This document shows positions 1 through 64,000 of a stretch of 64,000 bases of DNA, in pieces. The notes under the pieces were generated by a model, which had not been told where the DNA came from, made no database searches, and worked only from the letters and a program-made list of their open reading frames with translations. The DNA comes from Thermoplasmata archaeon (GTDB taxonomy: Archaea; Thermoplasmatota; Thermoplasmata; GCA-020350865). The position numbers and the translations under genes are program-made. Positions within the stretch are counted from its first letter, which is position 1. Every line of letters begins with the position of its first letter. The stretch lies in contig CP070751.1 in assembly GCA_020348445.1 (NCBI GenBank), positions 2,412,927-2,476,926 of the forward strand. Reading direction: 5' to 3'.

Positions 1-1271
1 AAGTCCCACAGCGTTGCCTTGTAGTTTGCACCCGCTGCTCCCTCATCAGAGTATGTTGGTGATACTCTGGCGTCGTATACATCTGGGTTCGAGTTCCATA
101 CAAGGACATCTGCCCAATCTCTCAGTACGTTGGGGGTCTGATATGTGGATGTGTAATGGAAGTCGATCATTGGAAATACTGTATCTGAAGTTTCTACAGT
201 TGGTCTATTGTTTAAATTTGAATATACACCACGATCAGATGGCAGTATGATTCCATTGGGATCTGTTATGGGTCCGTTCACCATTGGCATCTCGCCATAG
301 TACGAGTTTATGTACGCGCTGATAGTATAGGTGTTCCCGGGAATCAGGTCAACTGGTGTTGATAGGCTGCGCCATCTCCATGAGCCGTAGCCCGGAGTTG
401 GTGGACTTAGAATCTGTCCCTTTAAAGTTGAGCCTTCCCAGATGCGTAGATTGTAGTAGGAGTATGGATATCCATAGTTGCTTCTGAAATACCCGAATTG
501 GTCAAGCTGGGCAGGTTTGGTAACCTCGAACTGCCAGCCCCAGGTCATTTGGTAGTATGGTGGCCACCACCAGTGGGTATCCCAGTCTGGTTCGTTCATG
601 CAGTCGCCATCGACGGTTGTCCATACCCAGGACTCGTCCCACGCCTCGACAAGGGCCAGGCCCTTGTAGTCATCATTGTACGTGTGTGGGTATTCGCTTT
701 CCCCGTATTCACCGAAGCTATAATCGGGTGCTCCAGGGTCCCCTGGTCCATCATATTCACCGTCGCCGTCTGCATCCCATCTGAATCTGTAGTTGCCATG
801 TTCATCTTCGGGTTCGATTTCGGCATTTAAGGTGACAGGCAATCCTTCCCATTCAGGATCGAATACGGGAATTCCCTGTCCATAGGGTCCCAATGCATCC
901 ACTGAGTCAGGTGATCTTGTTGATTGAGCCTCTATATTCTCTGTTATAGTTACTTCTTCTTCTTTCGTGTCTTCTCCCAGGTGCGTCTCTTCAATATCCA
1001 TTGGTGCTATACTTGGGCCTAATTGAGTATTGTCGCTTAGTGTGTCTGTAAATGTTATATCTATGCTCTCTTGTGCGCTAATAGGTGCATCTCCTATTCC
1101 GCCCGCTTCCAATTCTGGCTCACTATCTGCCTCTTCTGTTATCATTGGCACACCTGATTCATCCGTCAGGTTTGAGCTGAACGTCTCAACAGCCGCGCCA
1201 AATACCCCTGCCACCATCACAAATGCAGTGAGCAGGGAAAGAAGCAGTCTTGTTGCGTTTTCTTTTCGCAT
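1..1271 (-). CDS. Large secreted protein, 5' part only (runs off the left edge): signal peptide, acidic pro-region, PKD-like and DUF4082-like domains
   Basis: Absent from the ORF track. Manual translation from ATG 1271 (GGAGGG RBS at 1281-1286) stays open to position 1: MRKENATRLLLSLLTAFVMVAGVFGAA...EAQSTRSPDSVDALGPYGQG...YRFRWDADGDGEYDG...MTWGWQFEVTKPAQLDQFGYF...SLSTPVDLIPGNTYTISAY...NYKATLWD. Confidence 0.85.
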   Translation of the reverse strand, partial: MRKENATRLLLSLLTAFVMVAGVFGAAVETFSSNLTDESGVPMITEEADSEPELEAGGIGDAPISAQESIDITFTDTLSDNTQLGPSIAPMDIEETHLGEDTKEEEVTITENIEAQSTRSPDSVDALGPYGQGIPVFDPEWEGLPVTLNAEIEPEDEHGNYRFRWDADGDGEYDGPGDPGAPDYSFGEYGESEYPHTYNDDYKGLALVEAWDESWVWTTVDGDCMNEPDWDTHWWWPPYYQMTWGWQFEVTKPAQLDQFGYFRSNYGYPYSYYNLRIWEGSTLKGQILSPPTPGYGSWRWRSLSTPVDLIPGNTYTISAYINSYYGEMPMVNGPITDPNGIILPSDRGVYSNLNNRPTVETSDTVFPMIDFHYTSTYQTPNVLRDWADVLVWNSNPDVYDARVSPTYSDEGAAGANYKATLWD

Positions 1272-1843
1272 TTTCGTTTTCCCTCCGTTTGGGTTGAGCC
1301 AGGAAAAAGAGAGCCCATGTAGAGGCCAGATAGGTAAACATGTACAAAGAGTGCCTTAGCTTATTACTGCCTTCGTAGTTCCCTTCGAACTTGTTTCCTA
1401 TCTTAGGCCTCGTTTCCTCCCTCCCTGGCCTTTTAAGGTATTTCGAGGGTCCGCGTATACAAAAAAAGCTGTACCGACAGACCTATCATTGCGCCCCTCC
1501 TAGGCGCTCACCCCTTCTTGTGTTCCTCCGGGGAGGTTGACATAGGGATTTTCACCCATATATACTTTTCCATTATTAAAAAAATAATTAATATAGCGTT
1601 AATCATTTGGTTTCTTTTTTAACTATTAATTATATATTTCTGTAGTGAAAAAAATAGCCAGGCATAATAAAATGACCTAAAAAAAATTGGTCAACTTTCA
1701 AAAGAAGTTTATTAGGATTATGTTAACTTTTTAATATATTAATATTCCCATAAATTCCCATAAAAAGTCAGCCAGATATTAAAAATTGTGCCTGAAAAAT
1801 TGGCGAGTTGCCAACCCGTACCGGTTTAATTATCGTAAAACCC

Positions 1844-2512
1844 TCAAAACAGCCCGTAAACAGCCTCTATTCGGCCTAAAACCCTTGATGTAACAATCCA
1901 AGCATCGAGAGAATTGGAATAAATCGATAACTTTTTTGCTAAAATGTTAATAATGTCCTCGGAAAAGTGACCTCTTGGAAAGGCACCAATTATCAAGGCG
2001 ACATCCTCTTTTAAAAGTTCCGGAAAAATTATCTCGGAAAGCCTTTTCTTTTCACCTTCAACACTGAATCCGATTATGGTTTTACAGTTAATCTTGGTAA
2101 AAAATTCCTTCAAATCTATATCGTCTTCCATGACTATCAGTTCATTCTTGCTCATCCCATCCCTCAGAACTTCCTCCATTAAGCCCTTGAACCGATCATA
2201 GTTTCTTGGCAGCCGAGTTACAGACTTGAACTTCAATAATTGGTTGTGTAGTGTATGCACATAAACTTTCAATTTACCTTCCTGGCATAATGGAGAGCCC
2301 AAAGCCGAAAGAAGACAGAAATGCACTATATCAGGCCTCCCCCTTCGCTCGCGGTCTTCCATATTTCTCATAGCCGAATGAAAATAGCTGTCATCCAATA
2401 GAATATCTTTCCCCTTGTTGTAGCGCTTAGCATATTTTTTTACTGCAGGATGACCAAGCAAATTTTCCGGCACCAATTCCAATGAAGAATCTGCAAACAA
2501 AAGATGAATCAT
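1844..2512 (-). CDS. nep1: 16S rRNA pseudouridine N1-methyltransferase Nep1/Emg1 (SPOUT)
   Basis: Motifs LLDDSYFHSAM, RGRPDIVHFCLL, TRLPRNYDRFKGLM, IGAFPRGHF, SLDAW are characteristic of Nep1. Confidence 0.93.
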   Translation of the reverse strand: MIHLLFADSSLELVPENLLGHPAVKKYAKRYNKGKDILLDDSYFHSAMRNMEDRERRGRPDIVHFCLLSALGSPLCQEGKLKVYVHTLHNQLLKFKSVTRLPRNYDRFKGLMEEVLRDGMSKNELIVMEDDIDLKEFFTKINCKTIIGFSVEGEKKRLSEIIFPELLKEDVALIIGAFPRGHFSEDIINILAKKLSIYSNSLDAWIVTSRVLGRIEAVYGLF

Positions 2513-2521
2513 GGTATCACT

Positions 2522-3358
2522 TTAACGGGCCCATTTCCTTTTCAGCTCCGATTGCGCCTCATCACAGGACAGCGGCACGTCCAAATCATACCCTGATTCC
2601 CTCATGGATAGAAATAACTTCGTGATATCAGGGGCATCCAAATTGTTGGAGACAAGCAACTTATCATCTGAAAACAGTTTCCTCATTGTGCCCCTTGCCA
2701 CTATCTTCCTGTTTAAAATAATTCCTCTGCCTGCAATTTGCGCTACCGAGTTAACATCATGGGTTGCAACAACCAATGTCTCGCATGATCTTTTTATGAT
2801 ATCCATCAGTTCGATTCTTCCCTTTGGATCCAAATTGGCAGTTGGCTCGTCAAGAAGGAGAATCCTGGGTCTCATTGCGAGAATGCCTGCAATTGCCACC
2901 CTCTTCTTCTCGCCATAACTCAGGTGATGGGGCACGCGCTCTTCAAAACCTTTTAGCCCTGAATCTTTCAGGGCATCAGAAACAAGCCTCTTCACTTTCT
3001 CTTCATCATAACCCAAATTTATGGGACCAAAGGCCACATCGTCTGCTACCTTGGGCATGAATATTTGATCCTCTGGATCCTGAAAAAGTATCCCAACATT
3101 CTTTCGCAGCTCATATGCATTGTTTTTGACCAAGGTCTTTCCAAATAGTTTTACTTCACCCCGCATCGGATATAAAAGCCCTGCTGCAAGCTTCAATAAT
3201 GTTGACTTCCCTGCTCCATTGGGACCCAAAATGGCGACCTTCTCGCCCCTCTCAATTTCGAGGTTAATACCCTCCAAAGCCGAGGTATTATCTTCGTATT
3301 TAAATCCCACATCCTCCAATTCCAGGACCTTTATCCTATCACCATCCAATCTATCCAT
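2522..3358 (-). CDS. cbiO: ECF-type Co/Ni transporter ATPase (CbiO/NikO)
   Basis: Walker A GPNGAGKST, Q-loop FQDPEDQ, signature LSYGEKKR, Walker B LLLDEPT, ATHD. The start is uncertain (track gives 3394; ATG 3358 preferred). Confidence 0.92.
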   Translation of the reverse strand: MDRLDGDRIKVLELEDVGFKYEDNTSALEGINLEIERGEKVAILGPNGAGKSTLLKLAAGLLYPMRGEVKLFGKTLVKNNAYELRKNVGILFQDPEDQIFMPKVADDVAFGPINLGYDEEKVKRLVSDALKDSGLKGFEERVPHHLSYGEKKRVAIAGILAMRPRILLLDEPTANLDPKGRIELMDIIKRSCETLVVATHDVNSVAQIAGRGIILNRKIVARGTMRKLFSDDKLLVSNNLDAPDITKLFLSMRESGYDLDVPLSCDEAQSELKRKWAR

Positions 3359-4056
3359 AGTATGAAGGAGGAGAACAAGATAAGATTTGCACAAAATGCA
3401 TAATCCATTGCCCTAAAACGCATCTTGGTTAACGTCCTGATCTCACCGCTGTACCCTCTGCTTCGCAGTGCATCGTAGATCCTAACACCCCGATGATACG
3501 CCCTGACAAGAACCATACCTGCGGTTGAGGATATCGTACGCATCCCCTTTTTATCAAAAAGATGCCTTCCACCCCTAAAAGCCCTTGCCGACCTTGCCAT
3601 TTTCATTCTCTGGTATTCTTCAGTCATGACGAAGATATATCTGTAAAGGAACATCATCAATGTGATCATCAATTTGGGAACTTTCAAATGCTGGGCTGCT
3701 TTCAGAAGATCGAAAAACGATGTTGTGGAGGAAAGCAAAATCAACAGTAAAACGCAGGTAGAAATCCGAAGGAACATGGCATATGCTGTCAGCTCACCTT
3801 TATAGAAATACAAACTCAAAGATGCAAATAACACGAAAGGCAGGGCAATGGCATACCTTTTTACAAGATGCTTTTTCGGGATATTGGAAACCAAAAGCAG
3901 AATAAGGGCGAAGAGAAACGCAATTATCAAAGGAAGTAAATCAGTAAGAAGTGCTACGATTATAATGAAGAAGATGATGGCAACTATCTTGGCCCTTGGA
4001 TCAAGGCTGTAGAAACTAGAGCGGCTTGCATATTGATCAATTGTCCCGTGTCTCAT
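3331..4056 (-). CDS. cbiQ: ECF-type Co/Ni transporter T component (CbiQ/NikQ)
   Basis: LDPRAKI motif, multiple TM helices, MFLYRYIFV, ARSAR and ALRSRGY Arg motifs; located between the M/N and O genes. Confidence 0.92.
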   Translation of the reverse strand: MRHGTIDQYASRSSFYSLDPRAKIVAIIFFIIIVALLTDLLPLIIAFLFALILLLVSNIPKKHLVKRYAIALPFVLFASLSLYFYKGELTAYAMFLRISTCVLLLILLSSTTSFFDLLKAAQHLKVPKLMITLMMFLYRYIFVMTEEYQRMKMARSARAFRGGRHLFDKKGMRTISSTAGMVLVRAYHRGVRIYDALRSRGYSGEIRTLTKMRFRAMDYAFCANLILFSSFILWIDWMVIG

Positions 4057-4327
4057 CTTTCTTCCTCATGAATCTTGCATACAAGAGAACGCATAAAAGC
4101 ACGATCACAAAACCCACAATACCCATGATAAGTGCTGCAAAATAGTTATCTCCATAATCAAGGGGAGCACTGTAACTTTGCTCTTCTTCTTCATAATCAG
4201 CGTTCTCCATTGTCTTTTCCAGTCCGTCGCCATACGGCTCTGCAAACATAAAGAAGAACACAAGGCCAATTGCGAAGGCCGCTATGATTCCTAATATTGC
4301 TATAATATATTTCTTATCTAGAATCAT
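4037..4327 (-). CDS. PDGLE-domain small subunit of the Ni/Co ECF transporter (NikN-like)
   Basis: Two TM helices flanking PYGDGLEK (PDGLE-like); overlaps neighbouring genes. Confidence 0.8.
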   Translation of the reverse strand: MILDKKYIIAILGIIAAFAIGLVFFFMFAEPYGDGLEKTMENADYEEEEQSYSAPLDYGDNYFAALIMGIVGFVIVLLCVLLYARFMRKKDETRDN

Positions 4328-4998
4328 TTCACCATCACCTCCTTAGGTGATCTGAAGGTGATCTTGGGCATCTTCAGAATCTCAGGGGATGTTCGGGTAA
4401 GATAACTGATAATTCCAGTTGTGATGAAACCCTCACCAATACCGATTATTACATGGTAGCCGAGCATCATCGGGACTGCGATCTCAAAAGGTATTCCGTA
4501 TGTTCCACCGCTTAATGAGTAACTTAAAGACAGTTGAACTGCACAGGCAAAGGATCCGATAAACACGGCAGCCCAAGAGCCAAGGAAAGTTCCGATATTA
4601 CCATATTTTTCAGGAAATATTTTAAATACCCACCAACCCACAAAGCAGCCTATGATTCCCATGTTCAGTGTGTTGAGACCCAAGGCTGTTATACCTCCGT
4701 CTCCAAAAATCAAGCACTGTATCACAAGTATCGTGGTAATTACAACAAGTCCAGCAAAAGGACCAAGCAGAATGGCAGCCAAAGCTGCTCCAACCAAATG
4801 GCCTGATGTTCCCCCTCCTATGGGAAAGTTAATCATCTGGGCAACGAAGATGCCTGCAGCCAAAACAGCCATAAGCGGTATCTGTTTATCTTCCATTCTT
4901 TTATTTAATATCTTAAAAGATAAGCCTACAACTATCAGAGCAATGATCCAACCGCAAGCCAATACAAGTGGCTCCATGAGTCCGTCAGGAATATGCAT
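4324..4998 (-). CDS. cbiM: ECF-type Ni/Co transporter S component (NikM-type CbiM family)
   Basis: N-terminal metal-binding MHIPDG, GGTSGHLVG, LIFGDGGITALG; AAGGGGAGAG RBS. Confidence 0.93.
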   Translation of the reverse strand: MHIPDGLMEPLVLACGWIIALIVVGLSFKILNKRMEDKQIPLMAVLAAGIFVAQMINFPIGGGTSGHLVGAALAAILLGPFAGLVVITTILVIQCLIFGDGGITALGLNTLNMGIIGCFVGWWVFKIFPEKYGNIGTFLGSWAAVFIGSFACAVQLSLSYSLSGGTYGIPFEIAVPMMLGYHVIIGIGEGFITTGIISYLTRTSPEILKMPKITFRSPKEVMVK

Positions 4999-5011
4999 GC
5001 CTCTCCCCTTG

Positions 5012-5038
5012 GTAGCACGAATTCTTTATTCTTGCTAC
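5012..5038. promoter_or_regulatory. Palindromic operator, NikR-like (GTAGCA-N15-TGCTAC)
   Basis: GTAGCA-C-GAAT-TCTTT-ATTC-T-TGCTAC lies between the TATA box and the start of cbiM/nikM. Confidence 0.6.
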
Positions 5039-5054
5039 GCATACAGTTATTGGA

Positions 5055-5068
5055 ATATATAATTTTCG
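5055..5068 (-). promoter_or_regulatory. BRE/TATA promoter of the cbiM-N-Q-O-nep1 operon
   Basis: Minus strand reads CGAAAATTATATAT about 57 nt upstream of the ATG. Confidence 0.55.
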
Positions 5069-5176
5069 GGGTTCTTTGGATGTAATCCAGAGACCGTTAG
5101 ATTTTTATAGACAGAGGAAGATAGTCGATATGTTCGTAAAAAATCAGGTTTCGAAGTCTTTTACCGTAAAATCGCG

Positions 5177-7627
5177 TTGGGGCATGATATGGCCGTAGAA
5201 GAAGAACGAGTTCCCTTAAAAAAGAAAAAAGTGAGGAAACGGAAATATCGAGAGCAAGAGGAGGTCGTCATCAAAATAGGGGAGACACCCAAGATAGAAG
5301 AGGAGGAAAAACCAAAAGAGAAACCTGTAAAGAAGAGAAAGAAAATCATAACAAAAAAGGAACCTGAAAGGAGGGTTGTGGAAGAGGAAGAGGAAGTAAT
5401 TGAGCTGGAGGAAGAGCCTGAAGAAGTATTTGTAGAGGAGGAAGTGGAAGTAATTGAGTATGAGGAAGAACCTGAAGGTGAGGAAGAGGAAATAATCGAG
5501 TTAGAAGAGGAGCCTGAGGAGGAAATAGAATTAGAGGAGGAGCCCGAAGAGATCTATGAAGAGGAAGTTGAGGAGGAAGAAGCTGGTGAAGAAGTTGTTG
5601 TAATTTCCCTTGGTGAGGCACCTGAAGGGGAAGAAGCCGTAGAGATTGAAATCGAAGAAGAGATTGAAATAGGGGAAGAAGAAGGGGAAGAAGAACCTGA
5701 AGAGGCCGAGGGTGAAAAGGAAGAAAAAAAGCCTCCTAAAAAGAGAAGAGAAATCTCGAAAAAAAAGAAGTTGGTAGCTTTGATAATCGTGATCATTGTT
5801 CTTATCAGTTCAATTGGTATTTACATCATGTTTTTTCTAAACAAAGCACCAGAGGCCAAACTTCAGATATATCCTACAACAGCAACAATAGGTCATTTAA
5901 TATACATGGACGGCTCCAATTCCACAGATGACAAGGAGATTGTAGAATACCATTGGGACTTTGATGACAAAACATCGTATAAGGAAACCAAGGACTCGGC
6001 TTCAGACGGGGAATTTGATGGCAGGACCACCCATACCTACACTGAGCCTGGAAATTATACTGTTAAACTCACTGTAAAAGATAAGGAAGGACTTTCAGGG
6101 GAGGCAAAATCAGAAATTGGCATCACTGAGCTGATCGTTACCATCTCACCCGAAAAAATAGGTGATAGCAGCACATACGATGTCAACGGATTCATAGAGG
6201 TGAAGGATAACCAAGGGCTGGGGACCTATAAAGTGGAGGGTACAGGATCCTTTACAGTTGAAAAAATCTATGTCCATTACTTTGGTGAGATGATCTCATC
6301 CATAGAAAATACAGAAGATCAAGAGGACGGCTTTAAAGAGAGCCACAAGACATTAAAGAAATACAATTACCAGGATCTTGAGCTTGAGGGGAATGTCACA
6401 GGCGATATTAAGACAGAGACGGGATTAACAATACCTGATAATACAATATCTTTCAAGGATGGTTATCTTGTGGTTACCGATAATTCATACATGGATTTGA
6501 ACACCTACAAAACAATTTACTCGAAAACAGAAAGTTCTTTGAGCATACCTGTGGGAACAGATGAATTAAGCTCTGAGGATAAGATTCGCTCATATTCAAA
6601 TCTAAGGGAGGACAGCGCTGACTTGCGTGTTGAGGATTTATCTGATGACAGGTCTTTTAGAATCGATCAAGGGGATACTAAAGTAATAAGAGAAATAGCC
6701 TACACCTGGGACGTTAAGGAGGCAACTAATATCAAGGGATACCCTTCATTGAAAATTGAAATCGATATCGATAGTAACACAAAGGATAGAAACAACATAA
6801 AGGAGTTCGAGATGGCCTTGTGGATAACACACCAAATCCCGCAGCCCATCAAGACCTACGTATACACGAGAATCGATGATGATGGAACCCAAATCACGGC
6901 TCAGTACACAAATGAAATACAGGCAGGGGAATTTGAAAGAGGCACAGAAGATATCCCTTATGGAACATGCCCCGCGAATTCTCCTGATGATCATTATTAC
7001 TATCGAAATCCAGGATATGAATTTGTAAAATGGGAACCTGATGATGACATCCCGGGTATTGGTGGGAACGCATCGAGCTTTCTCTATTCACCACAGAATG
7101 CCATAACCGATGCAGAACCTTCAGGGCTTTCCACTTATCTTGCATCCCACCCCAATGCCTATGTGATAGACGGCTACTACAATGAATCAACAGGCAGTCC
7201 CCTTTGGAATCTGACTTTCGGTGAGCAGGGAGAAAACACAGCTTATTATGTAGTAGTCGAAACAGGTACGGTAATAGACGAGGCCGAGATATCGGTTTCA
7301 GAAGTTAAGGGCGAGATAACTGATTTTAATCCCGTGCTGTCCTTTTCTGCCTGCGAACAGGTTTTCAGAGAGGATGAGGAAATCGATGGTGCCTTCTTTG
7401 ATGCTGTTAAGGTGAGGTTCTCTGGAGGGATTAACTTCGGTGCCAAGGCAGAATTGGTGTACCCAAGCATCTCTCTTTCAGTCTCGTTGAGTGTTGAGCG
7501 GGCACCCTATGGATATTATCTAACAAAGGAAGATGGCAGTAATTCTGCTGCAGTGGACGCCATAAACGGCCAGCTCGTTTACTATTGGTGGCATGATGGA
7601 GAAGATATATCCATGCTCATGCCGTAA
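5177..7627 (+). CDS. Type II membrane protein: acidic low-complexity cytoplasmic N-terminus, TM helix, PKD domain, large extracellular region
   Basis: E-rich IELEEEPEE repeats, KKKKLVALIIVIIVLISSIGIYIMFFL TM, PKD motifs DGSNSTDD..IVEYHWDFDD and THTYTEPGNYTVKLTVKD. Confidence 0.85.
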   Translation: MGHDMAVEEERVPLKKKKVRKRKYREQEEVVIKIGETPKIEEEEKPKEKPVKKRKKIITKKEPERRVVEEEEEVIELEEEPEEVFVEEEVEVIEYEEEPEGEEEEIIELEEEPEEEIELEEEPEEIYEEEVEEEEAGEEVVVISLGEAPEGEEAVEIEIEEEIEIGEEEGEEEPEEAEGEKEEKKPPKKRREISKKKKLVALIIVIIVLISSIGIYIMFFLNKAPEAKLQIYPTTATIGHLIYMDGSNSTDDKEIVEYHWDFDDKTSYKETKDSASDGEFDGRTTHTYTEPGNYTVKLTVKDKEGLSGEAKSEIGITELIVTISPEKIGDSSTYDVNGFIEVKDNQGLGTYKVEGTGSFTVEKIYVHYFGEMISSIENTEDQEDGFKESHKTLKKYNYQDLELEGNVTGDIKTETGLTIPDNTISFKDGYLVVTDNSYMDLNTYKTIYSKTESSLSIPVGTDELSSEDKIRSYSNLREDSADLRVEDLSDDRSFRIDQGDTKVIREIAYTWDVKEATNIKGYPSLKIEIDIDSNTKDRNNIKEFEMALWITHQIPQPIKTYVYTRIDDDGTQITAQYTNEIQAGEFERGTEDIPYGTCPANSPDDHYYYRNPGYEFVKWEPDDDIPGIGGNASSFLYSPQNAITDAEPSGLSTYLASHPNAYVIDGYYNESTGSPLWNLTFGEQGENTAYYVVVETGTVIDEAEISVSEVKGEITDFNPVLSFSACEQVFREDEEIDGAFFDAVKVRFSGGINFGAKAELVYPSISLSVSLSVERAPYGYYLTKEDGSNSAAVDAINGQLVYYWWHDGEDISMLMP
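5375..5735 (+). repeat. Low-complexity Glu-rich coding repeat ([VI]ELEEEPEE units)
   Basis: GAA/GAG-rich DNA with 4-5 degenerate units visible in the translation. Confidence 0.8.
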
Positions 7628-7788
7628 ACAATTTGTATTTCATGGAATTATGCTGAAATATTGATATTGACAGTATAGGGCCATTTTGATTGTATTTTCG
7701 ATAATCAAAGATGTAATTTTGATAGACAAGGCTTATATATTGTAATTATAAATACGTTAATACGGAATATTAGTTGGGATTGGGGTAA

Positions 7789-10083
7789 ATGAGGCCAAGA
7801 GCAAGAAAAGAAAGAGTGGGCAGTAAATTGACTGCGTTAATGATCGTCATAGCAATATTTTCATCAATTAATTTTGTATTAGAATGTTCCATTAATGTGA
7901 AATCAGATACAGCATGGACCGATTCGGTAAAATTGAGCAACCTAGGTATAGACTGTAAGGAGCCGAAAGTGGCTGTCGAAGGAAATAATGTTCATGTGGT
8001 ATGGACAGATGATGATGGTGGTAACATCTATTACAGAAGAAGCACAGATAATGGATGGACCTGGGATTCTGAAACAATCCTCGGAAATGGTTCAAATCCA
8101 AAAATAGCGGTTTATGGAAATAATGTACATGTTTTATGGAGCGAAAGCTACAGAAAGAGCGACGATAATGGTACCACTTGGAATACCCCGATTGATATGT
8201 TTTCTGGATTGTATAAAACTGTTTGTTATGATCTGGCAGCTTATGGAAATAACGTTTATGTGGTTGCAGTTGAACATATAGATTATTCCCCGTACGACCC
8301 CCCCTATGATGATTATGATTTGGTTCAATTCAATAAAAGTTCCACAAACGGAGATTCATGGGGATCATGGGTCACAATTGATGGACCCAATAGGGATGAG
8401 CTTATGGAAATTGCTATGGCAGCTAAAAACAGCAACATACACATTGTCTATGGTTTTAGTCCATATGATCACGGTGCTTTAATACGATGGTTCAATCATA
8501 CATACAGCACCTCAGGAGGATCATCCTGGTCGCACCCTGATTTTATCAACACGGGTGGGATGGAAAAAGTAGGGCTCTCTTTAACCTATAATTCAAATGC
8601 GGTTTCAATGGCCTGGTGTGAAGCGGCAGCTATGGAATATATATATAAAATCTGGGGCGGGGGTTGGAGCTCCAATACTTTTGTTGCATCAGGATACGGG
8701 TTCACAGCATCATCACAAAATTATATCCTATATTGCTCTGTTTCATATAATGATCCCTCAACGATTTACAGTAACGTTGATGGAATTTTAACTGTTTCAC
8801 AAGGGCATGATGGATGGCGAGAATATTATGATGTATATGTGGAAAATCAGGATGTCCATTTCGTTTATATCCATAATTATGATGTTTACTATATGCACAA
8901 GGCCAACTGGCCAGAATTGCAAATCACCTCTTCAAATATCGAATTCGATCCTCCATCACCCATTGAGAACGGCACTTCTGTTACCATAAACACCACCGTA
9001 AGCAATACAGGTTCATCGACTCAAAATGTGGATGTAAAATTCTATAATGGTAATCCAGATTTAAATGGAGATTATATTCCGGATGTTACTGCAAACATGA
9101 TAGGCAACGATACAGTGGATGTTGATGAAGGGCTCTCATCCGTTGCCTCAATTAACTGGATTCCGCCATTAGAAGGTATCTATGAGATTTATGTTTGGGT
9201 AGATCCTGATAACCTTGTATACGAAGTCGATGATGCAAATAATCTGGCTTCAAATACCATTGTCGTAGAAATCCCTTCCCCTTCTCCGCCTTTGGATCTA
9301 ACAGCGCGATTATCCCCAGGCTCAAAAGAAAATGTAGAGCTTATCTGGAATGCCTCTGTAGATGACGGAAGCGGAGAGGATGATGTGGAAGGGTACACTG
9401 TATATAAATCAAGCACAGGTGCAGATGGAAGCTATGAGTTTGCAGCTTGGGTTTTAGCTTCTGGCTCTCCCTTTTATTCATGGTTAGATATTGGTGCAGG
9501 AGATGGAGATTTAAGTGATTATTTCTATGTCGTCAGAGCCAACGATACCGGAGACAATGAGGAGCAAAACACGAACAAGGTAGGTAAAATGGTGAGTCAC
9601 CTTGTCAAGGGATGGAACCTGATTTCGGTACCCCTTATCCAGTCCAATACCTCAGCTGATTATGTCCTTCAAACCTTGGAACTCAACTATTCAACAATGC
9701 AGGGATATCACGCAGGCAAATCAAGACCCTGGCTTCACTGGCACAGGGGTAAACCCAACTACTTCAATGATGAAATTGAAATTTACCATGAGAATGGATA
9801 TTACATCGATATGGTGAATTCTGATTACCTGGTGGTCACAGGTAGAGTACCTATAAACTCGCAGATACAGCTTAAAGCTGGATGGAACCTGGTAGGCTAT
9901 CCATCTCCAACAACTAGAACAAGGGATGATGCATTATCTTCGATTTCTGGATCGTACAACAAGGTAGAATTCTTCAGCACTATTAAGGGTAAAGAGGAAG
10001 CCGTATGGCCTCTTGATGACATGAATCCGAAATTAGGATATTGGGTTCACGTGACAGCAGATTGTATGTGGGCGGTACAATGA
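7789..10083 (+). CDS. Exported BNR/Asp-box beta-propeller protein with CARDB, Fn3-like and GWNL C-terminal domains
   Basis: Signal peptide; RRSTDNGWTW, RKSDDNGTTW, YSTSGGSSW Asp-boxes; CARDB (VWVDPDNLVYEVDDANNLA); tail KGWNLISVP...GWNLVGYP...GYWVH; no C-terminal TM. Confidence 0.85.
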   Translation: MRPRARKERVGSKLTALMIVIAIFSSINFVLECSINVKSDTAWTDSVKLSNLGIDCKEPKVAVEGNNVHVVWTDDDGGNIYYRRSTDNGWTWDSETILGNGSNPKIAVYGNNVHVLWSESYRKSDDNGTTWNTPIDMFSGLYKTVCYDLAAYGNNVYVVAVEHIDYSPYDPPYDDYDLVQFNKSSTNGDSWGSWVTIDGPNRDELMEIAMAAKNSNIHIVYGFSPYDHGALIRWFNHTYSTSGGSSWSHPDFINTGGMEKVGLSLTYNSNAVSMAWCEAAAMEYIYKIWGGGWSSNTFVASGYGFTASSQNYILYCSVSYNDPSTIYSNVDGILTVSQGHDGWREYYDVYVENQDVHFVYIHNYDVYYMHKANWPELQITSSNIEFDPPSPIENGTSVTINTTVSNTGSSTQNVDVKFYNGNPDLNGDYIPDVTANMIGNDTVDVDEGLSSVASINWIPPLEGIYEIYVWVDPDNLVYEVDDANNLASNTIVVEIPSPSPPLDLTARLSPGSKENVELIWNASVDDGSGEDDVEGYTVYKSSTGADGSYEFAAWVLASGSPFYSWLDIGAGDGDLSDYFYVVRANDTGDNEEQNTNKVGKMVSHLVKGWNLISVPLIQSNTSADYVLQTLELNYSTMQGYHAGKSRPWLHWHRGKPNYFNDEIEIYHENGYYIDMVNSDYLVVTGRVPINSQIQLKAGWNLVGYPSPTTRTRDDALSSISGSYNKVEFFSTIKGKEEAVWPLDDMNPKLGYWVHVTADCMWAVQ
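9580..10080 (+). repeat. GWNL C-terminal domain, dispersed repeat with 7 copies
   Basis: Other copies at about 11975-12485, 13900-14407, 31910-32416, 44315-44820, 46540-47048 and 56700-57218; shared GWN[LM][IV]S[VL]P..PW.H..KP..G[YI][YW][IV]..GWN[LM].G[YF]P..Y[WY][IV]H. Confidence 0.9.
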
Positions 10084-12485
10084 CAATAAATAAAGTAATT
10101 TCACTGGGATTGTGCATGATGATGGTATTGGGTCTGTTTGCAACCAGTTTTCTATTGACTCAAAATCCAGTTGATATCAGATCAAGTACGGGACAAAAAG
10201 TGAACAGCGAATATCCAGAAAAAGAACCTCTTGACAGGGGTACAAGGGCTCCACCTGGATGGATGAATGAGATCAGATTGACCAATTCTATTGACAACAG
10301 CACGACACCTGAAGTTGCTGTTTGGGGAAGCAATGTTCACGTCGTTTGGAGCGATGACCGAGACGGAAACTACGAGATTTTTTACAAAAGGAGCACTGAT
10401 AACGGACTGAGTTGGGGTACGGAAACCCAAATCACCTTTACAACCATTTCCCAAGAATTGCCGAAAATAGGAGTTTACGGAAATACAATCCATATTGTAT
10501 GGCATGACTATATGAATGGTACCGTCTCTTATATCAACAGCACAGACAACGGGGATTCTTGGGGAACAATAACCATGTGGGACTGGACATCATATCCTCC
10601 ATGCGCTATGTTCGATCCATTATTATGCCCTGATGTGGCGGTAGACGAAAACAATGTTTACATTATAGCATATGTACTTGGACCTGAGGATTTGATATTT
10701 AAACGCAGCAACAATTCTGGAGGTTCATGGTCCAATTGGATATTGGTCTCTGATTTTGGCTGGTATTGGTCCAGCCCAACCATTGAAACCGATGGAAGCC
10801 TGATACATGTAGTGTACGATATCACCATAGGAAGCCCAGATTCGTTGTATCATTTTTTCAGCGATGATGGTGGTGATACATGGTGGGACGATATTTTCAA
10901 TCCTTTTGTTGATCATAATGAGGTTTATGAAAATCTTGTATCATTTGAGACATCCATGGATGGAGATTATTTTAGGGTTGCCTATTCAATGTGGAACGCA
11001 ACCTTGGCAACTATCAAAGTGCGAACAATGTACTGGAGTTATTCACCAATCGAGTTTTGGTACGGCCCTTACGAGGTAGGTAATAATAGTGAGGGAGATA
11101 TAGACGTAGAAAAAGACCATATTGTGTGGAACGGAGAAGATACAAACAACTACACCCAGGTATTTTCAAGTAAATACGGCCAGGCAACTGATTACCCCAG
11201 CGACTCTTCAATGCCCACCATCGCCATCTCAGGTGATTTAGTCCATATCGTATGGGTTGATCCAAGAGATGGGAACAATGAACTCTATTACTCACAAAGA
11301 GGATTATTGGCGGATTTAATCCTATCCAATTCTGACATCCAGTTCGACCCTCCAAGTCCAGTTGAAGAAGGCATGGAGGTTTTTATCAACGCAACTGTGT
11401 TTTGTAGCGGTAAATCTGCATCGAGCGTTGAGGTGAAATTCTACAATGGAAACCCTGATTTGAATGGAGACCTAATTCCTGATGTCACAGCTGATGTCAT
11501 CGGCAGCGACACCATAAATATAAATGCTGATGCTTCTGCCATTGCATCCTTAAAATGGACTCCGCCTTCTGATGGAACTTATGATATCTTTGTCTGGGTT
11601 GATCCTGATAACCTGACAGAGGAATTGGATGAATCCAACAACATTGGATTTAATACATTGGAGGTTTTTTCCCTTCCCCCAACTCCACCTCTTAATCTTG
11701 GTGCTGAGATATCGCCTGGTGCTCTGGATGATGTGGAGCTTTCTTGGGATGCATCATCTGATGATGGTTCTGGGGAAGACGATGTAGTGGGCTATTCTGT
11801 ATACAAATCAAGCACAGGAGTGAGCGGAACCTACGAGTTTGAAGCCTGGATTTTAGCCACAGACTCTACTTCATATAGTTGGATTGATAGTGGTGCAGGA
11901 GATGGGGACCTAAATGATTATTTCTACATCGTCAGGGCAAATGACACTTTAAACAACGAGGAGCAGAACACAGATAAAGTAGGCAAGATGGTGAATTCCC
12001 TTGTTTTGGGATGGAACATGATTTCCGTTCCCCTTATCCAGTCCAATACCTCAGCCGAGGGTGTCCTTCAAACCCTTGAGCTCAACTATGCTACAATACA
12101 AGGATACCATTCAGGTAAATCAAGACCTTGGCTTCACTGGCACAGGGACAAGCCAAACTATTTCAATGATGAAATCGATATCATCCACGAAAGGGGATAC
12201 TACATCGATATGGTGAATCCAGATTATCTTGTTGTGGCAGGGAAGGTGCCCACAAATACACAAATATCTCTTAAAGCAGGGTGGAACCTGGTTGGCTATC
12301 CGTCTCCAACAACAAGAACAAGTGATGATGCATTATCTTCGATTTCCGGATCTTATAATAAGGTAGAATTCTATGACACATATAAGGGTAAAGAGGGAGC
12401 CCTGGGACCTCTTGATGACATGTACCCGAATTTGGGGTACTGGGTTCATGCAATGGAGGATTGTGTATGGGAACTGCTGATTTAA
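10080..12485 (+). CDS. Exported BNR/Asp-box beta-propeller protein with CARDB, Fn3-like and GWNL domains
   Basis: ATGA overlap with the upstream stop gives start 10080 (MTINK); KRSTDNGLSW, NSTDNGDSW, FSDDGGDTW; the tail is nearly identical to those of its neighbours. Confidence 0.85.
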   Translation: MTINKVISLGLCMMMVLGLFATSFLLTQNPVDIRSSTGQKVNSEYPEKEPLDRGTRAPPGWMNEIRLTNSIDNSTTPEVAVWGSNVHVVWSDDRDGNYEIFYKRSTDNGLSWGTETQITFTTISQELPKIGVYGNTIHIVWHDYMNGTVSYINSTDNGDSWGTITMWDWTSYPPCAMFDPLLCPDVAVDENNVYIIAYVLGPEDLIFKRSNNSGGSWSNWILVSDFGWYWSSPTIETDGSLIHVVYDITIGSPDSLYHFFSDDGGDTWWDDIFNPFVDHNEVYENLVSFETSMDGDYFRVAYSMWNATLATIKVRTMYWSYSPIEFWYGPYEVGNNSEGDIDVEKDHIVWNGEDTNNYTQVFSSKYGQATDYPSDSSMPTIAISGDLVHIVWVDPRDGNNELYYSQRGLLADLILSNSDIQFDPPSPVEEGMEVFINATVFCSGKSASSVEVKFYNGNPDLNGDLIPDVTADVIGSDTININADASAIASLKWTPPSDGTYDIFVWVDPDNLTEELDESNNIGFNTLEVFSLPPTPPLNLGAEISPGALDDVELSWDASSDDGSGEDDVVGYSVYKSSTGVSGTYEFEAWILATDSTSYSWIDSGAGDGDLNDYFYIVRANDTLNNEEQNTDKVGKMVNSLVLGWNMISVPLIQSNTSAEGVLQTLELNYATIQGYHSGKSRPWLHWHRDKPNYFNDEIDIIHERGYYIDMVNPDYLVVAGKVPTNTQISLKAGWNLVGYPSPTTRTSDDALSSISGSYNKVEFYDTYKGKEGALGPLDDMYPNLGYWVHAMEDCVWELLI

Positions 12486-14407
12486 GGAGAAAGATAAAGT
12501 CTATACTAATATGCTTACTCCTTATAGGAGCCCTATTTATCGCCTTAGATGAAAGCTTCGAGGTTGCTTTGAGGGTAGAGGGAGAGGATTGGTCTGATGG
12601 CATGAGGTTGAGTGAGTGGGGAAATGGATCAGTTGAACCCAGTATCGTTTCTTATGAAAATAACGTGCATGTTGTTTGGGCAGACAACAAAACTGGAAAT
12701 TTCGAGATATATTACAGAAGGAGCCTCGACAATGGGGCGACCTGGGAGAGCGAAATGAGATTGACCTATACATCCGAAAATCAAACAAATCCGAGAATCG
12801 CGGTTTGGGAAAATAATGTGCATGTTGTATGGAATAAGGGATACGTTAACAGCACAGATAATGGTGTTTCTTGGGGAATCCCATTCAATCCGTTCCCAGC
12901 CGAGAATATTACAGCTGTTCCTGATGTATGTATCTACCAAGACAACGTATATTTTGTTGTTGCCAACTACACATATCATTGGATTGTCCAACCCTCCTCA
13001 GGAACTTACTGGACCTATGTTTTATTCAAAGAACTTACCTGGCCTGACTGGGTAATTATTGAATACGACAACGGTAGCTTCATGGATATGTTTGTTCCCG
13101 AGGTGGCCATGGCTTTGAAAAACCAAGAGATACATATTATCTATGGATTAACTTGGAAATCATTTATACGACAGATATATCATTCATACAGTTTATCTGC
13201 TGGTGTTCCTGGGAGTTGGAGCAGCCCTGAGCTTGTTGTCGATGGACTGGAAAAGCTTGGAATATCCATGGCATTTGATCAAGATCTTTTAAGAATTGCT
13301 TGGAGTGAATGGGTAGGTGATAGTGCAAATAATATCTCAATGGGGACAAATACGAAGTCATGGAATGGTACATGGTCTGATCATGAGTACGTTGGAGGGG
13401 CGTACGGGATGACGGCTGTATCGGGATATTACATCACCTGGGGTGAAGCAGATTATGGGGACCTGGGGAGCAATATTGATGGCATAATCCTTGTTTCATC
13501 AGGACACCCGTACTTCAATTGGCATGATGTTTATCTTGAAAATGATACAGTTCATTTGGTATATATCGATGCCTGGGAGATTTATTACATGCAAAAAAAT
13601 GCCACAGAGCCTCCTTCTCCACCTACGAATTTAAATGCTTTTGTTGAAGGAAACAATATAAAACTTTCCTGGAACGCCTCCTCAGATGATGGCTTCGGGA
13701 ATGATGATGTTTTGGGTTATACTGTATATAAATCAAGTACAGGTGTAAGTGGTAATTATGAGTTTACAGATTGGATTTTAGCCACTGACTCAGCCTCGTA
13801 TAGTTGGATTGATAGTGGTGCAGGAGATGGGGACATAAACGATTATTTCTACATCGTCAGGGCAAATGATACCACAAACAACGAAGAGCAAAATACGAAT
13901 AAGGTGGGCAAGATGGTGAATTCCCTTGGGCGGGGATGGAACATGATTTCGGTTCCCCTTATTCAGTCCAATTCCTCAGCCGAGCATGTCCTTCAAACCC
14001 TGCAGCTCAACTATGCTACAATACAAGGATATCACGCAGGTAAATCAAGACCCTGGCTTCACTGGCACAGGGACAAACCAAACTATTTCAATGATGAAAT
14101 CGAGATCACCCACGAGTGGGGATACTATATCGACATGGTGAATCCAGATTATCTTGTTGTGGCAGGGAAGGTACCCGCAAGTACCCAAATATCTCTTAAA
14201 GTAGGGTGGAACCTGGTTGGCTATCCATCTCCAATAATTAGGACAAGAGATGATGCATTATCTTCGATTTCCGGATCGTATAATAAGGTAGAATTCTTTG
14301 ACACAAGTAAGGGTAAAGAAGTGGCTGTTGAATCTCTTGATGATATGAATCCAAATTTGGGATACTGGATTCATGTGACTGATGATTGTGTGTGGGATGT
14401 CCCCTAA
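12467..14407 (+). CDS. Exported BNR/Asp-box beta-propeller protein with Fn3-like and GWNL domains (no CARDB)
   Basis: GGAGG RBS precedes ATG 12467; RRSLDNGATW, NSTDNGVSW; the head is paralogous to the 7789 protein. Confidence 0.85.
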   Translation: MGTADLRRKIKSILICLLLIGALFIALDESFEVALRVEGEDWSDGMRLSEWGNGSVEPSIVSYENNVHVVWADNKTGNFEIYYRRSLDNGATWESEMRLTYTSENQTNPRIAVWENNVHVVWNKGYVNSTDNGVSWGIPFNPFPAENITAVPDVCIYQDNVYFVVANYTYHWIVQPSSGTYWTYVLFKELTWPDWVIIEYDNGSFMDMFVPEVAMALKNQEIHIIYGLTWKSFIRQIYHSYSLSAGVPGSWSSPELVVDGLEKLGISMAFDQDLLRIAWSEWVGDSANNISMGTNTKSWNGTWSDHEYVGGAYGMTAVSGYYITWGEADYGDLGSNIDGIILVSSGHPYFNWHDVYLENDTVHLVYIDAWEIYYMQKNATEPPSPPTNLNAFVEGNNIKLSWNASSDDGFGNDDVLGYTVYKSSTGVSGNYEFTDWILATDSASYSWIDSGAGDGDINDYFYIVRANDTTNNEEQNTNKVGKMVNSLGRGWNMISVPLIQSNSSAEHVLQTLQLNYATIQGYHAGKSRPWLHWHRDKPNYFNDEIEITHEWGYYIDMVNPDYLVVAGKVPASTQISLKVGWNLVGYPSPIIRTRDDALSSISGSYNKVEFFDTSKGKEVAVESLDDMNPNLGYWIHVTDDCVWDVP

Positions 14408-14414
14408 ATAATTC

Positions 14415-15050
14415 TCATGTCAATCCATTGATCAAGTAAAAAATTCCCACCATGATCAGGACCATACCGCAGATATCTCTCAGCTTTTGAATTCCTATTT
14501 TCTTTCTCCATCTTCCCCCCACTTCTCCTGAGACTGTTCCCGCGGCTATGATTGCAAAGGAGCTTCCTATCCAAAATGTGAAAACAGACAGAAACATTGT
14601 TAGCATGTCCCTGGTCAATGTGGCCCTTACCAATGCTATCCACAACAAGGGACAAAAGAACGAACCAATTAAAAGTCCCAATATCACGGAGAACATTGGT
14701 CTGAAGTTCTCAGCCAATTTGGCTGGACACCATCTAGGTTTTGGAAGGCTGAACACGATCCACGCGCCGTATATTATCACCAAGCAACCCAAAATCACAA
14801 CTGCAAATTGTAAAAACGTTGAAGGACTCCTTTCAGTTAAAGCAGAGCCTATCATAAAGACAACAAGACCTATAGCTAGATATATCATAAGTCTACCCAT
14901 GGAGAAGAATATTGATGTAAAAAAACCTTCTCTTCGGGTTTTGTCCTTCTCCATTATGTAGGGAACCAGTATGGGGATACACAGCCCAAGACAGCTTATG
15001 CTGGCAACCAATCCAAAAACAAATGAGGTTCCTATGATGCTCCAATCCAT
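14415..15050 (-). CDS. DsbD_2/TauE-SafE-like (CcdA/UreH-type) 6-TM membrane protein, copy A
   Basis: SCLGLCIP (TM1), FSMGRLMIYLAIG, GLLIGSFFCPLL (TM4 Cys-Pro); divergently transcribed from the activator pair. Confidence 0.75.
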   Translation of the reverse strand: MDWSIIGTSFVFGLVASISCLGLCIPILVPYIMEKDKTRREGFFTSIFFSMGRLMIYLAIGLVVFMIGSALTERSPSTFLQFAVVILGCLVIIYGAWIVFSLPKPRWCPAKLAENFRPMFSVILGLLIGSFFCPLLWIALVRATLTRDMLTMFLSVFTFWIGSSFAIIAAGTVSGEVGGRWRKKIGIQKLRDICGMVLIMVGIFYLINGLT

Positions 15051-15243
15051 GTAATCGGATTAGCCAATAGGATTATTAAAACTTTGGGCCAACGTAAAAG
15101 CCAAACAAGTGCAGTGTACCGGTTTTTAAAAGAATTGATAAATAAAGTTAAATACCATATTCGTACATTCAGCGAAATGGAGCCAGGTAATCATAAAGAC
15201 AGAAGATGGGGCTCTAAAAAACCATGGGGGAGATCCCATTATA

Positions 15244-16014
15244 GTGGCTGGTTTGGATGTAGGGGCCATCACAATAAAGAGCGTGATCATGAAGGACGAC
15301 AAAATAGTTGGCTACAATCTTGCAAACACGGGTATGAGACCGGGAGAGGAGTCCAAGGGTCTTTTGGAAAAGAATCTTAATAAGCGCGGCCTTAATCTGG
15401 AAGACGTAAATTCGATAATTGCAACAGGTCACGGCAGACATTCTCTAGACTTTACAGAAATCAAAAAATCCGAAATCACATGCATTGCAAAGGGTGCTAA
15501 GAGACTGAATGACAAAAGCAGGATGGTGGTGGACATCGGGGGACAGGGTATCAGGGTCATCGAGCTAGACGAAAAAGGCGATGTGTCCAACTTCCTAACA
15601 AATGACAAATGCTCGGCAGGAACAGGATGTTTCCTTGATATGATGTCCTATGCCCTTCAGGTTGATTTGGATAAAATGGGCGAGCTCTCTCTAAATGCCT
15701 GTGAACCTAAGAAGCTTTCAACAACATGCAGCATATTTGCTGAGTCTGAGGTGGTCTCCCTTGTGGCCAGAGGCATGAAGAAGGAGGACATATTGGCAGG
15801 ACTCCACGATTCAGTTGCCAGGAAGGTTACAGGACTTGTCAAAACATTGGGTGTAAAAGGAGAGATCTTCTTGGCAGGTGGTGTTGCCAGAAATATCGGT
15901 GTGAGAAAGGCGCTGGAATCCAGATTAAATGGCAATATTTATGTTGCAAGATATCCTCAGATCGTGTGCGCATTGGGAGCTGCATTAATTGCCCAGGAGG
16001 AGGTGGGAAATTGA
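15244..16014 (+). CDS. ATP-dependent [4Fe-4S] activator/reductase, BadF/BadG/BcrA/BcrD (HgdC/DCCP-R-like), copy 1
   Basis: GLDVG, ATGHGR, SEITCIAKG, DIGGQ, NDKCSAGTG, STTCSIFAESE, GGVARN, ALGAAL. Confidence 0.92.
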   Translation: MAGLDVGAITIKSVIMKDDKIVGYNLANTGMRPGEESKGLLEKNLNKRGLNLEDVNSIIATGHGRHSLDFTEIKKSEITCIAKGAKRLNDKSRMVVDIGGQGIRVIELDEKGDVSNFLTNDKCSAGTGCFLDMMSYALQVDLDKMGELSLNACEPKKLSTTCSIFAESEVVSLVARGMKKEDILAGLHDSVARKVTGLVKTLGVKGEIFLAGGVARNIGVRKALESRLNGNIYVARYPQIVCALGAALIAQEEVGN

Positions 16015-16814
16015 CTATAACAGGGGGAGTGGATATAGGCTCCACTTATACCAAAGTCGTTGTTCTTAAGGACGACATTGTAGCAGGGTATGGAATACAA
16101 CCCACAGGAGCAAGCTCAGAAGGAGCGGCCCAGGCAGCAATGAAGGATGCCCTTGCCATGTCAGGCCTTTCCCTCGATGATATCCAATACATAGTATCAA
16201 CTGGTTACGGCAGAAGGGTAACTTCCCTCTCCAATGAAACCATTAGCGAGATTTCGGCTAATGGAAGGGGCTCCAAGTGGATAGGCGAGAAGCAGGACAT
16301 AAGGACCATCATCGACATAGGAGGGCAGGATACAAAGGTCATTGCACTGGACGATAATCTTGATATTCTCGATTTTAGAATGAACGACAAATGCGCAGCA
16401 GGAACAGGAAGGTTTTTAGAGGTTCTTGCCAACGAGCTCAAAGTCCCTTTGGATGATATGGGAGGGCTTTCTCTAAATGCTGAAAATCCCGTAGAGATAA
16501 CAACAACTTGTTTGGTTTTTGCTAAATCCGAGGTTGCCTCCCTCATCGCTAAAGGCGCAAAAAAAGAGGATATAATTGCAGGGATACACATAGCAATTGC
16601 GAGAAGGCTTATAGTGATGGCAAAGAAGGTGGGGATTAGGGAAGTTGTGTTTTTCGATGGGGGGCCCGCAAGAAATATAGGTATGAGAAAGGCCTTCGAG
16701 GACGAGCTTGGAATGAAGATATATGTAACAGAGCATCCCCAGATCGTTACAGCCACTGGGGCTGCGCTCATTGCCAAGGAAACTTTTGAGAGCAAAGGCG
16801 CGGGTTCTGCGTAG
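16011..16814 (+). CDS. ATP-dependent [4Fe-4S] activator/reductase, BadF/BadG/BcrA/BcrD, copy 2
   Basis: TTG start overlapping the upstream stop (TTGA) with GGAGGTG RBS; GVDIGSTYTK, STGYGR, DIGGQDTK, NDKCAAGTGRFL, TTCLVFAKSE. Confidence 0.92.
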   Translation: MTITGGVDIGSTYTKVVVLKDDIVAGYGIQPTGASSEGAAQAAMKDALAMSGLSLDDIQYIVSTGYGRRVTSLSNETISEISANGRGSKWIGEKQDIRTIIDIGGQDTKVIALDDNLDILDFRMNDKCAAGTGRFLEVLANELKVPLDDMGGLSLNAENPVEITTTCLVFAKSEVASLIAKGAKKEDIIAGIHIAIARRLIVMAKKVGIREVVFFDGGPARNIGMRKAFEDELGMKIYVTEHPQIVTATGAALIAKETFESKGAGSA

Positions 16815-16885
16815 AGAAAGAGGACTTCCAAAATATCAGTTAACACCGTGCATTTTCTACAAATTTTTTTCAAGGAGGAAAATTA

Positions 16886-19120
16886 CTACAACGTTTCTTC
16901 AAATTCCTCTTCAATATCAGCCAGTTCGTCCTTTTCCTCTTCTGCCGTTGGTTCTTCGAATTCCTCTTCCAATTCTGCCAGTTCATCAGAAGGCGGTGGT
17001 TTCTCAGCTTCATAAGCTAAAGGACGGCCTTCCTGGGTTTGAGGTTCAGGGAAAGGACCGTAATCTCTTTTATCGGCAGGTAACTCCCGAAATCCCTCGC
17101 CCACTCCCGCTGCTCCAATACGGGATCCCCGTCGGGTTGCAAAAAAGAAAACCAGTATGAAAACGATGATGATCAAAAGCGGAACTACAAGATAAATCAA
17201 GGGAATTCCCGGATCTGAAGTCACCTCCGAGTCAAGTGGATCATAATCATCCTTGTCGCTCACCCCATCTCCGTCTGTATCAACCTTCAATGGATTCGTA
17301 TGTTTTTTCTCTTCCTCTAAATCTGAAAGACCATCCCCATCATCGTCTTTGTCAACATCGTTTTTAAGACCATCGTTATCAGTGTCCAGGAGATTTTTAT
17401 CCTCCCAGTCTAAAATCCCATCAGCATCGTCATCCCAGTCTAAGAAATTAGCAAGACCGTCGTCATCTGTGTCTAGAGGATATGGATCCACATCATCGGG
17501 TGTTCCATCAGCATCATCATCGGTATCTGCGTTGTCACCGATTCCATCAAAATCTGTGTCCCTCCACTCAGAGCAATTCAATGGGAAAGCATCTTCCTCA
17601 TTTGGTATTGTATCGTTATCCATATCAGGATCCATGGAATCAGGAATCAAGTCCAAATCATAATCATCTGGAACAGAGGTGTTGTCTAAAGGGTCGGTTC
17701 CAATAGTCAATTCGATTTCATTACTGTAGCCGTCATTGTCGTTATCAAGATCCATTGAATCGGGCAGAAAATCACCGTCATTGTCCACAGGTTTGGATTG
17801 AGGATTCAAGGGATCTGTACCTTCTGAAATCTCGATTGTATCAGAATAACCGTCGTTGTCATCATCTGGATCTGATAAATTTCCTACGCTGTCCCCATCA
17901 TGATCCCCGTCCACGAAAATGGTGATGGAGGCATTATTGTTTCTTTCCGATATCTCAGAAATGATCTCGGTTGTATCTACAAAAACAAAAATGGTATGCT
18001 CACCAATGTCTGTGGAAAAAGTTGCGCTTGTGATACCCTCTTGAAGCTCATAAATTGTTACAGATTTTGATTCAAAGACATTATCCTTTAGGTCCAAAGA
18101 GAAATTCACAAGGAACTCCTCTGCATCTGCATCACCAAGGTTTTTAATATTTGCTTTAACAGTTATCTGGTCTCCTGCCAGAGGAGGGATTTTATTTGAC
18201 TTCAACTGGATATTTACAGGAGAAATATATAGATCAGCAGTGGGACGGTGAAGAACCTCTAATGTCGTCTCATTGTAACCAAAAAGTGCGCCACTGCTGT
18301 TTTGGCCAGTTACACTAACATTTATAAAATAATTTCCTGGCTCCAGTGGCTCCTCATAATACGTGATAAATCCGATATCTTGATCAGGATCTTTCACCAT
18401 TGGGTCTCCTTCCCAATACACTGTCCCGTTTTCATAGAACGATCCCGAGCCCCAAGGTGCACCATAATTGTTGTAGCTTCCACTAGTCGTATTTGAGGAT
18501 ACCAAAATAAAGTACTCCTCGCCAGGAACAAGTTCTATGGGCTCTGAAAAAGTGAAGAGGTTCCACCCGTCTTCAACTTCATCGTATGTTAAGGTCGCAT
18601 TTCCCATGTCCCTTGAGGTTTCTGTAGAACCTCTGAGATGAACTGTAAGAGAAGAGGATGGGGATGGAAAGAATTTAACGATATAGATATCAAGGCTGTA
18701 GATTTTTGAGGCGTTGGGAACAAAGGTCTGCCCTACTCTGTTTCCAGATTTTATTGCATCTGTATACCCAAAGGGTACTATGACTTCTGGTTGGATCTGA
18801 TCTATGAACCTTCCCGTGGCTGCAATCTGCATCTTGTAATCGCCATTTGAGTCCGTCAGTGTCGTCCAGTTCATACGATTTCCCTTGATTTGTATGAAAA
18901 CTTCTGAATTGGCACAGGGTGTGGAATTGTCGTATGTGGCTGTTCCGTTCACCCACAGAGCATCACCTTGAAGGCACTGGGTTATTGACAGTTCTTCGCT
19001 TATATTTATTGCAGTTGCCTCTTGTGCGCACACTGTTTGAGCAAGAAAAAAAAGCATAATCGAGAGTAACAATGTAAAACTGCAAGTTATGGTTCCGAGT
19101 CTTTTTGACAATCCATTCAC
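16886..19120 (-). CDS. Membrane-anchored surface protein: Ig-like and CARDB domains, many TSP3-like Ca-binding repeats, TM helix, acidic tail
   Basis: Signal peptide; CARDB (VFVDTTEIISEISERNNNAS); DxDxDGxxD repeats; C-terminal TM followed by TRRGSR and an acidic tail. Confidence 0.85.
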   Translation of the reverse strand: MNGLSKRLGTITCSFTLLLSIMLFFLAQTVCAQEATAINISEELSITQCLQGDALWVNGTATYDNSTPCANSEVFIQIKGNRMNWTTLTDSNGDYKMQIAATGRFIDQIQPEVIVPFGYTDAIKSGNRVGQTFVPNASKIYSLDIYIVKFFPSPSSSLTVHLRGSTETSRDMGNATLTYDEVEDGWNLFTFSEPIELVPGEEYFILVSSNTTSGSYNNYGAPWGSGSFYENGTVYWEGDPMVKDPDQDIGFITYYEEPLEPGNYFINVSVTGQNSSGALFGYNETTLEVLHRPTADLYISPVNIQLKSNKIPPLAGDQITVKANIKNLGDADAEEFLVNFSLDLKDNVFESKSVTIYELQEGITSATFSTDIGEHTIFVFVDTTEIISEISERNNNASITIFVDGDHDGDSVGNLSDPDDDNDGYSDTIEISEGTDPLNPQSKPVDNDGDFLPDSMDLDNDNDGYSNEIELTIGTDPLDNTSVPDDYDLDLIPDSMDPDMDNDTIPNEEDAFPLNCSEWRDTDFDGIGDNADTDDDADGTPDDVDPYPLDTDDDGLANFLDWDDDADGILDWEDKNLLDTDNDGLKNDVDKDDDGDGLSDLEEEKKHTNPLKVDTDGDGVSDKDDYDPLDSEVTSDPGIPLIYLVVPLLIIIVFILVFFFATRRGSRIGAAGVGEGFRELPADKRDYGPFPEPQTQEGRPLAYEAEKPPPSDELAELEEEFEEPTAEEEKDELADIEEEFEETL

Positions 19121-19302
19121 GCCCGACTCTTATATGTGATATTATAATAAATAGTTTTTCGAAACTCATTTACTGGTACTATTTATACTTACCCCCTCGA
19201 AATAATTAATTTACCAAAACTTTTTAAATACCAAGAATATTACCGTTCCATCGTGCTGGGTTTAAAAATGACATATCCAAATCCAGATAGGAGGTGAAAT
19301 AC

Positions 19303-20997
19303 ATGATAAAAAAGTCAGGCTTTATTTTATGGATGTGTGTCTTTGGTCTATTTCTGAGCGCTTTTTCCATGAATGCAACAGCTCCAATCACTGGCACACC
19401 CCCTCCTTTGACTGGGGATTGGGTGATAAACGATGATACTGTGGTAACCGATGAAAATGTCGTCTGTGAAGGCTCGATAATCATTAATTCCGGGGGGAAC
19501 CTAACATTGGACGGCTCGACTGTCAAACTGAACTGTGCTACCGACGGCCAATACGGCATCGATGTAAAAAGCGGTGGTGAAATGCATATCAAGGGGGGTT
19601 CAACCATCGACAAGCACAGTGTCGGCAACTATTATTTCATAGTTAATGATGGTGCAAGTCTTGAGATGAAAGATAGCACCTTAAAATACTGCGGATATGA
19701 AAATGAAAATAATATCAGGCACACAGGTCTTTATATAGATGGCGATGGGCTAATTGAACATTGTACAATAGATGTCTGCTGTCAGGGTGTGATTGCAGAA
19801 AACTGCACAATTACCATCAAAGACAGCACCATAACAAGAAGCCTCTGGCATAATATTGTTGGACGAAACGTTGACATGACTCTTGATAACAATACAATTT
19901 CATGGGCAGAAAAAATGGGAGTCTGGGTTGGGATCAATTCTGACCTGACTATAAAAGATTGCCATGTTCACAATAGTACCAGATCCGGTATATGGGTTGA
20001 TCAGGATTCTGAAGTTGAATGTTATAAAACCAAGATAGCATGGAACGGCAACGAGTCCCGTACCCACTGGGACACCTCAGGACACGGTTTTGCGGGATTT
20101 GATAGCGATGTCTATTTCCACAATAATACAGTAAGCAACAATTGGGGGCACAATTTCGAGACCACGAGATGCTCTGCCATGTTTAACGATAATCACTTTG
20201 ATCAATCAATTAAGAAATGTAATGTGGAGTTCTTCGACCATTCAGTCGTTACAGCAAAGAGAAATTATATAGATGGTGCGGGGCACAATTGCTTCTGGGT
20301 CAGAGACGGTGTCACTGCAACAATAGAAGAATGTACAATGAAAAACAGTCCGCATAACGGGATATGGGCAGGCAACCAATCAACAATGATTATTAAGAAT
20401 AATATCATAGAAAACTGCGCTGAAAGCGGTATTTACAGCTACAATTCAACTCTCGAAATAACAAACAACGAGATTAAGAATTGTAAATGGTGGGGTATTC
20501 ATACTGAGGGCTGCACAGTAACCCAAAGTGGAAATACATACACATCAGTTACCAAAGGACAGGTTCACGAGGCTTACTTTATTACCCTAAAGGCCGTGGA
20601 TGAGGATGGAAAACCCATACAAGGGGCAACTATTACTGTAAAGGATTCTGCAGGTACCCAAATCTGGACAGGGACCACGGATACCAACGGTGAAACTCAG
20701 CACATGATATTAAGCGCTCAAAAGACAGATACGGGTGGAGCTTCCACTACATATACATACACTGTAGAGGCAAAAAAAGGTGATATGTCCAGCACAACCG
20801 AGATCACACCAACCAAAACCGATTCAGTCAGTTTAACCCTTAAAAGTGAGGAAGAAGAAGATAATTTGATGATGATAGTGGCGATCATCATAGTGGTCAT
20901 TCTGGTTGTGATTGTTTTAGTCGCAATTATGGCAAAGAAAAAAGGTAAGAAAGAAGTCCCACCAAAACAAGATACTCCCCCTGACGAAAATATTTAA
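19303..20997 (+). CDS. Right-handed parallel beta-helix (pectin-lyase/NosD-like fold) surface protein with C-terminal TM
   Basis: GGAGGTG RBS precedes ATG 19303; I.NN.I...GI repeats; prealbumin-like domain (VDEDGKPIQGATITV); TM followed by KKKGKK. Confidence 0.8.
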   Translation: MIKKSGFILWMCVFGLFLSAFSMNATAPITGTPPPLTGDWVINDDTVVTDENVVCEGSIIINSGGNLTLDGSTVKLNCATDGQYGIDVKSGGEMHIKGGSTIDKHSVGNYYFIVNDGASLEMKDSTLKYCGYENENNIRHTGLYIDGDGLIEHCTIDVCCQGVIAENCTITIKDSTITRSLWHNIVGRNVDMTLDNNTISWAEKMGVWVGINSDLTIKDCHVHNSTRSGIWVDQDSEVECYKTKIAWNGNESRTHWDTSGHGFAGFDSDVYFHNNTVSNNWGHNFETTRCSAMFNDNHFDQSIKKCNVEFFDHSVVTAKRNYIDGAGHNCFWVRDGVTATIEECTMKNSPHNGIWAGNQSTMIIKNNIIENCAESGIYSYNSTLEITNNEIKNCKWWGIHTEGCTVTQSGNTYTSVTKGQVHEAYFITLKAVDEDGKPIQGATITVKDSAGTQIWTGTTDTNGETQHMILSAQKTDTGGASTTYTYTVEAKKGDMSSTTEITPTKTDSVSLTLKSEEEEDNLMMIVAIIIVVILVVIVLVAIMAKKKGKKEVPPKQDTPPDENI

Positions 20998-21056
20998 GTA
21001 ACCAGTGACATATAAATATTAAAATTGCTATAGGGGAGTACTAAAGAGGACCAACA

Positions 21057-22136
21057 ATGAGATTGAGGAATCTATGGATCTGCACTGTGATACTACTTAT
21101 GACTATTGCCTTCTTTCCTTCTTCCCAAGCAGCACCAAAGGCAGTGGTCTACGAGATGGAGGTCTCAGCATTACCTGCTATTCAGGGAAAGGATCTTCCC
21201 ATCGAATTAAAATGTGAGGTCGGTTTTGGTGGTGCATGTTGCTATAGTGTGTATGCCCACGATGTAGAGGCGGAAATCATTCTTCCTGATAATATCACCT
21301 TGATCGCGGGAAAGCAAATCCAGACCGTGACCTCGTCGGGGCAATCTTCTGGGACCGTAGCTGTTGATCCTGGTGGCGGATTGACCCGGCTTTCTCAAAC
21401 TTGGATTATAAAAGGCGAAGAATACGGTGAATATACTGTATCTGTTCATATCACAGGGGAAAATGAACTTGGCGAAATAATTGATGAGACCCAGACCGCG
21501 AACATCACAATCGCTTCGGGTGCCTCTATTTCCAGTCCAGTTCTACCAAGAAGCCCTTCTGTAAATAAGGATATCATAATAATTGCAGAGGTCTTTAGCA
21601 CCGATAGTGCTGTTGCGAGTGTCACACTCTTTTACTCGAAGAATCAGAAGAATTGGGTCTCAGTTCCCATGGAGAATATAGAAGGTGAAACATGGATGGG
21701 TGAAATTCCGGGCCAAAAAAAGGAAGGCGAGGTTTATTACTACATGGAATCCCTGGATGGTGAGGGTGAAACTTTCACCACTGAGATATATTCTGTAGAG
21801 GTAAAGGACTTCGATAATATAGGAACAATAAAGGTTCTCGTCACCTACGGAACACTGACTGCTTTCATTCTTGGGATCGTATTGATTTTATATGCAGAAA
21901 AAAGGAGAAAGAAATCTACCAGCAGCACTGGATTGACGATTTTGGGTGCATCTCTCAGATTATCTGCCCTTCGAGGCCTGGATGAAATCGAAGATGATCA
22001 GAATAGGTTGAGAAAAATCAGGAAATGGGCTGCACTGATTATTATAATTATAGTCATAATATTGCTTGTTTTAGCAGTAGCTACCGGCCAACTTCAGGAG
22101 GTTGTAGACCACACAACCAATCCAACAGAGGCATGA
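21057..22136 (+). CDS. Exported membrane protein with Cys-x7-Cys-Cys motif, Ig-like domain and two C-terminal TM helices
   Basis: Signal peptide (SSQA|A), KCEVGFGGACCY, V.LFYS...W..VPM...GEIP...VYYY Ig-like domain also present in the 23559 protein. Confidence 0.75.
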   Translation: MRLRNLWICTVILLMTIAFFPSSQAAPKAVVYEMEVSALPAIQGKDLPIELKCEVGFGGACCYSVYAHDVEAEIILPDNITLIAGKQIQTVTSSGQSSGTVAVDPGGGLTRLSQTWIIKGEEYGEYTVSVHITGENELGEIIDETQTANITIASGASISSPVLPRSPSVNKDIIIIAEVFSTDSAVASVTLFYSKNQKNWVSVPMENIEGETWMGEIPGQKKEGEVYYYMESLDGEGETFTTEIYSVEVKDFDNIGTIKVLVTYGTLTAFILGIVLILYAEKRRKKSTSSTGLTILGASLRLSALRGLDEIEDDQNRLRKIRKWAALIIIIIVIILLVLAVATGQLQEVVDHTTNPTEA

Positions 22137-22155
22137 AATTCTGGAGAGCATAGAA

Positions 22156-23580
22156 ATGGAAAACAGCGCTAAAAAGGAAGCTGAGCCGAAAGAGATCCAA
22201 GAAGATGAAAGCGAGAAAGCAAAGGCGCCAGCTGCCATAACCTCATTGGGGCTATTGCTCTTGGTCACGGGGATAGTATGGTTGGTAGGATCATTAATAG
22301 CTATTTACGGTCTTGTAACTGGTTCTGATGAGGTAATTGCCATCTTCAAAGATGATGTGTATATGGTTGCGTTGTACGGATTTACCGGTTTTTTCGCCCT
22401 CGCATTGATGAGCGTTTTTGCAGGGATATTTCTTTTTAAACTGAGAAATGATGCCTTGTCCATGGCAATTGGCGCATCTCTCATGGGTATAGGAATAGGC
22501 CTTGTAGCCCTCACATTGAGTGATCTTCTGCTCGTGGGCATAATAAGTGTGGTGGCATATACGATTTTGATTTTTTTTCTATTTTTGGCTCCAGTTATGA
22601 GGAGGAGTTTCTCAACTATTCACTTAAGGCATTTTCGAACAGCTGCCCAGTTCAGTTTGCTATTTATTATCAACGCAACCATAATCGGATCCTTGATAGT
22701 GGCTCCTTTTCTACCCATACTGCGTTTTCGGCATATGGCGGGGGGTAGATTCGGTGTTCCCCTATGCTCTATAGGTTCTTTGGCAAGATGTTTGAGCGGC
22801 AATTGGTGGGGTCTTTTCATTCCGATTGCGGTGGTGGGTGTTTTAATACTCATAGGAATTCTAATAGGTAGAGCTATGTGCGGATGGGTCTGTCCCATCG
22901 GCTTTCTTCAGGATATGGTTACCAAAGCCAGAGTAAAACTGCATTTGAGTCCAAAGGAGCCATCGCAGAAAAACCATGAAAGACTGACTGTAGCCAAATA
23001 TGCGATTCTATTTCTATTATTACTGGTGGCGCTGAGCATCGGAATCTCAGCAATAGGCCATACCGAGGCAGGGGATCTCTACAGATCACAGTACTCTGAG
23101 CTACCTTTGATAGAGTCAGGAGCGACACCCTGCGAAGCATGCCCAGCACCCATAATAGGATACTTTTTCCCTGATGACTTCTTAGTTCACAGCCTTGATG
23201 GTTCCTTCGTGATGACCACAGAAGCGGGATTGAGATTGTTCGTTTTGGGTGTCTTTATCGCAGGTGCTATCTTTATGGGGAGGTTCTTTTGCAGGTACCT
23301 TTGCCCATCAGGAGCCATGATATCCTTTTTCAACAAAGGGAGCATGCTTTCCCTTTACAAGGACCAGGGCAAGTGCACAAAATGCAACTACTGCGTCACA
23401 GCCTGCCCAATGAGGATACAGGATCTTAAGGACGAGGATGTCGATTATGAGATCAGGGACAGGGAATGCATATACTGCCTCGATTGTATAGATGCGTGTC
23501 CTGAGAAGGCATTGATATTGAAATTCCAAAACAAGGAGATTTACAAGGGAGGAAAGGAATGGTGGGAAAAAGTTTCATAG
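22156..23580 (+). CDS. NapH/MauN/RdxA-type membrane 4Fe-4S binding protein, copy A (extra N-terminal TMs)
   Basis: PLCSIG, GRAMCGWVCPIGFLQD, PCEACP, RFFCRYLCPSG, CTKCNYCVTACP, CIYCLDCIDACP. Confidence 0.9.
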   Translation: MENSAKKEAEPKEIQEDESEKAKAPAAITSLGLLLLVTGIVWLVGSLIAIYGLVTGSDEVIAIFKDDVYMVALYGFTGFFALALMSVFAGIFLFKLRNDALSMAIGASLMGIGIGLVALTLSDLLLVGIISVVAYTILIFFLFLAPVMRRSFSTIHLRHFRTAAQFSLLFIINATIIGSLIVAPFLPILRFRHMAGGRFGVPLCSIGSLARCLSGNWWGLFIPIAVVGVLILIGILIGRAMCGWVCPIGFLQDMVTKARVKLHLSPKEPSQKNHERLTVAKYAILFLLLLVALSIGISAIGHTEAGDLYRSQYSELPLIESGATPCEACPAPIIGYFFPDDFLVHSLDGSFVMTTEAGLRLFVLGVFIAGAIFMGRFFCRYLCPSGAMISFFNKGSMLSLYKDQGKCTKCNYCVTACPMRIQDLKDEDVDYEIRDRECIYCLDCIDACPEKALILKFQNKEIYKGGKEWWEKVS

Positions 23581-25493
23581 GCACGATTCTCGCGATATTT
23601 ATTGTTCTTTCTTTTCTGCCCGTTAATATTGGTGTAACTGCTACCAGGGGGTGGGTGTACACATTGGAAACAAATAACCTGCCTCAAAGGGATCCGAACG
23701 GGAATTTCACGGTACGCAACTATGATGAGTGGCATATAATCGGCGAAAAAGCGTATTTAGTCGGAAACATAACTTTGGAGGACAATACAAAACTCATAAT
23801 AAAGGATTCGAACATTACGATTAGCGGAACCTTGTGGGCTAAGGATTATTCAAGTGTTCTCATTGAATCATCGATTGTGTGGTTTGAGATTCCGCCCTCC
23901 GACCCTGTTTTAGTGGATAAGCAGTACGACGGTCCTTATGGATTCGTGATGACAGATGAAGAAACATCGATTACCATTGAGCGTTCATCAGTCTATCTTC
24001 ATAGGGCCGATTTCTTCTGGGAATCTGTTCCGAATTATACAAAACCAGGGGAGGTAATGGTGGTCTTTGGTAAATGTTCTTTTATTGATTCCTATTTAAA
24101 TACAAATGGAACCGAAGATGGGCTTCCCTACCCCCCAAGAGGCTTCGTCGTGCACATGGACTGTGAATTCAAGATAATCAATTCGATCCTCACCTCTGGT
24201 GTCAAGGCTTATGTAAATGCCCATGGCATAATCGAGAGTACGAATTTCAAAAGCCTCTCTTTGGAGAAGAACACCGCATACAGTGAAATAATTGTTTCAA
24301 ACTCTACAATAACCACTACAGCTACAATCGATATGGCGTCGACCGTACTTCTAAAGAATTGCGAGATAGAAAAAGGTATGATAGTTAAAAATAGAGGTGT
24401 AGCAAAACTTCAGAATACTACAATATATACCCTGAAGATGTTTGGAAACGGAACCCTTATTATGGATCAATCGGACTTCCCAGTCGAGTTACCTGAGTCA
24501 TATGAGTTGAATCATATATTTGAGAATTCTAATTTGACGCTTTTAAATGATTCCTATATGCAGAAAGTATATGCTTTTGGAAATAGCACGATATCATCCA
24601 TCAATTCATCCATAAATTCCACACAACTTTATGACGGAACCTTTGTCAGGCTAAAAGACTCATCAATTGATAATCTGTCTGCTGAGGATAACTCCACAAT
24701 TTGGCTTCAGAACTCTGACATTGGAACATATTATATTTACGATAATGCGAGCATTTACAATGTTACAAACCTCGTTGTTAGCATTAAATTAAATCAACAA
24801 CCACATCAAGGGCCTATCAAGTTAAAAGATTCCACGGGAAATATCCTGTTTTCATCAGAGACAGACGAGAAGGGCACAGCTGATATCACACTTAAAAGAA
24901 ATATGATTTCAATCAACCAAACCTCCATGGAGATTATGTATTTATCACTTGTTACATACTGCATCGTAGAGGCAGACTTTGAAAATCTTCATGATGAGGT
25001 GGGGATGGATATTGATGAGGCTTTCATGGAAGTGGAACTGAGTTTCGATGATTATACCGCCCCTATAATTGACAAGGTCCATTTTGAAACAGATCCATTC
25101 ATCAGAACACAGGAAAAGGTCCTTGTATCGGCCCATGTAGAGGATGAAGATACCAATATTGCTAATGTAGTATTAAAATACAGTACAGATGATGGTAAAA
25201 CTTGGAAAAACCTAACACTGTACAATATCGGCCAAGATATATATGAAAACTCTATCCCGAGCCAGGGGGAGGGTACAAAGGTGATATTCTATATTGTGGC
25301 CGAAGATAATTGCGGAAATATCGAAGAAAGCCCTCATTATTCATATATTGTTGGCGAGGGCGTGGTTCATATCAATAACTTAATCATAATCTCGGCTTTC
25401 ATTGTCCTACTAGGAATAATCATTGTGTTTACAGCAAAGGTAGTATTAAATAAAATAAGGATAAAAAAATATCTTCGTAGTGCTGAGAAATAA
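23559..25493 (+). CDS. Exported beta-helix-like repeat protein with Ig-like domain and C-terminal TM
   Basis: Signal peptide; I.[DN]S.I repeats; Ig-like domain ending FYIVAEDNCGN; TM followed by KIRIKK. Confidence 0.75.
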   Translation: MVGKSFIGTILAIFIVLSFLPVNIGVTATRGWVYTLETNNLPQRDPNGNFTVRNYDEWHIIGEKAYLVGNITLEDNTKLIIKDSNITISGTLWAKDYSSVLIESSIVWFEIPPSDPVLVDKQYDGPYGFVMTDEETSITIERSSVYLHRADFFWESVPNYTKPGEVMVVFGKCSFIDSYLNTNGTEDGLPYPPRGFVVHMDCEFKIINSILTSGVKAYVNAHGIIESTNFKSLSLEKNTAYSEIIVSNSTITTTATIDMASTVLLKNCEIEKGMIVKNRGVAKLQNTTIYTLKMFGNGTLIMDQSDFPVELPESYELNHIFENSNLTLLNDSYMQKVYAFGNSTISSINSSINSTQLYDGTFVRLKDSSIDNLSAEDNSTIWLQNSDIGTYYIYDNASIYNVTNLVVSIKLNQQPHQGPIKLKDSTGNILFSSETDEKGTADITLKRNMISINQTSMEIMYLSLVTYCIVEADFENLHDEVGMDIDEAFMEVELSFDDYTAPIIDKVHFETDPFIRTQEKVLVSAHVEDEDTNIANVVLKYSTDDGKTWKNLTLYNIGQDIYENSIPSQGEGTKVIFYIVAEDNCGNIEESPHYSYIVGEGVVHINNLIIISAFIVLLGIIIVFTAKVVLNKIRIKKYLRSAEK

Positions 25494-25525
25494 TCCAAAA
25501 CAACATTAATACAGGAGTGTGCGAA

Positions 25526-26788
25526 ATGGCAACAGCAGATACCAAGAAAAAAGTGGACCCAAGCTTGGTCAGTCAAATGGCTCAAAAGGTGAATGAGATA
25601 GCAGATTCCAACGAGACTGTGAAGGGCATGGAGTATTTTTATGATTTCACAAAGATGATATACACATCCCGCGCCGATGAGATCACCAAGGAAAAGGAGG
25701 AAGGGAAGAAGGTAATAGGAAGCTTCTGCAACTTCGTCCCTGATGAACTCGTATTTGCAGCAGGTGCCATTCCAATTCGCCACTGCGCTGGTTTTCAGGA
25801 CACGATTTTGCCTGCAGAAGAGATATTGCCAAGAAACTTCTGTCCTCTCATAAAATCAGCTTTAGGTTTTTTCATTATGGGAGACCCGCTATACGAGCAG
25901 GCCGATGTTGTCGTGGTGCCCACAACCTGCGACGGCAAGAAGAAGTTTTGCGAGATCATAGGCGAGGAAAAATCCACCTGGGTTATGGAGGTCCCCCACA
26001 CCACGGAGACCTCCCAGGCAAGGGAACTTTGGCTCAAGGAGATCAAACTTCTTAAAAAGAATCTTGAGAAGTTGACAGGCAACAGGATCACAAGCAAATC
26101 CCTGAGAAAGGCAATAGAACTTACAAACAAAAAACGCAGCCTTATAAGAAGGCTATATGAGGTCAGAAAAAAGGATTCACCCCCGATATGGGGAAGGGAT
26201 GCGCTCCTTGTAACGAGCATCTCGCATTTTGACAACCTGAACAGATGGATAGAAAAGACAGAGGAGCTTTGCAGTGAATTGGAAGCAAAAGAAACTGGCG
26301 TATGCCCCGAAACTGCCCCAAGAATCATGCTCACAGGAAGTCCTGTCTTCATGCCAACTTGGAAGGTACCCATGTTAATCGAGGACTCAGGGGGAATCAT
26401 AGTGACCGACGACATATGTACAGGCTCAAAGGGTTTTTGGGACCCAATCGAAGTGCCTCATTGGACAATGGAGGATATGCTTCTCTCCATTGCAGACAGG
26501 TACCTCATGAACACGTGCGCGTGCTTCACACCCAATACAGCGAGGCTCATCAGATTGCAGGGATTTGTCGAGGATTTCAATGTTCAGGGTGTGTTCTATC
26601 ACATCCTTCAGGCATGCCACATTTACGGCGTGGAGGCAAGGAGAATCGAAAGCGCTCTGAAAGCTGATGGTATACCAATGCTCACAATCGAGACAGATTA
26701 CAGTCAAGAGGATGTTGAGCAGATAAGAACAAGGGTTGAGGCATTTTTAGAGATGATCTCTGCGAGGAGGAAGGGACAGACAGTCTAA
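25526..26788 (+). CDS. Double-cubane-cluster-type anaerobic reductase (HGD-D / 2-hydroxyacyl-CoA dehydratase family), copy A
   Basis: AGGAG RBS; FCNFVP, LPRNFCPLIKS, TTCDGKKK, PRIMLTGSP, DDICTG, CACFTPN, QACH, ETDYSQEDVEQIRTRVEAFLE; three Cys motifs in each half of one chain. Confidence 0.88.
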   Translation: MATADTKKKVDPSLVSQMAQKVNEIADSNETVKGMEYFYDFTKMIYTSRADEITKEKEEGKKVIGSFCNFVPDELVFAAGAIPIRHCAGFQDTILPAEEILPRNFCPLIKSALGFFIMGDPLYEQADVVVVPTTCDGKKKFCEIIGEEKSTWVMEVPHTTETSQARELWLKEIKLLKKNLEKLTGNRITSKSLRKAIELTNKKRSLIRRLYEVRKKDSPPIWGRDALLVTSISHFDNLNRWIEKTEELCSELEAKETGVCPETAPRIMLTGSPVFMPTWKVPMLIEDSGGIIVTDDICTGSKGFWDPIEVPHWTMEDMLLSIADRYLMNTCACFTPNTARLIRLQGFVEDFNVQGVFYHILQACHIYGVEARRIESALKADGIPMLTIETDYSQEDVEQIRTRVEAFLEMISARRKGQTV

Positions 26789-26935
26789 TCCATTTAAACA
26801 ATGGGCTCAAAGAGTGAAAAGTCCAGGTTTCTAGGCTATTTCTATGGTTTAAATAGAATATACCAAAACGTTTATGACTATTTACGACAATGTATAGTTA
26901 ATCCCACTTAATAAAATGGGCAAGGAAGTGGTAAA

Positions 26936-29900
26936 TTGAAATTCTATGGGCAACGAAGTACAATAATAGCCTGTGTATTACTATTGTCGATGATCGCTGC
27001 AAGCGGCCTTGTGAGTGCGTGTTTTTCTCAGACCACATCATGCGAGGGAACATCGGTTTCCCAAGGAGACGGCGGTGCAACTGATTACTGGTATGATGAC
27101 CTCTATCCTCCTCCCCACACAGTGCACTTAAACGAAGGAACAGAATGGATCATCAATGTCAGGGGAGGTGGAGGATGCAGTGATTACGAGCATTTGACTG
27201 TCACAGATGATAATGAACCTTCAAATTGGGTAACAACCATTACAATGGGTGAAATCTACAATGGTGACTTTCATTATTATCCTTCCCATATCCCAGTGCT
27301 GACAGGAGATGACATCGAAGGTAGGGAAATATATATCGGAAGAACCTGGGATTTTGATATCATATATAATGTGACAAATGATGGCTCACCTATGGATTGC
27401 ATAGATCAGGTTTGCACTGTCTATGTCGTAGGTTATGACCCTGAAAACCAACACGATTATGTCTTTGTGCATACAAACACCATAATTGAGGATAGTTATC
27501 CTTTAATTGAGTTATTCTCCCCCAACGGCAACGAGTCTTGGAGCGGAACTCATAAAGTTACTTGGGATGCAGTTGATGACCAGATTTGGCCTCCGAATCC
27601 CATAGATATCTATTATTCAACGTCTGGAACCAGCGGGCCCTGGATCGAAATCAACTCTGGCAGTTACTCCCAAGAAGATGACGGTGAAGAGGACTGGACC
27701 TTGCCTTTGGGTGTGGAATCTCAGGATTCCTATGTGAAAGTGGTTGCCACCGATACCAAAGGGCAAAGCAGCCACGATATAAGTGACGAGGCCTTTGAAA
27801 TCGATACCATAGCTCCCACAGTGGAGTCGACGGATCCCGAAGACAATGAAGAGGGAGTTCCTCTAAGCAAGGAAGTCGTTGTTATGTTTTCAGAGCCTAT
27901 GGATACGGAAAGTGTGACCATTACTCAGACCGGAGGAACAGATCCCGGGGGTTGGGATTGGACATGGAGTCCTTGTCGAAGGCAGTGCACAGGCACGCAT
28001 AATAACTGGGATTATGGCGAAAATATCGAGATGACTGTAATTGCTGGATTTGCAGATGATACCGAGGATTCACCTAACTCGAATCCCACTGCGTACGTGT
28101 GGGATTTCAAAGTAACTCCATTGGAAGTTGATAAAGTTGTAATCGAAGATGAACCTGGAGGAAATGGTGATGCTATCACTGATCAGACAATCCCCATAGA
28201 ATTAGAGATCCAAGGTTGGGCTGCAGGGTACAACACCACAACAGGGGATTACATCGGTGATGTAGAAGTAAATTGGTTTGTAACCAATGCAAATGGTTCG
28301 TCGGCATCAACTTCTCCTTCCCCAGATGTGAGCTCGACCTTTGATGCCGGCCCAAATCCGGGGGATGCCATATGGAAGATATGCGATACTGAAGGGCATC
28401 AATATGAGGTTCACTTTAAAATAGTGGAACCCGCAATCGATTATATAATTATAAGGGATGCTCCCAACGGTGAGGGAAATCCCATCGATGATCAAAACAT
28501 CAATGTCAACGAAGATGTCCTGGGTTATTCTGCGGGTTATAACGATACCCATGGTTATATAGAAGATATCATTGCAGAATGGACTGTTCAAAATTCCAAT
28601 GGCGCAGAAGCAGATACATCTCCTTCTTCCGGCTCAAGTTCCACCTTTGATTCAGGCCCCAAAACTGGCACTGCAGTTTGGAAGGCATGTGACACTCATG
28701 GACATTATGATACTGTAACGTTCACGATAATTGCTATGGTGGATTATATCCGCATAGAATATCAGGACGGAACAGAGATCTGCGATGTTACCATGACCAC
28801 AGATGAAACCCTAAGATGTTATGCAAGAGCCTACAACCATGGGACAGGTCTTCTTGGCGATATAGCCGTCACTTGGAGCGTTTACGGAGACATCGGTTAC
28901 GTTTCGCCCACATATGGCAAAACAACCACCTTTTATGCGGAAAAAGTGGGAACAGGACACATCCATGCCTGTGACGGCAACTATCATACAGACAACACCG
29001 GAACCATAACTGTGACCCATGGAGAATGCTGTTCCATTTTAATAACACCGGAGGATACGTCACTAACTTCTGATCTCACCAAGCAGTATACAGCAACCTG
29101 CAGCGATGCCGATGGCAACACTTGGGAAGGAACCGATGGCACCTGGTCAGAAACAGACCCAATAGGTACGATTTCAAGTTCAGGCCTATTCGATGCCGGT
29201 AAAGTCGGGAAATGGACCATTGAATACACGGAAAATGATGTCTCTAGCTCCACTGAGGTCACAGTTACAATTGGCTCGATAACTAGCATAGAGATAACAC
29301 CCGAGGGCTGGAGCGGCACAGCCGATGAGTCTGTTGCATATACGGCAATAGGCACCGATTCCGACGGTAATGAAAGGGACATAACCGAGTTCACAACGTT
29401 CACCACAACTGATCCATTGGGATATTGTGATATGGATACATATTATGCAGCCAAGGTCGGTAATTGGAGGGTTGAAGGGGAGTTTCATGGCCTCAAAGAC
29501 TCAGGATCCGTTAGTGTTGATGAAGGTGTTCTGTACGAAATTATAATGGAAGATGAGGAAGGAGAACCTATTGACCTTTCTTCAGCAGTAATAGGCCAAT
29601 CCATTGAAATCTTCGCAAAAGGCTATGATGAGGATGGAAATCCCATAGATTATGTACATGTATTTTGGGACATTGACGATAAAAAGGTCTGCGAACTCGA
29701 TTCCGAAGAAGGCACCTCAACTATAATCACGATAAAGGATTCTGGATCAAGCATGATCACAGCCGGGATTTCTGGAATCACGGATTATGTAACATTCTCG
29801 GTACCTCTTGATTCTGATGAGGACGGAATGTCAGATAGATGGGAAATCGAACATTTCGGTGACCTTGAGCAGGACGAAGATGACGATCCCGATAACGACG

Positions 29901-30103
29901 GAATATCGAATTTGGATGAGTACATTGATGACACAGATCCAATGAAGGCCGATTCCGACGGTTCAGACGGTTCAAGTGGCTCCAGTGGTCTCGGTGGTGA
30001 TAAAGACAGTTATGACATGTATCTGCTACTGTTGATAATCGCCATCATCGCCATTCTATTAGTAGTTCTGATAATGCTACTTACACGAAAAAAGAAATAT
30101 TAG
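26936..30103 (+). CDS. Large TM-anchored surface protein: novel Cys-motif head, Ig/Big_5 domains, ~100-aa repeats, TSP3 repeats, TM
   Basis: TTG start; VSA|CFSQTTSC..RGGGGC head; APTVESTDP..FSEPMD (Big_5-like); DSDEDGMSD repeats; TM followed by RKKKY. Confidence 0.85.
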   Translation: MKFYGQRSTIIACVLLLSMIAASGLVSACFSQTTSCEGTSVSQGDGGATDYWYDDLYPPPHTVHLNEGTEWIINVRGGGGCSDYEHLTVTDDNEPSNWVTTITMGEIYNGDFHYYPSHIPVLTGDDIEGREIYIGRTWDFDIIYNVTNDGSPMDCIDQVCTVYVVGYDPENQHDYVFVHTNTIIEDSYPLIELFSPNGNESWSGTHKVTWDAVDDQIWPPNPIDIYYSTSGTSGPWIEINSGSYSQEDDGEEDWTLPLGVESQDSYVKVVATDTKGQSSHDISDEAFEIDTIAPTVESTDPEDNEEGVPLSKEVVVMFSEPMDTESVTITQTGGTDPGGWDWTWSPCRRQCTGTHNNWDYGENIEMTVIAGFADDTEDSPNSNPTAYVWDFKVTPLEVDKVVIEDEPGGNGDAITDQTIPIELEIQGWAAGYNTTTGDYIGDVEVNWFVTNANGSSASTSPSPDVSSTFDAGPNPGDAIWKICDTEGHQYEVHFKIVEPAIDYIIIRDAPNGEGNPIDDQNINVNEDVLGYSAGYNDTHGYIEDIIAEWTVQNSNGAEADTSPSSGSSSTFDSGPKTGTAVWKACDTHGHYDTVTFTIIAMVDYIRIEYQDGTEICDVTMTTDETLRCYARAYNHGTGLLGDIAVTWSVYGDIGYVSPTYGKTTTFYAEKVGTGHIHACDGNYHTDNTGTITVTHGECCSILITPEDTSLTSDLTKQYTATCSDADGNTWEGTDGTWSETDPIGTISSSGLFDAGKVGKWTIEYTENDVSSSTEVTVTIGSITSIEITPEGWSGTADESVAYTAIGTDSDGNERDITEFTTFTTTDPLGYCDMDTYYAAKVGNWRVEGEFHGLKDSGSVSVDEGVLYEIIMEDEEGEPIDLSSAVIGQSIEIFAKGYDEDGNPIDYVHVFWDIDDKKVCELDSEEGTSTIITIKDSGSSMITAGISGITDYVTFSVPLDSDEDGMSDRWEIEHFGDLEQDEDDDPDNDGISNLDEYIDDTDPMKADSDGSDGSSGSSGLGGDKDSYDMYLLLLIIAIIAILLVVLIMLLTRKKKY

Positions 30104-30328
30104 ACGAGTAAAGAAGGAAAAGAAGGGCCCTTATTTTTAGAAAGGACCCTGAGGCCTGATAAATATTTTAGTTATATACTAAGCTATCGGGAAAAATCCA
30201 GATAATAACGATATTCGAGTATTACCCATCTATATTAGGCAAAGTTTATATATCCACAAACCTATAAAAGAATTGTCCAATTTGATGACTGGGTTGATAA
30301 TAACCTCAAATCATTTGGAGGGGCGAAG

Positions 30329-32416
30329 ATGAAACACAAATCGATGTGGGCTATTCTCATAGTCACAGGTTTATTAGTGTCTATAGCGATTGTGAGCTTC
30401 CCTGCAGCGGCCTGCTTTACACAGTACACAAAATGCGATGGGCGGGAGGTTCGACAGGGTGATGGTGGAGGAACAGATTATTGGTACAACCATCTATATC
30501 CTGACAAGCGTGATGTGGATCCCGGATTGAGTGTGGAATGGATCATCAATATCCGCGGAGGTGGTGGTTGTAGTGGCTACGAGCACGCCACTATATCGGA
30601 CAACGATCCCCCTAGTGGATGGGTGACAGAAATTGAAATGGGTGATATAAATACCGGTTCTTTCACCTATATTGATAATGGCATGCCTGTAACCAAAGGT
30701 GATGATATAGAAGATAGGGAATTTAAAATTGGAAGGAGCTGGAATTTTGATGTGATATACAGAATCACCGCACCTGGTGGGGCTTCGGGTGGGGAATTTG
30801 CGAATATGACATGCACAGTGTACGTTGTTGGGTACTCACCTGAAAATCAACACGACTACGTTTATGTTCACTGCGAGGCTGTTGTGGTAGCTACAAACCA
30901 ACCTATTATTCTTGTAATGGATCCAAATGGAGATAGGACATGTTCGAGTATGACAATCATAATGTGGGACGTACTCTTCGCAATAGTGCCATTCGATCAG
31001 TTGTATTTTGATATCTATTTAAGCTCAGATGGTGGAGTGACATACCCAGATACATTAGCAACAGGCCTTAATTTTCCCATGCCACCATTTGAACTCCCCT
31101 GGGATACCACCGCACATCCTGACGACATCAATTACAGAATAATGATTGAAGCATTCGATGGCACAAATTATGGCCATGATATATCTGATAGCAATTTTGC
31201 CATAGATAATTATGGACCTGACCCACCTACGGAATTGAAAATTCATTTTGGTCTTGTATCAGATGCGGAGCCAACAGCAAAAGCGTCGGGAGATAATACC
31301 GGTTCTCCGTTGGAAAGGCTCGCGAAGGATGACTCCAGGGGTTATATTGTCCCAAAGCAGATGACCCTCGAGATGGAGACATTTAATGTCACAACTCAAA
31401 ACGAACCTGTTGAGAGTGCAGAACTCTATGTTGAGTACTGGGTGGAGAATACTGGATACAGTGGAATATCAAGCGTGATGTGGAAATTGGAATCGGAGGG
31501 AACATTCCATAATACCGATATTACACCCCAGAGTTCTGAAATGTCGCCAGTTCTTAAAACCTATGATCTGTACGCCCAAGGTGTGGATACAATAGATAAG
31601 ATAATGAATCTGGATATCATGTTCTGGAACACTGACGGAGGCGAGGCTCAGAATGTTAGCTTTGATTATATTTGGGTCAAATTCAAAGCCAGTTCCAATG
31701 ACCTTGGATTAACCTGGGAACCCGCGACTGCACCTGATTTCAGCCATTATCGGATCTACAGAAGCCCTGATAACTCCGCCTTTACCCAAGTAGGTGAAAC
31801 ACATGCCACTGCTTGGAATGATGACGGTGACAGAGGAGTTGATTTGAGCAACTACTTCTACAAGGTTCATGCAGTGGACCTGGGAGACCATGAGGGACCA
31901 CCAACATACACAGTGGGAAAAATGGTTTCTCCAATATCAGGTGGATGGAACATGGTGTCTTTGCCCCTTGAACAGTTGGGAGGCGGATCCATTGATGCAT
32001 CACTGAAGAGCATAGAGGGGAATTATATCTCTCTCCAGACCTATCATGCAGGTTATTCAAGGCCATGGCTGCATTGGCATGAATCCAAACCAGGCATGCT
32101 CAACACCTTAACCAGTATGGACCACAAGTCCGGTTACTATGTTGATGTGGGCTCATCTGGACATCTAAAAACCATTGGCAAAGTAATTGCTGGTGAGAGC
32201 ATCCCCCTCAAAACAGGCTGGAACCTGATCGGGTTCCCGAGTCTGATATCTGTGGATAGAGACACTGCTTTAACTTCGATAGCGGGACTATATGACGCTG
32301 TTTACGGATTCGACGCCACAGCTGGGAAAGAGAAACCCATATTAGGCACTGACATGATGGACCCGGGAAGCAGTTACTGGATCCATGTTACAGAAGATTG
32401 CGTTCTGGGGTTCTAA
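30329..32416 (+). CDS. Exported protein with the same Cys-motif head, an Fn3-like domain and the GWNL C-terminal domain
   Basis: AAA|CFTQYTKC..RGGGGC head paralogous to the 26936 protein; tail GWNMVSLP...GWNLIGFP...SYWIHVTEDC; no TM. Confidence 0.87.
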   Translation: MKHKSMWAILIVTGLLVSIAIVSFPAAACFTQYTKCDGREVRQGDGGGTDYWYNHLYPDKRDVDPGLSVEWIINIRGGGGCSGYEHATISDNDPPSGWVTEIEMGDINTGSFTYIDNGMPVTKGDDIEDREFKIGRSWNFDVIYRITAPGGASGGEFANMTCTVYVVGYSPENQHDYVYVHCEAVVVATNQPIILVMDPNGDRTCSSMTIIMWDVLFAIVPFDQLYFDIYLSSDGGVTYPDTLATGLNFPMPPFELPWDTTAHPDDINYRIMIEAFDGTNYGHDISDSNFAIDNYGPDPPTELKIHFGLVSDAEPTAKASGDNTGSPLERLAKDDSRGYIVPKQMTLEMETFNVTTQNEPVESAELYVEYWVENTGYSGISSVMWKLESEGTFHNTDITPQSSEMSPVLKTYDLYAQGVDTIDKIMNLDIMFWNTDGGEAQNVSFDYIWVKFKASSNDLGLTWEPATAPDFSHYRIYRSPDNSAFTQVGETHATAWNDDGDRGVDLSNYFYKVHAVDLGDHEGPPTYTVGKMVSPISGGWNMVSLPLEQLGGGSIDASLKSIEGNYISLQTYHAGYSRPWLHWHESKPGMLNTLTSMDHKSGYYVDVGSSGHLKTIGKVIAGESIPLKTGWNLIGFPSLISVDRDTALTSIAGLYDAVYGFDATAGKEKPILGTDMMDPGSSYWIHVTEDCVLGF

Positions 32417-32597
32417 GTCACTTTAGAGAATCCGATATAAGAAGGCCGGTTTCTATAATAACCATACGTTAGTGGGAACCATCTTAACCTGATTACATTA
32501 CCTTCAGTAAAACAATATACCCCGCGATACTATTGGGATAAATTTATAATATGACTTATGAATATCTTCCGACATAATCCTTTGGGATGAGTCAAAG

Positions 32598-34304
32598 ATG
32601 AACAAAAAATTGTATGTGTTATCCATATCATTCATACTGATTCTGGGCACTTTTTCTTGTATTGAAGTGGAAAATACAGACGGGTTCATGTTCCGAGGTG
32701 ACTTGTACAGAAGTGGCGTATACGAATCAAAAGTGCCCAATAACAATACCCTTTTATGGAGCTTTGATACAGGAATTTACCGGGTGCAGTCCTCTCCTGT
32801 TGTCGTAGATGGCAGGATTTTTTTTGGGAGTGACGATAACAACGTTTATTGCCTGGATGCTCTAACAGGAGATGAGATTTGGAACTTTTCAACAGAAGGA
32901 GCCGTGGGTTCCACACCAGCGGTTGTGGATGGAGTGGTTTATGTGGGATCCGCAGACAGGAACCTCTATGCAATAGATGCAGTTTCCAAGGAAAAGCTTT
33001 GGAATTATACCTATGCAAGCTCTCCTGCCCAAATTACGTCCTCCCCGGCAGTGGTAAACAACATGATATTCTTTGCTTCCGATGACAACAATTTTTATGC
33101 TCTTAATATATCGAAAGCATCGACTCCCGAGTTGGAGTGGGTATTTCCAACTGGAAATGGTTTCCCCCCCAGTGAATATCAGTCAAGTCCAGCCGTCTTG
33201 TGGCCCTATGTATACTTTGGCTCAATAGATGGTAATCTATATTGTGTCTGGGCTAACAATGGGACCCAGAAATGGGCCTTTGAAATGGAAGACGGCCTTG
33301 AAATCTACACGACCCCGACTATATACAATGGCTCTATATACATAGGAGGTGCTGATTATAAAATCAATGGTGCTTTATATTGTCTTGATGCCCAAACTGG
33401 GGAAGAAAAATGGAGGTTTCTCCCCCCTGGTGAGGGGCGCTTCTCAGAGGTTTACTCCTCTGCAGCAGTACATGACGACATCGTATTTATTCATGCTTGG
33501 CATAAGACACCTGGTCCAGAGGAAGAAAGAGGGACCGTGTTTGCGATTCGAGGGGATCTAAACGGTGATGGGAATATCACAAACAATGAGATCAAATGGA
33601 GTTTTATCACATGGGATGACGAGGGTGGATCGTCCCCAACCGTGGCAGATGGAAAGGTGCTCGTTGGATCTACAAATAAAAAATTGTATTGTATTGACGA
33701 ATATACAGGGGAGGAGCTCTGGAATCTCACAACAGGTGGTCAAATCGTGGCCTCACCCACTGTCGCCTATGGAATTGTCTATATCACATCCGAGGACGGC
33801 ACACTGTACGCCATAGGAGGAGATGAACCAGCCTATTTGGAGGTCGAAATCATCCCTGAGTTTCCATCCATAAAATCCAACAGGGTGATGGGCATCTCAT
33901 TTAATGTTACTTACAGAGGTTTTCCAATCGAAGGTGCGTTCATCAACTTCGAGGTCGATTTGGGCAATCTATCCCAGAGCGGAGCAAGCACATTCGAGGA
34001 TGGCAGCCAGAGAATAAAATACAATGCCCCAGAGGTTTCTGAAAATACCACTGTTACAGTGCATGCCAAAGTCACTAAACCCGGATATCCCGAGGGAAAC
34101 TCAACTGCTTCATTCGTAGTTGAGCCACCAACATCTTACAAACAGATTAAATCGAGCAGCATGTTCTCTCTATCCAAGTACTGGTTGTATCTTGTTGCTA
34201 TATTTGTTCTCGTCGTGATAAATGTCGTTATCATGTATTATGCCAAAAGAAAAAAAAGTGATGAAGCAGGAAAATCTAAGGTCCAAGAAAATGTAGGGGA
34301 ATAA
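32598..34304 (+). CDS. PQQ-like (BamB-type) beta-propeller surface protein with C-terminal TM
   Basis: MFRGDLYRSG; repeated SSP.V.DG.V..GS.D..LY.[LI]DA.TG...W; C-terminal TM followed by KRKK. Confidence 0.88.
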   Translation: MNKKLYVLSISFILILGTFSCIEVENTDGFMFRGDLYRSGVYESKVPNNNTLLWSFDTGIYRVQSSPVVVDGRIFFGSDDNNVYCLDALTGDEIWNFSTEGAVGSTPAVVDGVVYVGSADRNLYAIDAVSKEKLWNYTYASSPAQITSSPAVVNNMIFFASDDNNFYALNISKASTPELEWVFPTGNGFPPSEYQSSPAVLWPYVYFGSIDGNLYCVWANNGTQKWAFEMEDGLEIYTTPTIYNGSIYIGGADYKINGALYCLDAQTGEEKWRFLPPGEGRFSEVYSSAAVHDDIVFIHAWHKTPGPEEERGTVFAIRGDLNGDGNITNNEIKWSFITWDDEGGSSPTVADGKVLVGSTNKKLYCIDEYTGEELWNLTTGGQIVASPTVAYGIVYITSEDGTLYAIGGDEPAYLEVEIIPEFPSIKSNRVMGISFNVTYRGFPIEGAFINFEVDLGNLSQSGASTFEDGSQRIKYNAPEVSENTTVTVHAKVTKPGYPEGNSTASFVVEPPTSYKQIKSSSMFSLSKYWLYLVAIFVLVVINVVIMYYAKRKKSDEAGKSKVQENVGE

Positions 34305-34305
34305 A

Positions 34306-35529
34306 ATGAGTTTTATTGCAACAAAAACACAAGCCTTGCTTTTGGTAATTATAATATGCATAACCTTATTTCCGTCGGGGAATTCCAATGAAGCAATGGA
34401 TGTTACCACCTTGAACCTTCTTTGGGAGAACAAAGAGGGGCACAACGCCACGCTGTGGTCTGTCAGGTGGTCACCCGATGACAGCATGATCTCAGCCACC
34501 TATTTTGACAACACAACCACGATATTCAACGCCCAAAACGGCTCCATTATAACGAAAATGGGGGCTCATCCGAAACCCCATGGAACCCGATGTGATGGTG
34601 AGCAAGATTGCGAAATTGAAGAGCATCTACCAACAAGATCCAGCGCCTGGTCCCCAGATGGCAAATATCTGGCAACTGGAGGGGACAACAGGCTCATAAT
34701 CATATATGCAAGCATAAACTGGTCTGTGGTAAAGATATTAGAGGGACATGAGCAAAGCGTCCTCACCTTGGAGTGGTCTCCTGGGGGAACAATGATCGCA
34801 TCCGGCTCTGGAACAGATAAGGTGGCCATTCACAATGAAGACAAAAAAGAGAATATAGTTAAGATCTGGGATTTCTCCACCGGCTTGGTTATTGCTGAGC
34901 TCGAAGGACATCAGGATGGTGTTATGAACGTGAAATGGTCTCCCAACGGCTCCCAGATCGCCTCTGCATCAGATGATAAAAAAATTATGCTGTGGAGCAC
35001 CTCCGACTGGACGAGAACCATGACCCTGGATGACCACGTCTTGGGTGTGCTTGATGTGGATTGGTCTCCAAATGGTACCTTTCTTGTGTCAGGAAGCAGA
35101 GATTACAAAGTCAGGTTGTGGGATGCCCAAACTGGTGAATCCATTGATAGATGGACAGAACCCAACTGCATTCGTTCTGTTCATTGGCATCCAGATAAAG
35201 GGCTCATCGCAAATTCAGGCGTTGGGGAGACCATGCTTAAAATCCGCAATGCTACAACAGGCACAGTGATCAAGACATTTACAGAATCTGCCGATTCAAA
35301 AAGCGTGGTCATGTCCTCACGATGGTCACACGACGGATTGAAACTGGCTGCTGGGGCAGGTTTGGAGCACGCGTTGAGGGTATACTCCTTTGGTATATCA
35401 AGTGAAAAGGAGTCCAAAGAGATTCCATCGTGGGTTCCAGGCACCGTATTGTTCATGGCCATCACCGCTATTGTTGTAGTTTTGATTATGATTCCAGTAT
35501 TGGGAAAATTACAGGAGAGTGGAAGGTGA
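34306..35529 (+). CDS. Exported WD40-repeat protein with C-terminal TM
   Basis: Signal peptide; GH..SV..[LV].WSP.G..[IL]AS.S.D..V.[IL]WD repeats; C-terminal TM. Confidence 0.88.
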   Translation: MSFIATKTQALLLVIIICITLFPSGNSNEAMDVTTLNLLWENKEGHNATLWSVRWSPDDSMISATYFDNTTTIFNAQNGSIITKMGAHPKPHGTRCDGEQDCEIEEHLPTRSSAWSPDGKYLATGGDNRLIIIYASINWSVVKILEGHEQSVLTLEWSPGGTMIASGSGTDKVAIHNEDKKENIVKIWDFSTGLVIAELEGHQDGVMNVKWSPNGSQIASASDDKKIMLWSTSDWTRTMTLDDHVLGVLDVDWSPNGTFLVSGSRDYKVRLWDAQTGESIDRWTEPNCIRSVHWHPDKGLIANSGVGETMLKIRNATTGTVIKTFTESADSKSVVMSSRWSHDGLKLAAGAGLEHALRVYSFGISSEKESKEIPSWVPGTVLFMAITAIVVVLIMIPVLGKLQESGR

Positions 35530-35530
35530 A

Positions 35531-36898
35531 ATGGTATTGAGCAACCTTATAAGAAGGGCGAGCGTAATTTTTCTTTCGTTGATTCTTCTTATGATGTTCT
35601 TTCCTTACACGTTAACCTCAAAAGCTGATATCGATTCCAATTATCTAGGAAACGGCCCTGGTAGGTTCAACTCATTGAAGGCCCAGGATATCGATTCAGA
35701 CGGTAACGTGGAGGTCGTTTTCGGTAACTATGAAGGTTATCTCAACATAATCGAAAGTAGGGACGGCAGTTATTTTGAAAAATGGCGTTCTGACTCCTTG
35801 GGAACGAGGTTATGGGGTCTTTGTATTGCTGATTGTGATTCAGACGGCACAAATGAGATAATAGCAGGAAATGGCGAGGGGGAGTTCTATGTTTTTGATG
35901 CAGTATCAAACGAGTTAGAGTGGAAAAAGGAGGATCTAGGACGTGATGCCCATGGCATTGCTGTGGGCAACATAGACTCTGATGAAAATTTGGAGATAGT
36001 TGTGGGAACAGGCTATAAAACAGACATACCCTTGGGAAATGTGTATGTATTCGACGGTAAAACCCATGAACTTGAGGCAGAATTGGGTCCCATTTCTTCA
36101 AGGCATCGCGGAGTTGCAATCGATGATGTGGATTTGGACGGTGTAAATGAAATAATCTTTGGAAGCGGAGTATCCTTGGGAGAGACCCCAGGTGAAGGTT
36201 ACATTTACATATACGGTTTTGATGGCGAAGATTACATCCAGGAATGGAAAAGCGAGGATCTTGATGGTGATGTCATAGGTCTTGTGATCTACGATCTTGA
36301 GGGCGATGGTACTTTAGAAATTATCGCAGGAAACGGCTACAGGTACAACCAGGGTTATTGCTTTATATTCAGATATGTAGGAGAAGGAAGCGATTCAGGT
36401 TCCGGAACTCCTGCCATTTATCAACAGGTATGGGAAAGCGAGGATATAGGACCCAAGGCTTATGGACTGGATGTTGGGGATATCGACGATGATGGTATAA
36501 CAGAGATCGTTGTGGGCAACCAACCTGGCTATATTTGGATCTTCGATGCAAATACCCACGAGGTTGAGTGGAAAAGTCCGCTTTTAGGCACCGATATTCT
36601 AGGCATAGAAATCGCGGATGTTGATTTGGATGGTGAGGTCGAGATCATCGCCTCCCAGGGGGGCTACATTGGAAAAGCTGACTGGACATCAGCCTATACT
36701 GCCCCGCATATATACATAATAAATGGTAGAACCCATGAGATCGAGACCAAATTGGGCGAGTACGATTATTTGGAAATCCTATTTACGGTGGTGGTGATAG
36801 TACTTATTGTAATTACCTTGGTTCACCTCAATCGGGTGCTAAGGATCAAAAAAACAATCCGGAAAACCAAAGTTGATACAAAAAGAGGAATCAAATGA
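35531..36898 (+). CDS. FG-GAP/VCBS-repeat beta-propeller surface protein with C-terminal TM
   Basis: AAGGTGA RBS precedes ATG 35531; D[IV]D.DG..E[IV][IV].G repeats; TM followed by a basic tail. Confidence 0.87.
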   Translation: MVLSNLIRRASVIFLSLILLMMFFPYTLTSKADIDSNYLGNGPGRFNSLKAQDIDSDGNVEVVFGNYEGYLNIIESRDGSYFEKWRSDSLGTRLWGLCIADCDSDGTNEIIAGNGEGEFYVFDAVSNELEWKKEDLGRDAHGIAVGNIDSDENLEIVVGTGYKTDIPLGNVYVFDGKTHELEAELGPISSRHRGVAIDDVDLDGVNEIIFGSGVSLGETPGEGYIYIYGFDGEDYIQEWKSEDLDGDVIGLVIYDLEGDGTLEIIAGNGYRYNQGYCFIFRYVGEGSDSGSGTPAIYQQVWESEDIGPKAYGLDVGDIDDDGITEIVVGNQPGYIWIFDANTHEVEWKSPLLGTDILGIEIADVDLDGEVEIIASQGGYIGKADWTSAYTAPHIYIINGRTHEIETKLGEYDYLEILFTVVVIVLIVITLVHLNRVLRIKKTIRKTKVDTKRGIK

Positions 36899-36908
36899 GG
36901 TATAAAAG

Positions 36909-37661
36909 ATGCTACTGGAACTTGTGGTTGCGGCATTAATCGGGATATCCTTTGGAAATGCATGGGCCTGCATTCTCATGTCCTTTGGAACCTCGGCAGA
37001 GGAACGGAGTGTGGGTAAGTGGTTCATTGCAGGCAGGTTCTTAGGATTGATTCTTCTTGGATCTGTGATTTCCCTATTGAGGTTTGCAGCCCAGGACGTG
37101 ATGCCCATTGTTATTTTGATATTCGGAGTATCAACTCTCCTTTTCGGTTTGTTGATTTTAATTCGGCATTTGATACAAAGCCGATATTATTTAGAGGATA
37201 AAAAAGGCATTTCTGATAATGTTCTGTTGTCTTTAATTTCGTTTTTCATGGTTATACCCAAAGACAGAAAATGCAAAGGCAATCCAAATGGACCCCATGG
37301 GCACAAAAACAAAGGCAGTCATCATAGAAAACAGGGACAATGTAAAAGACACAAGAACTTCACAGAAAAATCTGGATTTGCACTTGGTGTGCTCAGGGGA
37401 GCGACCCCCTGTGCCAAGGTTATAGTATTGACTCCTCTTCTGGTGGCCTTTGGCTTCCCAGGTTCTCTGCCAATTATACTTGTCTATGCCTCTGCCTCCA
37501 CGATCTATCCTGTAATTGGATATCTTTCAGCTGATGTACTTTCAAAATTCGATAAATATCAGTTACATTTCAAAATACTAGGTGCATTCATACTCATTGC
37601 CATGGGTTTGTATTTCATAGTCAAGGTTGTTATGTGGAACTCCACACACATTGGAATGTAA
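36909..37661 (+). CDS. DsbD_2/TauE-SafE-like membrane protein with His/Cys-rich loop, copy B
   Basis: GNAWAC, FIAGRFLG, GVLRGATPCAK; loop KCKGNPNGPHGHKNKGSHHRKQGQCKRH. Confidence 0.75.
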   Translation: MLLELVVAALIGISFGNAWACILMSFGTSAEERSVGKWFIAGRFLGLILLGSVISLLRFAAQDVMPIVILIFGVSTLLFGLLILIRHLIQSRYYLEDKKGISDNVLLSLISFFMVIPKDRKCKGNPNGPHGHKNKGSHHRKQGQCKRHKNFTEKSGFALGVLRGATPCAKVIVLTPLLVAFGFPGSLPIILVYASASTIYPVIGYLSADVLSKFDKYQLHFKILGAFILIAMGLYFIVKVVMWNSTHIGM

Positions 37662-37680
37662 TTTGGTGATAAAAGAAAGT

Positions 37681-38637
37681 GTGAATCATGTGAGAAGACC
37701 CAAGATAAGTGAGTGGCGTTTAATCGTGAACATAGCCTGGCTTTTCGTGATAAACAGCGTGCTCTTCGGAGTTTTTTATTTCAGCACACACCCTTTGACT
37801 AAGAACATATTCTGGCCTAATTTGTCAACAAGGTTCATCGTGAACAATCCCACAACTTCATTTTTATACCAGATCCAGTCACGGTTTGCTAGTGGACAGG
37901 AGACCTATTATGTGGATCTGCTTGTTCCTTTCATGATATTTATTTTATTGGTTGTGATTTTAGGAAGGGTCTGGTGCGGGTGGCTTTGCCCCATAGGTTT
38001 TATACAGAACATTCTGCTTAGGATTAGAAAAGCACTGGGTATTCCATACAAGGATGTGTCCCCCAAGGCCACAATGGTGCTCAACCAGATGGGGTATGTA
38101 CTGATATTTTTGATAGCCTTTTTGTCATTTGCTGTGGGAGTAACTTTCCTGGGAATGCACAATTTTTGGACAAAATCCGAGCTCCCCTTCGAGAGTGTGG
38201 CACCGCCGCGACCAATTTGGATCTTCCTTCAGCAGCTCGTGGGTCTGGAATCCTGGGATTCTGTCATACCTCTCTCTTCTATAATCGTGGCGATCTTGGT
38301 GATCGTTCTATCCTTTAAAATCAGGCATTTCTGGTGCAGAATATGCCCTGCAGGGGCCCTCATGTCTCTTTTAAACCGCAGGGCCCTTGTGAGCATCCAA
38401 AAGGATGGCTCAAAATGCACAAAGTGCAGAATCTGTCTTAGAGCCTGCCCAATGGACATCGAGGAAATATACGAGGAGAAGGAAAAGGACAACGTGACCC
38501 ACGAGACCTGTATCCACTGTTACAGATGCGTGGAGCTGTGTCCCGAAGATGGCTGCTTGAGTGTGACATTCATGAACAAGACTATTGCTACTTCGAAGTA
38601 TCCAAGGGCGCCAAAGCAAAAAGAGGTGGTTGGATGA
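37681..38637 (+). CDS. NapH/MauN-type membrane 4Fe-4S binding protein, copy B
   Basis: GRVWCGWLCPIGFIQ, FWCRICPAG, CTKCRICLRACP, CIHCYRCVELCP. The start is uncertain (GGTGA RBS precedes GTG 37681; track gives 37627). Confidence 0.88.
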   Translation: MNHVRRPKISEWRLIVNIAWLFVINSVLFGVFYFSTHPLTKNIFWPNLSTRFIVNNPTTSFLYQIQSRFASGQETYYVDLLVPFMIFILLVVILGRVWCGWLCPIGFIQNILLRIRKALGIPYKDVSPKATMVLNQMGYVLIFLIAFLSFAVGVTFLGMHNFWTKSELPFESVAPPRPIWIFLQQLVGLESWDSVIPLSSIIVAILVIVLSFKIRHFWCRICPAGALMSLLNRRALVSIQKDGSKCTKCRICLRACPMDIEEIYEEKEKDNVTHETCIHCYRCVELCPEDGCLSVTFMNKTIATSKYPRAPKQKEVVG

Positions 38638-40013
38638 ATTTAATTTCAAAAAAGAAAGGGGAAAAGAACGTACAGGACGAGAAACTTAATCCATTATCGA
38701 GCCTAAAAGCCTCTGAGAAAAGGTATGTAAGTGACAAGATTCTGAACAATTTGGGAATCAAAAAGGAGCAGACCCTCTCAGCTATGAAGAAATTTATAGA
38801 GGACGAAATCAAGAAACTACAATCCATGTCCCAAAGAGCACAGTCCATGGCCTATTTTGACGATATTGCCAGGTATTTCGGAACAAGGGCCGAGGAAGTT
38901 GCGAAGTTCAAGGATGCAGGAGGACATGTGGTTGGTTCTCTTTGCATGTTCGTGCCAAACGAAATTATTGCAGCTTCAGGAGCGCTCCCCTTAAGACTGG
39001 GCAGCGGCTTTCATGAAACAGCAGGTCCTGCAAATGTGATTTTGGGTGATGCAGGATTATGTCCTTTGGTTAAATCCACATTGGGCATGAGAATGGCTGC
39101 ATGCTCTCCTTATTTTGAGATGTGTGATTTGCTTGTAGCCCCGACTCCCTGCGATGCCAAATTGAAGCTGGGGGAAATACTCCAGGATTTCGTACCTGTA
39201 TTGATGCTTAATCTCCCTCGGATAAAGAGCGGAGCTGTGAACCGCAGGCAGTGGGCAGAGGAGATCGGGATTCTCATGGACAAACTGGAGCTCCTCACAG
39301 GTAAAAAGATTAAAAGAAAGGACATGAAAGTAAGTATAGAAAAGTACCAGAGGGCCTATTCTGCTTACAGGGAACTTATGAATATAAGACGCGAGGCTGA
39401 TGTGCTCTGGGGGAGAGACGCTCTTTTGGTAGCCCAATTATCATATTATGACGATATCGAAAGGTGGACACAGAACGTGCATAAGCTGGTTGCTGAGTTA
39501 AAACAGATGAAAGAGGAGGGAAAAACAATAATTTCGGATGAAGCTCCAAGAATCATGCTTGCTGGCTCCCCAATCATCTGGCCAAACTGGAAAATCCCAG
39601 ATATAATCGAGGAAAGTGATGCACTGATTGTGGCAGATGAGCTATGCTCTGCAACAAGGGCACTTTCAAATCCAGTTGTTGTTGATGAGAACACAAAAAG
39701 AGGCATGATAGATGCAGTTATCGAGCGCTATCTATTTCCATGTACATGTCCTTGCTTTTCCCCAAATCTTGAAAGGGATGACAACCTCTTAAACAGGATC
39801 AGGGACTATAAAGTGCAAGGTGTTATATTCCATGTTTTGAAGGGGTGCCATCTAAATGCACTTGATGCAACAAGAATCAAAGGGATTTTAGAGGAAGAGG
39901 GAATTCCAATGTTCACTATAGAAAGCGAGTATGTTATGGGCGACTATCAGCAGATAAAGCTTAGGCTTGAAGCGTTCTTGGAGATGGTGAGGGCGCAGAT
40001 TGACATAATTTAA
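38634..40013 (+). CDS. Double-cubane-cluster-type anaerobic reductase (HGD-D family), copy B
   Basis: ATGA overlap with GAGGTG RBS; SMAYFD, LCMFVP, GLCPLVKS, TPCDAKLK, PRIMLAGSP, DELCSA, CTCPCFSPN, KGCH, QIKLRLEAFLE. Confidence 0.88.
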   Translation: MNLISKKKGEKNVQDEKLNPLSSLKASEKRYVSDKILNNLGIKKEQTLSAMKKFIEDEIKKLQSMSQRAQSMAYFDDIARYFGTRAEEVAKFKDAGGHVVGSLCMFVPNEIIAASGALPLRLGSGFHETAGPANVILGDAGLCPLVKSTLGMRMAACSPYFEMCDLLVAPTPCDAKLKLGEILQDFVPVLMLNLPRIKSGAVNRRQWAEEIGILMDKLELLTGKKIKRKDMKVSIEKYQRAYSAYRELMNIRREADVLWGRDALLVAQLSYYDDIERWTQNVHKLVAELKQMKEEGKTIISDEAPRIMLAGSPIIWPNWKIPDIIEESDALIVADELCSATRALSNPVVVDENTKRGMIDAVIERYLFPCTCPCFSPNLERDDNLLNRIRDYKVQGVIFHVLKGCHLNALDATRIKGILEEEGIPMFTIESEYVMGDYQQIKLRLEAFLEMVRAQIDII

Positions 40014-40107
40014 AATATTGTATATCGTGTTATGCATAATGAGAAGTAAGTAATACTCCCTTAAAATAAGGGGATAATAAATATTGAGGTACGGGATTGT
40101 ATTAAAG

Positions 40108-41163
40108 ATGAAAAAACATATTGCGTGTTTAATAGTGATTATACTAATATCAACCGTTTTCGGGAATTACCCTCAGGTCAATGCAGATCCAGGCACGATA
40201 TCAGTAATTGGAACCCTCCCCTTACCCATCTACAGAGCCTCTTCAATTTGGGATGGGGAAAATGTATACCTCTTTGGAGGAAAGGACGGAACCAAGAGTC
40301 TGAATACCATAGTACGCTACTCTCCAACCACCAACGATGCTAATATTCTTGATGTTGTGCTACCCACAGTAAAGGATGGATCGTCGGCTATTTGGGACGG
40401 CCAGCACGCATACATATTTGGCGGAAACTCAGAAGGGATAAGCACAAAAGAGATTCTTAGATTCGATACCTTATCCGAGGATTTAACGATGATGCAGGCC
40501 GAGCTTCCCTGGGGACTGCAAGGTGCAGGAGCATTTTGGACAGGTCAATATGCATATATTTTTGGCGGTCATGATGAGAATCGGAATTTCCATAAAGAGA
40601 TAATCAGGTATGACCCAAAAGAGGATAACATAACGATTACCGATATTCTTCTTCCCTCGGAAAGGGCCGGAGCCTCTTTGATTTGGAATGGAGAGTTCGC
40701 ATATATCTTTGGTGGGAGATTCATGAGCGTCATACGGGATGAGATATTACGGTTTAATCCTAATGACGGTACTTTAATTAGTATGAATGCGGTTCTACCT
40801 GAGCCGAGATATCATACATCTGCTGCATGGGACAGTTGCTGTGCCTACATCTTTGGAGGCCGAAATGGTTCCTCTGTTTTGGATGATATCCTAATTTATA
40901 ATCCAATTACTGATTCTCTTTTCGTGGAGAAAACCAAGTTCACCAGTGGTAGAGAGCGCACATCTGCAATGTGGATTGGGGATCATGCTTATATTTTTGG
41001 GGGGGAGTCTGGTGCCAATTATTTGGATGAGATAGTGATTTATAATCCTGAGACTCGTGATGAGGATCAAATCACAGAACCGTTTTTGGTTTTCCAATTG
41101 ATAGCCATAGTGGCTGCGATGATCATTTTAATCTGGTTTGTAGGGAGAAGAAAAAAGGAATAA
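40108..41163 (+). CDS. Kelch-repeat beta-propeller surface protein with C-terminal TM
   Basis: Six [AV]Y[IL]FGG...[IL].R[YF].P repeats; signal peptide; TM followed by RRKKE. Confidence 0.88.
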   Translation: MKKHIACLIVIILISTVFGNYPQVNADPGTISVIGTLPLPIYRASSIWDGENVYLFGGKDGTKSLNTIVRYSPTTNDANILDVVLPTVKDGSSAIWDGQHAYIFGGNSEGISTKEILRFDTLSEDLTMMQAELPWGLQGAGAFWTGQYAYIFGGHDENRNFHKEIIRYDPKEDNITITDILLPSERAGASLIWNGEFAYIFGGRFMSVIRDEILRFNPNDGTLISMNAVLPEPRYHTSAAWDSCCAYIFGGRNGSSVLDDILIYNPITDSLFVEKTKFTSGRERTSAMWIGDHAYIFGGESGANYLDEIVIYNPETRDEDQITEPFLVFQLIAIVAAMIILIWFVGRRKKE

Positions 41164-41340
41164 TACACAAAGAATCGGTTTAACAATTCTTAAATACAAT
41201 GAGGGTTATATCCTTTTTGTGCATTAATATAATGAACATATATTTATTTGAACCTTTACAATATAAAGCCCAGAATCAGATATAATAAAACACATATCAA
41301 ATGAATCGAGGGTAAATCTAATATTCGAGGAGGAAATGAT

Positions 41341-44300
41341 ATGCTTGGAGGAACTAAAGTGTCTAAAAGAAGATTTTTTTCTTTCTCAGCAAGTACAATT
41401 CTTTTGATGAGTGCTATGCTGATTGGAATTTCATTTGAAATGCCAAACACCAGTGCGGGAACTGCAAACCACGATGTGGGAGAACTTCAAATTATTTTTC
41501 TCTCAGATTTTGGAAGGATCCTACGGCCGCTTCAATGGCCAAATCCCGGTACCTCCCATACCGTAAGTAACCAAGGAACTGGGTTTTTAGGATTGGTGGT
41601 GGATCAGGCCAATTATGATCATACTCCTGGGTCAGTGGATATTGCTGATTGTTACAAATTCGGTTCCAATAACTACTGGAACCAAGATGACTTCACACCA
41701 ATCTCGTTAATAAACATGACAATTGATGATGGAACAACCCAAAAAAGTATTGCTTCATTTCAGAATACAGGAACCACCCAGGATCCAAACGACATCCTGA
41801 TCAATCAAACATGTTGGACAGTAAAGGACAAGGATTGGGCAATATTACAATGGGATGTGATCAACATTAAAAGCCCAGCTGCTGATATCACCGATTTTTG
41901 CCTAGGTCTGGAGATTGATATTTCGCAATCTGATTGGGGAGTGGATCCATCATATGGTCTAGGTGGGGATAGCGGTGACGACATCGACGGTTTTGATGTG
42001 ACTGAAAATGTCTACTGGGCTTCGGATGATGGTGGAACAACCTTGGGATTTGGCTCGGTATTTGCTTGGGATCCCATCACACATTACTTTTCAAAGGACT
42101 ATCACCCCGGAGATTATAATGAATACAAAACATATTGGGAAAATGAGACTTGGTTGTACAACAGAATTCGTGCTCCAAATAGTGTTGAGGGAGCTTCACC
42201 AGGAAACAGAACATCCACTGTAGGATGGAATGGGAATACGATACCAGCTGGGACATCAAGAACCTTCACATTGGTGATTGCATTAAACAGCACCAAAAGT
42301 AGTATGATAACAGCAATAAAGGATGCTCGATACTACTACCACAACAACATAACAGGTTTTCTTATCACAGAGTTCTCAGATTCTGCAGGATCGCATCAAA
42401 TCGAGGTTTACAATAACGGTCGCGAAGCCACTCCTGCTTCAAATTTAGAATTCTCGGTAGATGGGGGTAGTACATTCTTAACTGGAGTCTGGGACAAGGA
42501 CCCGATCCCAACCTATGAACACGCGGTCATCACTGTCACTGGCGGTGGAACGATCCATGCAGAGGGCGATACCATCAGCCTTTACGAAAATTCTGAGTTG
42601 GTTGATTTGGTGGCTTTTGGGCAGGAAGGTGTGGCACCTGATCCTTTGCCCGGTGAATCAACTGAAAGGCATTATAATTCATCTTCATCAAGCTATACAG
42701 ATGACTGGCTACACCAGGCCCCAACTGGAGATACATTTGGCGCTTACAACAATGTTGGAATTGTGATCAGGTCGCCTGAGGTTGTGCTCAACAGGGTGAT
42801 GTTCAATCCATCTGTACCATCTGAGGGATATGTGGAGTTGATGTTCCTAGGTTTGGGGAGCCTTAATATTTCAGACTATGAGATCATCTGCAATGACAGG
42901 TTCACAATTCCCACAGGAATCGTCCTCAGTAACACAAATAGGTTTTATGTATTCACGTACTCTGACATGCCTACATTTTTCACAAATATGAATTCTGCAG
43001 GGGATAACGCCTATCTCTATGACAGAAATGACAATCTCCTTGATATGGTAGGATGGAACTCCTCGCATACACAAGGTTATTTCATGTCCCGAAGCCCTGA
43101 TGGTACCGGAACCTATCAGGGTTTCAATGATAAAACCTCGGAGGCTGCGGGTTGGGTTTTTGACCAGCAACCTGTTGTTCTGCTGACTGAGTTCTATATG
43201 GATAGCAGTTCAGCTCAGATTGAAATTTACAATCCAAGGGGTGGCGAAAAATTGCTTGATGCCAGATGGAGCCTGGAAAGCAGTGTAAACGGCCCCGGGG
43301 CACTTCCAGGAACCTGGGCGTTGGGTACAATACCTGCCAATGGAGGATACGATTACTTCACCATGAGTCCGGGTCCCACACCTGGAGATGAAGGTGACAC
43401 CATCACTTTATATTACGATCCTGGCTCAGGTCAAATTATAATGGATCAAGTTGCCTTTGGAACACATGGGAAGGCACCAGACCCCCTTGCTGCAGAATCA
43501 ACGTCCCGATACTGGAACAGCACCTCATTGAGTTGCCATGACGAGTGGACAAGGGAAGACACCCCGACTTTTGGTGCTCAAAACGATGTCCCGCCAATTG
43601 ATTACAACTCGAAATTAATATTGAACGAAATACTGTTTAATCCTATTAATCCTGATGACTTTTTTGTTGAACTCTACCTCATATCTGGCACTCTCGACAT
43701 ATCGGTATATAGAATTGTGTGTGATTCTGAATTCGTTATCCCTAGTGGAACAATATTGAGTTCATCCAATCCTTTTTTCTATCTGATTTATTCTATGGAC
43801 TCTCCCTTCTTCGATAACATGGATTCGTCCGGAGATAATGTTTATCTTTACGATCCCAATGGTCGTCTTCTTGATATGGCAGGTTGGAGCTCACAGCACG
43901 AGCAAGGTAAATCAATGCGCAGGATTCCAGATGGAAATGGAACAAGGGATGGATTTGATGATCCAAGTTCAATTGCCGCAGGCTGGGTCTTTGATTGTAT
44001 ACCAACATCCCTTACGCTGCCGCCAGGACCGCCAAGGGATCTTCAGGCAAATCTTGTGACAGATGCAAAGGACGTATTTATTTCTTGGAACGCATCTTTA
44101 GATGACGGTCAGGGAGAAAACGATGTTGAAGGATATACAGTTTATAAGTCTAACACGGGAGTTAACGGAACCTACGAATTTGCGGCCTGGATTTCTGCAA
44201 CAGGGTCTGCATCCTATAATTGGACTGACAAGGATGCAGGAGATGGGGATTGGAACGATTATTTCTATATCGTCAGAGCCAACGACACATCTGATTCTGA

Positions 44301-44820
44301 GGAGCAAAACACAGATAAGGTCGGCAAATTTGTCAATTATTTAGTGAAGAACTGGAATCTGATATCTGTGCCGTTGATTCAAGTGAACACATCGATGGAG
44401 TATGTGCTGCAAACAATAGAAGGGAATTACATCACAATCCAAGGGTACCATGCAGGCAAATCAAGACCCTGGCTTCACTGGCACAAGAACAAACCAAAAT
44501 ATTTCAATGATGACATAGAAATAAATCATAAAGAGGGATACTACATCAGAATGACCAATCCAGACTATCTAATCGTGGCAGGGAGGGTACCATCTGAAAC
44601 TCAGATACCCTTAAAAACAGGATGGAATTTAATCGGTTATCCGTGTCTTATAAACCAAACTCGGGATGATGCATTATCTTCGATTGATGGAAAATACAAC
44701 ATGGTGGAATACTATGATCCTATAAAGGGTAAGGAAGTGAGGCTCGATCCTGGGGATTATATGAAACCCGGACTTGGATATTGGATTCATGCAACCGAGG
44801 ACTGCGTTCTTATCATATAA
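41341..44820 (+). CDS. Exported protein with four lamin-tail-like domains, an Fn3-like domain and the GWNL domain
   Basis: [IL]TEF/LN[RE][VI].FNP...[VI]E[LIV] LTD-like units in ABAB order; tail NWNLISVP...GWNLIGYP...GYWIHATEDC. Confidence 0.83.
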   Translation: MLGGTKVSKRRFFSFSASTILLMSAMLIGISFEMPNTSAGTANHDVGELQIIFLSDFGRILRPLQWPNPGTSHTVSNQGTGFLGLVVDQANYDHTPGSVDIADCYKFGSNNYWNQDDFTPISLINMTIDDGTTQKSIASFQNTGTTQDPNDILINQTCWTVKDKDWAILQWDVINIKSPAADITDFCLGLEIDISQSDWGVDPSYGLGGDSGDDIDGFDVTENVYWASDDGGTTLGFGSVFAWDPITHYFSKDYHPGDYNEYKTYWENETWLYNRIRAPNSVEGASPGNRTSTVGWNGNTIPAGTSRTFTLVIALNSTKSSMITAIKDARYYYHNNITGFLITEFSDSAGSHQIEVYNNGREATPASNLEFSVDGGSTFLTGVWDKDPIPTYEHAVITVTGGGTIHAEGDTISLYENSELVDLVAFGQEGVAPDPLPGESTERHYNSSSSSYTDDWLHQAPTGDTFGAYNNVGIVIRSPEVVLNRVMFNPSVPSEGYVELMFLGLGSLNISDYEIICNDRFTIPTGIVLSNTNRFYVFTYSDMPTFFTNMNSAGDNAYLYDRNDNLLDMVGWNSSHTQGYFMSRSPDGTGTYQGFNDKTSEAAGWVFDQQPVVLLTEFYMDSSSAQIEIYNPRGGEKLLDARWSLESSVNGPGALPGTWALGTIPANGGYDYFTMSPGPTPGDEGDTITLYYDPGSGQIIMDQVAFGTHGKAPDPLAAESTSRYWNSTSLSCHDEWTREDTPTFGAQNDVPPIDYNSKLILNEILFNPINPDDFFVELYLISGTLDISVYRIVCDSEFVIPSGTILSSSNPFFYLIYSMDSPFFDNMDSSGDNVYLYDPNGRLLDMAGWSSQHEQGKSMRRIPDGNGTRDGFDDPSSIAAGWVFDCIPTSLTLPPGPPRDLQANLVTDAKDVFISWNASLDDGQGENDVEGYTVYKSNTGVNGTYEFAAWISATGSASYNWTDKDAGDGDWNDYFYIVRANDTSDSEEQNTDKVGKFVNYLVKNWNLISVPLIQVNTSMEYVLQTIEGNYITIQGYHAGKSRPWLHWHKNKPKYFNDDIEINHKEGYYIRMTNPDYLIVAGRVPSETQIPLKTGWNLIGYPCLINQTRDDALSSIDGKYNMVEYYDPIKGKEVRLDPGDYMKPGLGYWIHATEDCVLII

Positions 44821-44858
44821 CCATGCATCTAATGGCCATTTTTAGTTAGATAGCCCTC

Positions 44859-44874
44859 CAACAAATTATTTATA
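44859..44874 (+). promoter_or_regulatory. BRE/TATA element shared with the 47146 gene
   Basis: CAACAAATTATTTATA is identical at 44859-44874 and 47082-47097. Confidence 0.55.
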
Positions 44875-44912
44875 CCACCCAGTTCATACTAATTGTATCA
44901 AAACAAGGAAAT

Positions 44913-47048
44913 ATGGAGTGGGAGTTTGTTATGAAAGTCCGATGTCTTCAGTTACTTGTCCATTTAGTTGTCTGGCTATTGATTTTGAATGGCTTGATCT
45001 TTTTAGATGCACCCCAAAGCAAGATTTATGATTATCCTGAGGATAACATGGAAAAAGAACCTTCTTCTATCCATAACTCCGGTTTGGGAAGATCTACAAG
45101 AGCAGGCAATGACTGGCCTATGTACCGAGGGGACCTTTTTCATTCTGGTTTTGGCACATCCTCTATTCCATCAAATGACACCCCATTATGGTCAAATACC
45201 ACAGGTAGCGGAGACGGATACGGTTCACCTGCAGTGGCCGACGGCAGGGTTTTTGCCGGTTCTGCAGATGGATATCTTTACTGTTTTGATTTGTATACTG
45301 GGGAGAGATTATGGAGAACGTTTTTATCTTCAGGTGATTTTGGTGTATGCGGCTCTCCTGCTGTCGCAAACGATCATGTAGTTGTTTTCTGTTCAGGTGA
45401 TGATACTGTTTACAGATTAAGAGTATCGGACGGTAGCGAAGATTGGAGTTACTCTCCGGGTAGCGGTGCCTATGGAGGCTCTTCACCAGCAATCAGTAAC
45501 GGTAGAATTTACGTTGGTTCAGGTAATAGATATCTCTATTGTTTGGATGAAATTAGTGGTAATATGATTTGGTCATACAGAACCGATGTGGGACCTTGGA
45601 GAAATTACGGAATACAATCCTCTCCAGCAGTGGCAAATGGAAGGGTGTTTGTGGGTGCCTGTGATACGTATCTCTACTGCTTTAATGAATCCCAGCCCTC
45701 TGCCCCAAATGCAGAATATTTTTGGAGGACCGATCTTTATGATGCCGTATTTGCATCGCCAGCAGTAGCAAACGGGAGGGTCTTTTGTGGCTCTGGATAC
45801 TATGCTTACGGTGAAGGCGATAACTCACATACGATGTTCTGTCTGGATGAACTCACAGGCGAAGTTATATGGAGTTATGTAACAGGAAGTGATATCCTGT
45901 CCTCACCTGCCATTGCCTATGGAAATTGTTATTTCACGTCCACGGATGGCGAGTTGTATTGTGTGGATGCAGAAGATTCAGGACCTACACCTTCATTTGT
46001 TTGGAGCGAGACTGTAGGAGACTCGTGGTCCTCTCCGGCAGTTGCCGATGGTAAAGTGGTGGTTGGTTCCCGTGGCACCAATTCCATATATTGTTTCGAT
46101 GCTCTTTCTGGTGCTTTAATATGGAGCCGTAATCTTGGCAATGACATATACAGTTCTCCTGCAATTTCCGATGGCAAGGTTGTAGTTGGTGTTAGAGGCT
46201 CCCCTGAATCAGTTTACTGCTTTGGAAACTTAACAAGTCCTCCTTCACCCCCTGCACCACCCACCAATTTACAGGCCCAGCTTGTGGGAAATGGAAACGA
46301 TGTAATGGTCTTTTGGGATGCTTCAATAGATGACGGAAGCGGTGATGATAATGTTTTGGGTTATACAGTATACAAATCAAGTGCAGGGGTAAACGGCCCA
46401 TATGATTTCGAGGCATGGGTTTTGGCAACAGATTCTCCAACATATGATTGGACTGATGTTGGTGCAGGGGATGGTGATCTAAACGATTACTTCTACATAG
46501 TGAGGGCTAATAACACAGATAACAACGAGGAGAATAACGTAAGAAAAGTGGGTAAAGTGGTAAACCAACAAGCAAAAGGATGGAATCTCATATCTGTTCC
46601 CTTAATTCAAGCCAGCACCTCAAGAAATTATTCACTTCAAACCATAGAAGGTAATTCTTCGGCTGTACAATCGTATCATGCAGGAAAATCAAAACCATGG
46701 CTTCACTGGAATGATAAAAAACCCGCTCATTTAAATGATGTCAACGATATTACTAATGAAAATGGATATTATATCTACATGGTGAATACCGATTATCTTG
46801 TGACCGCAGGAAAAGTGCCAACCACAACCTCGATATCCCTTTATCATGGATGGAACATGGTGGGTTACCCTTCTTTGGAAATCAGGACAAGAAATGATGC
46901 ACTTTCCTCAATTTCGGCCTCGTACAATAGGGTGATTTTCTTGGATACCCAAAGTGGAAGGGAAGTATTTCTTGGCCCAAGTGATTTAATGAGTCCTGGG
47001 TATGGATATTGGATCCATGTAACTGAGAACTGCGAACTTGTCTTGTAA
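44913..47048 (+). CDS. Exported PQQ-like beta-propeller protein with Fn3-like and GWNL domains
   Basis: RSTRAGNDWPMYRGD; SSPAVA.G.V..G repeats; GWNL tail. The start may be 44931. Confidence 0.87.
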   Translation: MEWEFVMKVRCLQLLVHLVVWLLILNGLIFLDAPQSKIYDYPEDNMEKEPSSIHNSGLGRSTRAGNDWPMYRGDLFHSGFGTSSIPSNDTPLWSNTTGSGDGYGSPAVADGRVFAGSADGYLYCFDLYTGERLWRTFLSSGDFGVCGSPAVANDHVVVFCSGDDTVYRLRVSDGSEDWSYSPGSGAYGGSSPAISNGRIYVGSGNRYLYCLDEISGNMIWSYRTDVGPWRNYGIQSSPAVANGRVFVGACDTYLYCFNESQPSAPNAEYFWRTDLYDAVFASPAVANGRVFCGSGYYAYGEGDNSHTMFCLDELTGEVIWSYVTGSDILSSPAIAYGNCYFTSTDGELYCVDAEDSGPTPSFVWSETVGDSWSSPAVADGKVVVGSRGTNSIYCFDALSGALIWSRNLGNDIYSSPAISDGKVVVGVRGSPESVYCFGNLTSPPSPPAPPTNLQAQLVGNGNDVMVFWDASIDDGSGDDNVLGYTVYKSSAGVNGPYDFEAWVLATDSPTYDWTDVGAGDGDLNDYFYIVRANNTDNNEENNVRKVGKVVNQQAKGWNLISVPLIQASTSRNYSLQTIEGNSSAVQSYHAGKSKPWLHWNDKKPAHLNDVNDITNENGYYIYMVNTDYLVTAGKVPTTTSISLYHGWNMVGYPSLEIRTRNDALSSISASYNRVIFLDTQSGREVFLGPSDLMSPGYGYWIHVTENCELVL

Positions 47049-47081
47049 ATAACCTTTACACTAAAGCCTTTAAATAAAAAT

Positions 47082-47097
47082 CAACAAATTATTTATA
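47082..47097 (+). promoter_or_regulatory. BRE/TATA element shared with the 44913 gene
   Basis: Second exact copy of CAACAAATTATTTATA. Confidence 0.55.
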
Positions 47098-47145
47098 TCA
47101 TTCAAATAATACCATCTTAAAGTAGACAAGGAAGTAATTTAGTGG

Positions 47146-50100
47146 GTGAGTGAGATGAAAGTTCATGTTTCTAGGACATCTGCTGTAGTTGTCATTATGA
47201 TGTTAATTATTACAAGTTCTTGGACAATGGTTCTTCAACCCTCAGAAAATATTATTAATGAATTATCTGAAGAGGAATCCCATTTGGATCCTGATCCAAG
47301 TGTTAACAGACCAACAAGAGCAGGGACACCCTGGCCGATGCACCGTAATAACCCTATTCACACAGCCTACACACCAGACTCTGGACCTATAACAGATGAG
47401 GTGCTGTGGGTTAATTATCCGCTTGGTAAGACTTTGGGCTCCCCTGCGGTGGTAGACGATAAAGTATTTATTGGAAGCGGAAACGGAATGAACGCATTTT
47501 ATATAGAAAACGGCTCACTAGCATGGCGTACTCCAACCTATAATGTGGTTCCTGGGGGCTATGGGCTCACTTCTGCACCTGCGTATTCCAATGGTTTTAT
47601 TTACTTTGGTGGAGATGGTTTTTACTGTCTTTATGAAAACAATGGTACAGTCAAATGGTTTGTTGATACTCCCCATCAAAACTGGGGAGATGGCACTCCC
47701 ACTGTTGCCAATGGCAAGGTCTTTATTCCAGGAAGTGATAGAAAATTGTACTGTCTCGATGAGGATGACGGAACTATAATTTGGACCTTTCAAACTGGTT
47801 CCGGTGGAAGCGCTAATTATGGATTGTACGCTGCTCCTGCCGTGGTAAACGGTTTTGTTTACCTGGCGGCCTGCGATTGGATCCTATATCAGATCAACGA
47901 GACCCAACCCACGATTACCGCTTCTGCATACAACACCTTCACAATGAACTATGCCTCCTATTCCACACCCGTTGTAGTAAATAATCGAGTATTTGTAGGA
48001 TGTGGATATACTGGGACAAGTACTAATAATCGCTTCTACTGCCTTGATGCAAACGATCTTTCTTTTATCTGGGAGTTTTATCCGGGCTCCTCAACCAGTT
48101 TCTTTTCCTCAGCAGGTTATTATAACAACAGGGTGTACATCGGTTCTCTGGATGGCAATCTCTATTGCCTCGATGCAACCAGCCCCTCAGCCAATGTTCT
48201 CTGGCAATACTACATAGGTCCCACTTGGTGCTCCCCTGCCATAACAAATGACAGGCTGTATATTGGTTCAAGATCTAATGTCTTCTACTGCTTCAATCTT
48301 TCTCAAACCTCTGGATCTGAGGAGTATTACTGGATATTCAATGCCTTGGATCAAGTAAATTCCTCACCTGCTGTGATGGATGGCAGAGTCTATGTGGGTT
48401 TTGGCTGGGAAGATAGTTCCAATGGAGGAGTTTACTGCTTCGGACCTCCACCAGTACCTCCCTCTGTGGACAGCATTCAAATCGAGGATCAGCCCGGCGG
48501 AATAGGCAACCCAATTCTCGATCAAACCATTGACGTGGGGGTACAAATTACGGGGTACGCAGCAGCATACAATGGAACTGATTACCTGTATGACATTGAG
48601 GTGGAATGGATGGTCGCCAATGGAAGCGGAGCAAATGCATCAACCTCACCCACGAATTCGGTGGATAGTTCTGATTTCTACTCTGGTTTTTTCGGGGGAA
48701 CAGCAACATGGACTGCAGATGATGGACTTGGCCATATTTACCAGGTGGAGTTCACGATAAGAGATCCCGCTGTTGAGTACATCAGTATTGTGGATACTGA
48801 GAACATTGGTTCATCCGAGATTATGGATCAAATAGTGGATGTTGGGTTCACAAAAAAAGGCTATGCCGCATCATTTAATATAACAACCGGATATATGGGA
48901 GATGTAATAGTTAATTGGAGTGTTCAAAATACCACTTCCTCGGCCTTCACAAGTCCATCCCAGGCCACGAACTCAACATTCAATGCAAGCCTTTTAGGCG
49001 GGATAGCCACATGGATTGCCGATGACGGGAAAGGGCATACAGACGAGGTCGAGTTCACGATAAGAGACCCTACTGTGGACGACATCTTGATTGTTGACAC
49101 CGAAGGAATTGGCTCCTCTGAGATCACAGGAAAAACCGTGGATGTTGGATATACTATTGTAGGTTATGCTGCAGGCTTTAACGATACAGCAGGATATATC
49201 GGAGATGTTCCAGTTAACTGGTATGTGGTAAACACGAGCGGAGCCGAAGGTTTTACCTCCCCGACTTCGGGGCCAAATTCAATTCTTAACGTTAGCTTTA
49301 AAAATGGCACTGTAGAATGGATTGCAGATTATGGGGGCGGTCATACCGATTCTGTTGTATTTTCGGTGCGAAAGCCAACTGTTGATTATATCATAATCAG
49401 AACAGGCTCGAAAGGAACAGGAAGCTGGGTGGGGGATTCCACATATATCTTCGGGACCACTGATACATTCTATGCAGGGGGTTACAATAATACAGCAGGC
49501 TGGATAGAAGATGTGGATGCCGAATGGGAAAGTGACAATCAGCCTGTGGGAAATGTTAGTATGGGTCCCTCCAACTCCACAACCTTCTCTGCAATAAACA
49601 ACGGAACCTGCAATATCACTGCAACTTACGATAAATTTTCGAATACGACAGGTGTTATATCTGTCATCAACTACACAATCGATTACATTATAATCAGGGA
49701 TTCACCAGGTGGAGAAGGTTCAGTTGTGGAAGATATGAATTTCGCAGTTGGAGGAACTGCGACTTTCTATGCCGCTGCCTACAATGAATCATCTGGCTAT
49801 CTTGGAGATGTAGGAGTGGAATGGGAATCCAGTAATGAAACCATCGCAATCGTAACGAGCCCTGGGATCTCAACACTTTTTACTGCTCAATTTATTGGCG
49901 GGGAATGCAATGTCACTGCAACATACGATTCATTAATTTCCAATGTAACTGGAACGCTAACCGTTTTAGATGCAGAGATAAATTATATTCTGATTACTAA
50001 TGCACCAAATGGGGATGAAATTTCCACTGTTTATTTGAATGTGAACGAGACCATAACAGTTTATGCATCAAGTTACAATGAATCCACATCACTATATCTG

Positions 50101-51864
50101 GGTTTGGTGGAGGTTAACTGGGATCAATTTCCTGCTATCGGGTCATTCAACCTACCCACGGGGAGTTCCACAACATTCAGGGCAGGGATGTCGGGAGGGA
50201 CTACCTCGATCAATGCAACATATACATCCCTGGGGCTTTGGGATAATTTCACGCTGGTTATTAACGATCCCACAGTTGATTATATCCAAATAAGGGATGA
50301 AAGTGGTGGTTTAGGTGATGTTATTTCGCAGGCCAGCTTCACACTTGGAGATATTGTTTCTGATACATACTATTGCGCAGGTTACAACTACACGGCAGAT
50401 TACATAGACGACATGTCTGCAAATTGGGTGGTAATCGGTAATATAGGCACTGTTATCCCAAGCTCAGGTACATCAACACAATTTACCGCCACAACTGCGG
50501 GATCAGGGGAAATCACCGCAAGTTACAATGGAAAATCCACATCAGCAGATATTACAATATATCCAGAACCTGATCTAACTCCTCCTGCAGCGCCAACTGG
50601 ACTTCGGGTTCGTCAGGTGGCCACTGGAGGTGCATTGAGTTTAACATGGAATCCCAATACAGATGCTGATTTGGCAGGGTACAACATCTATCGGTCAACT
50701 ACAAATGGAACAGGATATGAAAAGGTAAATACCGAGCTGGTCACAGAAACTCAATTTCCCAATACAGGTCTCATAAATGGAGTAACTTATTACTTTTATA
50801 TCACAGCTGTAGACGATGCTCCCACACCAAACGAATCTCCACCTTCAGATACAGTTGACAATGTATGCGATGTTGATACAGACGGAGATGGGGTATACGA
50901 TAATAATGATGATGATGATGACAATGATGGCCTTTCAGATTCCGAAGAAGCTGACATTCAAACAGATCCCAAAAATCCAGATACTGATGGGGATGGATAC
51001 AACGATGCCGAGGATGAAGCTCCACTTGATCCGCACAAACATCAAAAAGAAGATCCCCCGCCCGATGCACCTACGGGCTTGGTTGTGACTCCACTTTCTT
51101 CAGGGGATGCCCTCAACATTTCTTGGGATGCAAATACCGAGGAAGACCTAGCAGGATATAATCTCTTTCGCTCTCTGCTTCCTGATAGGGAGTTTGAGAG
51201 GTTAAATAATGATGTTATAACGTCTGAGTATTACGTTGATAGCTCATTAACTTCCGGAGTCAAGTACTATTATTATGTGGTGGCAGTGGACACCACTAGT
51301 CAAATCTCTGATCCGTCCGAAAAAATAAGTGGTGTTCCCGATATCGATACCGATTCTGATGGAAAACTTAACTATGAAGATGATGATGATGACAATGATG
51401 GTCTTACAGATTCTGAAGAAGAGGATATGGGAACAGATCCTTTGCGGGAGGACTCGGATGGAGATGGGTATATCGATTCTGAGGATTTTTATCCGTTAAA
51501 TGCAGGGAAGTGGGAGAAATCAAAAGAAGAAGATTTTAATGTTTTATTATTGTTGATTCCAATTATTCTGATCGTCATATTACTGTTATTTTTTATTTTA
51601 ACAAAAAAACGCAAACCTGAGGAAGTTCCTCCACCAATATCTGCCCCAGAGAGAGTATTGCCTCCCCCGCCAGCAGGATACGTACAAAAGAAAGAGACTC
51701 CAGTAATCGAGCAAAAGGAAATGCCATTACCCCAAGAAGAGGAAGAATCTCCACTTCCTGATGACGAAGAATTTCCTACTCCTGAGGACAAGAAAGAACT
51801 TCTATCTCCTGAAGATGAAGAGGAGCCTTTTGACGAGGATGCACTGCCACCTCCTGACGATTGA
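47146..51864 (+). CDS. Giant TM-anchored surface protein: PQQ-like propeller, 7 x ~100-aa Ig-like repeats, 2 x (Fn3 + TSP3), TM, Pro/acidic tail
   Basis: RPTRAGTPWPMHR; repeats P.[VI]DYI.I.D...Y.A.YN...D[VI].V.W; DTDGDG/DDDDDNDG; TM followed by KKRK; many N-x-S/T sequons. The start may be 47155. Confidence 0.88.
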   Translation: MSEMKVHVSRTSAVVVIMMLIITSSWTMVLQPSENIINELSEEESHLDPDPSVNRPTRAGTPWPMHRNNPIHTAYTPDSGPITDEVLWVNYPLGKTLGSPAVVDDKVFIGSGNGMNAFYIENGSLAWRTPTYNVVPGGYGLTSAPAYSNGFIYFGGDGFYCLYENNGTVKWFVDTPHQNWGDGTPTVANGKVFIPGSDRKLYCLDEDDGTIIWTFQTGSGGSANYGLYAAPAVVNGFVYLAACDWILYQINETQPTITASAYNTFTMNYASYSTPVVVNNRVFVGCGYTGTSTNNRFYCLDANDLSFIWEFYPGSSTSFFSSAGYYNNRVYIGSLDGNLYCLDATSPSANVLWQYYIGPTWCSPAITNDRLYIGSRSNVFYCFNLSQTSGSEEYYWIFNALDQVNSSPAVMDGRVYVGFGWEDSSNGGVYCFGPPPVPPSVDSIQIEDQPGGIGNPILDQTIDVGVQITGYAAAYNGTDYLYDIEVEWMVANGSGANASTSPTNSVDSSDFYSGFFGGTATWTADDGLGHIYQVEFTIRDPAVEYISIVDTENIGSSEIMDQIVDVGFTKKGYAASFNITTGYMGDVIVNWSVQNTTSSAFTSPSQATNSTFNASLLGGIATWIADDGKGHTDEVEFTIRDPTVDDILIVDTEGIGSSEITGKTVDVGYTIVGYAAGFNDTAGYIGDVPVNWYVVNTSGAEGFTSPTSGPNSILNVSFKNGTVEWIADYGGGHTDSVVFSVRKPTVDYIIIRTGSKGTGSWVGDSTYIFGTTDTFYAGGYNNTAGWIEDVDAEWESDNQPVGNVSMGPSNSTTFSAINNGTCNITATYDKFSNTTGVISVINYTIDYIIIRDSPGGEGSVVEDMNFAVGGTATFYAAAYNESSGYLGDVGVEWESSNETIAIVTSPGISTLFTAQFIGGECNVTATYDSLISNVTGTLTVLDAEINYILITNAPNGDEISTVYLNVNETITVYASSYNESTSLYLGLVEVNWDQFPAIGSFNLPTGSSTTFRAGMSGGTTSINATYTSLGLWDNFTLVINDPTVDYIQIRDESGGLGDVISQASFTLGDIVSDTYYCAGYNYTADYIDDMSANWVVIGNIGTVIPSSGTSTQFTATTAGSGEITASYNGKSTSADITIYPEPDLTPPAAPTGLRVRQVATGGALSLTWNPNTDADLAGYNIYRSTTNGTGYEKVNTELVTETQFPNTGLINGVTYYFYITAVDDAPTPNESPPSDTVDNVCDVDTDGDGVYDNNDDDDDNDGLSDSEEADIQTDPKNPDTDGDGYNDAEDEAPLDPHKHQKEDPPPDAPTGLVVTPLSSGDALNISWDANTEEDLAGYNLFRSLLPDREFERLNNDVITSEYYVDSSLTSGVKYYYYVVAVDTTSQISDPSEKISGVPDIDTDSDGKLNYEDDDDDNDGLTDSEEEDMGTDPLREDSDGDGYIDSEDFYPLNAGKWEKSKEEDFNVLLLLIPIILIVILLLFFILTKKRKPEEVPPPISAPERVLPPPPAGYVQKKETPVIEQKEMPLPQEEEESPLPDDEEFPTPEDKKELLSPEDEEEPFDEDALPPPDD
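48460..50568 (+). repeat. Seven tandem ~100-aa Ig-like stalk repeats
   Basis: Aligned by eye; related copies occur at about 28115-29020 (3x) and 53050-53340 (1x). Confidence 0.8.
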
Positions 51865-51962
51865 GTATTTAGCTTTCCCGTTCCTGTAACAGGGTGTATA
51901 AATATGATACCAACATCGAATAATTTATATTATACCCTCTTATTTTTAAATTGTCAAGGTGA

Positions 51963-54191
51963 ATGAGCATGAAAATCCACATTGGTAAGTATACGATTTT
52001 CATAGTATTTTTAATAATCTTGTCAACATCATCACAGGTAAGCTCCGAATCCTGGCCCATGTTCTTTTCCGATCCACAGCATTCAGGTAACAGTATAACG
52101 ATCGCACCCAACACATCCGCCACATTATGGTCGGTTCCGTCAATTGGAGGAAACGGTTATTCATCTCCAGTTGTTGCCAACGGCAAGATGTTTGTAAATA
52201 AAGGCGGGGGAGGAATACTGTACTGTCTTTACGAGCTGAATGGAACCGAAATTTGGAACGTGTCAATTGGATTTGCCGGTGAGTCATGCTCAACTCCTGC
52301 ATATGCAGATGGTCTGGTTTATATTATAGGTGACAAACTGTACTGTTTCTATGAGAACAACGGCACAGAACTTTGGAGCAACTCACTTTCAGGCGGCGGG
52401 ATTGGCACTTCATCACCAACTGTATCGGACGGCAGAGTGTTAGTAAACACACAGATTCTCTACTGTTTCTATGCCTCAAACGGTACTGAAATCTGGAATA
52501 ATTTTGTGGGAGGAGATTGGGAGCCTTCAACTCCCGCGGTGGCAAATGATAAGGTGTTTGTGAATGGGGACCAGCTGTACTGCTTTTATGCTGAAAACGG
52601 CACTGAGATTTGGAATACTACAGGTGATGAATCCACTTCCCCAGTTATTGCCAATGGTAGAGTGTTTTTGCATCCTTACCAAATCTATTGCCTTTATGAA
52701 AACAATGGAACCGAGATTTGGAGTAAACCCATTGGAAGCGACTCTTATTCCACTCCAGCCGTGTTTCAAGGCAATATTTTTCTGAATAATAATGGTGATA
52801 TATACTGTTTGTACCAGAATAACGGAACCCAGATCTGGCAGGCGACAATCGAGGGTGCAGGATGCTCCACACCTGCAGTTGATGCCCAAGGAAAAATATA
52901 CTTGACCGGCGGAAGTTACACATATTGTTTAAATGGGACCAATGGTGAAGAGATTTGGAAAAAATCCACAGGTGGTGAGGGATATTCTTCGCCTGCCATT
53001 TCAAATGAAAGGGTATTTGTGAACCAAGGTACAGTTTACTGCCTCGGCGGTCCGCCGCCAACAATCGACTACATTGGACTGCTGGATGATAACGATAACA
53101 TATTGACATCCATTACTCTGGATATCGGTGAATGGATTCTCTGCTATGCTGTGGCATACAACAAGACAGAAGGTCTTCTTTATGATGTCGATGTATCGTG
53201 GTCTTTGGATGACGATATCGCCACCGCAAATCCCGCACAGGGAAATTTCACGAACATAACTGCTGTCATCAACGGCACATGTAACCTTTTTATGATTTAT
53301 AATATTTCTATTTCGAACTCTACCCCAGTTACTGTTAGACCACCCATGTCCACTCCCAAGGGCCTTGTTGTTACAGCTTTGCCCTCAGGAAATGCACTCA
53401 ATATCACCTGGAGCGCAAATCCTGAGGAATACCTTGCAGGCTACGACATATACCGCTCGCAAACCCTGGACGGTGTGTATTCAAAGATAAACACTGAACT
53501 TATACTCACCGAGTATTATGTTGATGATTCATTGACAACTGGAGTAAGATATTATTATTGTGTTATTGCAGTAAACGACCATCAAAAGGAATCCAGGTCA
53601 TCTGATAAGGTAAGCGGAATTCCTGATTTTGATTCTGATTCAGACGGATTACTAAACTATGAAGATGATGACGATGACAATGATAATTACCCTGATACAG
53701 AGGACGCCTTTCCTTTAAATCCTCTTGAATGGCTGGACACTGACAGCGATACCATTGGCAACAATGCAGACGATGATGATGACGGTGATGGACTGCTCGA
53801 TACTGAGGAGGATAAAAACGGAAATGGAGTGGTTGATCCTGGTGAAACAGACCCTCTTGATGCTGATTCCGACGACGATGGACATGATGATTCTGAAGAT
53901 TATTACCCACTAGACAAGAGTAAATGGAAAAAACAAGAGGAAGAGGAATTCCCAATGTTTCTACTTTTGATTGTAATAGTTATAATAATTCTATTGGTTA
54001 TTTTGATGGCTTTCTTAAAAAAGAGGAAGTCTCCCAAAGCTCCCTTTGAACAAAAGGGGGAGGAAGATCTAATACAATCTGATCTTGACAAGGAACAACC
54101 ATCTTCTCATGAGGAGGATCTACAACCTCCAAAGGACGAGGAAGACCATCCACATTTCGAGGGTGAAGAAAAGCCAGAATCTTCAAAATGA
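51963..54191 (+). CDS. PQQ-like beta-propeller surface protein with one stalk repeat, Fn3, TSP3 repeats and TM
   Basis: SWPMFFSDPQH; [LI]YC[FL]Y..NGTE[IL]W repeats; Fn3+TSP3 cassette paralogous to that of the 47146 protein; TM followed by KKRK. Confidence 0.87.
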   Translation: MSMKIHIGKYTIFIVFLIILSTSSQVSSESWPMFFSDPQHSGNSITIAPNTSATLWSVPSIGGNGYSSPVVANGKMFVNKGGGGILYCLYELNGTEIWNVSIGFAGESCSTPAYADGLVYIIGDKLYCFYENNGTELWSNSLSGGGIGTSSPTVSDGRVLVNTQILYCFYASNGTEIWNNFVGGDWEPSTPAVANDKVFVNGDQLYCFYAENGTEIWNTTGDESTSPVIANGRVFLHPYQIYCLYENNGTEIWSKPIGSDSYSTPAVFQGNIFLNNNGDIYCLYQNNGTQIWQATIEGAGCSTPAVDAQGKIYLTGGSYTYCLNGTNGEEIWKKSTGGEGYSSPAISNERVFVNQGTVYCLGGPPPTIDYIGLLDDNDNILTSITLDIGEWILCYAVAYNKTEGLLYDVDVSWSLDDDIATANPAQGNFTNITAVINGTCNLFMIYNISISNSTPVTVRPPMSTPKGLVVTALPSGNALNITWSANPEEYLAGYDIYRSQTLDGVYSKINTELILTEYYVDDSLTTGVRYYYCVIAVNDHQKESRSSDKVSGIPDFDSDSDGLLNYEDDDDDNDNYPDTEDAFPLNPLEWLDTDSDTIGNNADDDDDGDGLLDTEEDKNGNGVVDPGETDPLDADSDDDGHDDSEDYYPLDKSKWKKQEEEEFPMFLLLIVIVIIILLVILMAFLKKRKSPKAPFEQKGEEDLIQSDLDKEQPSSHEEDLQPPKDEEDHPHFEGEEKPESSK

Positions 54192-54290
54192 TAGCCATAT
54201 AAATATCTTTATTCAAGAATTGTTCTAAAATATTTAAGTAATCCATACTTTATCTTACCATACCAAGAAAGATAACAGTGAGGGGTCAAC

Positions 54291-57218
54291 ATGAGGCTAG
54301 AATTGAACAGAAAAAAGATTGCTCGTGGGCAATTGTCGATTTTAGTGGCATTTCTATTCGTATTCTCAATCATGGATGCGTTTTCCATGACTGTTTACAA
54401 TGAATCAGAAAGAAATGTCGCTTTCTTTGATTACGAGCCGCAAGACGACGGTAAACAACCTGATCCGCATGGTGTAAGATCCGAGGAGCCCATATGGTCG
54501 CCATATTCTGGCTCTCTACCCGATGCTCTTAGTTATTACAGCATAGATTTCGGTGATGTGAACAACGATGGCAAACTGGATATCGTTGTGGGCGGAGGCC
54601 AGAATCCAAGCAGTGATGGTATTCATTGTTGGGTGGGCGATGGATTTGGGGGATGGTCAGAAGAATCTTCTGGCTTACCAACATCGCAATGGCGTTCTGA
54701 TGTTGAGCTGGGTGATTTAAACAACGACGGTAAGCTCGATATCGCCTGCGGTGGACTGATATATACGGGCAACGGCGGAGCTGGTGGCCCTATGGTATGG
54801 ACATCGGAAAATAATCCTTCATACCCCTGGCTTGGCGTGGCCTTGGGTGATGTAAACAACGATGGAATATTGGATATTGCTGCTGGAACAGACAACTGGG
54901 GTATAAAGATCTGGGTGAGCAACGGCAAGGCAGGAGGCTCCTTTATATGGACCAATTCTTCTGGCGGTCTTCCTACATCTGGGCAGTATTATGGAACATA
55001 TCTTGGTGATGTGAACAACGACGGAAATCTCGATCTCGCCGCCGCAACTAACGAACAAGAAGGAATTAGGGTATGGACAGGCAATGGAGAATCCGGCTCC
55101 TCAGCACTTTGGACCGATGTATCAACATCAACTGGCCTGCCCACTACAGGGGATTATTCTCAGGTTTGCTTTGGAGATGCGAACAACGATGGAAAACTGG
55201 ATGTCGCCGGCTCAAAACGATCTGGGGGTGTTAAGTTCTACAAGGGCAACGGTGGCGAAGGTGGATTTTCATGGGTTGAAGAATCAAATGGTCTTGCAAC
55301 AACTAATTGGTATTATGGTCTTGCCTTTGGCGATGTAAACAACGATGGGAACCTAGACCTCGTGGGAGCCAACTATACTGGAAGAGGTTTAGAAGTCTGG
55401 CTGGGAGATGGAGGTTCAGGAGGTTCTGTGGATTGGAGCCCTGCAAGGGAAGGATTACTTGACATCTCAAATGCCCTGGATTTATGCCTAGGAGATGTGA
55501 ACAACGACGGACGGCTCGATATCGGGGTCACATCAGAGATGATGGGAATCCAGGTTTGGGCGGGCAATTTACCGGATTTGGCGATTACTGGTTGGACCTC
55601 AGTCTCTTCTGGGCTTCCAACAAGTTCCGGCTATTATGACGTGATTTTCGGCGATATAAATCATGACGGTAAATTGGACCTCGCCGGAGCAGGTAAAGAC
55701 AATCAAGGTATAGGAGTATGGCTGGGAGATGGAACAGGTAATTGGGCTGAAGTATCTGATTTTGATCTTCCCTCAAATGGAGACTATTGTGGGGTGAGAT
55801 TGAAGGATGTGAATCATGATGGTAATTTGGATTTAATTGCCTCAAGCGATGATCAACTCGGTGTTCTGATATGGCCTGGTGATGGGACAGGTGGTTTTGG
55901 TGCAGGCTCAGGGCCAACTGATCCGGCAAGCCCCCCTAATATGGCGGGAGTGGAGGTTGCCGATATCAATTGCGACGGCAATGTGGATATCGCTACCTGT
56001 TATTATGAGCCTCCTCAATCTGGAGATAAGGTATATGCCTGGCTTGGTGATGGAAGTGGTGGATGGGGATCTGATATTGGTCCTCCAGTAGAGCTAGGTT
56101 TTGATGATGTGGCTCTCGGGGATGTGGATCATGATGGGAAAATAGATCTATTAGCAACAGCCCATATGCAGGGATACAGGTTCTGGTTGGGAGATGGTAC
56201 TGGGGGATGGAGTTTGCAACCTCAAAATGGTCTACCCTCATCCAGTGGGATTGGAGGCCTGGGAGTCTGCTTTGGTGATGTGAACCATGATGGAGATTTA
56301 GACATTGCTGTGGGTTCATGGGCGGGCTCTTACGGTGTGCGGGTTTATACCAGTGATGGTGGAGATGGTGGAGCTGTGGATTGGGTAAATGACTCTGTGG
56401 GCCTGCCAACGGTGGGAACCTACGGAGGGGTGGAGTTTGGAGATATAAACAATGACGGTAACCTTGACATTCTTTCCGCAAATGCGGGAGGAGGACAAAG
56501 TAATGGCATCAGCCTGGCTTTAGGAAATGGAGGTGAAGGCGGATCAATGGTATGGACTGACTCCAGCCTTCCAGATCTTCCTTTGTCTGGTAATTATTGG
56601 GGCGTTGCTTTGGGAGATATCAACAACGATGGTATTCTTGACATAGCCATATCCTCAGCAAATACTGGTATTAGGGTGTATATCACTCAAACCCAGCCAA
56701 CCTATCAAATCAACCTTCTAGAGGGTTGGAACCTCATATCCCTGCCTTTAATCCAGTCAGATCCTACCGTGTATAACGTCCTTGGATCCATTTCTGGAGA
56801 ATACAAGGCAGTGCAATGCTACGATACAGATGATGCAAACGATCCCTGGAAACACTATAATCCCGATAAACCCTCACAACTCAACGATTTGACAGATTTG
56901 GACCATACCATGGGGATCTGGATATATATCACTGAACCTGGCGGAACCACGCTAACAGTATATGGAGGTCAATTTAGTGGTGGACAATCAATTACAATAC
57001 GCCCGGGTTGGAATCTTGCTGGATTTCCCTCACAAACAGACAAACTTCGAGATGTCGCTCTAAATAATACTGTATCCGATATCGATTATGTCGGGTATTT
57101 TGATGCGTCAACAGATAGATTTGTGATATTAACTGACAGCGATTACATGGAAGTAGGTAGAGGCTACTATATTCATTCGACAAATCCCTCTGATATCGTA
57201 TGGAATGTTCCCCTTTAG
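54291..57218 (+). CDS. Exported FG-GAP/VCBS double beta-propeller protein with divergent GWNL domain
   Basis: About 14 GD[VI]N[NH]DG.LD repeats; tail EGWNLISLP...GWNLAGFP...GYYIH; no TM. Confidence 0.87.
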   Translation: MRLELNRKKIARGQLSILVAFLFVFSIMDAFSMTVYNESERNVAFFDYEPQDDGKQPDPHGVRSEEPIWSPYSGSLPDALSYYSIDFGDVNNDGKLDIVVGGGQNPSSDGIHCWVGDGFGGWSEESSGLPTSQWRSDVELGDLNNDGKLDIACGGLIYTGNGGAGGPMVWTSENNPSYPWLGVALGDVNNDGILDIAAGTDNWGIKIWVSNGKAGGSFIWTNSSGGLPTSGQYYGTYLGDVNNDGNLDLAAATNEQEGIRVWTGNGESGSSALWTDVSTSTGLPTTGDYSQVCFGDANNDGKLDVAGSKRSGGVKFYKGNGGEGGFSWVEESNGLATTNWYYGLAFGDVNNDGNLDLVGANYTGRGLEVWLGDGGSGGSVDWSPAREGLLDISNALDLCLGDVNNDGRLDIGVTSEMMGIQVWAGNLPDLAITGWTSVSSGLPTSSGYYDVIFGDINHDGKLDLAGAGKDNQGIGVWLGDGTGNWAEVSDFDLPSNGDYCGVRLKDVNHDGNLDLIASSDDQLGVLIWPGDGTGGFGAGSGPTDPASPPNMAGVEVADINCDGNVDIATCYYEPPQSGDKVYAWLGDGSGGWGSDIGPPVELGFDDVALGDVDHDGKIDLLATAHMQGYRFWLGDGTGGWSLQPQNGLPSSSGIGGLGVCFGDVNHDGDLDIAVGSWAGSYGVRVYTSDGGDGGAVDWVNDSVGLPTVGTYGGVEFGDINNDGNLDILSANAGGGQSNGISLALGNGGEGGSMVWTDSSLPDLPLSGNYWGVALGDINNDGILDIAISSANTGIRVYITQTQPTYQINLLEGWNLISLPLIQSDPTVYNVLGSISGEYKAVQCYDTDDANDPWKHYNPDKPSQLNDLTDLDHTMGIWIYITEPGGTTLTVYGGQFSGGQSITIRPGWNLAGFPSQTDKLRDVALNNTVSDIDYVGYFDASTDRFVILTDSDYMEVGRGYYIHSTNPSDIVWNVPL

Positions 57219-57294
57219 TTCTACGAATCCAAGCATAAATGCTCCTTTTCATATTATTGAAATATTAGAACAAGATAATGGGAAGATAGGAGGG

Positions 57295-57774
57295 TTACCC
57301 CTTTCTTTTCTTAAAACCTGCCATCCTGGGACAGCTGTCTTTCAAATTGCAATCCTCGCATCCATATTTTTTTGTAATGACAGGTAGCATAATGAATCCC
57401 ATTATTATGAAGATGGAAAATAGGACAAGAAGTGTGATAGAGAATTCATAGTAGAGAAGGTATATCCCAGCTAAAACGGGGAGGATCCATGATGGAAAGA
57501 CAATACCAATATGCCTTCTGAACGTATCATTGAATTTCTTTGAATCTCTCTCTTTAAAAAGCTTGGCTGCTACCCTAGCATATCCACTTGGACATTTTGG
57601 ATTATCAAAATGAGGGCAATGGGCGCAAATGAATCTCATGAACCAAAGGGTGCTGAAAATGCAATACAGGACATAGACCAAAAAAAACAACCAACCCAAA
57701 AATAACATGATAACGGCCCCGAGCGCATATGTGGAAAATGTGGGTAAGTTATGCAATACCTTATTTGCTCCCAT
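57295..57774 (-). CDS. Small 4-TM membrane protein with two CxxC-x5/7-C motifs
   Basis: GGAGG RBS; CAHCPHFDNPKC and CEDCNLKDSC. Confidence 0.75.
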   Translation of the reverse strand: MGANKVLHNLPTFSTYALGAVIMLFLGWLFFLVYVLYCIFSTLWFMRFICAHCPHFDNPKCPSGYARVAAKLFKERDSKKFNDTFRRHIGIVFPSWILPVLAGIYLLYYEFSITLLVLFSIFIIMGFIMLPVITKKYGCEDCNLKDSCPRMAGFKKRKG

Positions 57775-57867
57775 GAATTTCTTTCCTCCATTTTACTATC
57801 TTGGGCAATTTGTTGTTACATTTCTCCAATATACGCATATTTCAATTAAACGAAATACAATATGAAA

Positions 57868-58707
57868 TTATATCTTATCTTTAGAATCTAACCCAGGAAT
57901 CCCACATGCATCTGCCCTACACTGTTTACATGCTCTGAATATGGGAATTATGCTCTCGCATGCCTCTCGGGAAGCGATAAGCTCATCACAGGTTGGAGCC
58001 CTAAGATGTTTGAATTCTCCTAAAGGAATCAAGGGCATAATATTCATTATAAAGACACCCCGTTTTTGAATTTCATAGGCGATATCCTTTACATGTTCCA
58101 GATTTATTTCAGGAATAAGCACGGTGTTGACCTTGGTCAAGAATCCCAATTCAGAGGCAATTTCCAGGCCTTCAAGCTGCTTTGATACAAGAACCTCAGC
58201 CCCTTCAATGCCACTTAGTATGTTACCCTCCACTATAGAATATGAAGAGATTTTCGAGGCGACTTCTGGATCAACTGCATTTATTGTTAGTGTAAGGGAT
58301 TTCACATTAAGTTCTTTTAAGATCCTGGCTTTCTCGGGTAAAAGAAGACCGTTTGTACAAACGCATAATTTTAAGTCCGGGAAATTCTCCCCAACTAGCC
58401 TCAGGGTCTCTAATGTCTCTTGATTGTAAAGAGGTTCACCAGGACCTGAGATACCCACAACTGCCATAGAAGGATTCTTTTCCATTGCCTTCTCTACAGC
58501 CAAAATTGCTTCTTCTGGCTTTATCAATTCATAAGCCAATCCAGGGCGCGAACTATGATAATAAGGTGAGACCTTCCTGTCACAATATTTACAGGCTATG
58601 TTGCATTTTGGTGCTACGGGAAGGTGGATTCTCCCAATCTTGTGATGCGCCTGTGTACTGTAACACGGATGTGATTGAGAAAGCTCTATTATATCACCAT
58701 TTAACAA
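57868..58707 (-). CDS. nifB: NifB-type radical SAM protein (stand-alone SAM domain, no NifX domain)
   Basis: HPC, RIHLPVAPKCNIACKYC, SRPG, SGPGEP, TLTIN, CKQCRADACG. Confidence 0.87.
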   Translation of the reverse strand: MLNGDIIELSQSHPCYSTQAHHKIGRIHLPVAPKCNIACKYCDRKVSPYYHSSRPGLAYELIKPEEAILAVEKAMEKNPSMAVVGISGPGEPLYNQETLETLRLVGENFPDLKLCVCTNGLLLPEKARILKELNVKSLTLTINAVDPEVASKISSYSIVEGNILSGIEGAEVLVSKQLEGLEIASELGFLTKVNTVLIPEINLEHVKDIAYEIQKRGVFIMNIMPLIPLGEFKHLRAPTCDELIASREACESIIPIFRACKQCRADACGIPGLDSKDKI

Positions 58708-58791
58708 GCATATTTCTCCTTAAGTCTGCCCGTTCAATACATGATTTTATTTATAAAATTTGGCTTTTAAATATCTTCTTTATCTTCTTTT

Positions 58792-60207
58792 TCAGCCCTC
58801 TTTTCTTTTTTTCATAGCCCTATTTTTTAATTCTATTGAGATCATTATCAATACCAATGATAAGACTGCAATCCAAATAACAGTAATTATGATCCTGTCC
58901 CTTACAACCCAGCATTTACTTGATCGATTACCATCCCCTGAGGTTGTATCATTCCCGTTGTCTGGTGGGGGTTCACTTTCACCATCTTCGCCATCTTCGC
59001 CATCTTCACCATCCTCTCCATCTCCACCATCTCCATCATTTCCTCCATTTCCTCCGTTTCCGTTGTCAGGTTCGGGAGGTTTTGAGGAATTAAAGGCATA
59101 AATTGTTTTTAATGAATTGCCAACAAAAATATATCCCTCTGATATGGCCGCAGACGACAGTATTTCACCCCCAGTGATATAAGACCATATCAAATCGCCG
59201 TTTGTCGCATTCAGTGCATAAAAAATTCCTTGGGATTCACCTATAAAGATTATTTCATCAGCAATTGAGGGCGAAGCATCTACAACATCATTTGTTTCAA
59301 ACTCCCATTTCAGTTGCCCTGTTTCTGCATCAAGAGCCCTAACCTTGTTATCCCTTGCTCCAAAGAACACCTTACCATACGCAATTGTGGCTGTGGAGAC
59401 TGTTTCTGCCCCAAGTGTGAAATTCCAAATCTCCCTACCTGTATATAGGTCGAGACAGTACATCTTTTGAGCATAATTGCCAAAGTAAACCTTATTCTCA
59501 AAAATGGACGGGGAAGCCACTATGAAGCCCTTTGTTTCAAACTCCCAAATGACTTCAGCTGTGTGTATGTTGTAACTCCGAAGAATATTATCACATCCCC
59601 CTACTAGGACCATGTCATCAGATACAGCTGCAGAACCTAAAATGTAAGATCCTGCAGTTGAATTCCATTCCTTTTCGCCGGATGATGCATTTAATGCATA
59701 TAACATACCGTCATGGGAACCTATGAAAACCTTGGCATTCCCAAAGGTGGGAGAGCCTTCGATATCTCCATTAGTTGAAAAGTTCCAGAGTTCAGATCCT
59801 GTGTTCGCGTCCAATGCATATAATCTTCCATTAGTGGATCCAATATATAGGATTTCATCAACTACCAAAGGGGAGGATTTTACAGTTCCTGTGATTTGGT
59901 GTTTCCATGATAAATTACCAGTTTTCATCTCTAATGCATATACCCATCCATCATCAGAGCCAACATAGACTGTCCCGTTTACTACCACAGGTGAGGATTT
60001 CACAGCCCCAGTTGTGTTGTATGTCCAAAATAACTCGGTTTCATTTCTCAATAAACTGGATGTATAACCTGTATTCTGTGAATCATAACAGAATTGTGGC
60101 CAATCATCCTGTCCAACTGTGTTATAAACTGTAAAACTCATGGTTGAAAAGGACATGAGAATGATAATCGTGGATAATACATTAAATGTCCGCACTCCGC
60201 TTTTCAT
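58792..60207 (-). CDS. PQQ-like beta-propeller surface protein with Gly/Asp/Glu linker and C-terminal TM
   Basis: DWPQF; SSP.V...VY[VI]GS.DG.[VL]YAL repeats; TM followed by KKRK. Probable leaderless start at ATG 60207, about 25 nt downstream of TTTTATAA (60232-60239); track gives 60231. Confidence 0.85.
   Translation of the reverse strand: MKSGVRTFNVLSTIIILMSFSTMSFTVYNTVGQDDWPQFCYDSQNTGYTSSLLRNETELFWTYNTTGAVKSSPVVVNGTVYVGSDDGWVYALEMKTGNLSWKHQITGTVKSSPLVVDEILYIGSTNGRLYALDANTGSELWNFSTNGDIEGSPTFGNAKVFIGSHDGMLYALNASSGEKEWNSTAGSYILGSAAVSDDMVLVGGCDNILRSYNIHTAEVIWEFETKGFIVASPSIFENKVYFGNYAQKMYCLDLYTGREIWNFTLGAETVSTATIAYGKVFFGARDNKVRALDAETGQLKWEFETNDVVDASPSIADEIIFIGESQGIFYALNATNGDLIWSYITGGEILSSAAISEGYIFVGNSLKTIYAFNSSKPPEPDNGNGGNGGNDGDGGDGEDGEDGEDGEDGESEPPPDNGNDTTSGDGNRSSKCWVVRDRIIITVIWIAVLSLVLIMISIELKNRAMKKRKEG
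58975..59065 (-). repeat. 9-bp coding microsatellite encoding (GED)n and GGN units
   Basis: Plus-strand ccatcttcg/ccatcttca/ccatcctct units; protein GGNGGNDGDGGDGEDGEDGEDGEDGE. Confidence 0.75.
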
Positions 60208-60266
60208 CGATACTATAGATAGAAATAACAATTATAAAACCCTTTCTGGTTTTTTCAATGATATTC

Positions 60267-63200
60267 TCATTCAGATGTCCTTATCGCATTGGAAACTTCC
60301 ATTTTTGAGGCCTTTAATATGGGTATCAGGGCAGAAATCATTGCCACGATGTACGATATCAATAATATCCCTGCGACATACAGCCAAGGCCAACTACCAA
60401 AATCAATATTCATCCTTAAAAGATAAACACTGGAGGCAATAATCCCACTGAGTGTACCTATGATGATTCCTGATAAAATCACATATGAATTCTCCAAGAA
60501 AAGAGATTTCATGAGGGTCCCTTTTGAAAATCCTATGGCCCTGAGAATACCCATTTCCCTTCTTCTCTCAAGGGTGTTTCTTGCGGCGACAATGCCAAAG
60601 CCTAGGGTGCCTATTATAAGGCCAAACAATAGAATGACCTGGAATATGGAAATGTAGGTGTTTTCAATGAGAATATTCTCCACAACCACTGACTCAACTG
60701 AATATGCGTCAAAACCATATGCGGAAAGTGCACTCTCAAGTTCAGTCATCTGCGGTTTTAAATTGCTGGCCTCTGATTTGAAAAGGAACAAATCGTACCC
60801 GTTATCAGTGGGATACAGAACATCGAAATTCTCGTCCCAGATTATCAGACTCCCTTGAAATATCGAGTTTCCTATAATACCCACGATTTTCAAGGATACG
60901 GTATTTCCCATCTCGTCCACAATCGTAATTGTGGAGCCCAAATCAAGTCCAAGGATCCATACTATTGTATTATAATCCCCAATTGCGGGAATTTCATCGT
61001 CTTCCTTTGATTCCTGAAGAAGTAACCAGGGATTATCCTCACCATCCCCCAGATCCTCATGATTGATGAAAACGAATGAATTGTCCCAAAAAAAGGATTT
61101 GTTGGCTCCTATTAATCTCGGACTTGCTGCCCGATTTAAATTAGAGCATGTGCCCCCCAAATCGCCTTTGGTTTTGAACTGCGTGATTTCAAGCTCATTA
61201 AACACATTCGATGAAATCCCGCTTTTTTGTCTTGAGCCTGAGTCTGCAAGGTCAGCGAATATGGGATTCACGCCCTCACCCATTATCTGATAACCTCCCC
61301 CGCTTTCTGAAACAGCCTTTTCAACATCGTAAATTGCTCCTTGGAGGTTTATGGTCAGGCTCACCAAAACGAACAATGTCAAGGAGAAAAGAAATACAGA
61401 GAACATAGTTCTTTTTGGTCTTCTGGCAGCGTTCTTAATGGAGAATTGCAAAAGCCATCTCTTTCCATGTTGTATTGGTATCTCTTTTTCTTCCTTACCA
61501 TATTCCCACGTTACTTTCACAAGAAAGTGGTGAAAGACAAGTATAAATCCACAAAGCAGCATAAATCCGGAAATAAAGAACAGCTCGATTACAGGCACTA
61601 TATCTGCAAAATAAGAGGTAAGAATTAGTGTATAAATCACCAAGGCCAAACCTGCCCAAAATTCGATATTTTTTTTATGTCTTATCCCTATAAATCCCCG
61701 TGCAGAAAAAATTAGAATCACAGGCCCCAAACCAAGGGTCACAAATCCTAGTTCGCTTTGAAATCCATTCCCAATAAGAACGGGCAAAACCAGTATTATC
61801 AAACCTATAATCCCAAAAAAGGATGGTAAGAAGATGCTCTTTTTCTCCTCCCTTGCAGACAATCCATACCTAAGAGCTCCCGCCACGGTCCTCCTTCCCT
61901 CATACCAAAGTGCAAGGAACATAGTAAAAATAGAGATAAGAATCCCCAGAGAGAAACCTACCACCAGACTATCCAATGTATAATAGAATCTCACCTGTGA
62001 ACCCTCCATTATGGACGACCAAAAAGTATTCATTCCAGTAATAAGAAAAACTCCAAATAAAAGACCTAAAATCACACCAAAGACTCCACCTACAATTGAG
62101 AGAATTGTACCCTCCACAAGAAATATATGATTTATTGATCGTTTTCTGAAACCCAGGGCCCTTAAAGTCGCATTCTCTGTCATCCTGGATTCTATTCTCA
62201 AGGTAATTAAAAGTACGATAAGTACGGCTGCCGCGATAATACAGGCTGCGCTGAAGGCGAGGAACATCTGCGTGAAGATATCGATTCCTTGGGCTGATTC
62301 AAGGGCATCCAGCTTCACTGCTTTTATCGAGATAGAGGCCTCGTCTGCACCAATGAAATTGTTTAATATATCCTCCACTTGTTGTGTCAATTCTGATAAA
62401 CTCGAGTCCTGCTTAGGTATCATTCTGACCTGGGTAATATTGCCTATATCTGTGTTCCACAGATTTGTTCCCTGTGCAAAACCAATAAATGCCTTTGGTG
62501 TCCCCTCGTAATCCTGCCAATATCTCTCATCGTCATTTGTAATTAAATCCAGGTTCATGGGAAAAGGCGGGTCCCAGTCGAAGGCGCTCATCTTACCTTC
62601 TATTCCTGGAAAGGATGGCATAAGCATTCTGTCATCGGCCTTTCCTTGCATATCTACGATATATTTTACAGTGAAGTTCTTTGTAAGATACCTAATGTTG
62701 TAGAACTCGTCCATAACAGAGTAGTTCATGGCCACTGTGTCCTCAACATCTGCCTGTAATCTTTCTGCCACCCAATTATTTATAATAATCTCATCTTCCG
62801 CCAATGAACCCTCGATTTCCTGGGTGCTTCCATTTAAGGTGAACAAACCGAATTCATTATCGAGATTTGGATCAAAGGCTGTTATAGTGGAGTAGGGCAC
62901 ATACCTATCACCCAGGGATAGTGTATTCCAAAAGTAGGTTAAGATTTGTGATGTTGCCTTCAATGTGGTAATAGAGGGATGGTTGCTTATAAGTTCAAGG
63001 TAATCATATGAAAAAAAGATGTCAGCAGACTCCAGTGCCAAGTAATTCTTACCAGTATTTTGAAGTAACCTGAATCCTGCCTCTTCATAACCAATTGCAT
63101 CATCGAGGGCGCTTCTTAGAGTTTTAGAAACATCATTGCACAGTTTTTCACCTTCTCTTTCATCTCCTGTATTAGAGACGAGAATCATGTTCATGGAATC

Positions 63201-63971
63201 CTCTGAATTGAAAAGCAATTGAAGGCTCTCGATATTCACATATATGTTTTGTGGTGTATTTCTGTTGGCATTTAACTGGAACCTTCCCATACCCTCAGAG
63301 GAAACGACATCTTTTACCTCCAACTGAACCTTGAGGTTGGTGTTCTTTTGTTCACCCAGGAAAATTGCCTCAAATACCTGATCCAATCTGGCAAAGGAAA
63401 TGTTGATCTTTTCCCCTTTTCCCACACCTATTTCGGATGCTACATCCTCGTTAATGAAAACTTCATTTATACCCAGGGAGAAATCAAGTTGTATCCCCTC
63501 TACTGATAACATGGAGCCAAATTCAAAAAAGGCTTCGTTGATACCGATTAAGTTGGCTTTTGTTGTTCTCGCCCCTGTACTTGGGCTTTCAGCAATTCCC
63601 TTCATGTAAATTATGGGTGCAAGGTGATCCACATCATCCATGAGGTCATTGTTGTCCATCAAGGAATCAAGGATAGAGCCAGAAAACAGTCTGTCTGATG
63701 TGATTATCTCATCCACTTCACCCAGATTATCGTAAGCTGCGTCAGTTATACTAGCTCTGAGAGAATCCCCTGAGATGAGGGAACCGGTAATTACCAAGGT
63801 ACTTATGCAGGTTGCAGCTATCAAAGCCAAATTTGTTTTGGCATGGCCCCTAAGAGACCTTATGGCTATTGTGACTACCTGCGGTTGTAAAATTCCAAGG
63901 CCAAGGACTCCAGCCACCGTAATCAGAAATAATACAAATAATATCAGGGCACCAATACCAAGGCCGCTCAT
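60267..63971 (-). CDS. Giant duplicated MacB/FtsX-family ABC permease
   Basis: Two halves, each with a large extracellular domain and ENATLRALGF / REMGILRAIGF motifs; VITGSLISGDSL; GGTGA RBS. The ATPase is presumably just outside the window. Confidence 0.87.
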   Translation of the reverse strand: MSGLGIGALILFVLFLITVAGVLGLGILQPQVVTIAIRSLRGHAKTNLALIAATCISTLVITGSLISGDSLRASITDAAYDNLGEVDEIITSDRLFSGSILDSLMDNNDLMDDVDHLAPIIYMKGIAESPSTGARTTKANLIGINEAFFEFGSMLSVEGIQLDFSLGINEVFINEDVASEIGVGKGEKINISFARLDQVFEAIFLGEQKNTNLKVQLEVKDVVSSEGMGRFQLNANRNTPQNIYVNIESLQLLFNSEDSMNMILVSNTGDEREGEKLCNDVSKTLRSALDDAIGYEEAGFRLLQNTGKNYLALESADIFFSYDYLELISNHPSITTLKATSQILTYFWNTLSLGDRYVPYSTITAFDPNLDNEFGLFTLNGSTQEIEGSLAEDEIIINNWVAERLQADVEDTVAMNYSVMDEFYNIRYLTKNFTVKYIVDMQGKADDRMLMPSFPGIEGKMSAFDWDPPFPMNLDLITNDDERYWQDYEGTPKAFIGFAQGTNLWNTDIGNITQVRMIPKQDSSLSELTQQVEDILNNFIGADEASISIKAVKLDALESAQGIDIFTQMFLAFSAACIIAAAVLIVLLITLRIESRMTENATLRALGFRKRSINHIFLVEGTILSIVGGVFGVILGLLFGVFLITGMNTFWSSIMEGSQVRFYYTLDSLVVGFSLGILISIFTMFLALWYEGRRTVAGALRYGLSAREEKKSIFLPSFFGIIGLIILVLPVLIGNGFQSELGFVTLGLGPVILIFSARGFIGIRHKKNIEFWAGLALVIYTLILTSYFADIVPVIELFFISGFMLLCGFILVFHHFLVKVTWEYGKEEKEIPIQHGKRWLLQFSIKNAARRPKRTMFSVFLFSLTLFVLVSLTINLQGAIYDVEKAVSESGGGYQIMGEGVNPIFADLADSGSRQKSGISSNVFNELEITQFKTKGDLGGTCSNLNRAASPRLIGANKSFFWDNSFVFINHEDLGDGEDNPWLLLQESKEDDEIPAIGDYNTIVWILGLDLGSTITIVDEMGNTVSLKIVGIIGNSIFQGSLIIWDENFDVLYPTDNGYDLFLFKSEASNLKPQMTELESALSAYGFDAYSVESVVVENILIENTYISIFQVILLFGLIIGTLGFGIVAARNTLERRREMGILRAIGFSKGTLMKSLFLENSYVILSGIIIGTLSGIIASSVYLLRMNIDFGSWPWLYVAGILLISYIVAMISALIPILKASKMEVSNAIRTSE

Positions 63972-64000
63972 GGTTCTTAAATCACCTAGGTTCTATTTAT

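Follow-up and report, generated by a model that had tools for sequence, protein, structure and literature searches.

The stretch of DNA analysed here (the window) comprises 64,000 nucleotides of contig CP070751.1 from a Thermoplasmata archaeon (GCA_020348445.1). Profile searches against Pfam and NCBIfam delineate two copies of a module built around double-cubane-type proteins (DCCPs), together with an activase pair and a DsbD_2 protein common to both (Table 1). The initial annotation had listed two genes each for a double-cubane-type reductase, a BcrAD/BadFG activator, a NapH-type membrane polyferredoxin and a DsbD_2-type protein; all eight are present and belong to these families, the second DsbD_2 protein being recognized by profile-profile comparison. 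In each copy the DCCP gene is coupled by an overlap or near-overlap to the gene of a 4-TM NapH-like polyferredoxin, and is accompanied by genes for exported partners with a membrane anchor and for a membrane protein of the DsbD_2 family, a set conserved across many phyla. The start codon of DCCP2 overlaps the stop codon of NapH2 (ATGA), with AGAGGTGG just before the start, i.e. the two genes are translationally coupled. These overlaps and the conserved operon order support the earlier suggestion that the redox genes share a transcription unit with those for exported surface proteins, as far as gene arrangement can indicate.

Table 1. Features of the double-cubane loci, numbered from the first nucleotide of the window
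Feature	Positions	Strand	Basis or remark
Activase pair and DsbD_2 protein, common to both copies	14415-16814		
Copy A of the DCCP module	19294-32416		
Copy B of the DCCP module	32598-41163 and 57295-63971		
o10, DsbD_2-family six-TM membrane protein	14415-15050	-	PF13386 86 bits; divergent from activase pair
Activase A, BcrAD_BadFG/HgdC-type ATPase	15244-16014	+	TIGR00241 241 bits
Activase B	16011-16814	+	TIGR00241 247 bits
Exported beta-helix (NosD-like) protein, 17 Cys, C-terminal TM anchor	19294-20997	+	Beta_helix 98 bits, NosD 38 bits
o15, exported, membrane-anchored, invariant GG(A/C)CCY motif	21057-22136	+	directly upstream of NapH1
NapH1, membrane polyferredoxin	22156-23580	+	Fer4_5 twice and Fer4 dicluster
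o17, exported, membrane-anchored	23559-25493	+	between NapH1 and DCCP1; signal peptide, TM anchor
DCCP1, double-cubane-type reductase	25517/25526-26788	+	NF040772 double_cubane 422 bits, cutoff 350
o19 and o20, exported "Cys-head" proteins	26936-32416	+	mature N-terminus CFxQxTxC(E/D)Gx2VxQGDGGxTDYWY in both
Three exported beta-propellers with C-terminal anchors, always in the order PQQ-like, WD40, FG-GAP	32598-36898	+	Pfam
mem250, divergent DsbD_2-like membrane protein	36909-37661	+	profile-profile comparison
NapH2, membrane polyferredoxin	37627/37681-38637	+	two Fer4_5 motifs and dicluster ferredoxin domain
DCCP2, double-cubane-type protein	38634-40013	+	NF040772 325 bits, slightly under cutoff 350
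Exported, anchored Kelch propeller	40084-41163	+	Pfam
Large PQQ-propeller surface protein	47146-51864	+	Pfam
o33, small 4-TM Cys-rich membrane protein, conserved NifB partner	57295-57774	-	synteny
NifB, radical-SAM domain only, as in archaea	57868-58707	-	TIGR01290 272 bits
Exported, anchored PQQ propeller	58792-60231	-	between NifB and permease
FtsX/MacB-type duplicated permease, 1234 aa	60267-63971	-	FtsX twice; weak ADOP/LolC matches

Both reductases match Pfam HGD-D, which would also fit ordinary subunits of a 2-hydroxyacyl-CoA dehydratase or benzoyl-CoA reductase; a related reading is that unrelated genes were brought together by chance. We consider these readings extremely improbable: scores with the HadB/HadC and BzdN/BzdO models are 19-121 bits where the cutoffs are 420-750, neither a paired second subunit nor a CoA-pathway gene was found (the window contains no acyl-CoA metabolism genes, as had been noted), the full double-cubane ligand set is present, and the neighbourhood recurs in at least ten phyla. 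Model scores, ligand set and recurrent neighbourhood thus contradict both a dehydratase or benzoyl-CoA reductase identity and chance. All of about 160 sequences, both window proteins among them, keep the six ligand Cys; DCCP1 has all seven conserved Cys, while in DCCP2, aligned to 7YYL with the ligands mapped through BzdN, the seventh is replaced by Gly. In the tree the NapH-adjacent DCCPs, including DCCP1, form one clade (SH-aLRT 99) with signature changes flanking the ligands (E135P, D333T/I/L, Y362H/Q). Judged by these sequences, the NapH-linked DCCPs are a distinct subfamily; the window reductases are of DCCP type, not of HgdAB/BcrBC type, and do not cluster with true dehydratases. With DCCP and DCCP-R of Carboxydothermus hydrogenoformans (6ENO, 7YYL; PMC9351452) the window proteins have in common the fold family (322 bits for DCCP1, 239 for DCCP2), the identical six Cys ligands, which there bind a [4Fe4S]-S-[4Fe4S] cluster, and an HgdC-type ATPase in the locus. 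They differ in belonging to a separate clade with altered residues beside the ligands and in being coupled to NapH-like, DsbD_2 and exported protein genes, whereas the C. hydrogenoformans DCCP is a bare two-gene unit; the window activase is a two-gene pair not adjacent to DCCP, and DCCP2 is NifB-linked and lacks the seventh Cys. In the class I benzoyl-CoA reductase BzdNOPQ (PDB 8S02; PMC11971306), the [8Fe-9S] cluster of BzdN serves as an electron store or relay and sits on six Cys equivalent to the window ligands. The seventh Cys and the Glu preceding Cys4 are missing from BzdN, as from NapH-linked DCCPs including DCCP2, and BzdPQ is a heterodimeric activase comparable to the paired activase of the window; the window, unlike BzdNOPQ, has no BzdO-type catalytic partner or CoA-ester genes, and its Bzd model scores lie far under the cutoffs.

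The "duplicated activator" of the initial annotation does consist of two genes, but these do not supply one activator per reductase: their separate orthologous groups, actA and actB, indicate one heterodimer-type pair. Activase A (205 bits to the HadI activator 4EHT, 138 bits to DCCP-R 7YYL_E) has orthologs adjoining NapH-DCCP in loci L025 and L199; the TTG start of activase B overlaps the stop of activase A (TTGA), and in L025, L032 and L199 its orthologs (56-65% identity) occupy the second position of a tandem pair. No dedicated activase was found in the genomes carrying the DCCP2-NifB operon, which have only orthologs of the pair from another HGD-D system, so that an ATP drive for DCCP2 is an assumption.

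Like members of the NapH/NosR/CcoG (FixG) family, the window polyferredoxins combine CX3CP motifs and four TM helices with a two-cluster ferredoxin domain at the C-terminus, and their Fe-S domain, like DCCP, is predicted to lie on the cytoplasmic side. CcoG acts as a reductase of metal (cupric) ions, and the redox enzymes that NosR and NapH serve lie outside the cytoplasm. The window proteins differ from this family in scoring under its cutoffs (85 bits for NapH1 against the NapH models), in the absence of Nap, Nos and cbb3 genes from their surroundings, and in having DCCP as partner. NapH1 carries an extra N-terminal TM region and, as in its bacterial relatives, a CxxC in a predicted outer-face loop; NapH2 (4 TM, two CX2CX2CX3CP motifs) has CX3CP followed by CX2CP in place of a second CX3CP, and has lost the outer-loop CxxC. 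The NapH-like architecture, and the reduction of small molecules by DCCP in vitro (PMC9351452), could suggest a respiratory or detoxifying terminal reductase, in which the NapH-like protein would work as in NapGH, passing electrons of the membrane pool to DCCP for the reduction of some small molecule taken up by the cell; the surface genes would then be mere neighbours. We find this very unlikely, since scores with the NapH models are far under their cutoffs, NapG, NapA and NapB were not found, exported partners overlap the redox genes and keep a fixed order over four families, and quinol would have to donate electrons uphill to a cluster at less than -500 mV.

Of the two DsbD_2-type proteins, o10 also shows a weak ArsG-type permease match (41 bits). 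mem250 has no match in Pfam or NCBIfam, but a profile of 12 orthologs aligns along its whole length with a profile of DsbD_2 (hhalign probability 96%, E 5e-9). It lies directly upstream of NapH2 in every case; in its alignment TM1 and TM4 both contain conserved Cys, and a loop rich in His and Lys is an insertion; o10 and mem250 each keep one Cys per half.

The propellers and the other partner proteins have a predicted N-terminal signal peptide and C-terminal TM anchor, and are non-homologous between lineages. In copy A, o15 is conserved upstream of NapH1 in L021, L022, L025, L032 and L033, with an invariant CC motif, o17 has orthologs in the equivalent position in L021 and L022, and the Cys-head motif occurs in the 5.16 Mb genome only in o19 and o20, and also in the L022 orthologs after DCCP1. 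In copy B, the order PQQ-like, WD40, FG-GAP is identical in four Thermoplasmata families, and no metal or Cys site is conserved in these propellers; the Kelch propeller follows DCCP2 only in the genus of the window, and relatives of the large PQQ-propeller protein come after DCCP2, or after NifB-o33, in other families. DsbD/CcdA relatives carry reducing power outward, and this, with the Cys in each half of both DsbD_2 proteins, the outer-loop CxxC of NapH1 and its bacterial relatives and the Cys motifs of the copy A partners, argues for outward delivery: ATP-boosted electrons would pass from DCCP via the NapH-like protein and DsbD_2 to the outer face and reduce surface-protein Cys or bound metal or sulfur. 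The relay role of the BzdN cluster (PMC11971306), with residue losses matching those of NapH-linked DCCPs, points the same way. We nevertheless regard this as rather unlikely, as disulfide/thiol chemistry requires neither ATP nor electrons below -500 mV, and the outer CxxC of NapH2 and a conserved metal or Cys site in the copy B propellers are both missing. To our knowledge no transmembrane redox cofactor occurs in the NapH family.

The set comprising the FtsX permease, three exported propellers, DsbD_2-like, NapH-like and DCCP2 genes is conserved in four Thermoplasmata families (f1, f15, f20 and f29). The permease, the first gene of this conserved operon in other families, has no adjacent ATPase, and its variable upstream genes include no ABC ATPase. 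In f15 and f29 DCCP2 is followed directly by NifB and the Cys-rich membrane protein, with NifB-DCCP2 gaps of 40-80 bp in seven sampled genomes, whereas in f20 NifB is encoded apart from the operon; NifB and the MacB-type permease, noted initially as lying further on, thus belong to one conserved gene set with the module. NifB and DCCP2 occur together in 15 of 17 DCCP2 genomes (these, as in our other counts, include related genomes that are not independent samples); the other NifB-positive genomes among the 401 of the class are confined to mcrA-positive families, and other genomes that carry NapH-DCCP modules have no NifB. NifB has its expected motifs (HPC, CX3CX2C, TxTxN, CX2CRADA), and o33, of an uncharacterised family with conserved CxxCx6-7C and GCxxC motifs, follows NifB in L013, L014, L188, L189, L194 and L198. 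Canonical DCCP clusters are assembled without NifB. Known NifB clients are NifEN/NifDK, the nitrogenase-like MarDK and the MCR activation complex McrC/Mmp7 (PMC12176620, PMC13474568); searches of the genomes with this operon for nifH, NifDK/EN, NifX, PF00148, PF02579, mcrA and McrC found none, leaving no recognised client there. As in the known systems, a full-motif NifB is kept beside a complex Fe-S protein served by an ATP-dependent electron donor; unlike in them, the client families are missing and the neighbour is an HGD-D/DCCP-family protein, no member of which is a reported NifB client. Since copy B is linked to an orphan NifB and to the Cys-rich membrane protein o33, one of its Fe-S proteins, most likely DCCP2, may either be supplied by NifB with a fused [8Fe-9S(-C)]-type cluster or serve NifB. 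With its six Cys ligands, an ordinary double cubane would fit DCCP2 better than a two-ligand L-cluster.

Across at least 10 phyla, a DCCP gene lies directly downstream in 45 of 80 relatives of the NapH-like protein; these 45 loci include activase (35), DsbD_2 (24), a TonB receptor (23) and a DUF4198-like periplasmic protein with the motif HxCxWGH (21). A Dehalococcoidia locus (L026) has the order propeller, uncharacterised gene, DsbD_2, NapH, DCCP and two activases. The four components named initially therefore form a conserved module, found together in many other genomes far beyond chance, and the co-localisation of the module genes is not due to chance. The TonB receptors and periplasmic binding-type proteins beside the bacterial relatives indicate import, contrary to outward delivery; import and processing of an external substrate would fit these contexts no worse than outward electron flow.

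Some bacterial contexts point to metals or cofactors, with CobA/BtuR, CbiK or ModABC genes as neighbours of the module, and several of them to cobalt. Cobalamin riboswitches occur in 4 of 31 bacterial NapH-DCCP loci and in none of 7 canonical DCCP loci (148 kb): directly upstream of exported-protein, NapH, DCCP and activase sets in L234 and L244, and beside NapH-DCCP sets in L221 and L238. CobA/BtuR is the gene after the activase in L234; in Sporomusa ovata, CbiK comes next after the module. The window itself has CbiM/Q/O genes (2522-4998) 9 kb from the DsbD_2 and activase genes, a proximity in line with cobalt handling that is possibly coincidental. Since reduction of Co(II) to Co(I) requires a very low potential (textbook knowledge), the system might serve corrinoid or cobalt supply, reducing salvaged corrinoid before adenosylation or handling cobalt for B12 synthesis, with the propellers as corrinoid or metal traps. 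As a general explanation this is doubtful: most of the 31 loci have no riboswitch, the common cassette of TonB, DUF4198, NapH, DCCP, activase and DsbD_2 lacks an upstream one in 14 of 15 loci, no linked riboswitch or B12-specific gene was found in the archaeal operons, NifB is left unexplained, and ModABC and nitrogenase-like genes are neighbours in other NapH-DCCP loci. In the clostridial SAO locus (Haft, bioRxiv 10.1101/2022.07.06.499078), double-cubane proteins stand beside transport and Cys-rich extracytoplasmic proteins, hinting at metal handling. The conceptual likeness drawn initially holds, but does not extend to the Sao families, for which the window gave no match; it also has no selenoproteins, MerB-like lyase or ABC importer, and the SAO-linked DCCPs are, unlike those of the window, canonical ones with an activase gene beside them.

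The reading we prefer, with a probability of roughly one half, is that the window encodes two paralogous copies of a membrane-docked, ATP-driven DCCP system which would process a captured metal or cofactor substrate, sharing the activase pair and a DsbD_2 protein. The exported partners, Cys-rich in copy A and represented by three propellers and the FtsX-type permease in copy B, would capture the external substrate. The DsbD_2-type protein, with its two conserved TM Cys and, in copy B, a His-rich loop, may carry the substrate, or else thiol reducing power, through the membrane. The NapH-like protein would dock DCCP at the membrane and relay electrons between the [4Fe-4S]/CX3CP sites on its cytoplasmic side and the double cubane, which the activase would charge with very low-potential electrons at the expense of ATP. 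As substrate, a metallocofactor or some species of a transition metal is most likely, and from the bacterial contexts the best-supported candidate is cobalt or corrinoid.

The gene set joining DCCP, membrane Fe-S and carrier proteins and surface proteins is widely conserved yet undescribed. It ties an ATP-driven Fe-S "super-reductase" without an assigned natural role to membrane and cell-surface proteins and, in one copy, to NifB; the organism itself lacks nitrogenase and is not a methanogen.

Family searches and coordinates confirmed every gene that the initial annotation had placed in the window, which occupies C1:2412927-2476926 of a 5.16-Mb single-contig genome (G000). About two thirds of the window encodes exported proteins, which have a signal peptide and in most cases a TM anchor at the C-terminus; an EMG1/Nep1 gene, also present here, is in keeping with an archaeal source. 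Seven surface proteins share, in place of the TM anchor, a C-terminal domain of about 50 aa (…ALSSISGSYNKVEFF…GKE…GYWIHVT.DC…), which may be a lineage-specific sorting or attachment domain and for which a weak match was found in a deltaproteobacterial locus (L062).

Features in the window (positions of the window), elsewhere in the genome G000 and in sampled loci (positions of the locus)
Sequence	Feature	Coordinates	Strand	Remarks
Window	CbiM, CbiQ, ABC ATPase (cobalt/nickel ECF-type importer)	2522-4998	minus	9 kb from DsbD_2/activase genes
Window	Genes with the ~50-aa domain	7789, 10041, 12461, 30329, 41341, 44913, 54291		
Window	~50-aa domain	9900-14407, 32200-32416, 44650-44820, 46880-47048, 57050-57218		
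Window	o10, DsbD_2	14415-15050		PF13386, 86 bits (cutoff 24.9)
Window	o11, o12, activases A and B	15244-16014, 16011-16814		HgdC/DCCP-R-type ATPases
Window	Copy A	19294-32416		
Window	DCCP1	25526-26788		
Window	Copy B (operon B)	32598-41163, 57295-63971		
Window	mem250, divergent DsbD_2-like	36909-37661		
Window	DCCP2	38634-40013		
Window	o33, NifB, PQQ protein, permease	57295-63971		inverted
Window	NifB	57868-58707	minus	HPC, CNIACKYC, TLTIN, CKQCRADACG in translation
Window	Permease	60267-63971		two FtsX domains, 92 bits
G000:C1	Three more HGD-D systems	1386464-1390578, 2936891-2940970, 3100325-3101858		own activase gene(s) each
G000:C1	Second o33 paralogue	3771663-3772136		27% identical
L238	Nitrogenase-like genes and module	170-8779		locus NZ_CP146301.1:2547578-2557510
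L096	DCCP to rhodanese	4406-10926		
L051	tRNA-Sec genes	8306-8398, 13521-13614		

HMM assignment of the two reductases favors the double-cubane family. DCCP1 matches NF040772 ("double-cubane-cluster-containing anaerobic reductase") with 422 bits, above the curated cutoff of 350, and the C. hydrogenoformans DCCP structures with 322 bits; for DCCP2 the respective values are 325 bits, which is slightly under the cutoff and by score alone does not place it in the family, and 239 bits. Identity with 2-hydroxyacyl-CoA dehydratases or class I BCR was rejected on the basis of model scores, the Cys pattern and the lack of a partner subunit: the HadB/C, BzdN/O and BcrC models remain far under their cutoffs (HadC 115 and 100 bits against 700, BzdN 121 and 85 against 454, BcrC 62 and 65 against 421), and each module contains one single HGD-D gene, not a heterodimer of paralogues. 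No genes of CoA-ester pathways were found within the window. The suggested likeness to SAO loci does not extend to membership, as none of the 20 proteins scanned against NCBIfam matched a Sao model (SaoL/B/P/T/X/C/E/D).

Analysis of the cluster site reveals that the published seven-Cys motif of double-cubane proteins (bioRxiv 10.1101/2022.07.06.499078) is complete in DCCP1. The six ligands of the [8Fe-9S] cluster in BzdN, Cys36/73/100/263/293/327 (PMC11971306), align with Cys residues 71, 109, 138, 301, 334 and 367 of DCCP1 and 140, 179, 209, 374, 408 and 441 of DCCP2 (long-ORF numbering), hence DCCP2 keeps the full ligand set; all six positions are invariant in every aligned sequence. The seventh conserved Cys, second in order, is Cys90 in DCCP1 and Gly in DCCP2; all 83 of 83 canonical DCCP sequences keep it, whereas it is variable across the DCCP2-like group and missing in the aligned BzdN, as in DCCP2. 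Its loss was considered as a marker of NifB linkage and rejected, since it varies in DCCP2-like proteins both with and without NifB. In a tree of 102 sequences, built by a quick tree search from a sample drawn by similarity to DCCP1 and leaving out the C. hydrogenoformans protein, the NapH-adjacent proteins form one clade (SH-aLRT 99), made up of 17 NapH-adjacent rows together with the proteins from L024, where no NapH was matched, and L025, where NapH is about 8 kb away. Two branches make up this clade, one with DCCP1 from Thermoplasmatota and one with DCCP2, which covers Thermoplasmata together with one locus each from Dehalococcoidia and Nitrospirota. The clade is characterized by substitutions beside the ligands: Glu to Pro before Cys4, Asp to Thr/Ile/Leu before Cys6, and Tyr to His/Gln before Cys7.

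Of the membrane partners, NapH1 and NapH2 each possess four core TM helices, two Cys-Pro motifs and two CX2CX2CX3CP motifs; NapH models score 82-88 bits on them, under the cutoffs of 213-234, and the window contains no nap genes for NapG/NapA/NapB partners. Searches of the Pfam and NCBIfam libraries gave no match for mem250; the profile built from 12 of its orthologues matches that of DsbD_2 over the full length (hhalign 96%, E 5e-9), with the His/Lys-rich loop as an insertion and one conserved Cys kept in each half. Judged from sequence, o10 is clearly a DsbD_2/CcdA-DsbD-type protein by its Pfam score, and mem250 is assigned to the group by its profile and by keeping both Cys (TM1 and TM4).

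The initial annotation regarded the double-cubane, activase, NapH-like and DsbD_2 genes as a set, and the neighborhoods of NapH relatives demonstrate that this is a real recurrent module. Among 80 loci of the closest DCCP1 relatives, the canonical DCCP-activase pair is present in 70 and a NapH-like gene is nearby in 9. The reverse test, with the NapH-like protein as a query and a four-sequence NapH alignment for the locus search, revealed that 45 of the 80 nearest NapH relatives are followed immediately, in the same orientation, by a DCCP gene; these span at least 10 phyla of Bacteria and Archaea. The 45 loci include an activase (35), DsbD_2 (24), a TonB-dependent receptor (23) and a DUF4198-like periplasmic protein in which an HxCxWGH motif is conserved (21). 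The gene order is propeller, unknown, DsbD_2, NapH, DCCP, activase, activase in the Dehalococcoidia locus L026, and DsbD_2, NapH, DCCP, activase, activase in Bathyarchaeia. An exported protein right upstream of NapH is a constant element, and its family varies by lineage, with at least two unrelated groups in Bacteria; no homology was found between the archaeal partner o15 and the bacterial DUF4198-like protein (hhalign probability 2%). Likewise, apparent NapH-DCCP gene fusions in L033 and L199, considered as proof of contact, turned out to be long ORFs that are artefacts of high GC or another frame; NapH and DCCP are encoded separately, 2 nt apart in L199. NapH and DsbD_2 occur without DCCP in 11 loci (Campylobacterota, Zetaproteobacteria and others), and may represent an older core to which DCCP was added in strict anaerobes. 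We also observed a TonB receptor with NapH-like and DsbD_2 genes, lacking DCCP and activase, in Sulfuricurvum, Mariprofundus and other Zetaproteobacteria, and sulfur-oxidising Gammaproteobacteria (L236, L241-L243, L245, L246, L248-L250, L252, L254-L257, L264). Neither the module nor a link between NifB and DCCP was found described in the profile libraries and literature searched; the module is a new multi-component variant of the DCCP/DCCP-R system.

Copy A comprises a beta-helix protein, o15, NapH1, o17, DCCP1 and two "Cys-head" proteins, whose motif is found only at these two genes in the whole genome. o15 precedes NapH1 in five other Thermoplasmatota loci, with an invariant GG(A/C)CCY motif, and NapH1 and its bacterial relatives keep a CxxC in a predicted outward-facing loop that is lost in NapH2. 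Searches of Pfam, NCBIfam and Atlas for the function of o15 and o33 (the Cys-rich membrane protein by NifB) returned only uncharacterised families or generic Ig/CARDB-like folds. The activase pair is located 9-22 kb from the DCCP genes. o11 and o12 are orthologous to the first and second genes, respectively, of tandem pairs found by NapH-DCCP (L025, L032, L199), and in L199 NapH, DCCP, actA and actB follow one another closely, with 2 nt between the first two genes and overlaps at both later junctions, which suggests that o11 and o12 may form a heterodimer, by analogy with BzdPQ. Five more activase genes in G000 each adjoin another HGD-D system; two of the three further systems in this genome have paired HGD-D genes and tandem activases, a dehydratase-/BCR-like layout. 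In genomes with the DCCP2-NifB operon we found no activase pair of the o11/o12 type, and four genomes with DCCP2 (G001, G018, G048, G113) possess only activases orthologous to those of other HGD-D systems, so that ATP drive for DCCP2 through shared or promiscuous activases is an assumption.

NifB and the MacB-type permease, reported by the initial annotation as lying further on, are part of the conserved gene set of copy B, as revealed by synteny across four Thermoplasmata families. Three of them (f15, f20 and f29) share the arrangement FtsX permease, PQQ propeller, WD40, FG-GAP, DsbD_2-like, NapH2, DCCP2 and PQQ surface protein; the window family (f1) has the same operon genes with the permease block inverted. 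The ATG of DCCP2 shares ATGA with the stop codon of NapH2 and is preceded by a Shine-Dalgarno-like AGAGGTGG. NifB and o33 directly follow DCCP2 on the same strand in seven sampled genomes of f15 and f29, with gaps of 40-80 bp, and in f20 NifB is elsewhere in the genome. No ABC ATPase adjoins the FtsX permease in the window or in genomes G048 and G183, a situation also seen in the "orphan" ADOP permeases, to which the permease shows a weak match.

The translated NifB possesses all characteristic motifs (radical SAM CX3CX2C, HPC, TxTxN and CX2CRADA). It scores 272 bits against TIGR01290 (cutoff 344; the orthologue in genome G029 reaches 360), being under the cutoff because this model includes the NifX domain, which is absent from archaeal NifBs. 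Among 401 Thermoplasmata genomes, DCCP2 orthologues are present in 17, all within f1, f15, f20 and f29, and NifB in 80, namely 64 in mcrA-positive families and 16 in these four. NifB accompanies DCCP2 in 15 of the 17 genomes (the exceptions are 78-86% complete), a co-occurrence that amounts to about four lineage-level observations, as related genomes are non-independent. As far as is known, clusters made by NifB are used by nitrogenase-family proteins and by the MCR activation complex (PMC12176620, PMC13474568). In genomes that are 76-96% complete by marker count we found no nifH (G000), no mcrA (G000, G001, G018, G029, G039), and no NifDK/EN-type, NifX-type or McrC genes (PF00148, PF02579, PF04609; G000, G001, G018, G113, G309), thus NifB lacks a known client here.

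In the NifB tree, the proteins from f15, f29 and f20 are sister to NifB of methanogenic Methanomassiliicoccales, and the window genus forms a separate long branch. A special NifB clade behind the DCCP link was rejected: the nearest relatives of the window NifB are ordinary NifBs of methanogens and ANME with no DCCP nearby, therefore the link is specific to the Thermoplasmata operon. A side observation concerns Methanobrevibacter and relatives (L131, L132, L135-L138, L143, L168, L178), where nifB is preceded, at a distance of about 1.5 kb, by the gene for a BcrAD_BadFG-type ATPase with about 30% identity to activase B; this probably corresponds to the cluster of methanogenesis markers reported to lie ahead of nifB in M. 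marburgensis (PMC12176620).

Adjacency, co-occurrence and the lack of other clients make it likely, with a probability of about three in four, that NifB is functionally tied to operon B. What is new is that DCCP2, NifB and o33 are directly adjacent, that NifB and DCCP2 co-occur across the class, and that no other NifB clients are present. It is a considerably more tentative proposal, on balance doubtful, that NifB makes an [8Fe-9S-C]-type carbide or related fused cluster for a membrane-docked DCCP2 in these non-methanogenic, non-diazotrophic Thermoplasmata; DCCP2 is the less certain as recipient because the canonical DCCP, to our knowledge, requires no NifB, and two cubanes are a better match for six Cys ligands than an L-cluster. 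If true, the HGD-D/double-cubane family would join the nitrogenase family and the MCR activation complex as a third class of NifB clients, and the two known kinds of eight-iron clusters would be linked.

Further associations come from the genomic context of other module loci. Cobalamin riboswitches are present in 4 of the 31 bacterial NapH-DCCP loci; in L234 and L244 they directly precede the exported protein, NapH, DCCP and activase set, which is followed by CobA/BtuR in L234 and preceded by ModABC in L244. We found neither cobalamin nor other riboswitches in the window and five loci (L026, L078, L095, L096, L028), and no cobalamin riboswitches in seven canonical DCCP loci (148 kb), thus the B12 link is real for a subset of module loci and not general. 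In Sporomusa ovata DSM 2662 (L238), one NifH-like and two NifDK-like genes, closest to methylthio-alkane reductase (best PDB match 9FMG/9D9U), are directly upstream of the exported protein, NapH-like protein, DCCP and activase, and a cobalamin riboswitch and then CbiK come after the module. In a Syntrophus MAG (L096), downstream of a DCCP of the canonical clade and an activase come genes for a transglutaminase-like protein, a binding protein of the ModA type, a short NapH-like protein, a divergent radical SAM protein resembling NifB, and a rhodanese. These two loci tie the module to nitrogenase-type machinery. CbiM, ABC ATPase and CbiQ genes, encoded near one end of the window, also occur at a distance of about 2 kb from nifB in three loci related to Methanoperedens (L111, L129, L130). 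In a Marinifilaceae MAG (L051) two tRNA-Sec genes flank a canonical DCCP-activase pair, in line with the association that has been reported between canonical double-cubane proteins and selenium systems.

The gene content, conservation, coupling and cofactor-binding motifs of the module are documented by these comparisons; DCCP and the ferredoxin domain of NapH are predicted to be cytoplasmic, based on the positive-inside distribution and the known topology of E. coli NapH. The exported partners, the bacterial TonB receptors and the DsbD_2 proteins point to the handling of something from outside, and a system of such very low potential suggests a hard reduction, not thiol chemistry. For these two reasons we favor a model in which an external substrate, a metal or metallocofactor, would be captured, then moved across the membrane and subjected to ATP-boosted reduction at the NapH-docked DCCP. 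The rival explanation is outward delivery of electrons: because of the changed residues beside the cluster, which are in part common to BzdN, the double cubane of NapH-linked DCCPs may be a relay to NapH rather than an active site, and such a relay would fit the outward direction.

Double-cubane reductases reduce acetylene, azide and hydrazine in vitro and have no known natural substrate (PMC9351452, PMC11971306), and their physiological role has been an open question since 2018. A distinct and widely conserved subfamily, tied to a membrane polyferredoxin, to a putative carrier of the DsbD_2 type and to exported proteins that may serve in capture, provides concrete, testable contexts, namely metal or corrinoid handling, and a cultured host, Sporomusa ovata, carries the module. 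Recent reviews raise the role of NifB homologues beyond nitrogenase and methanogenesis (PMC13474568); the DCCP2 operon, which here encodes a NifB that lacks any known client, supplies a candidate client and opens this question to direct tests.
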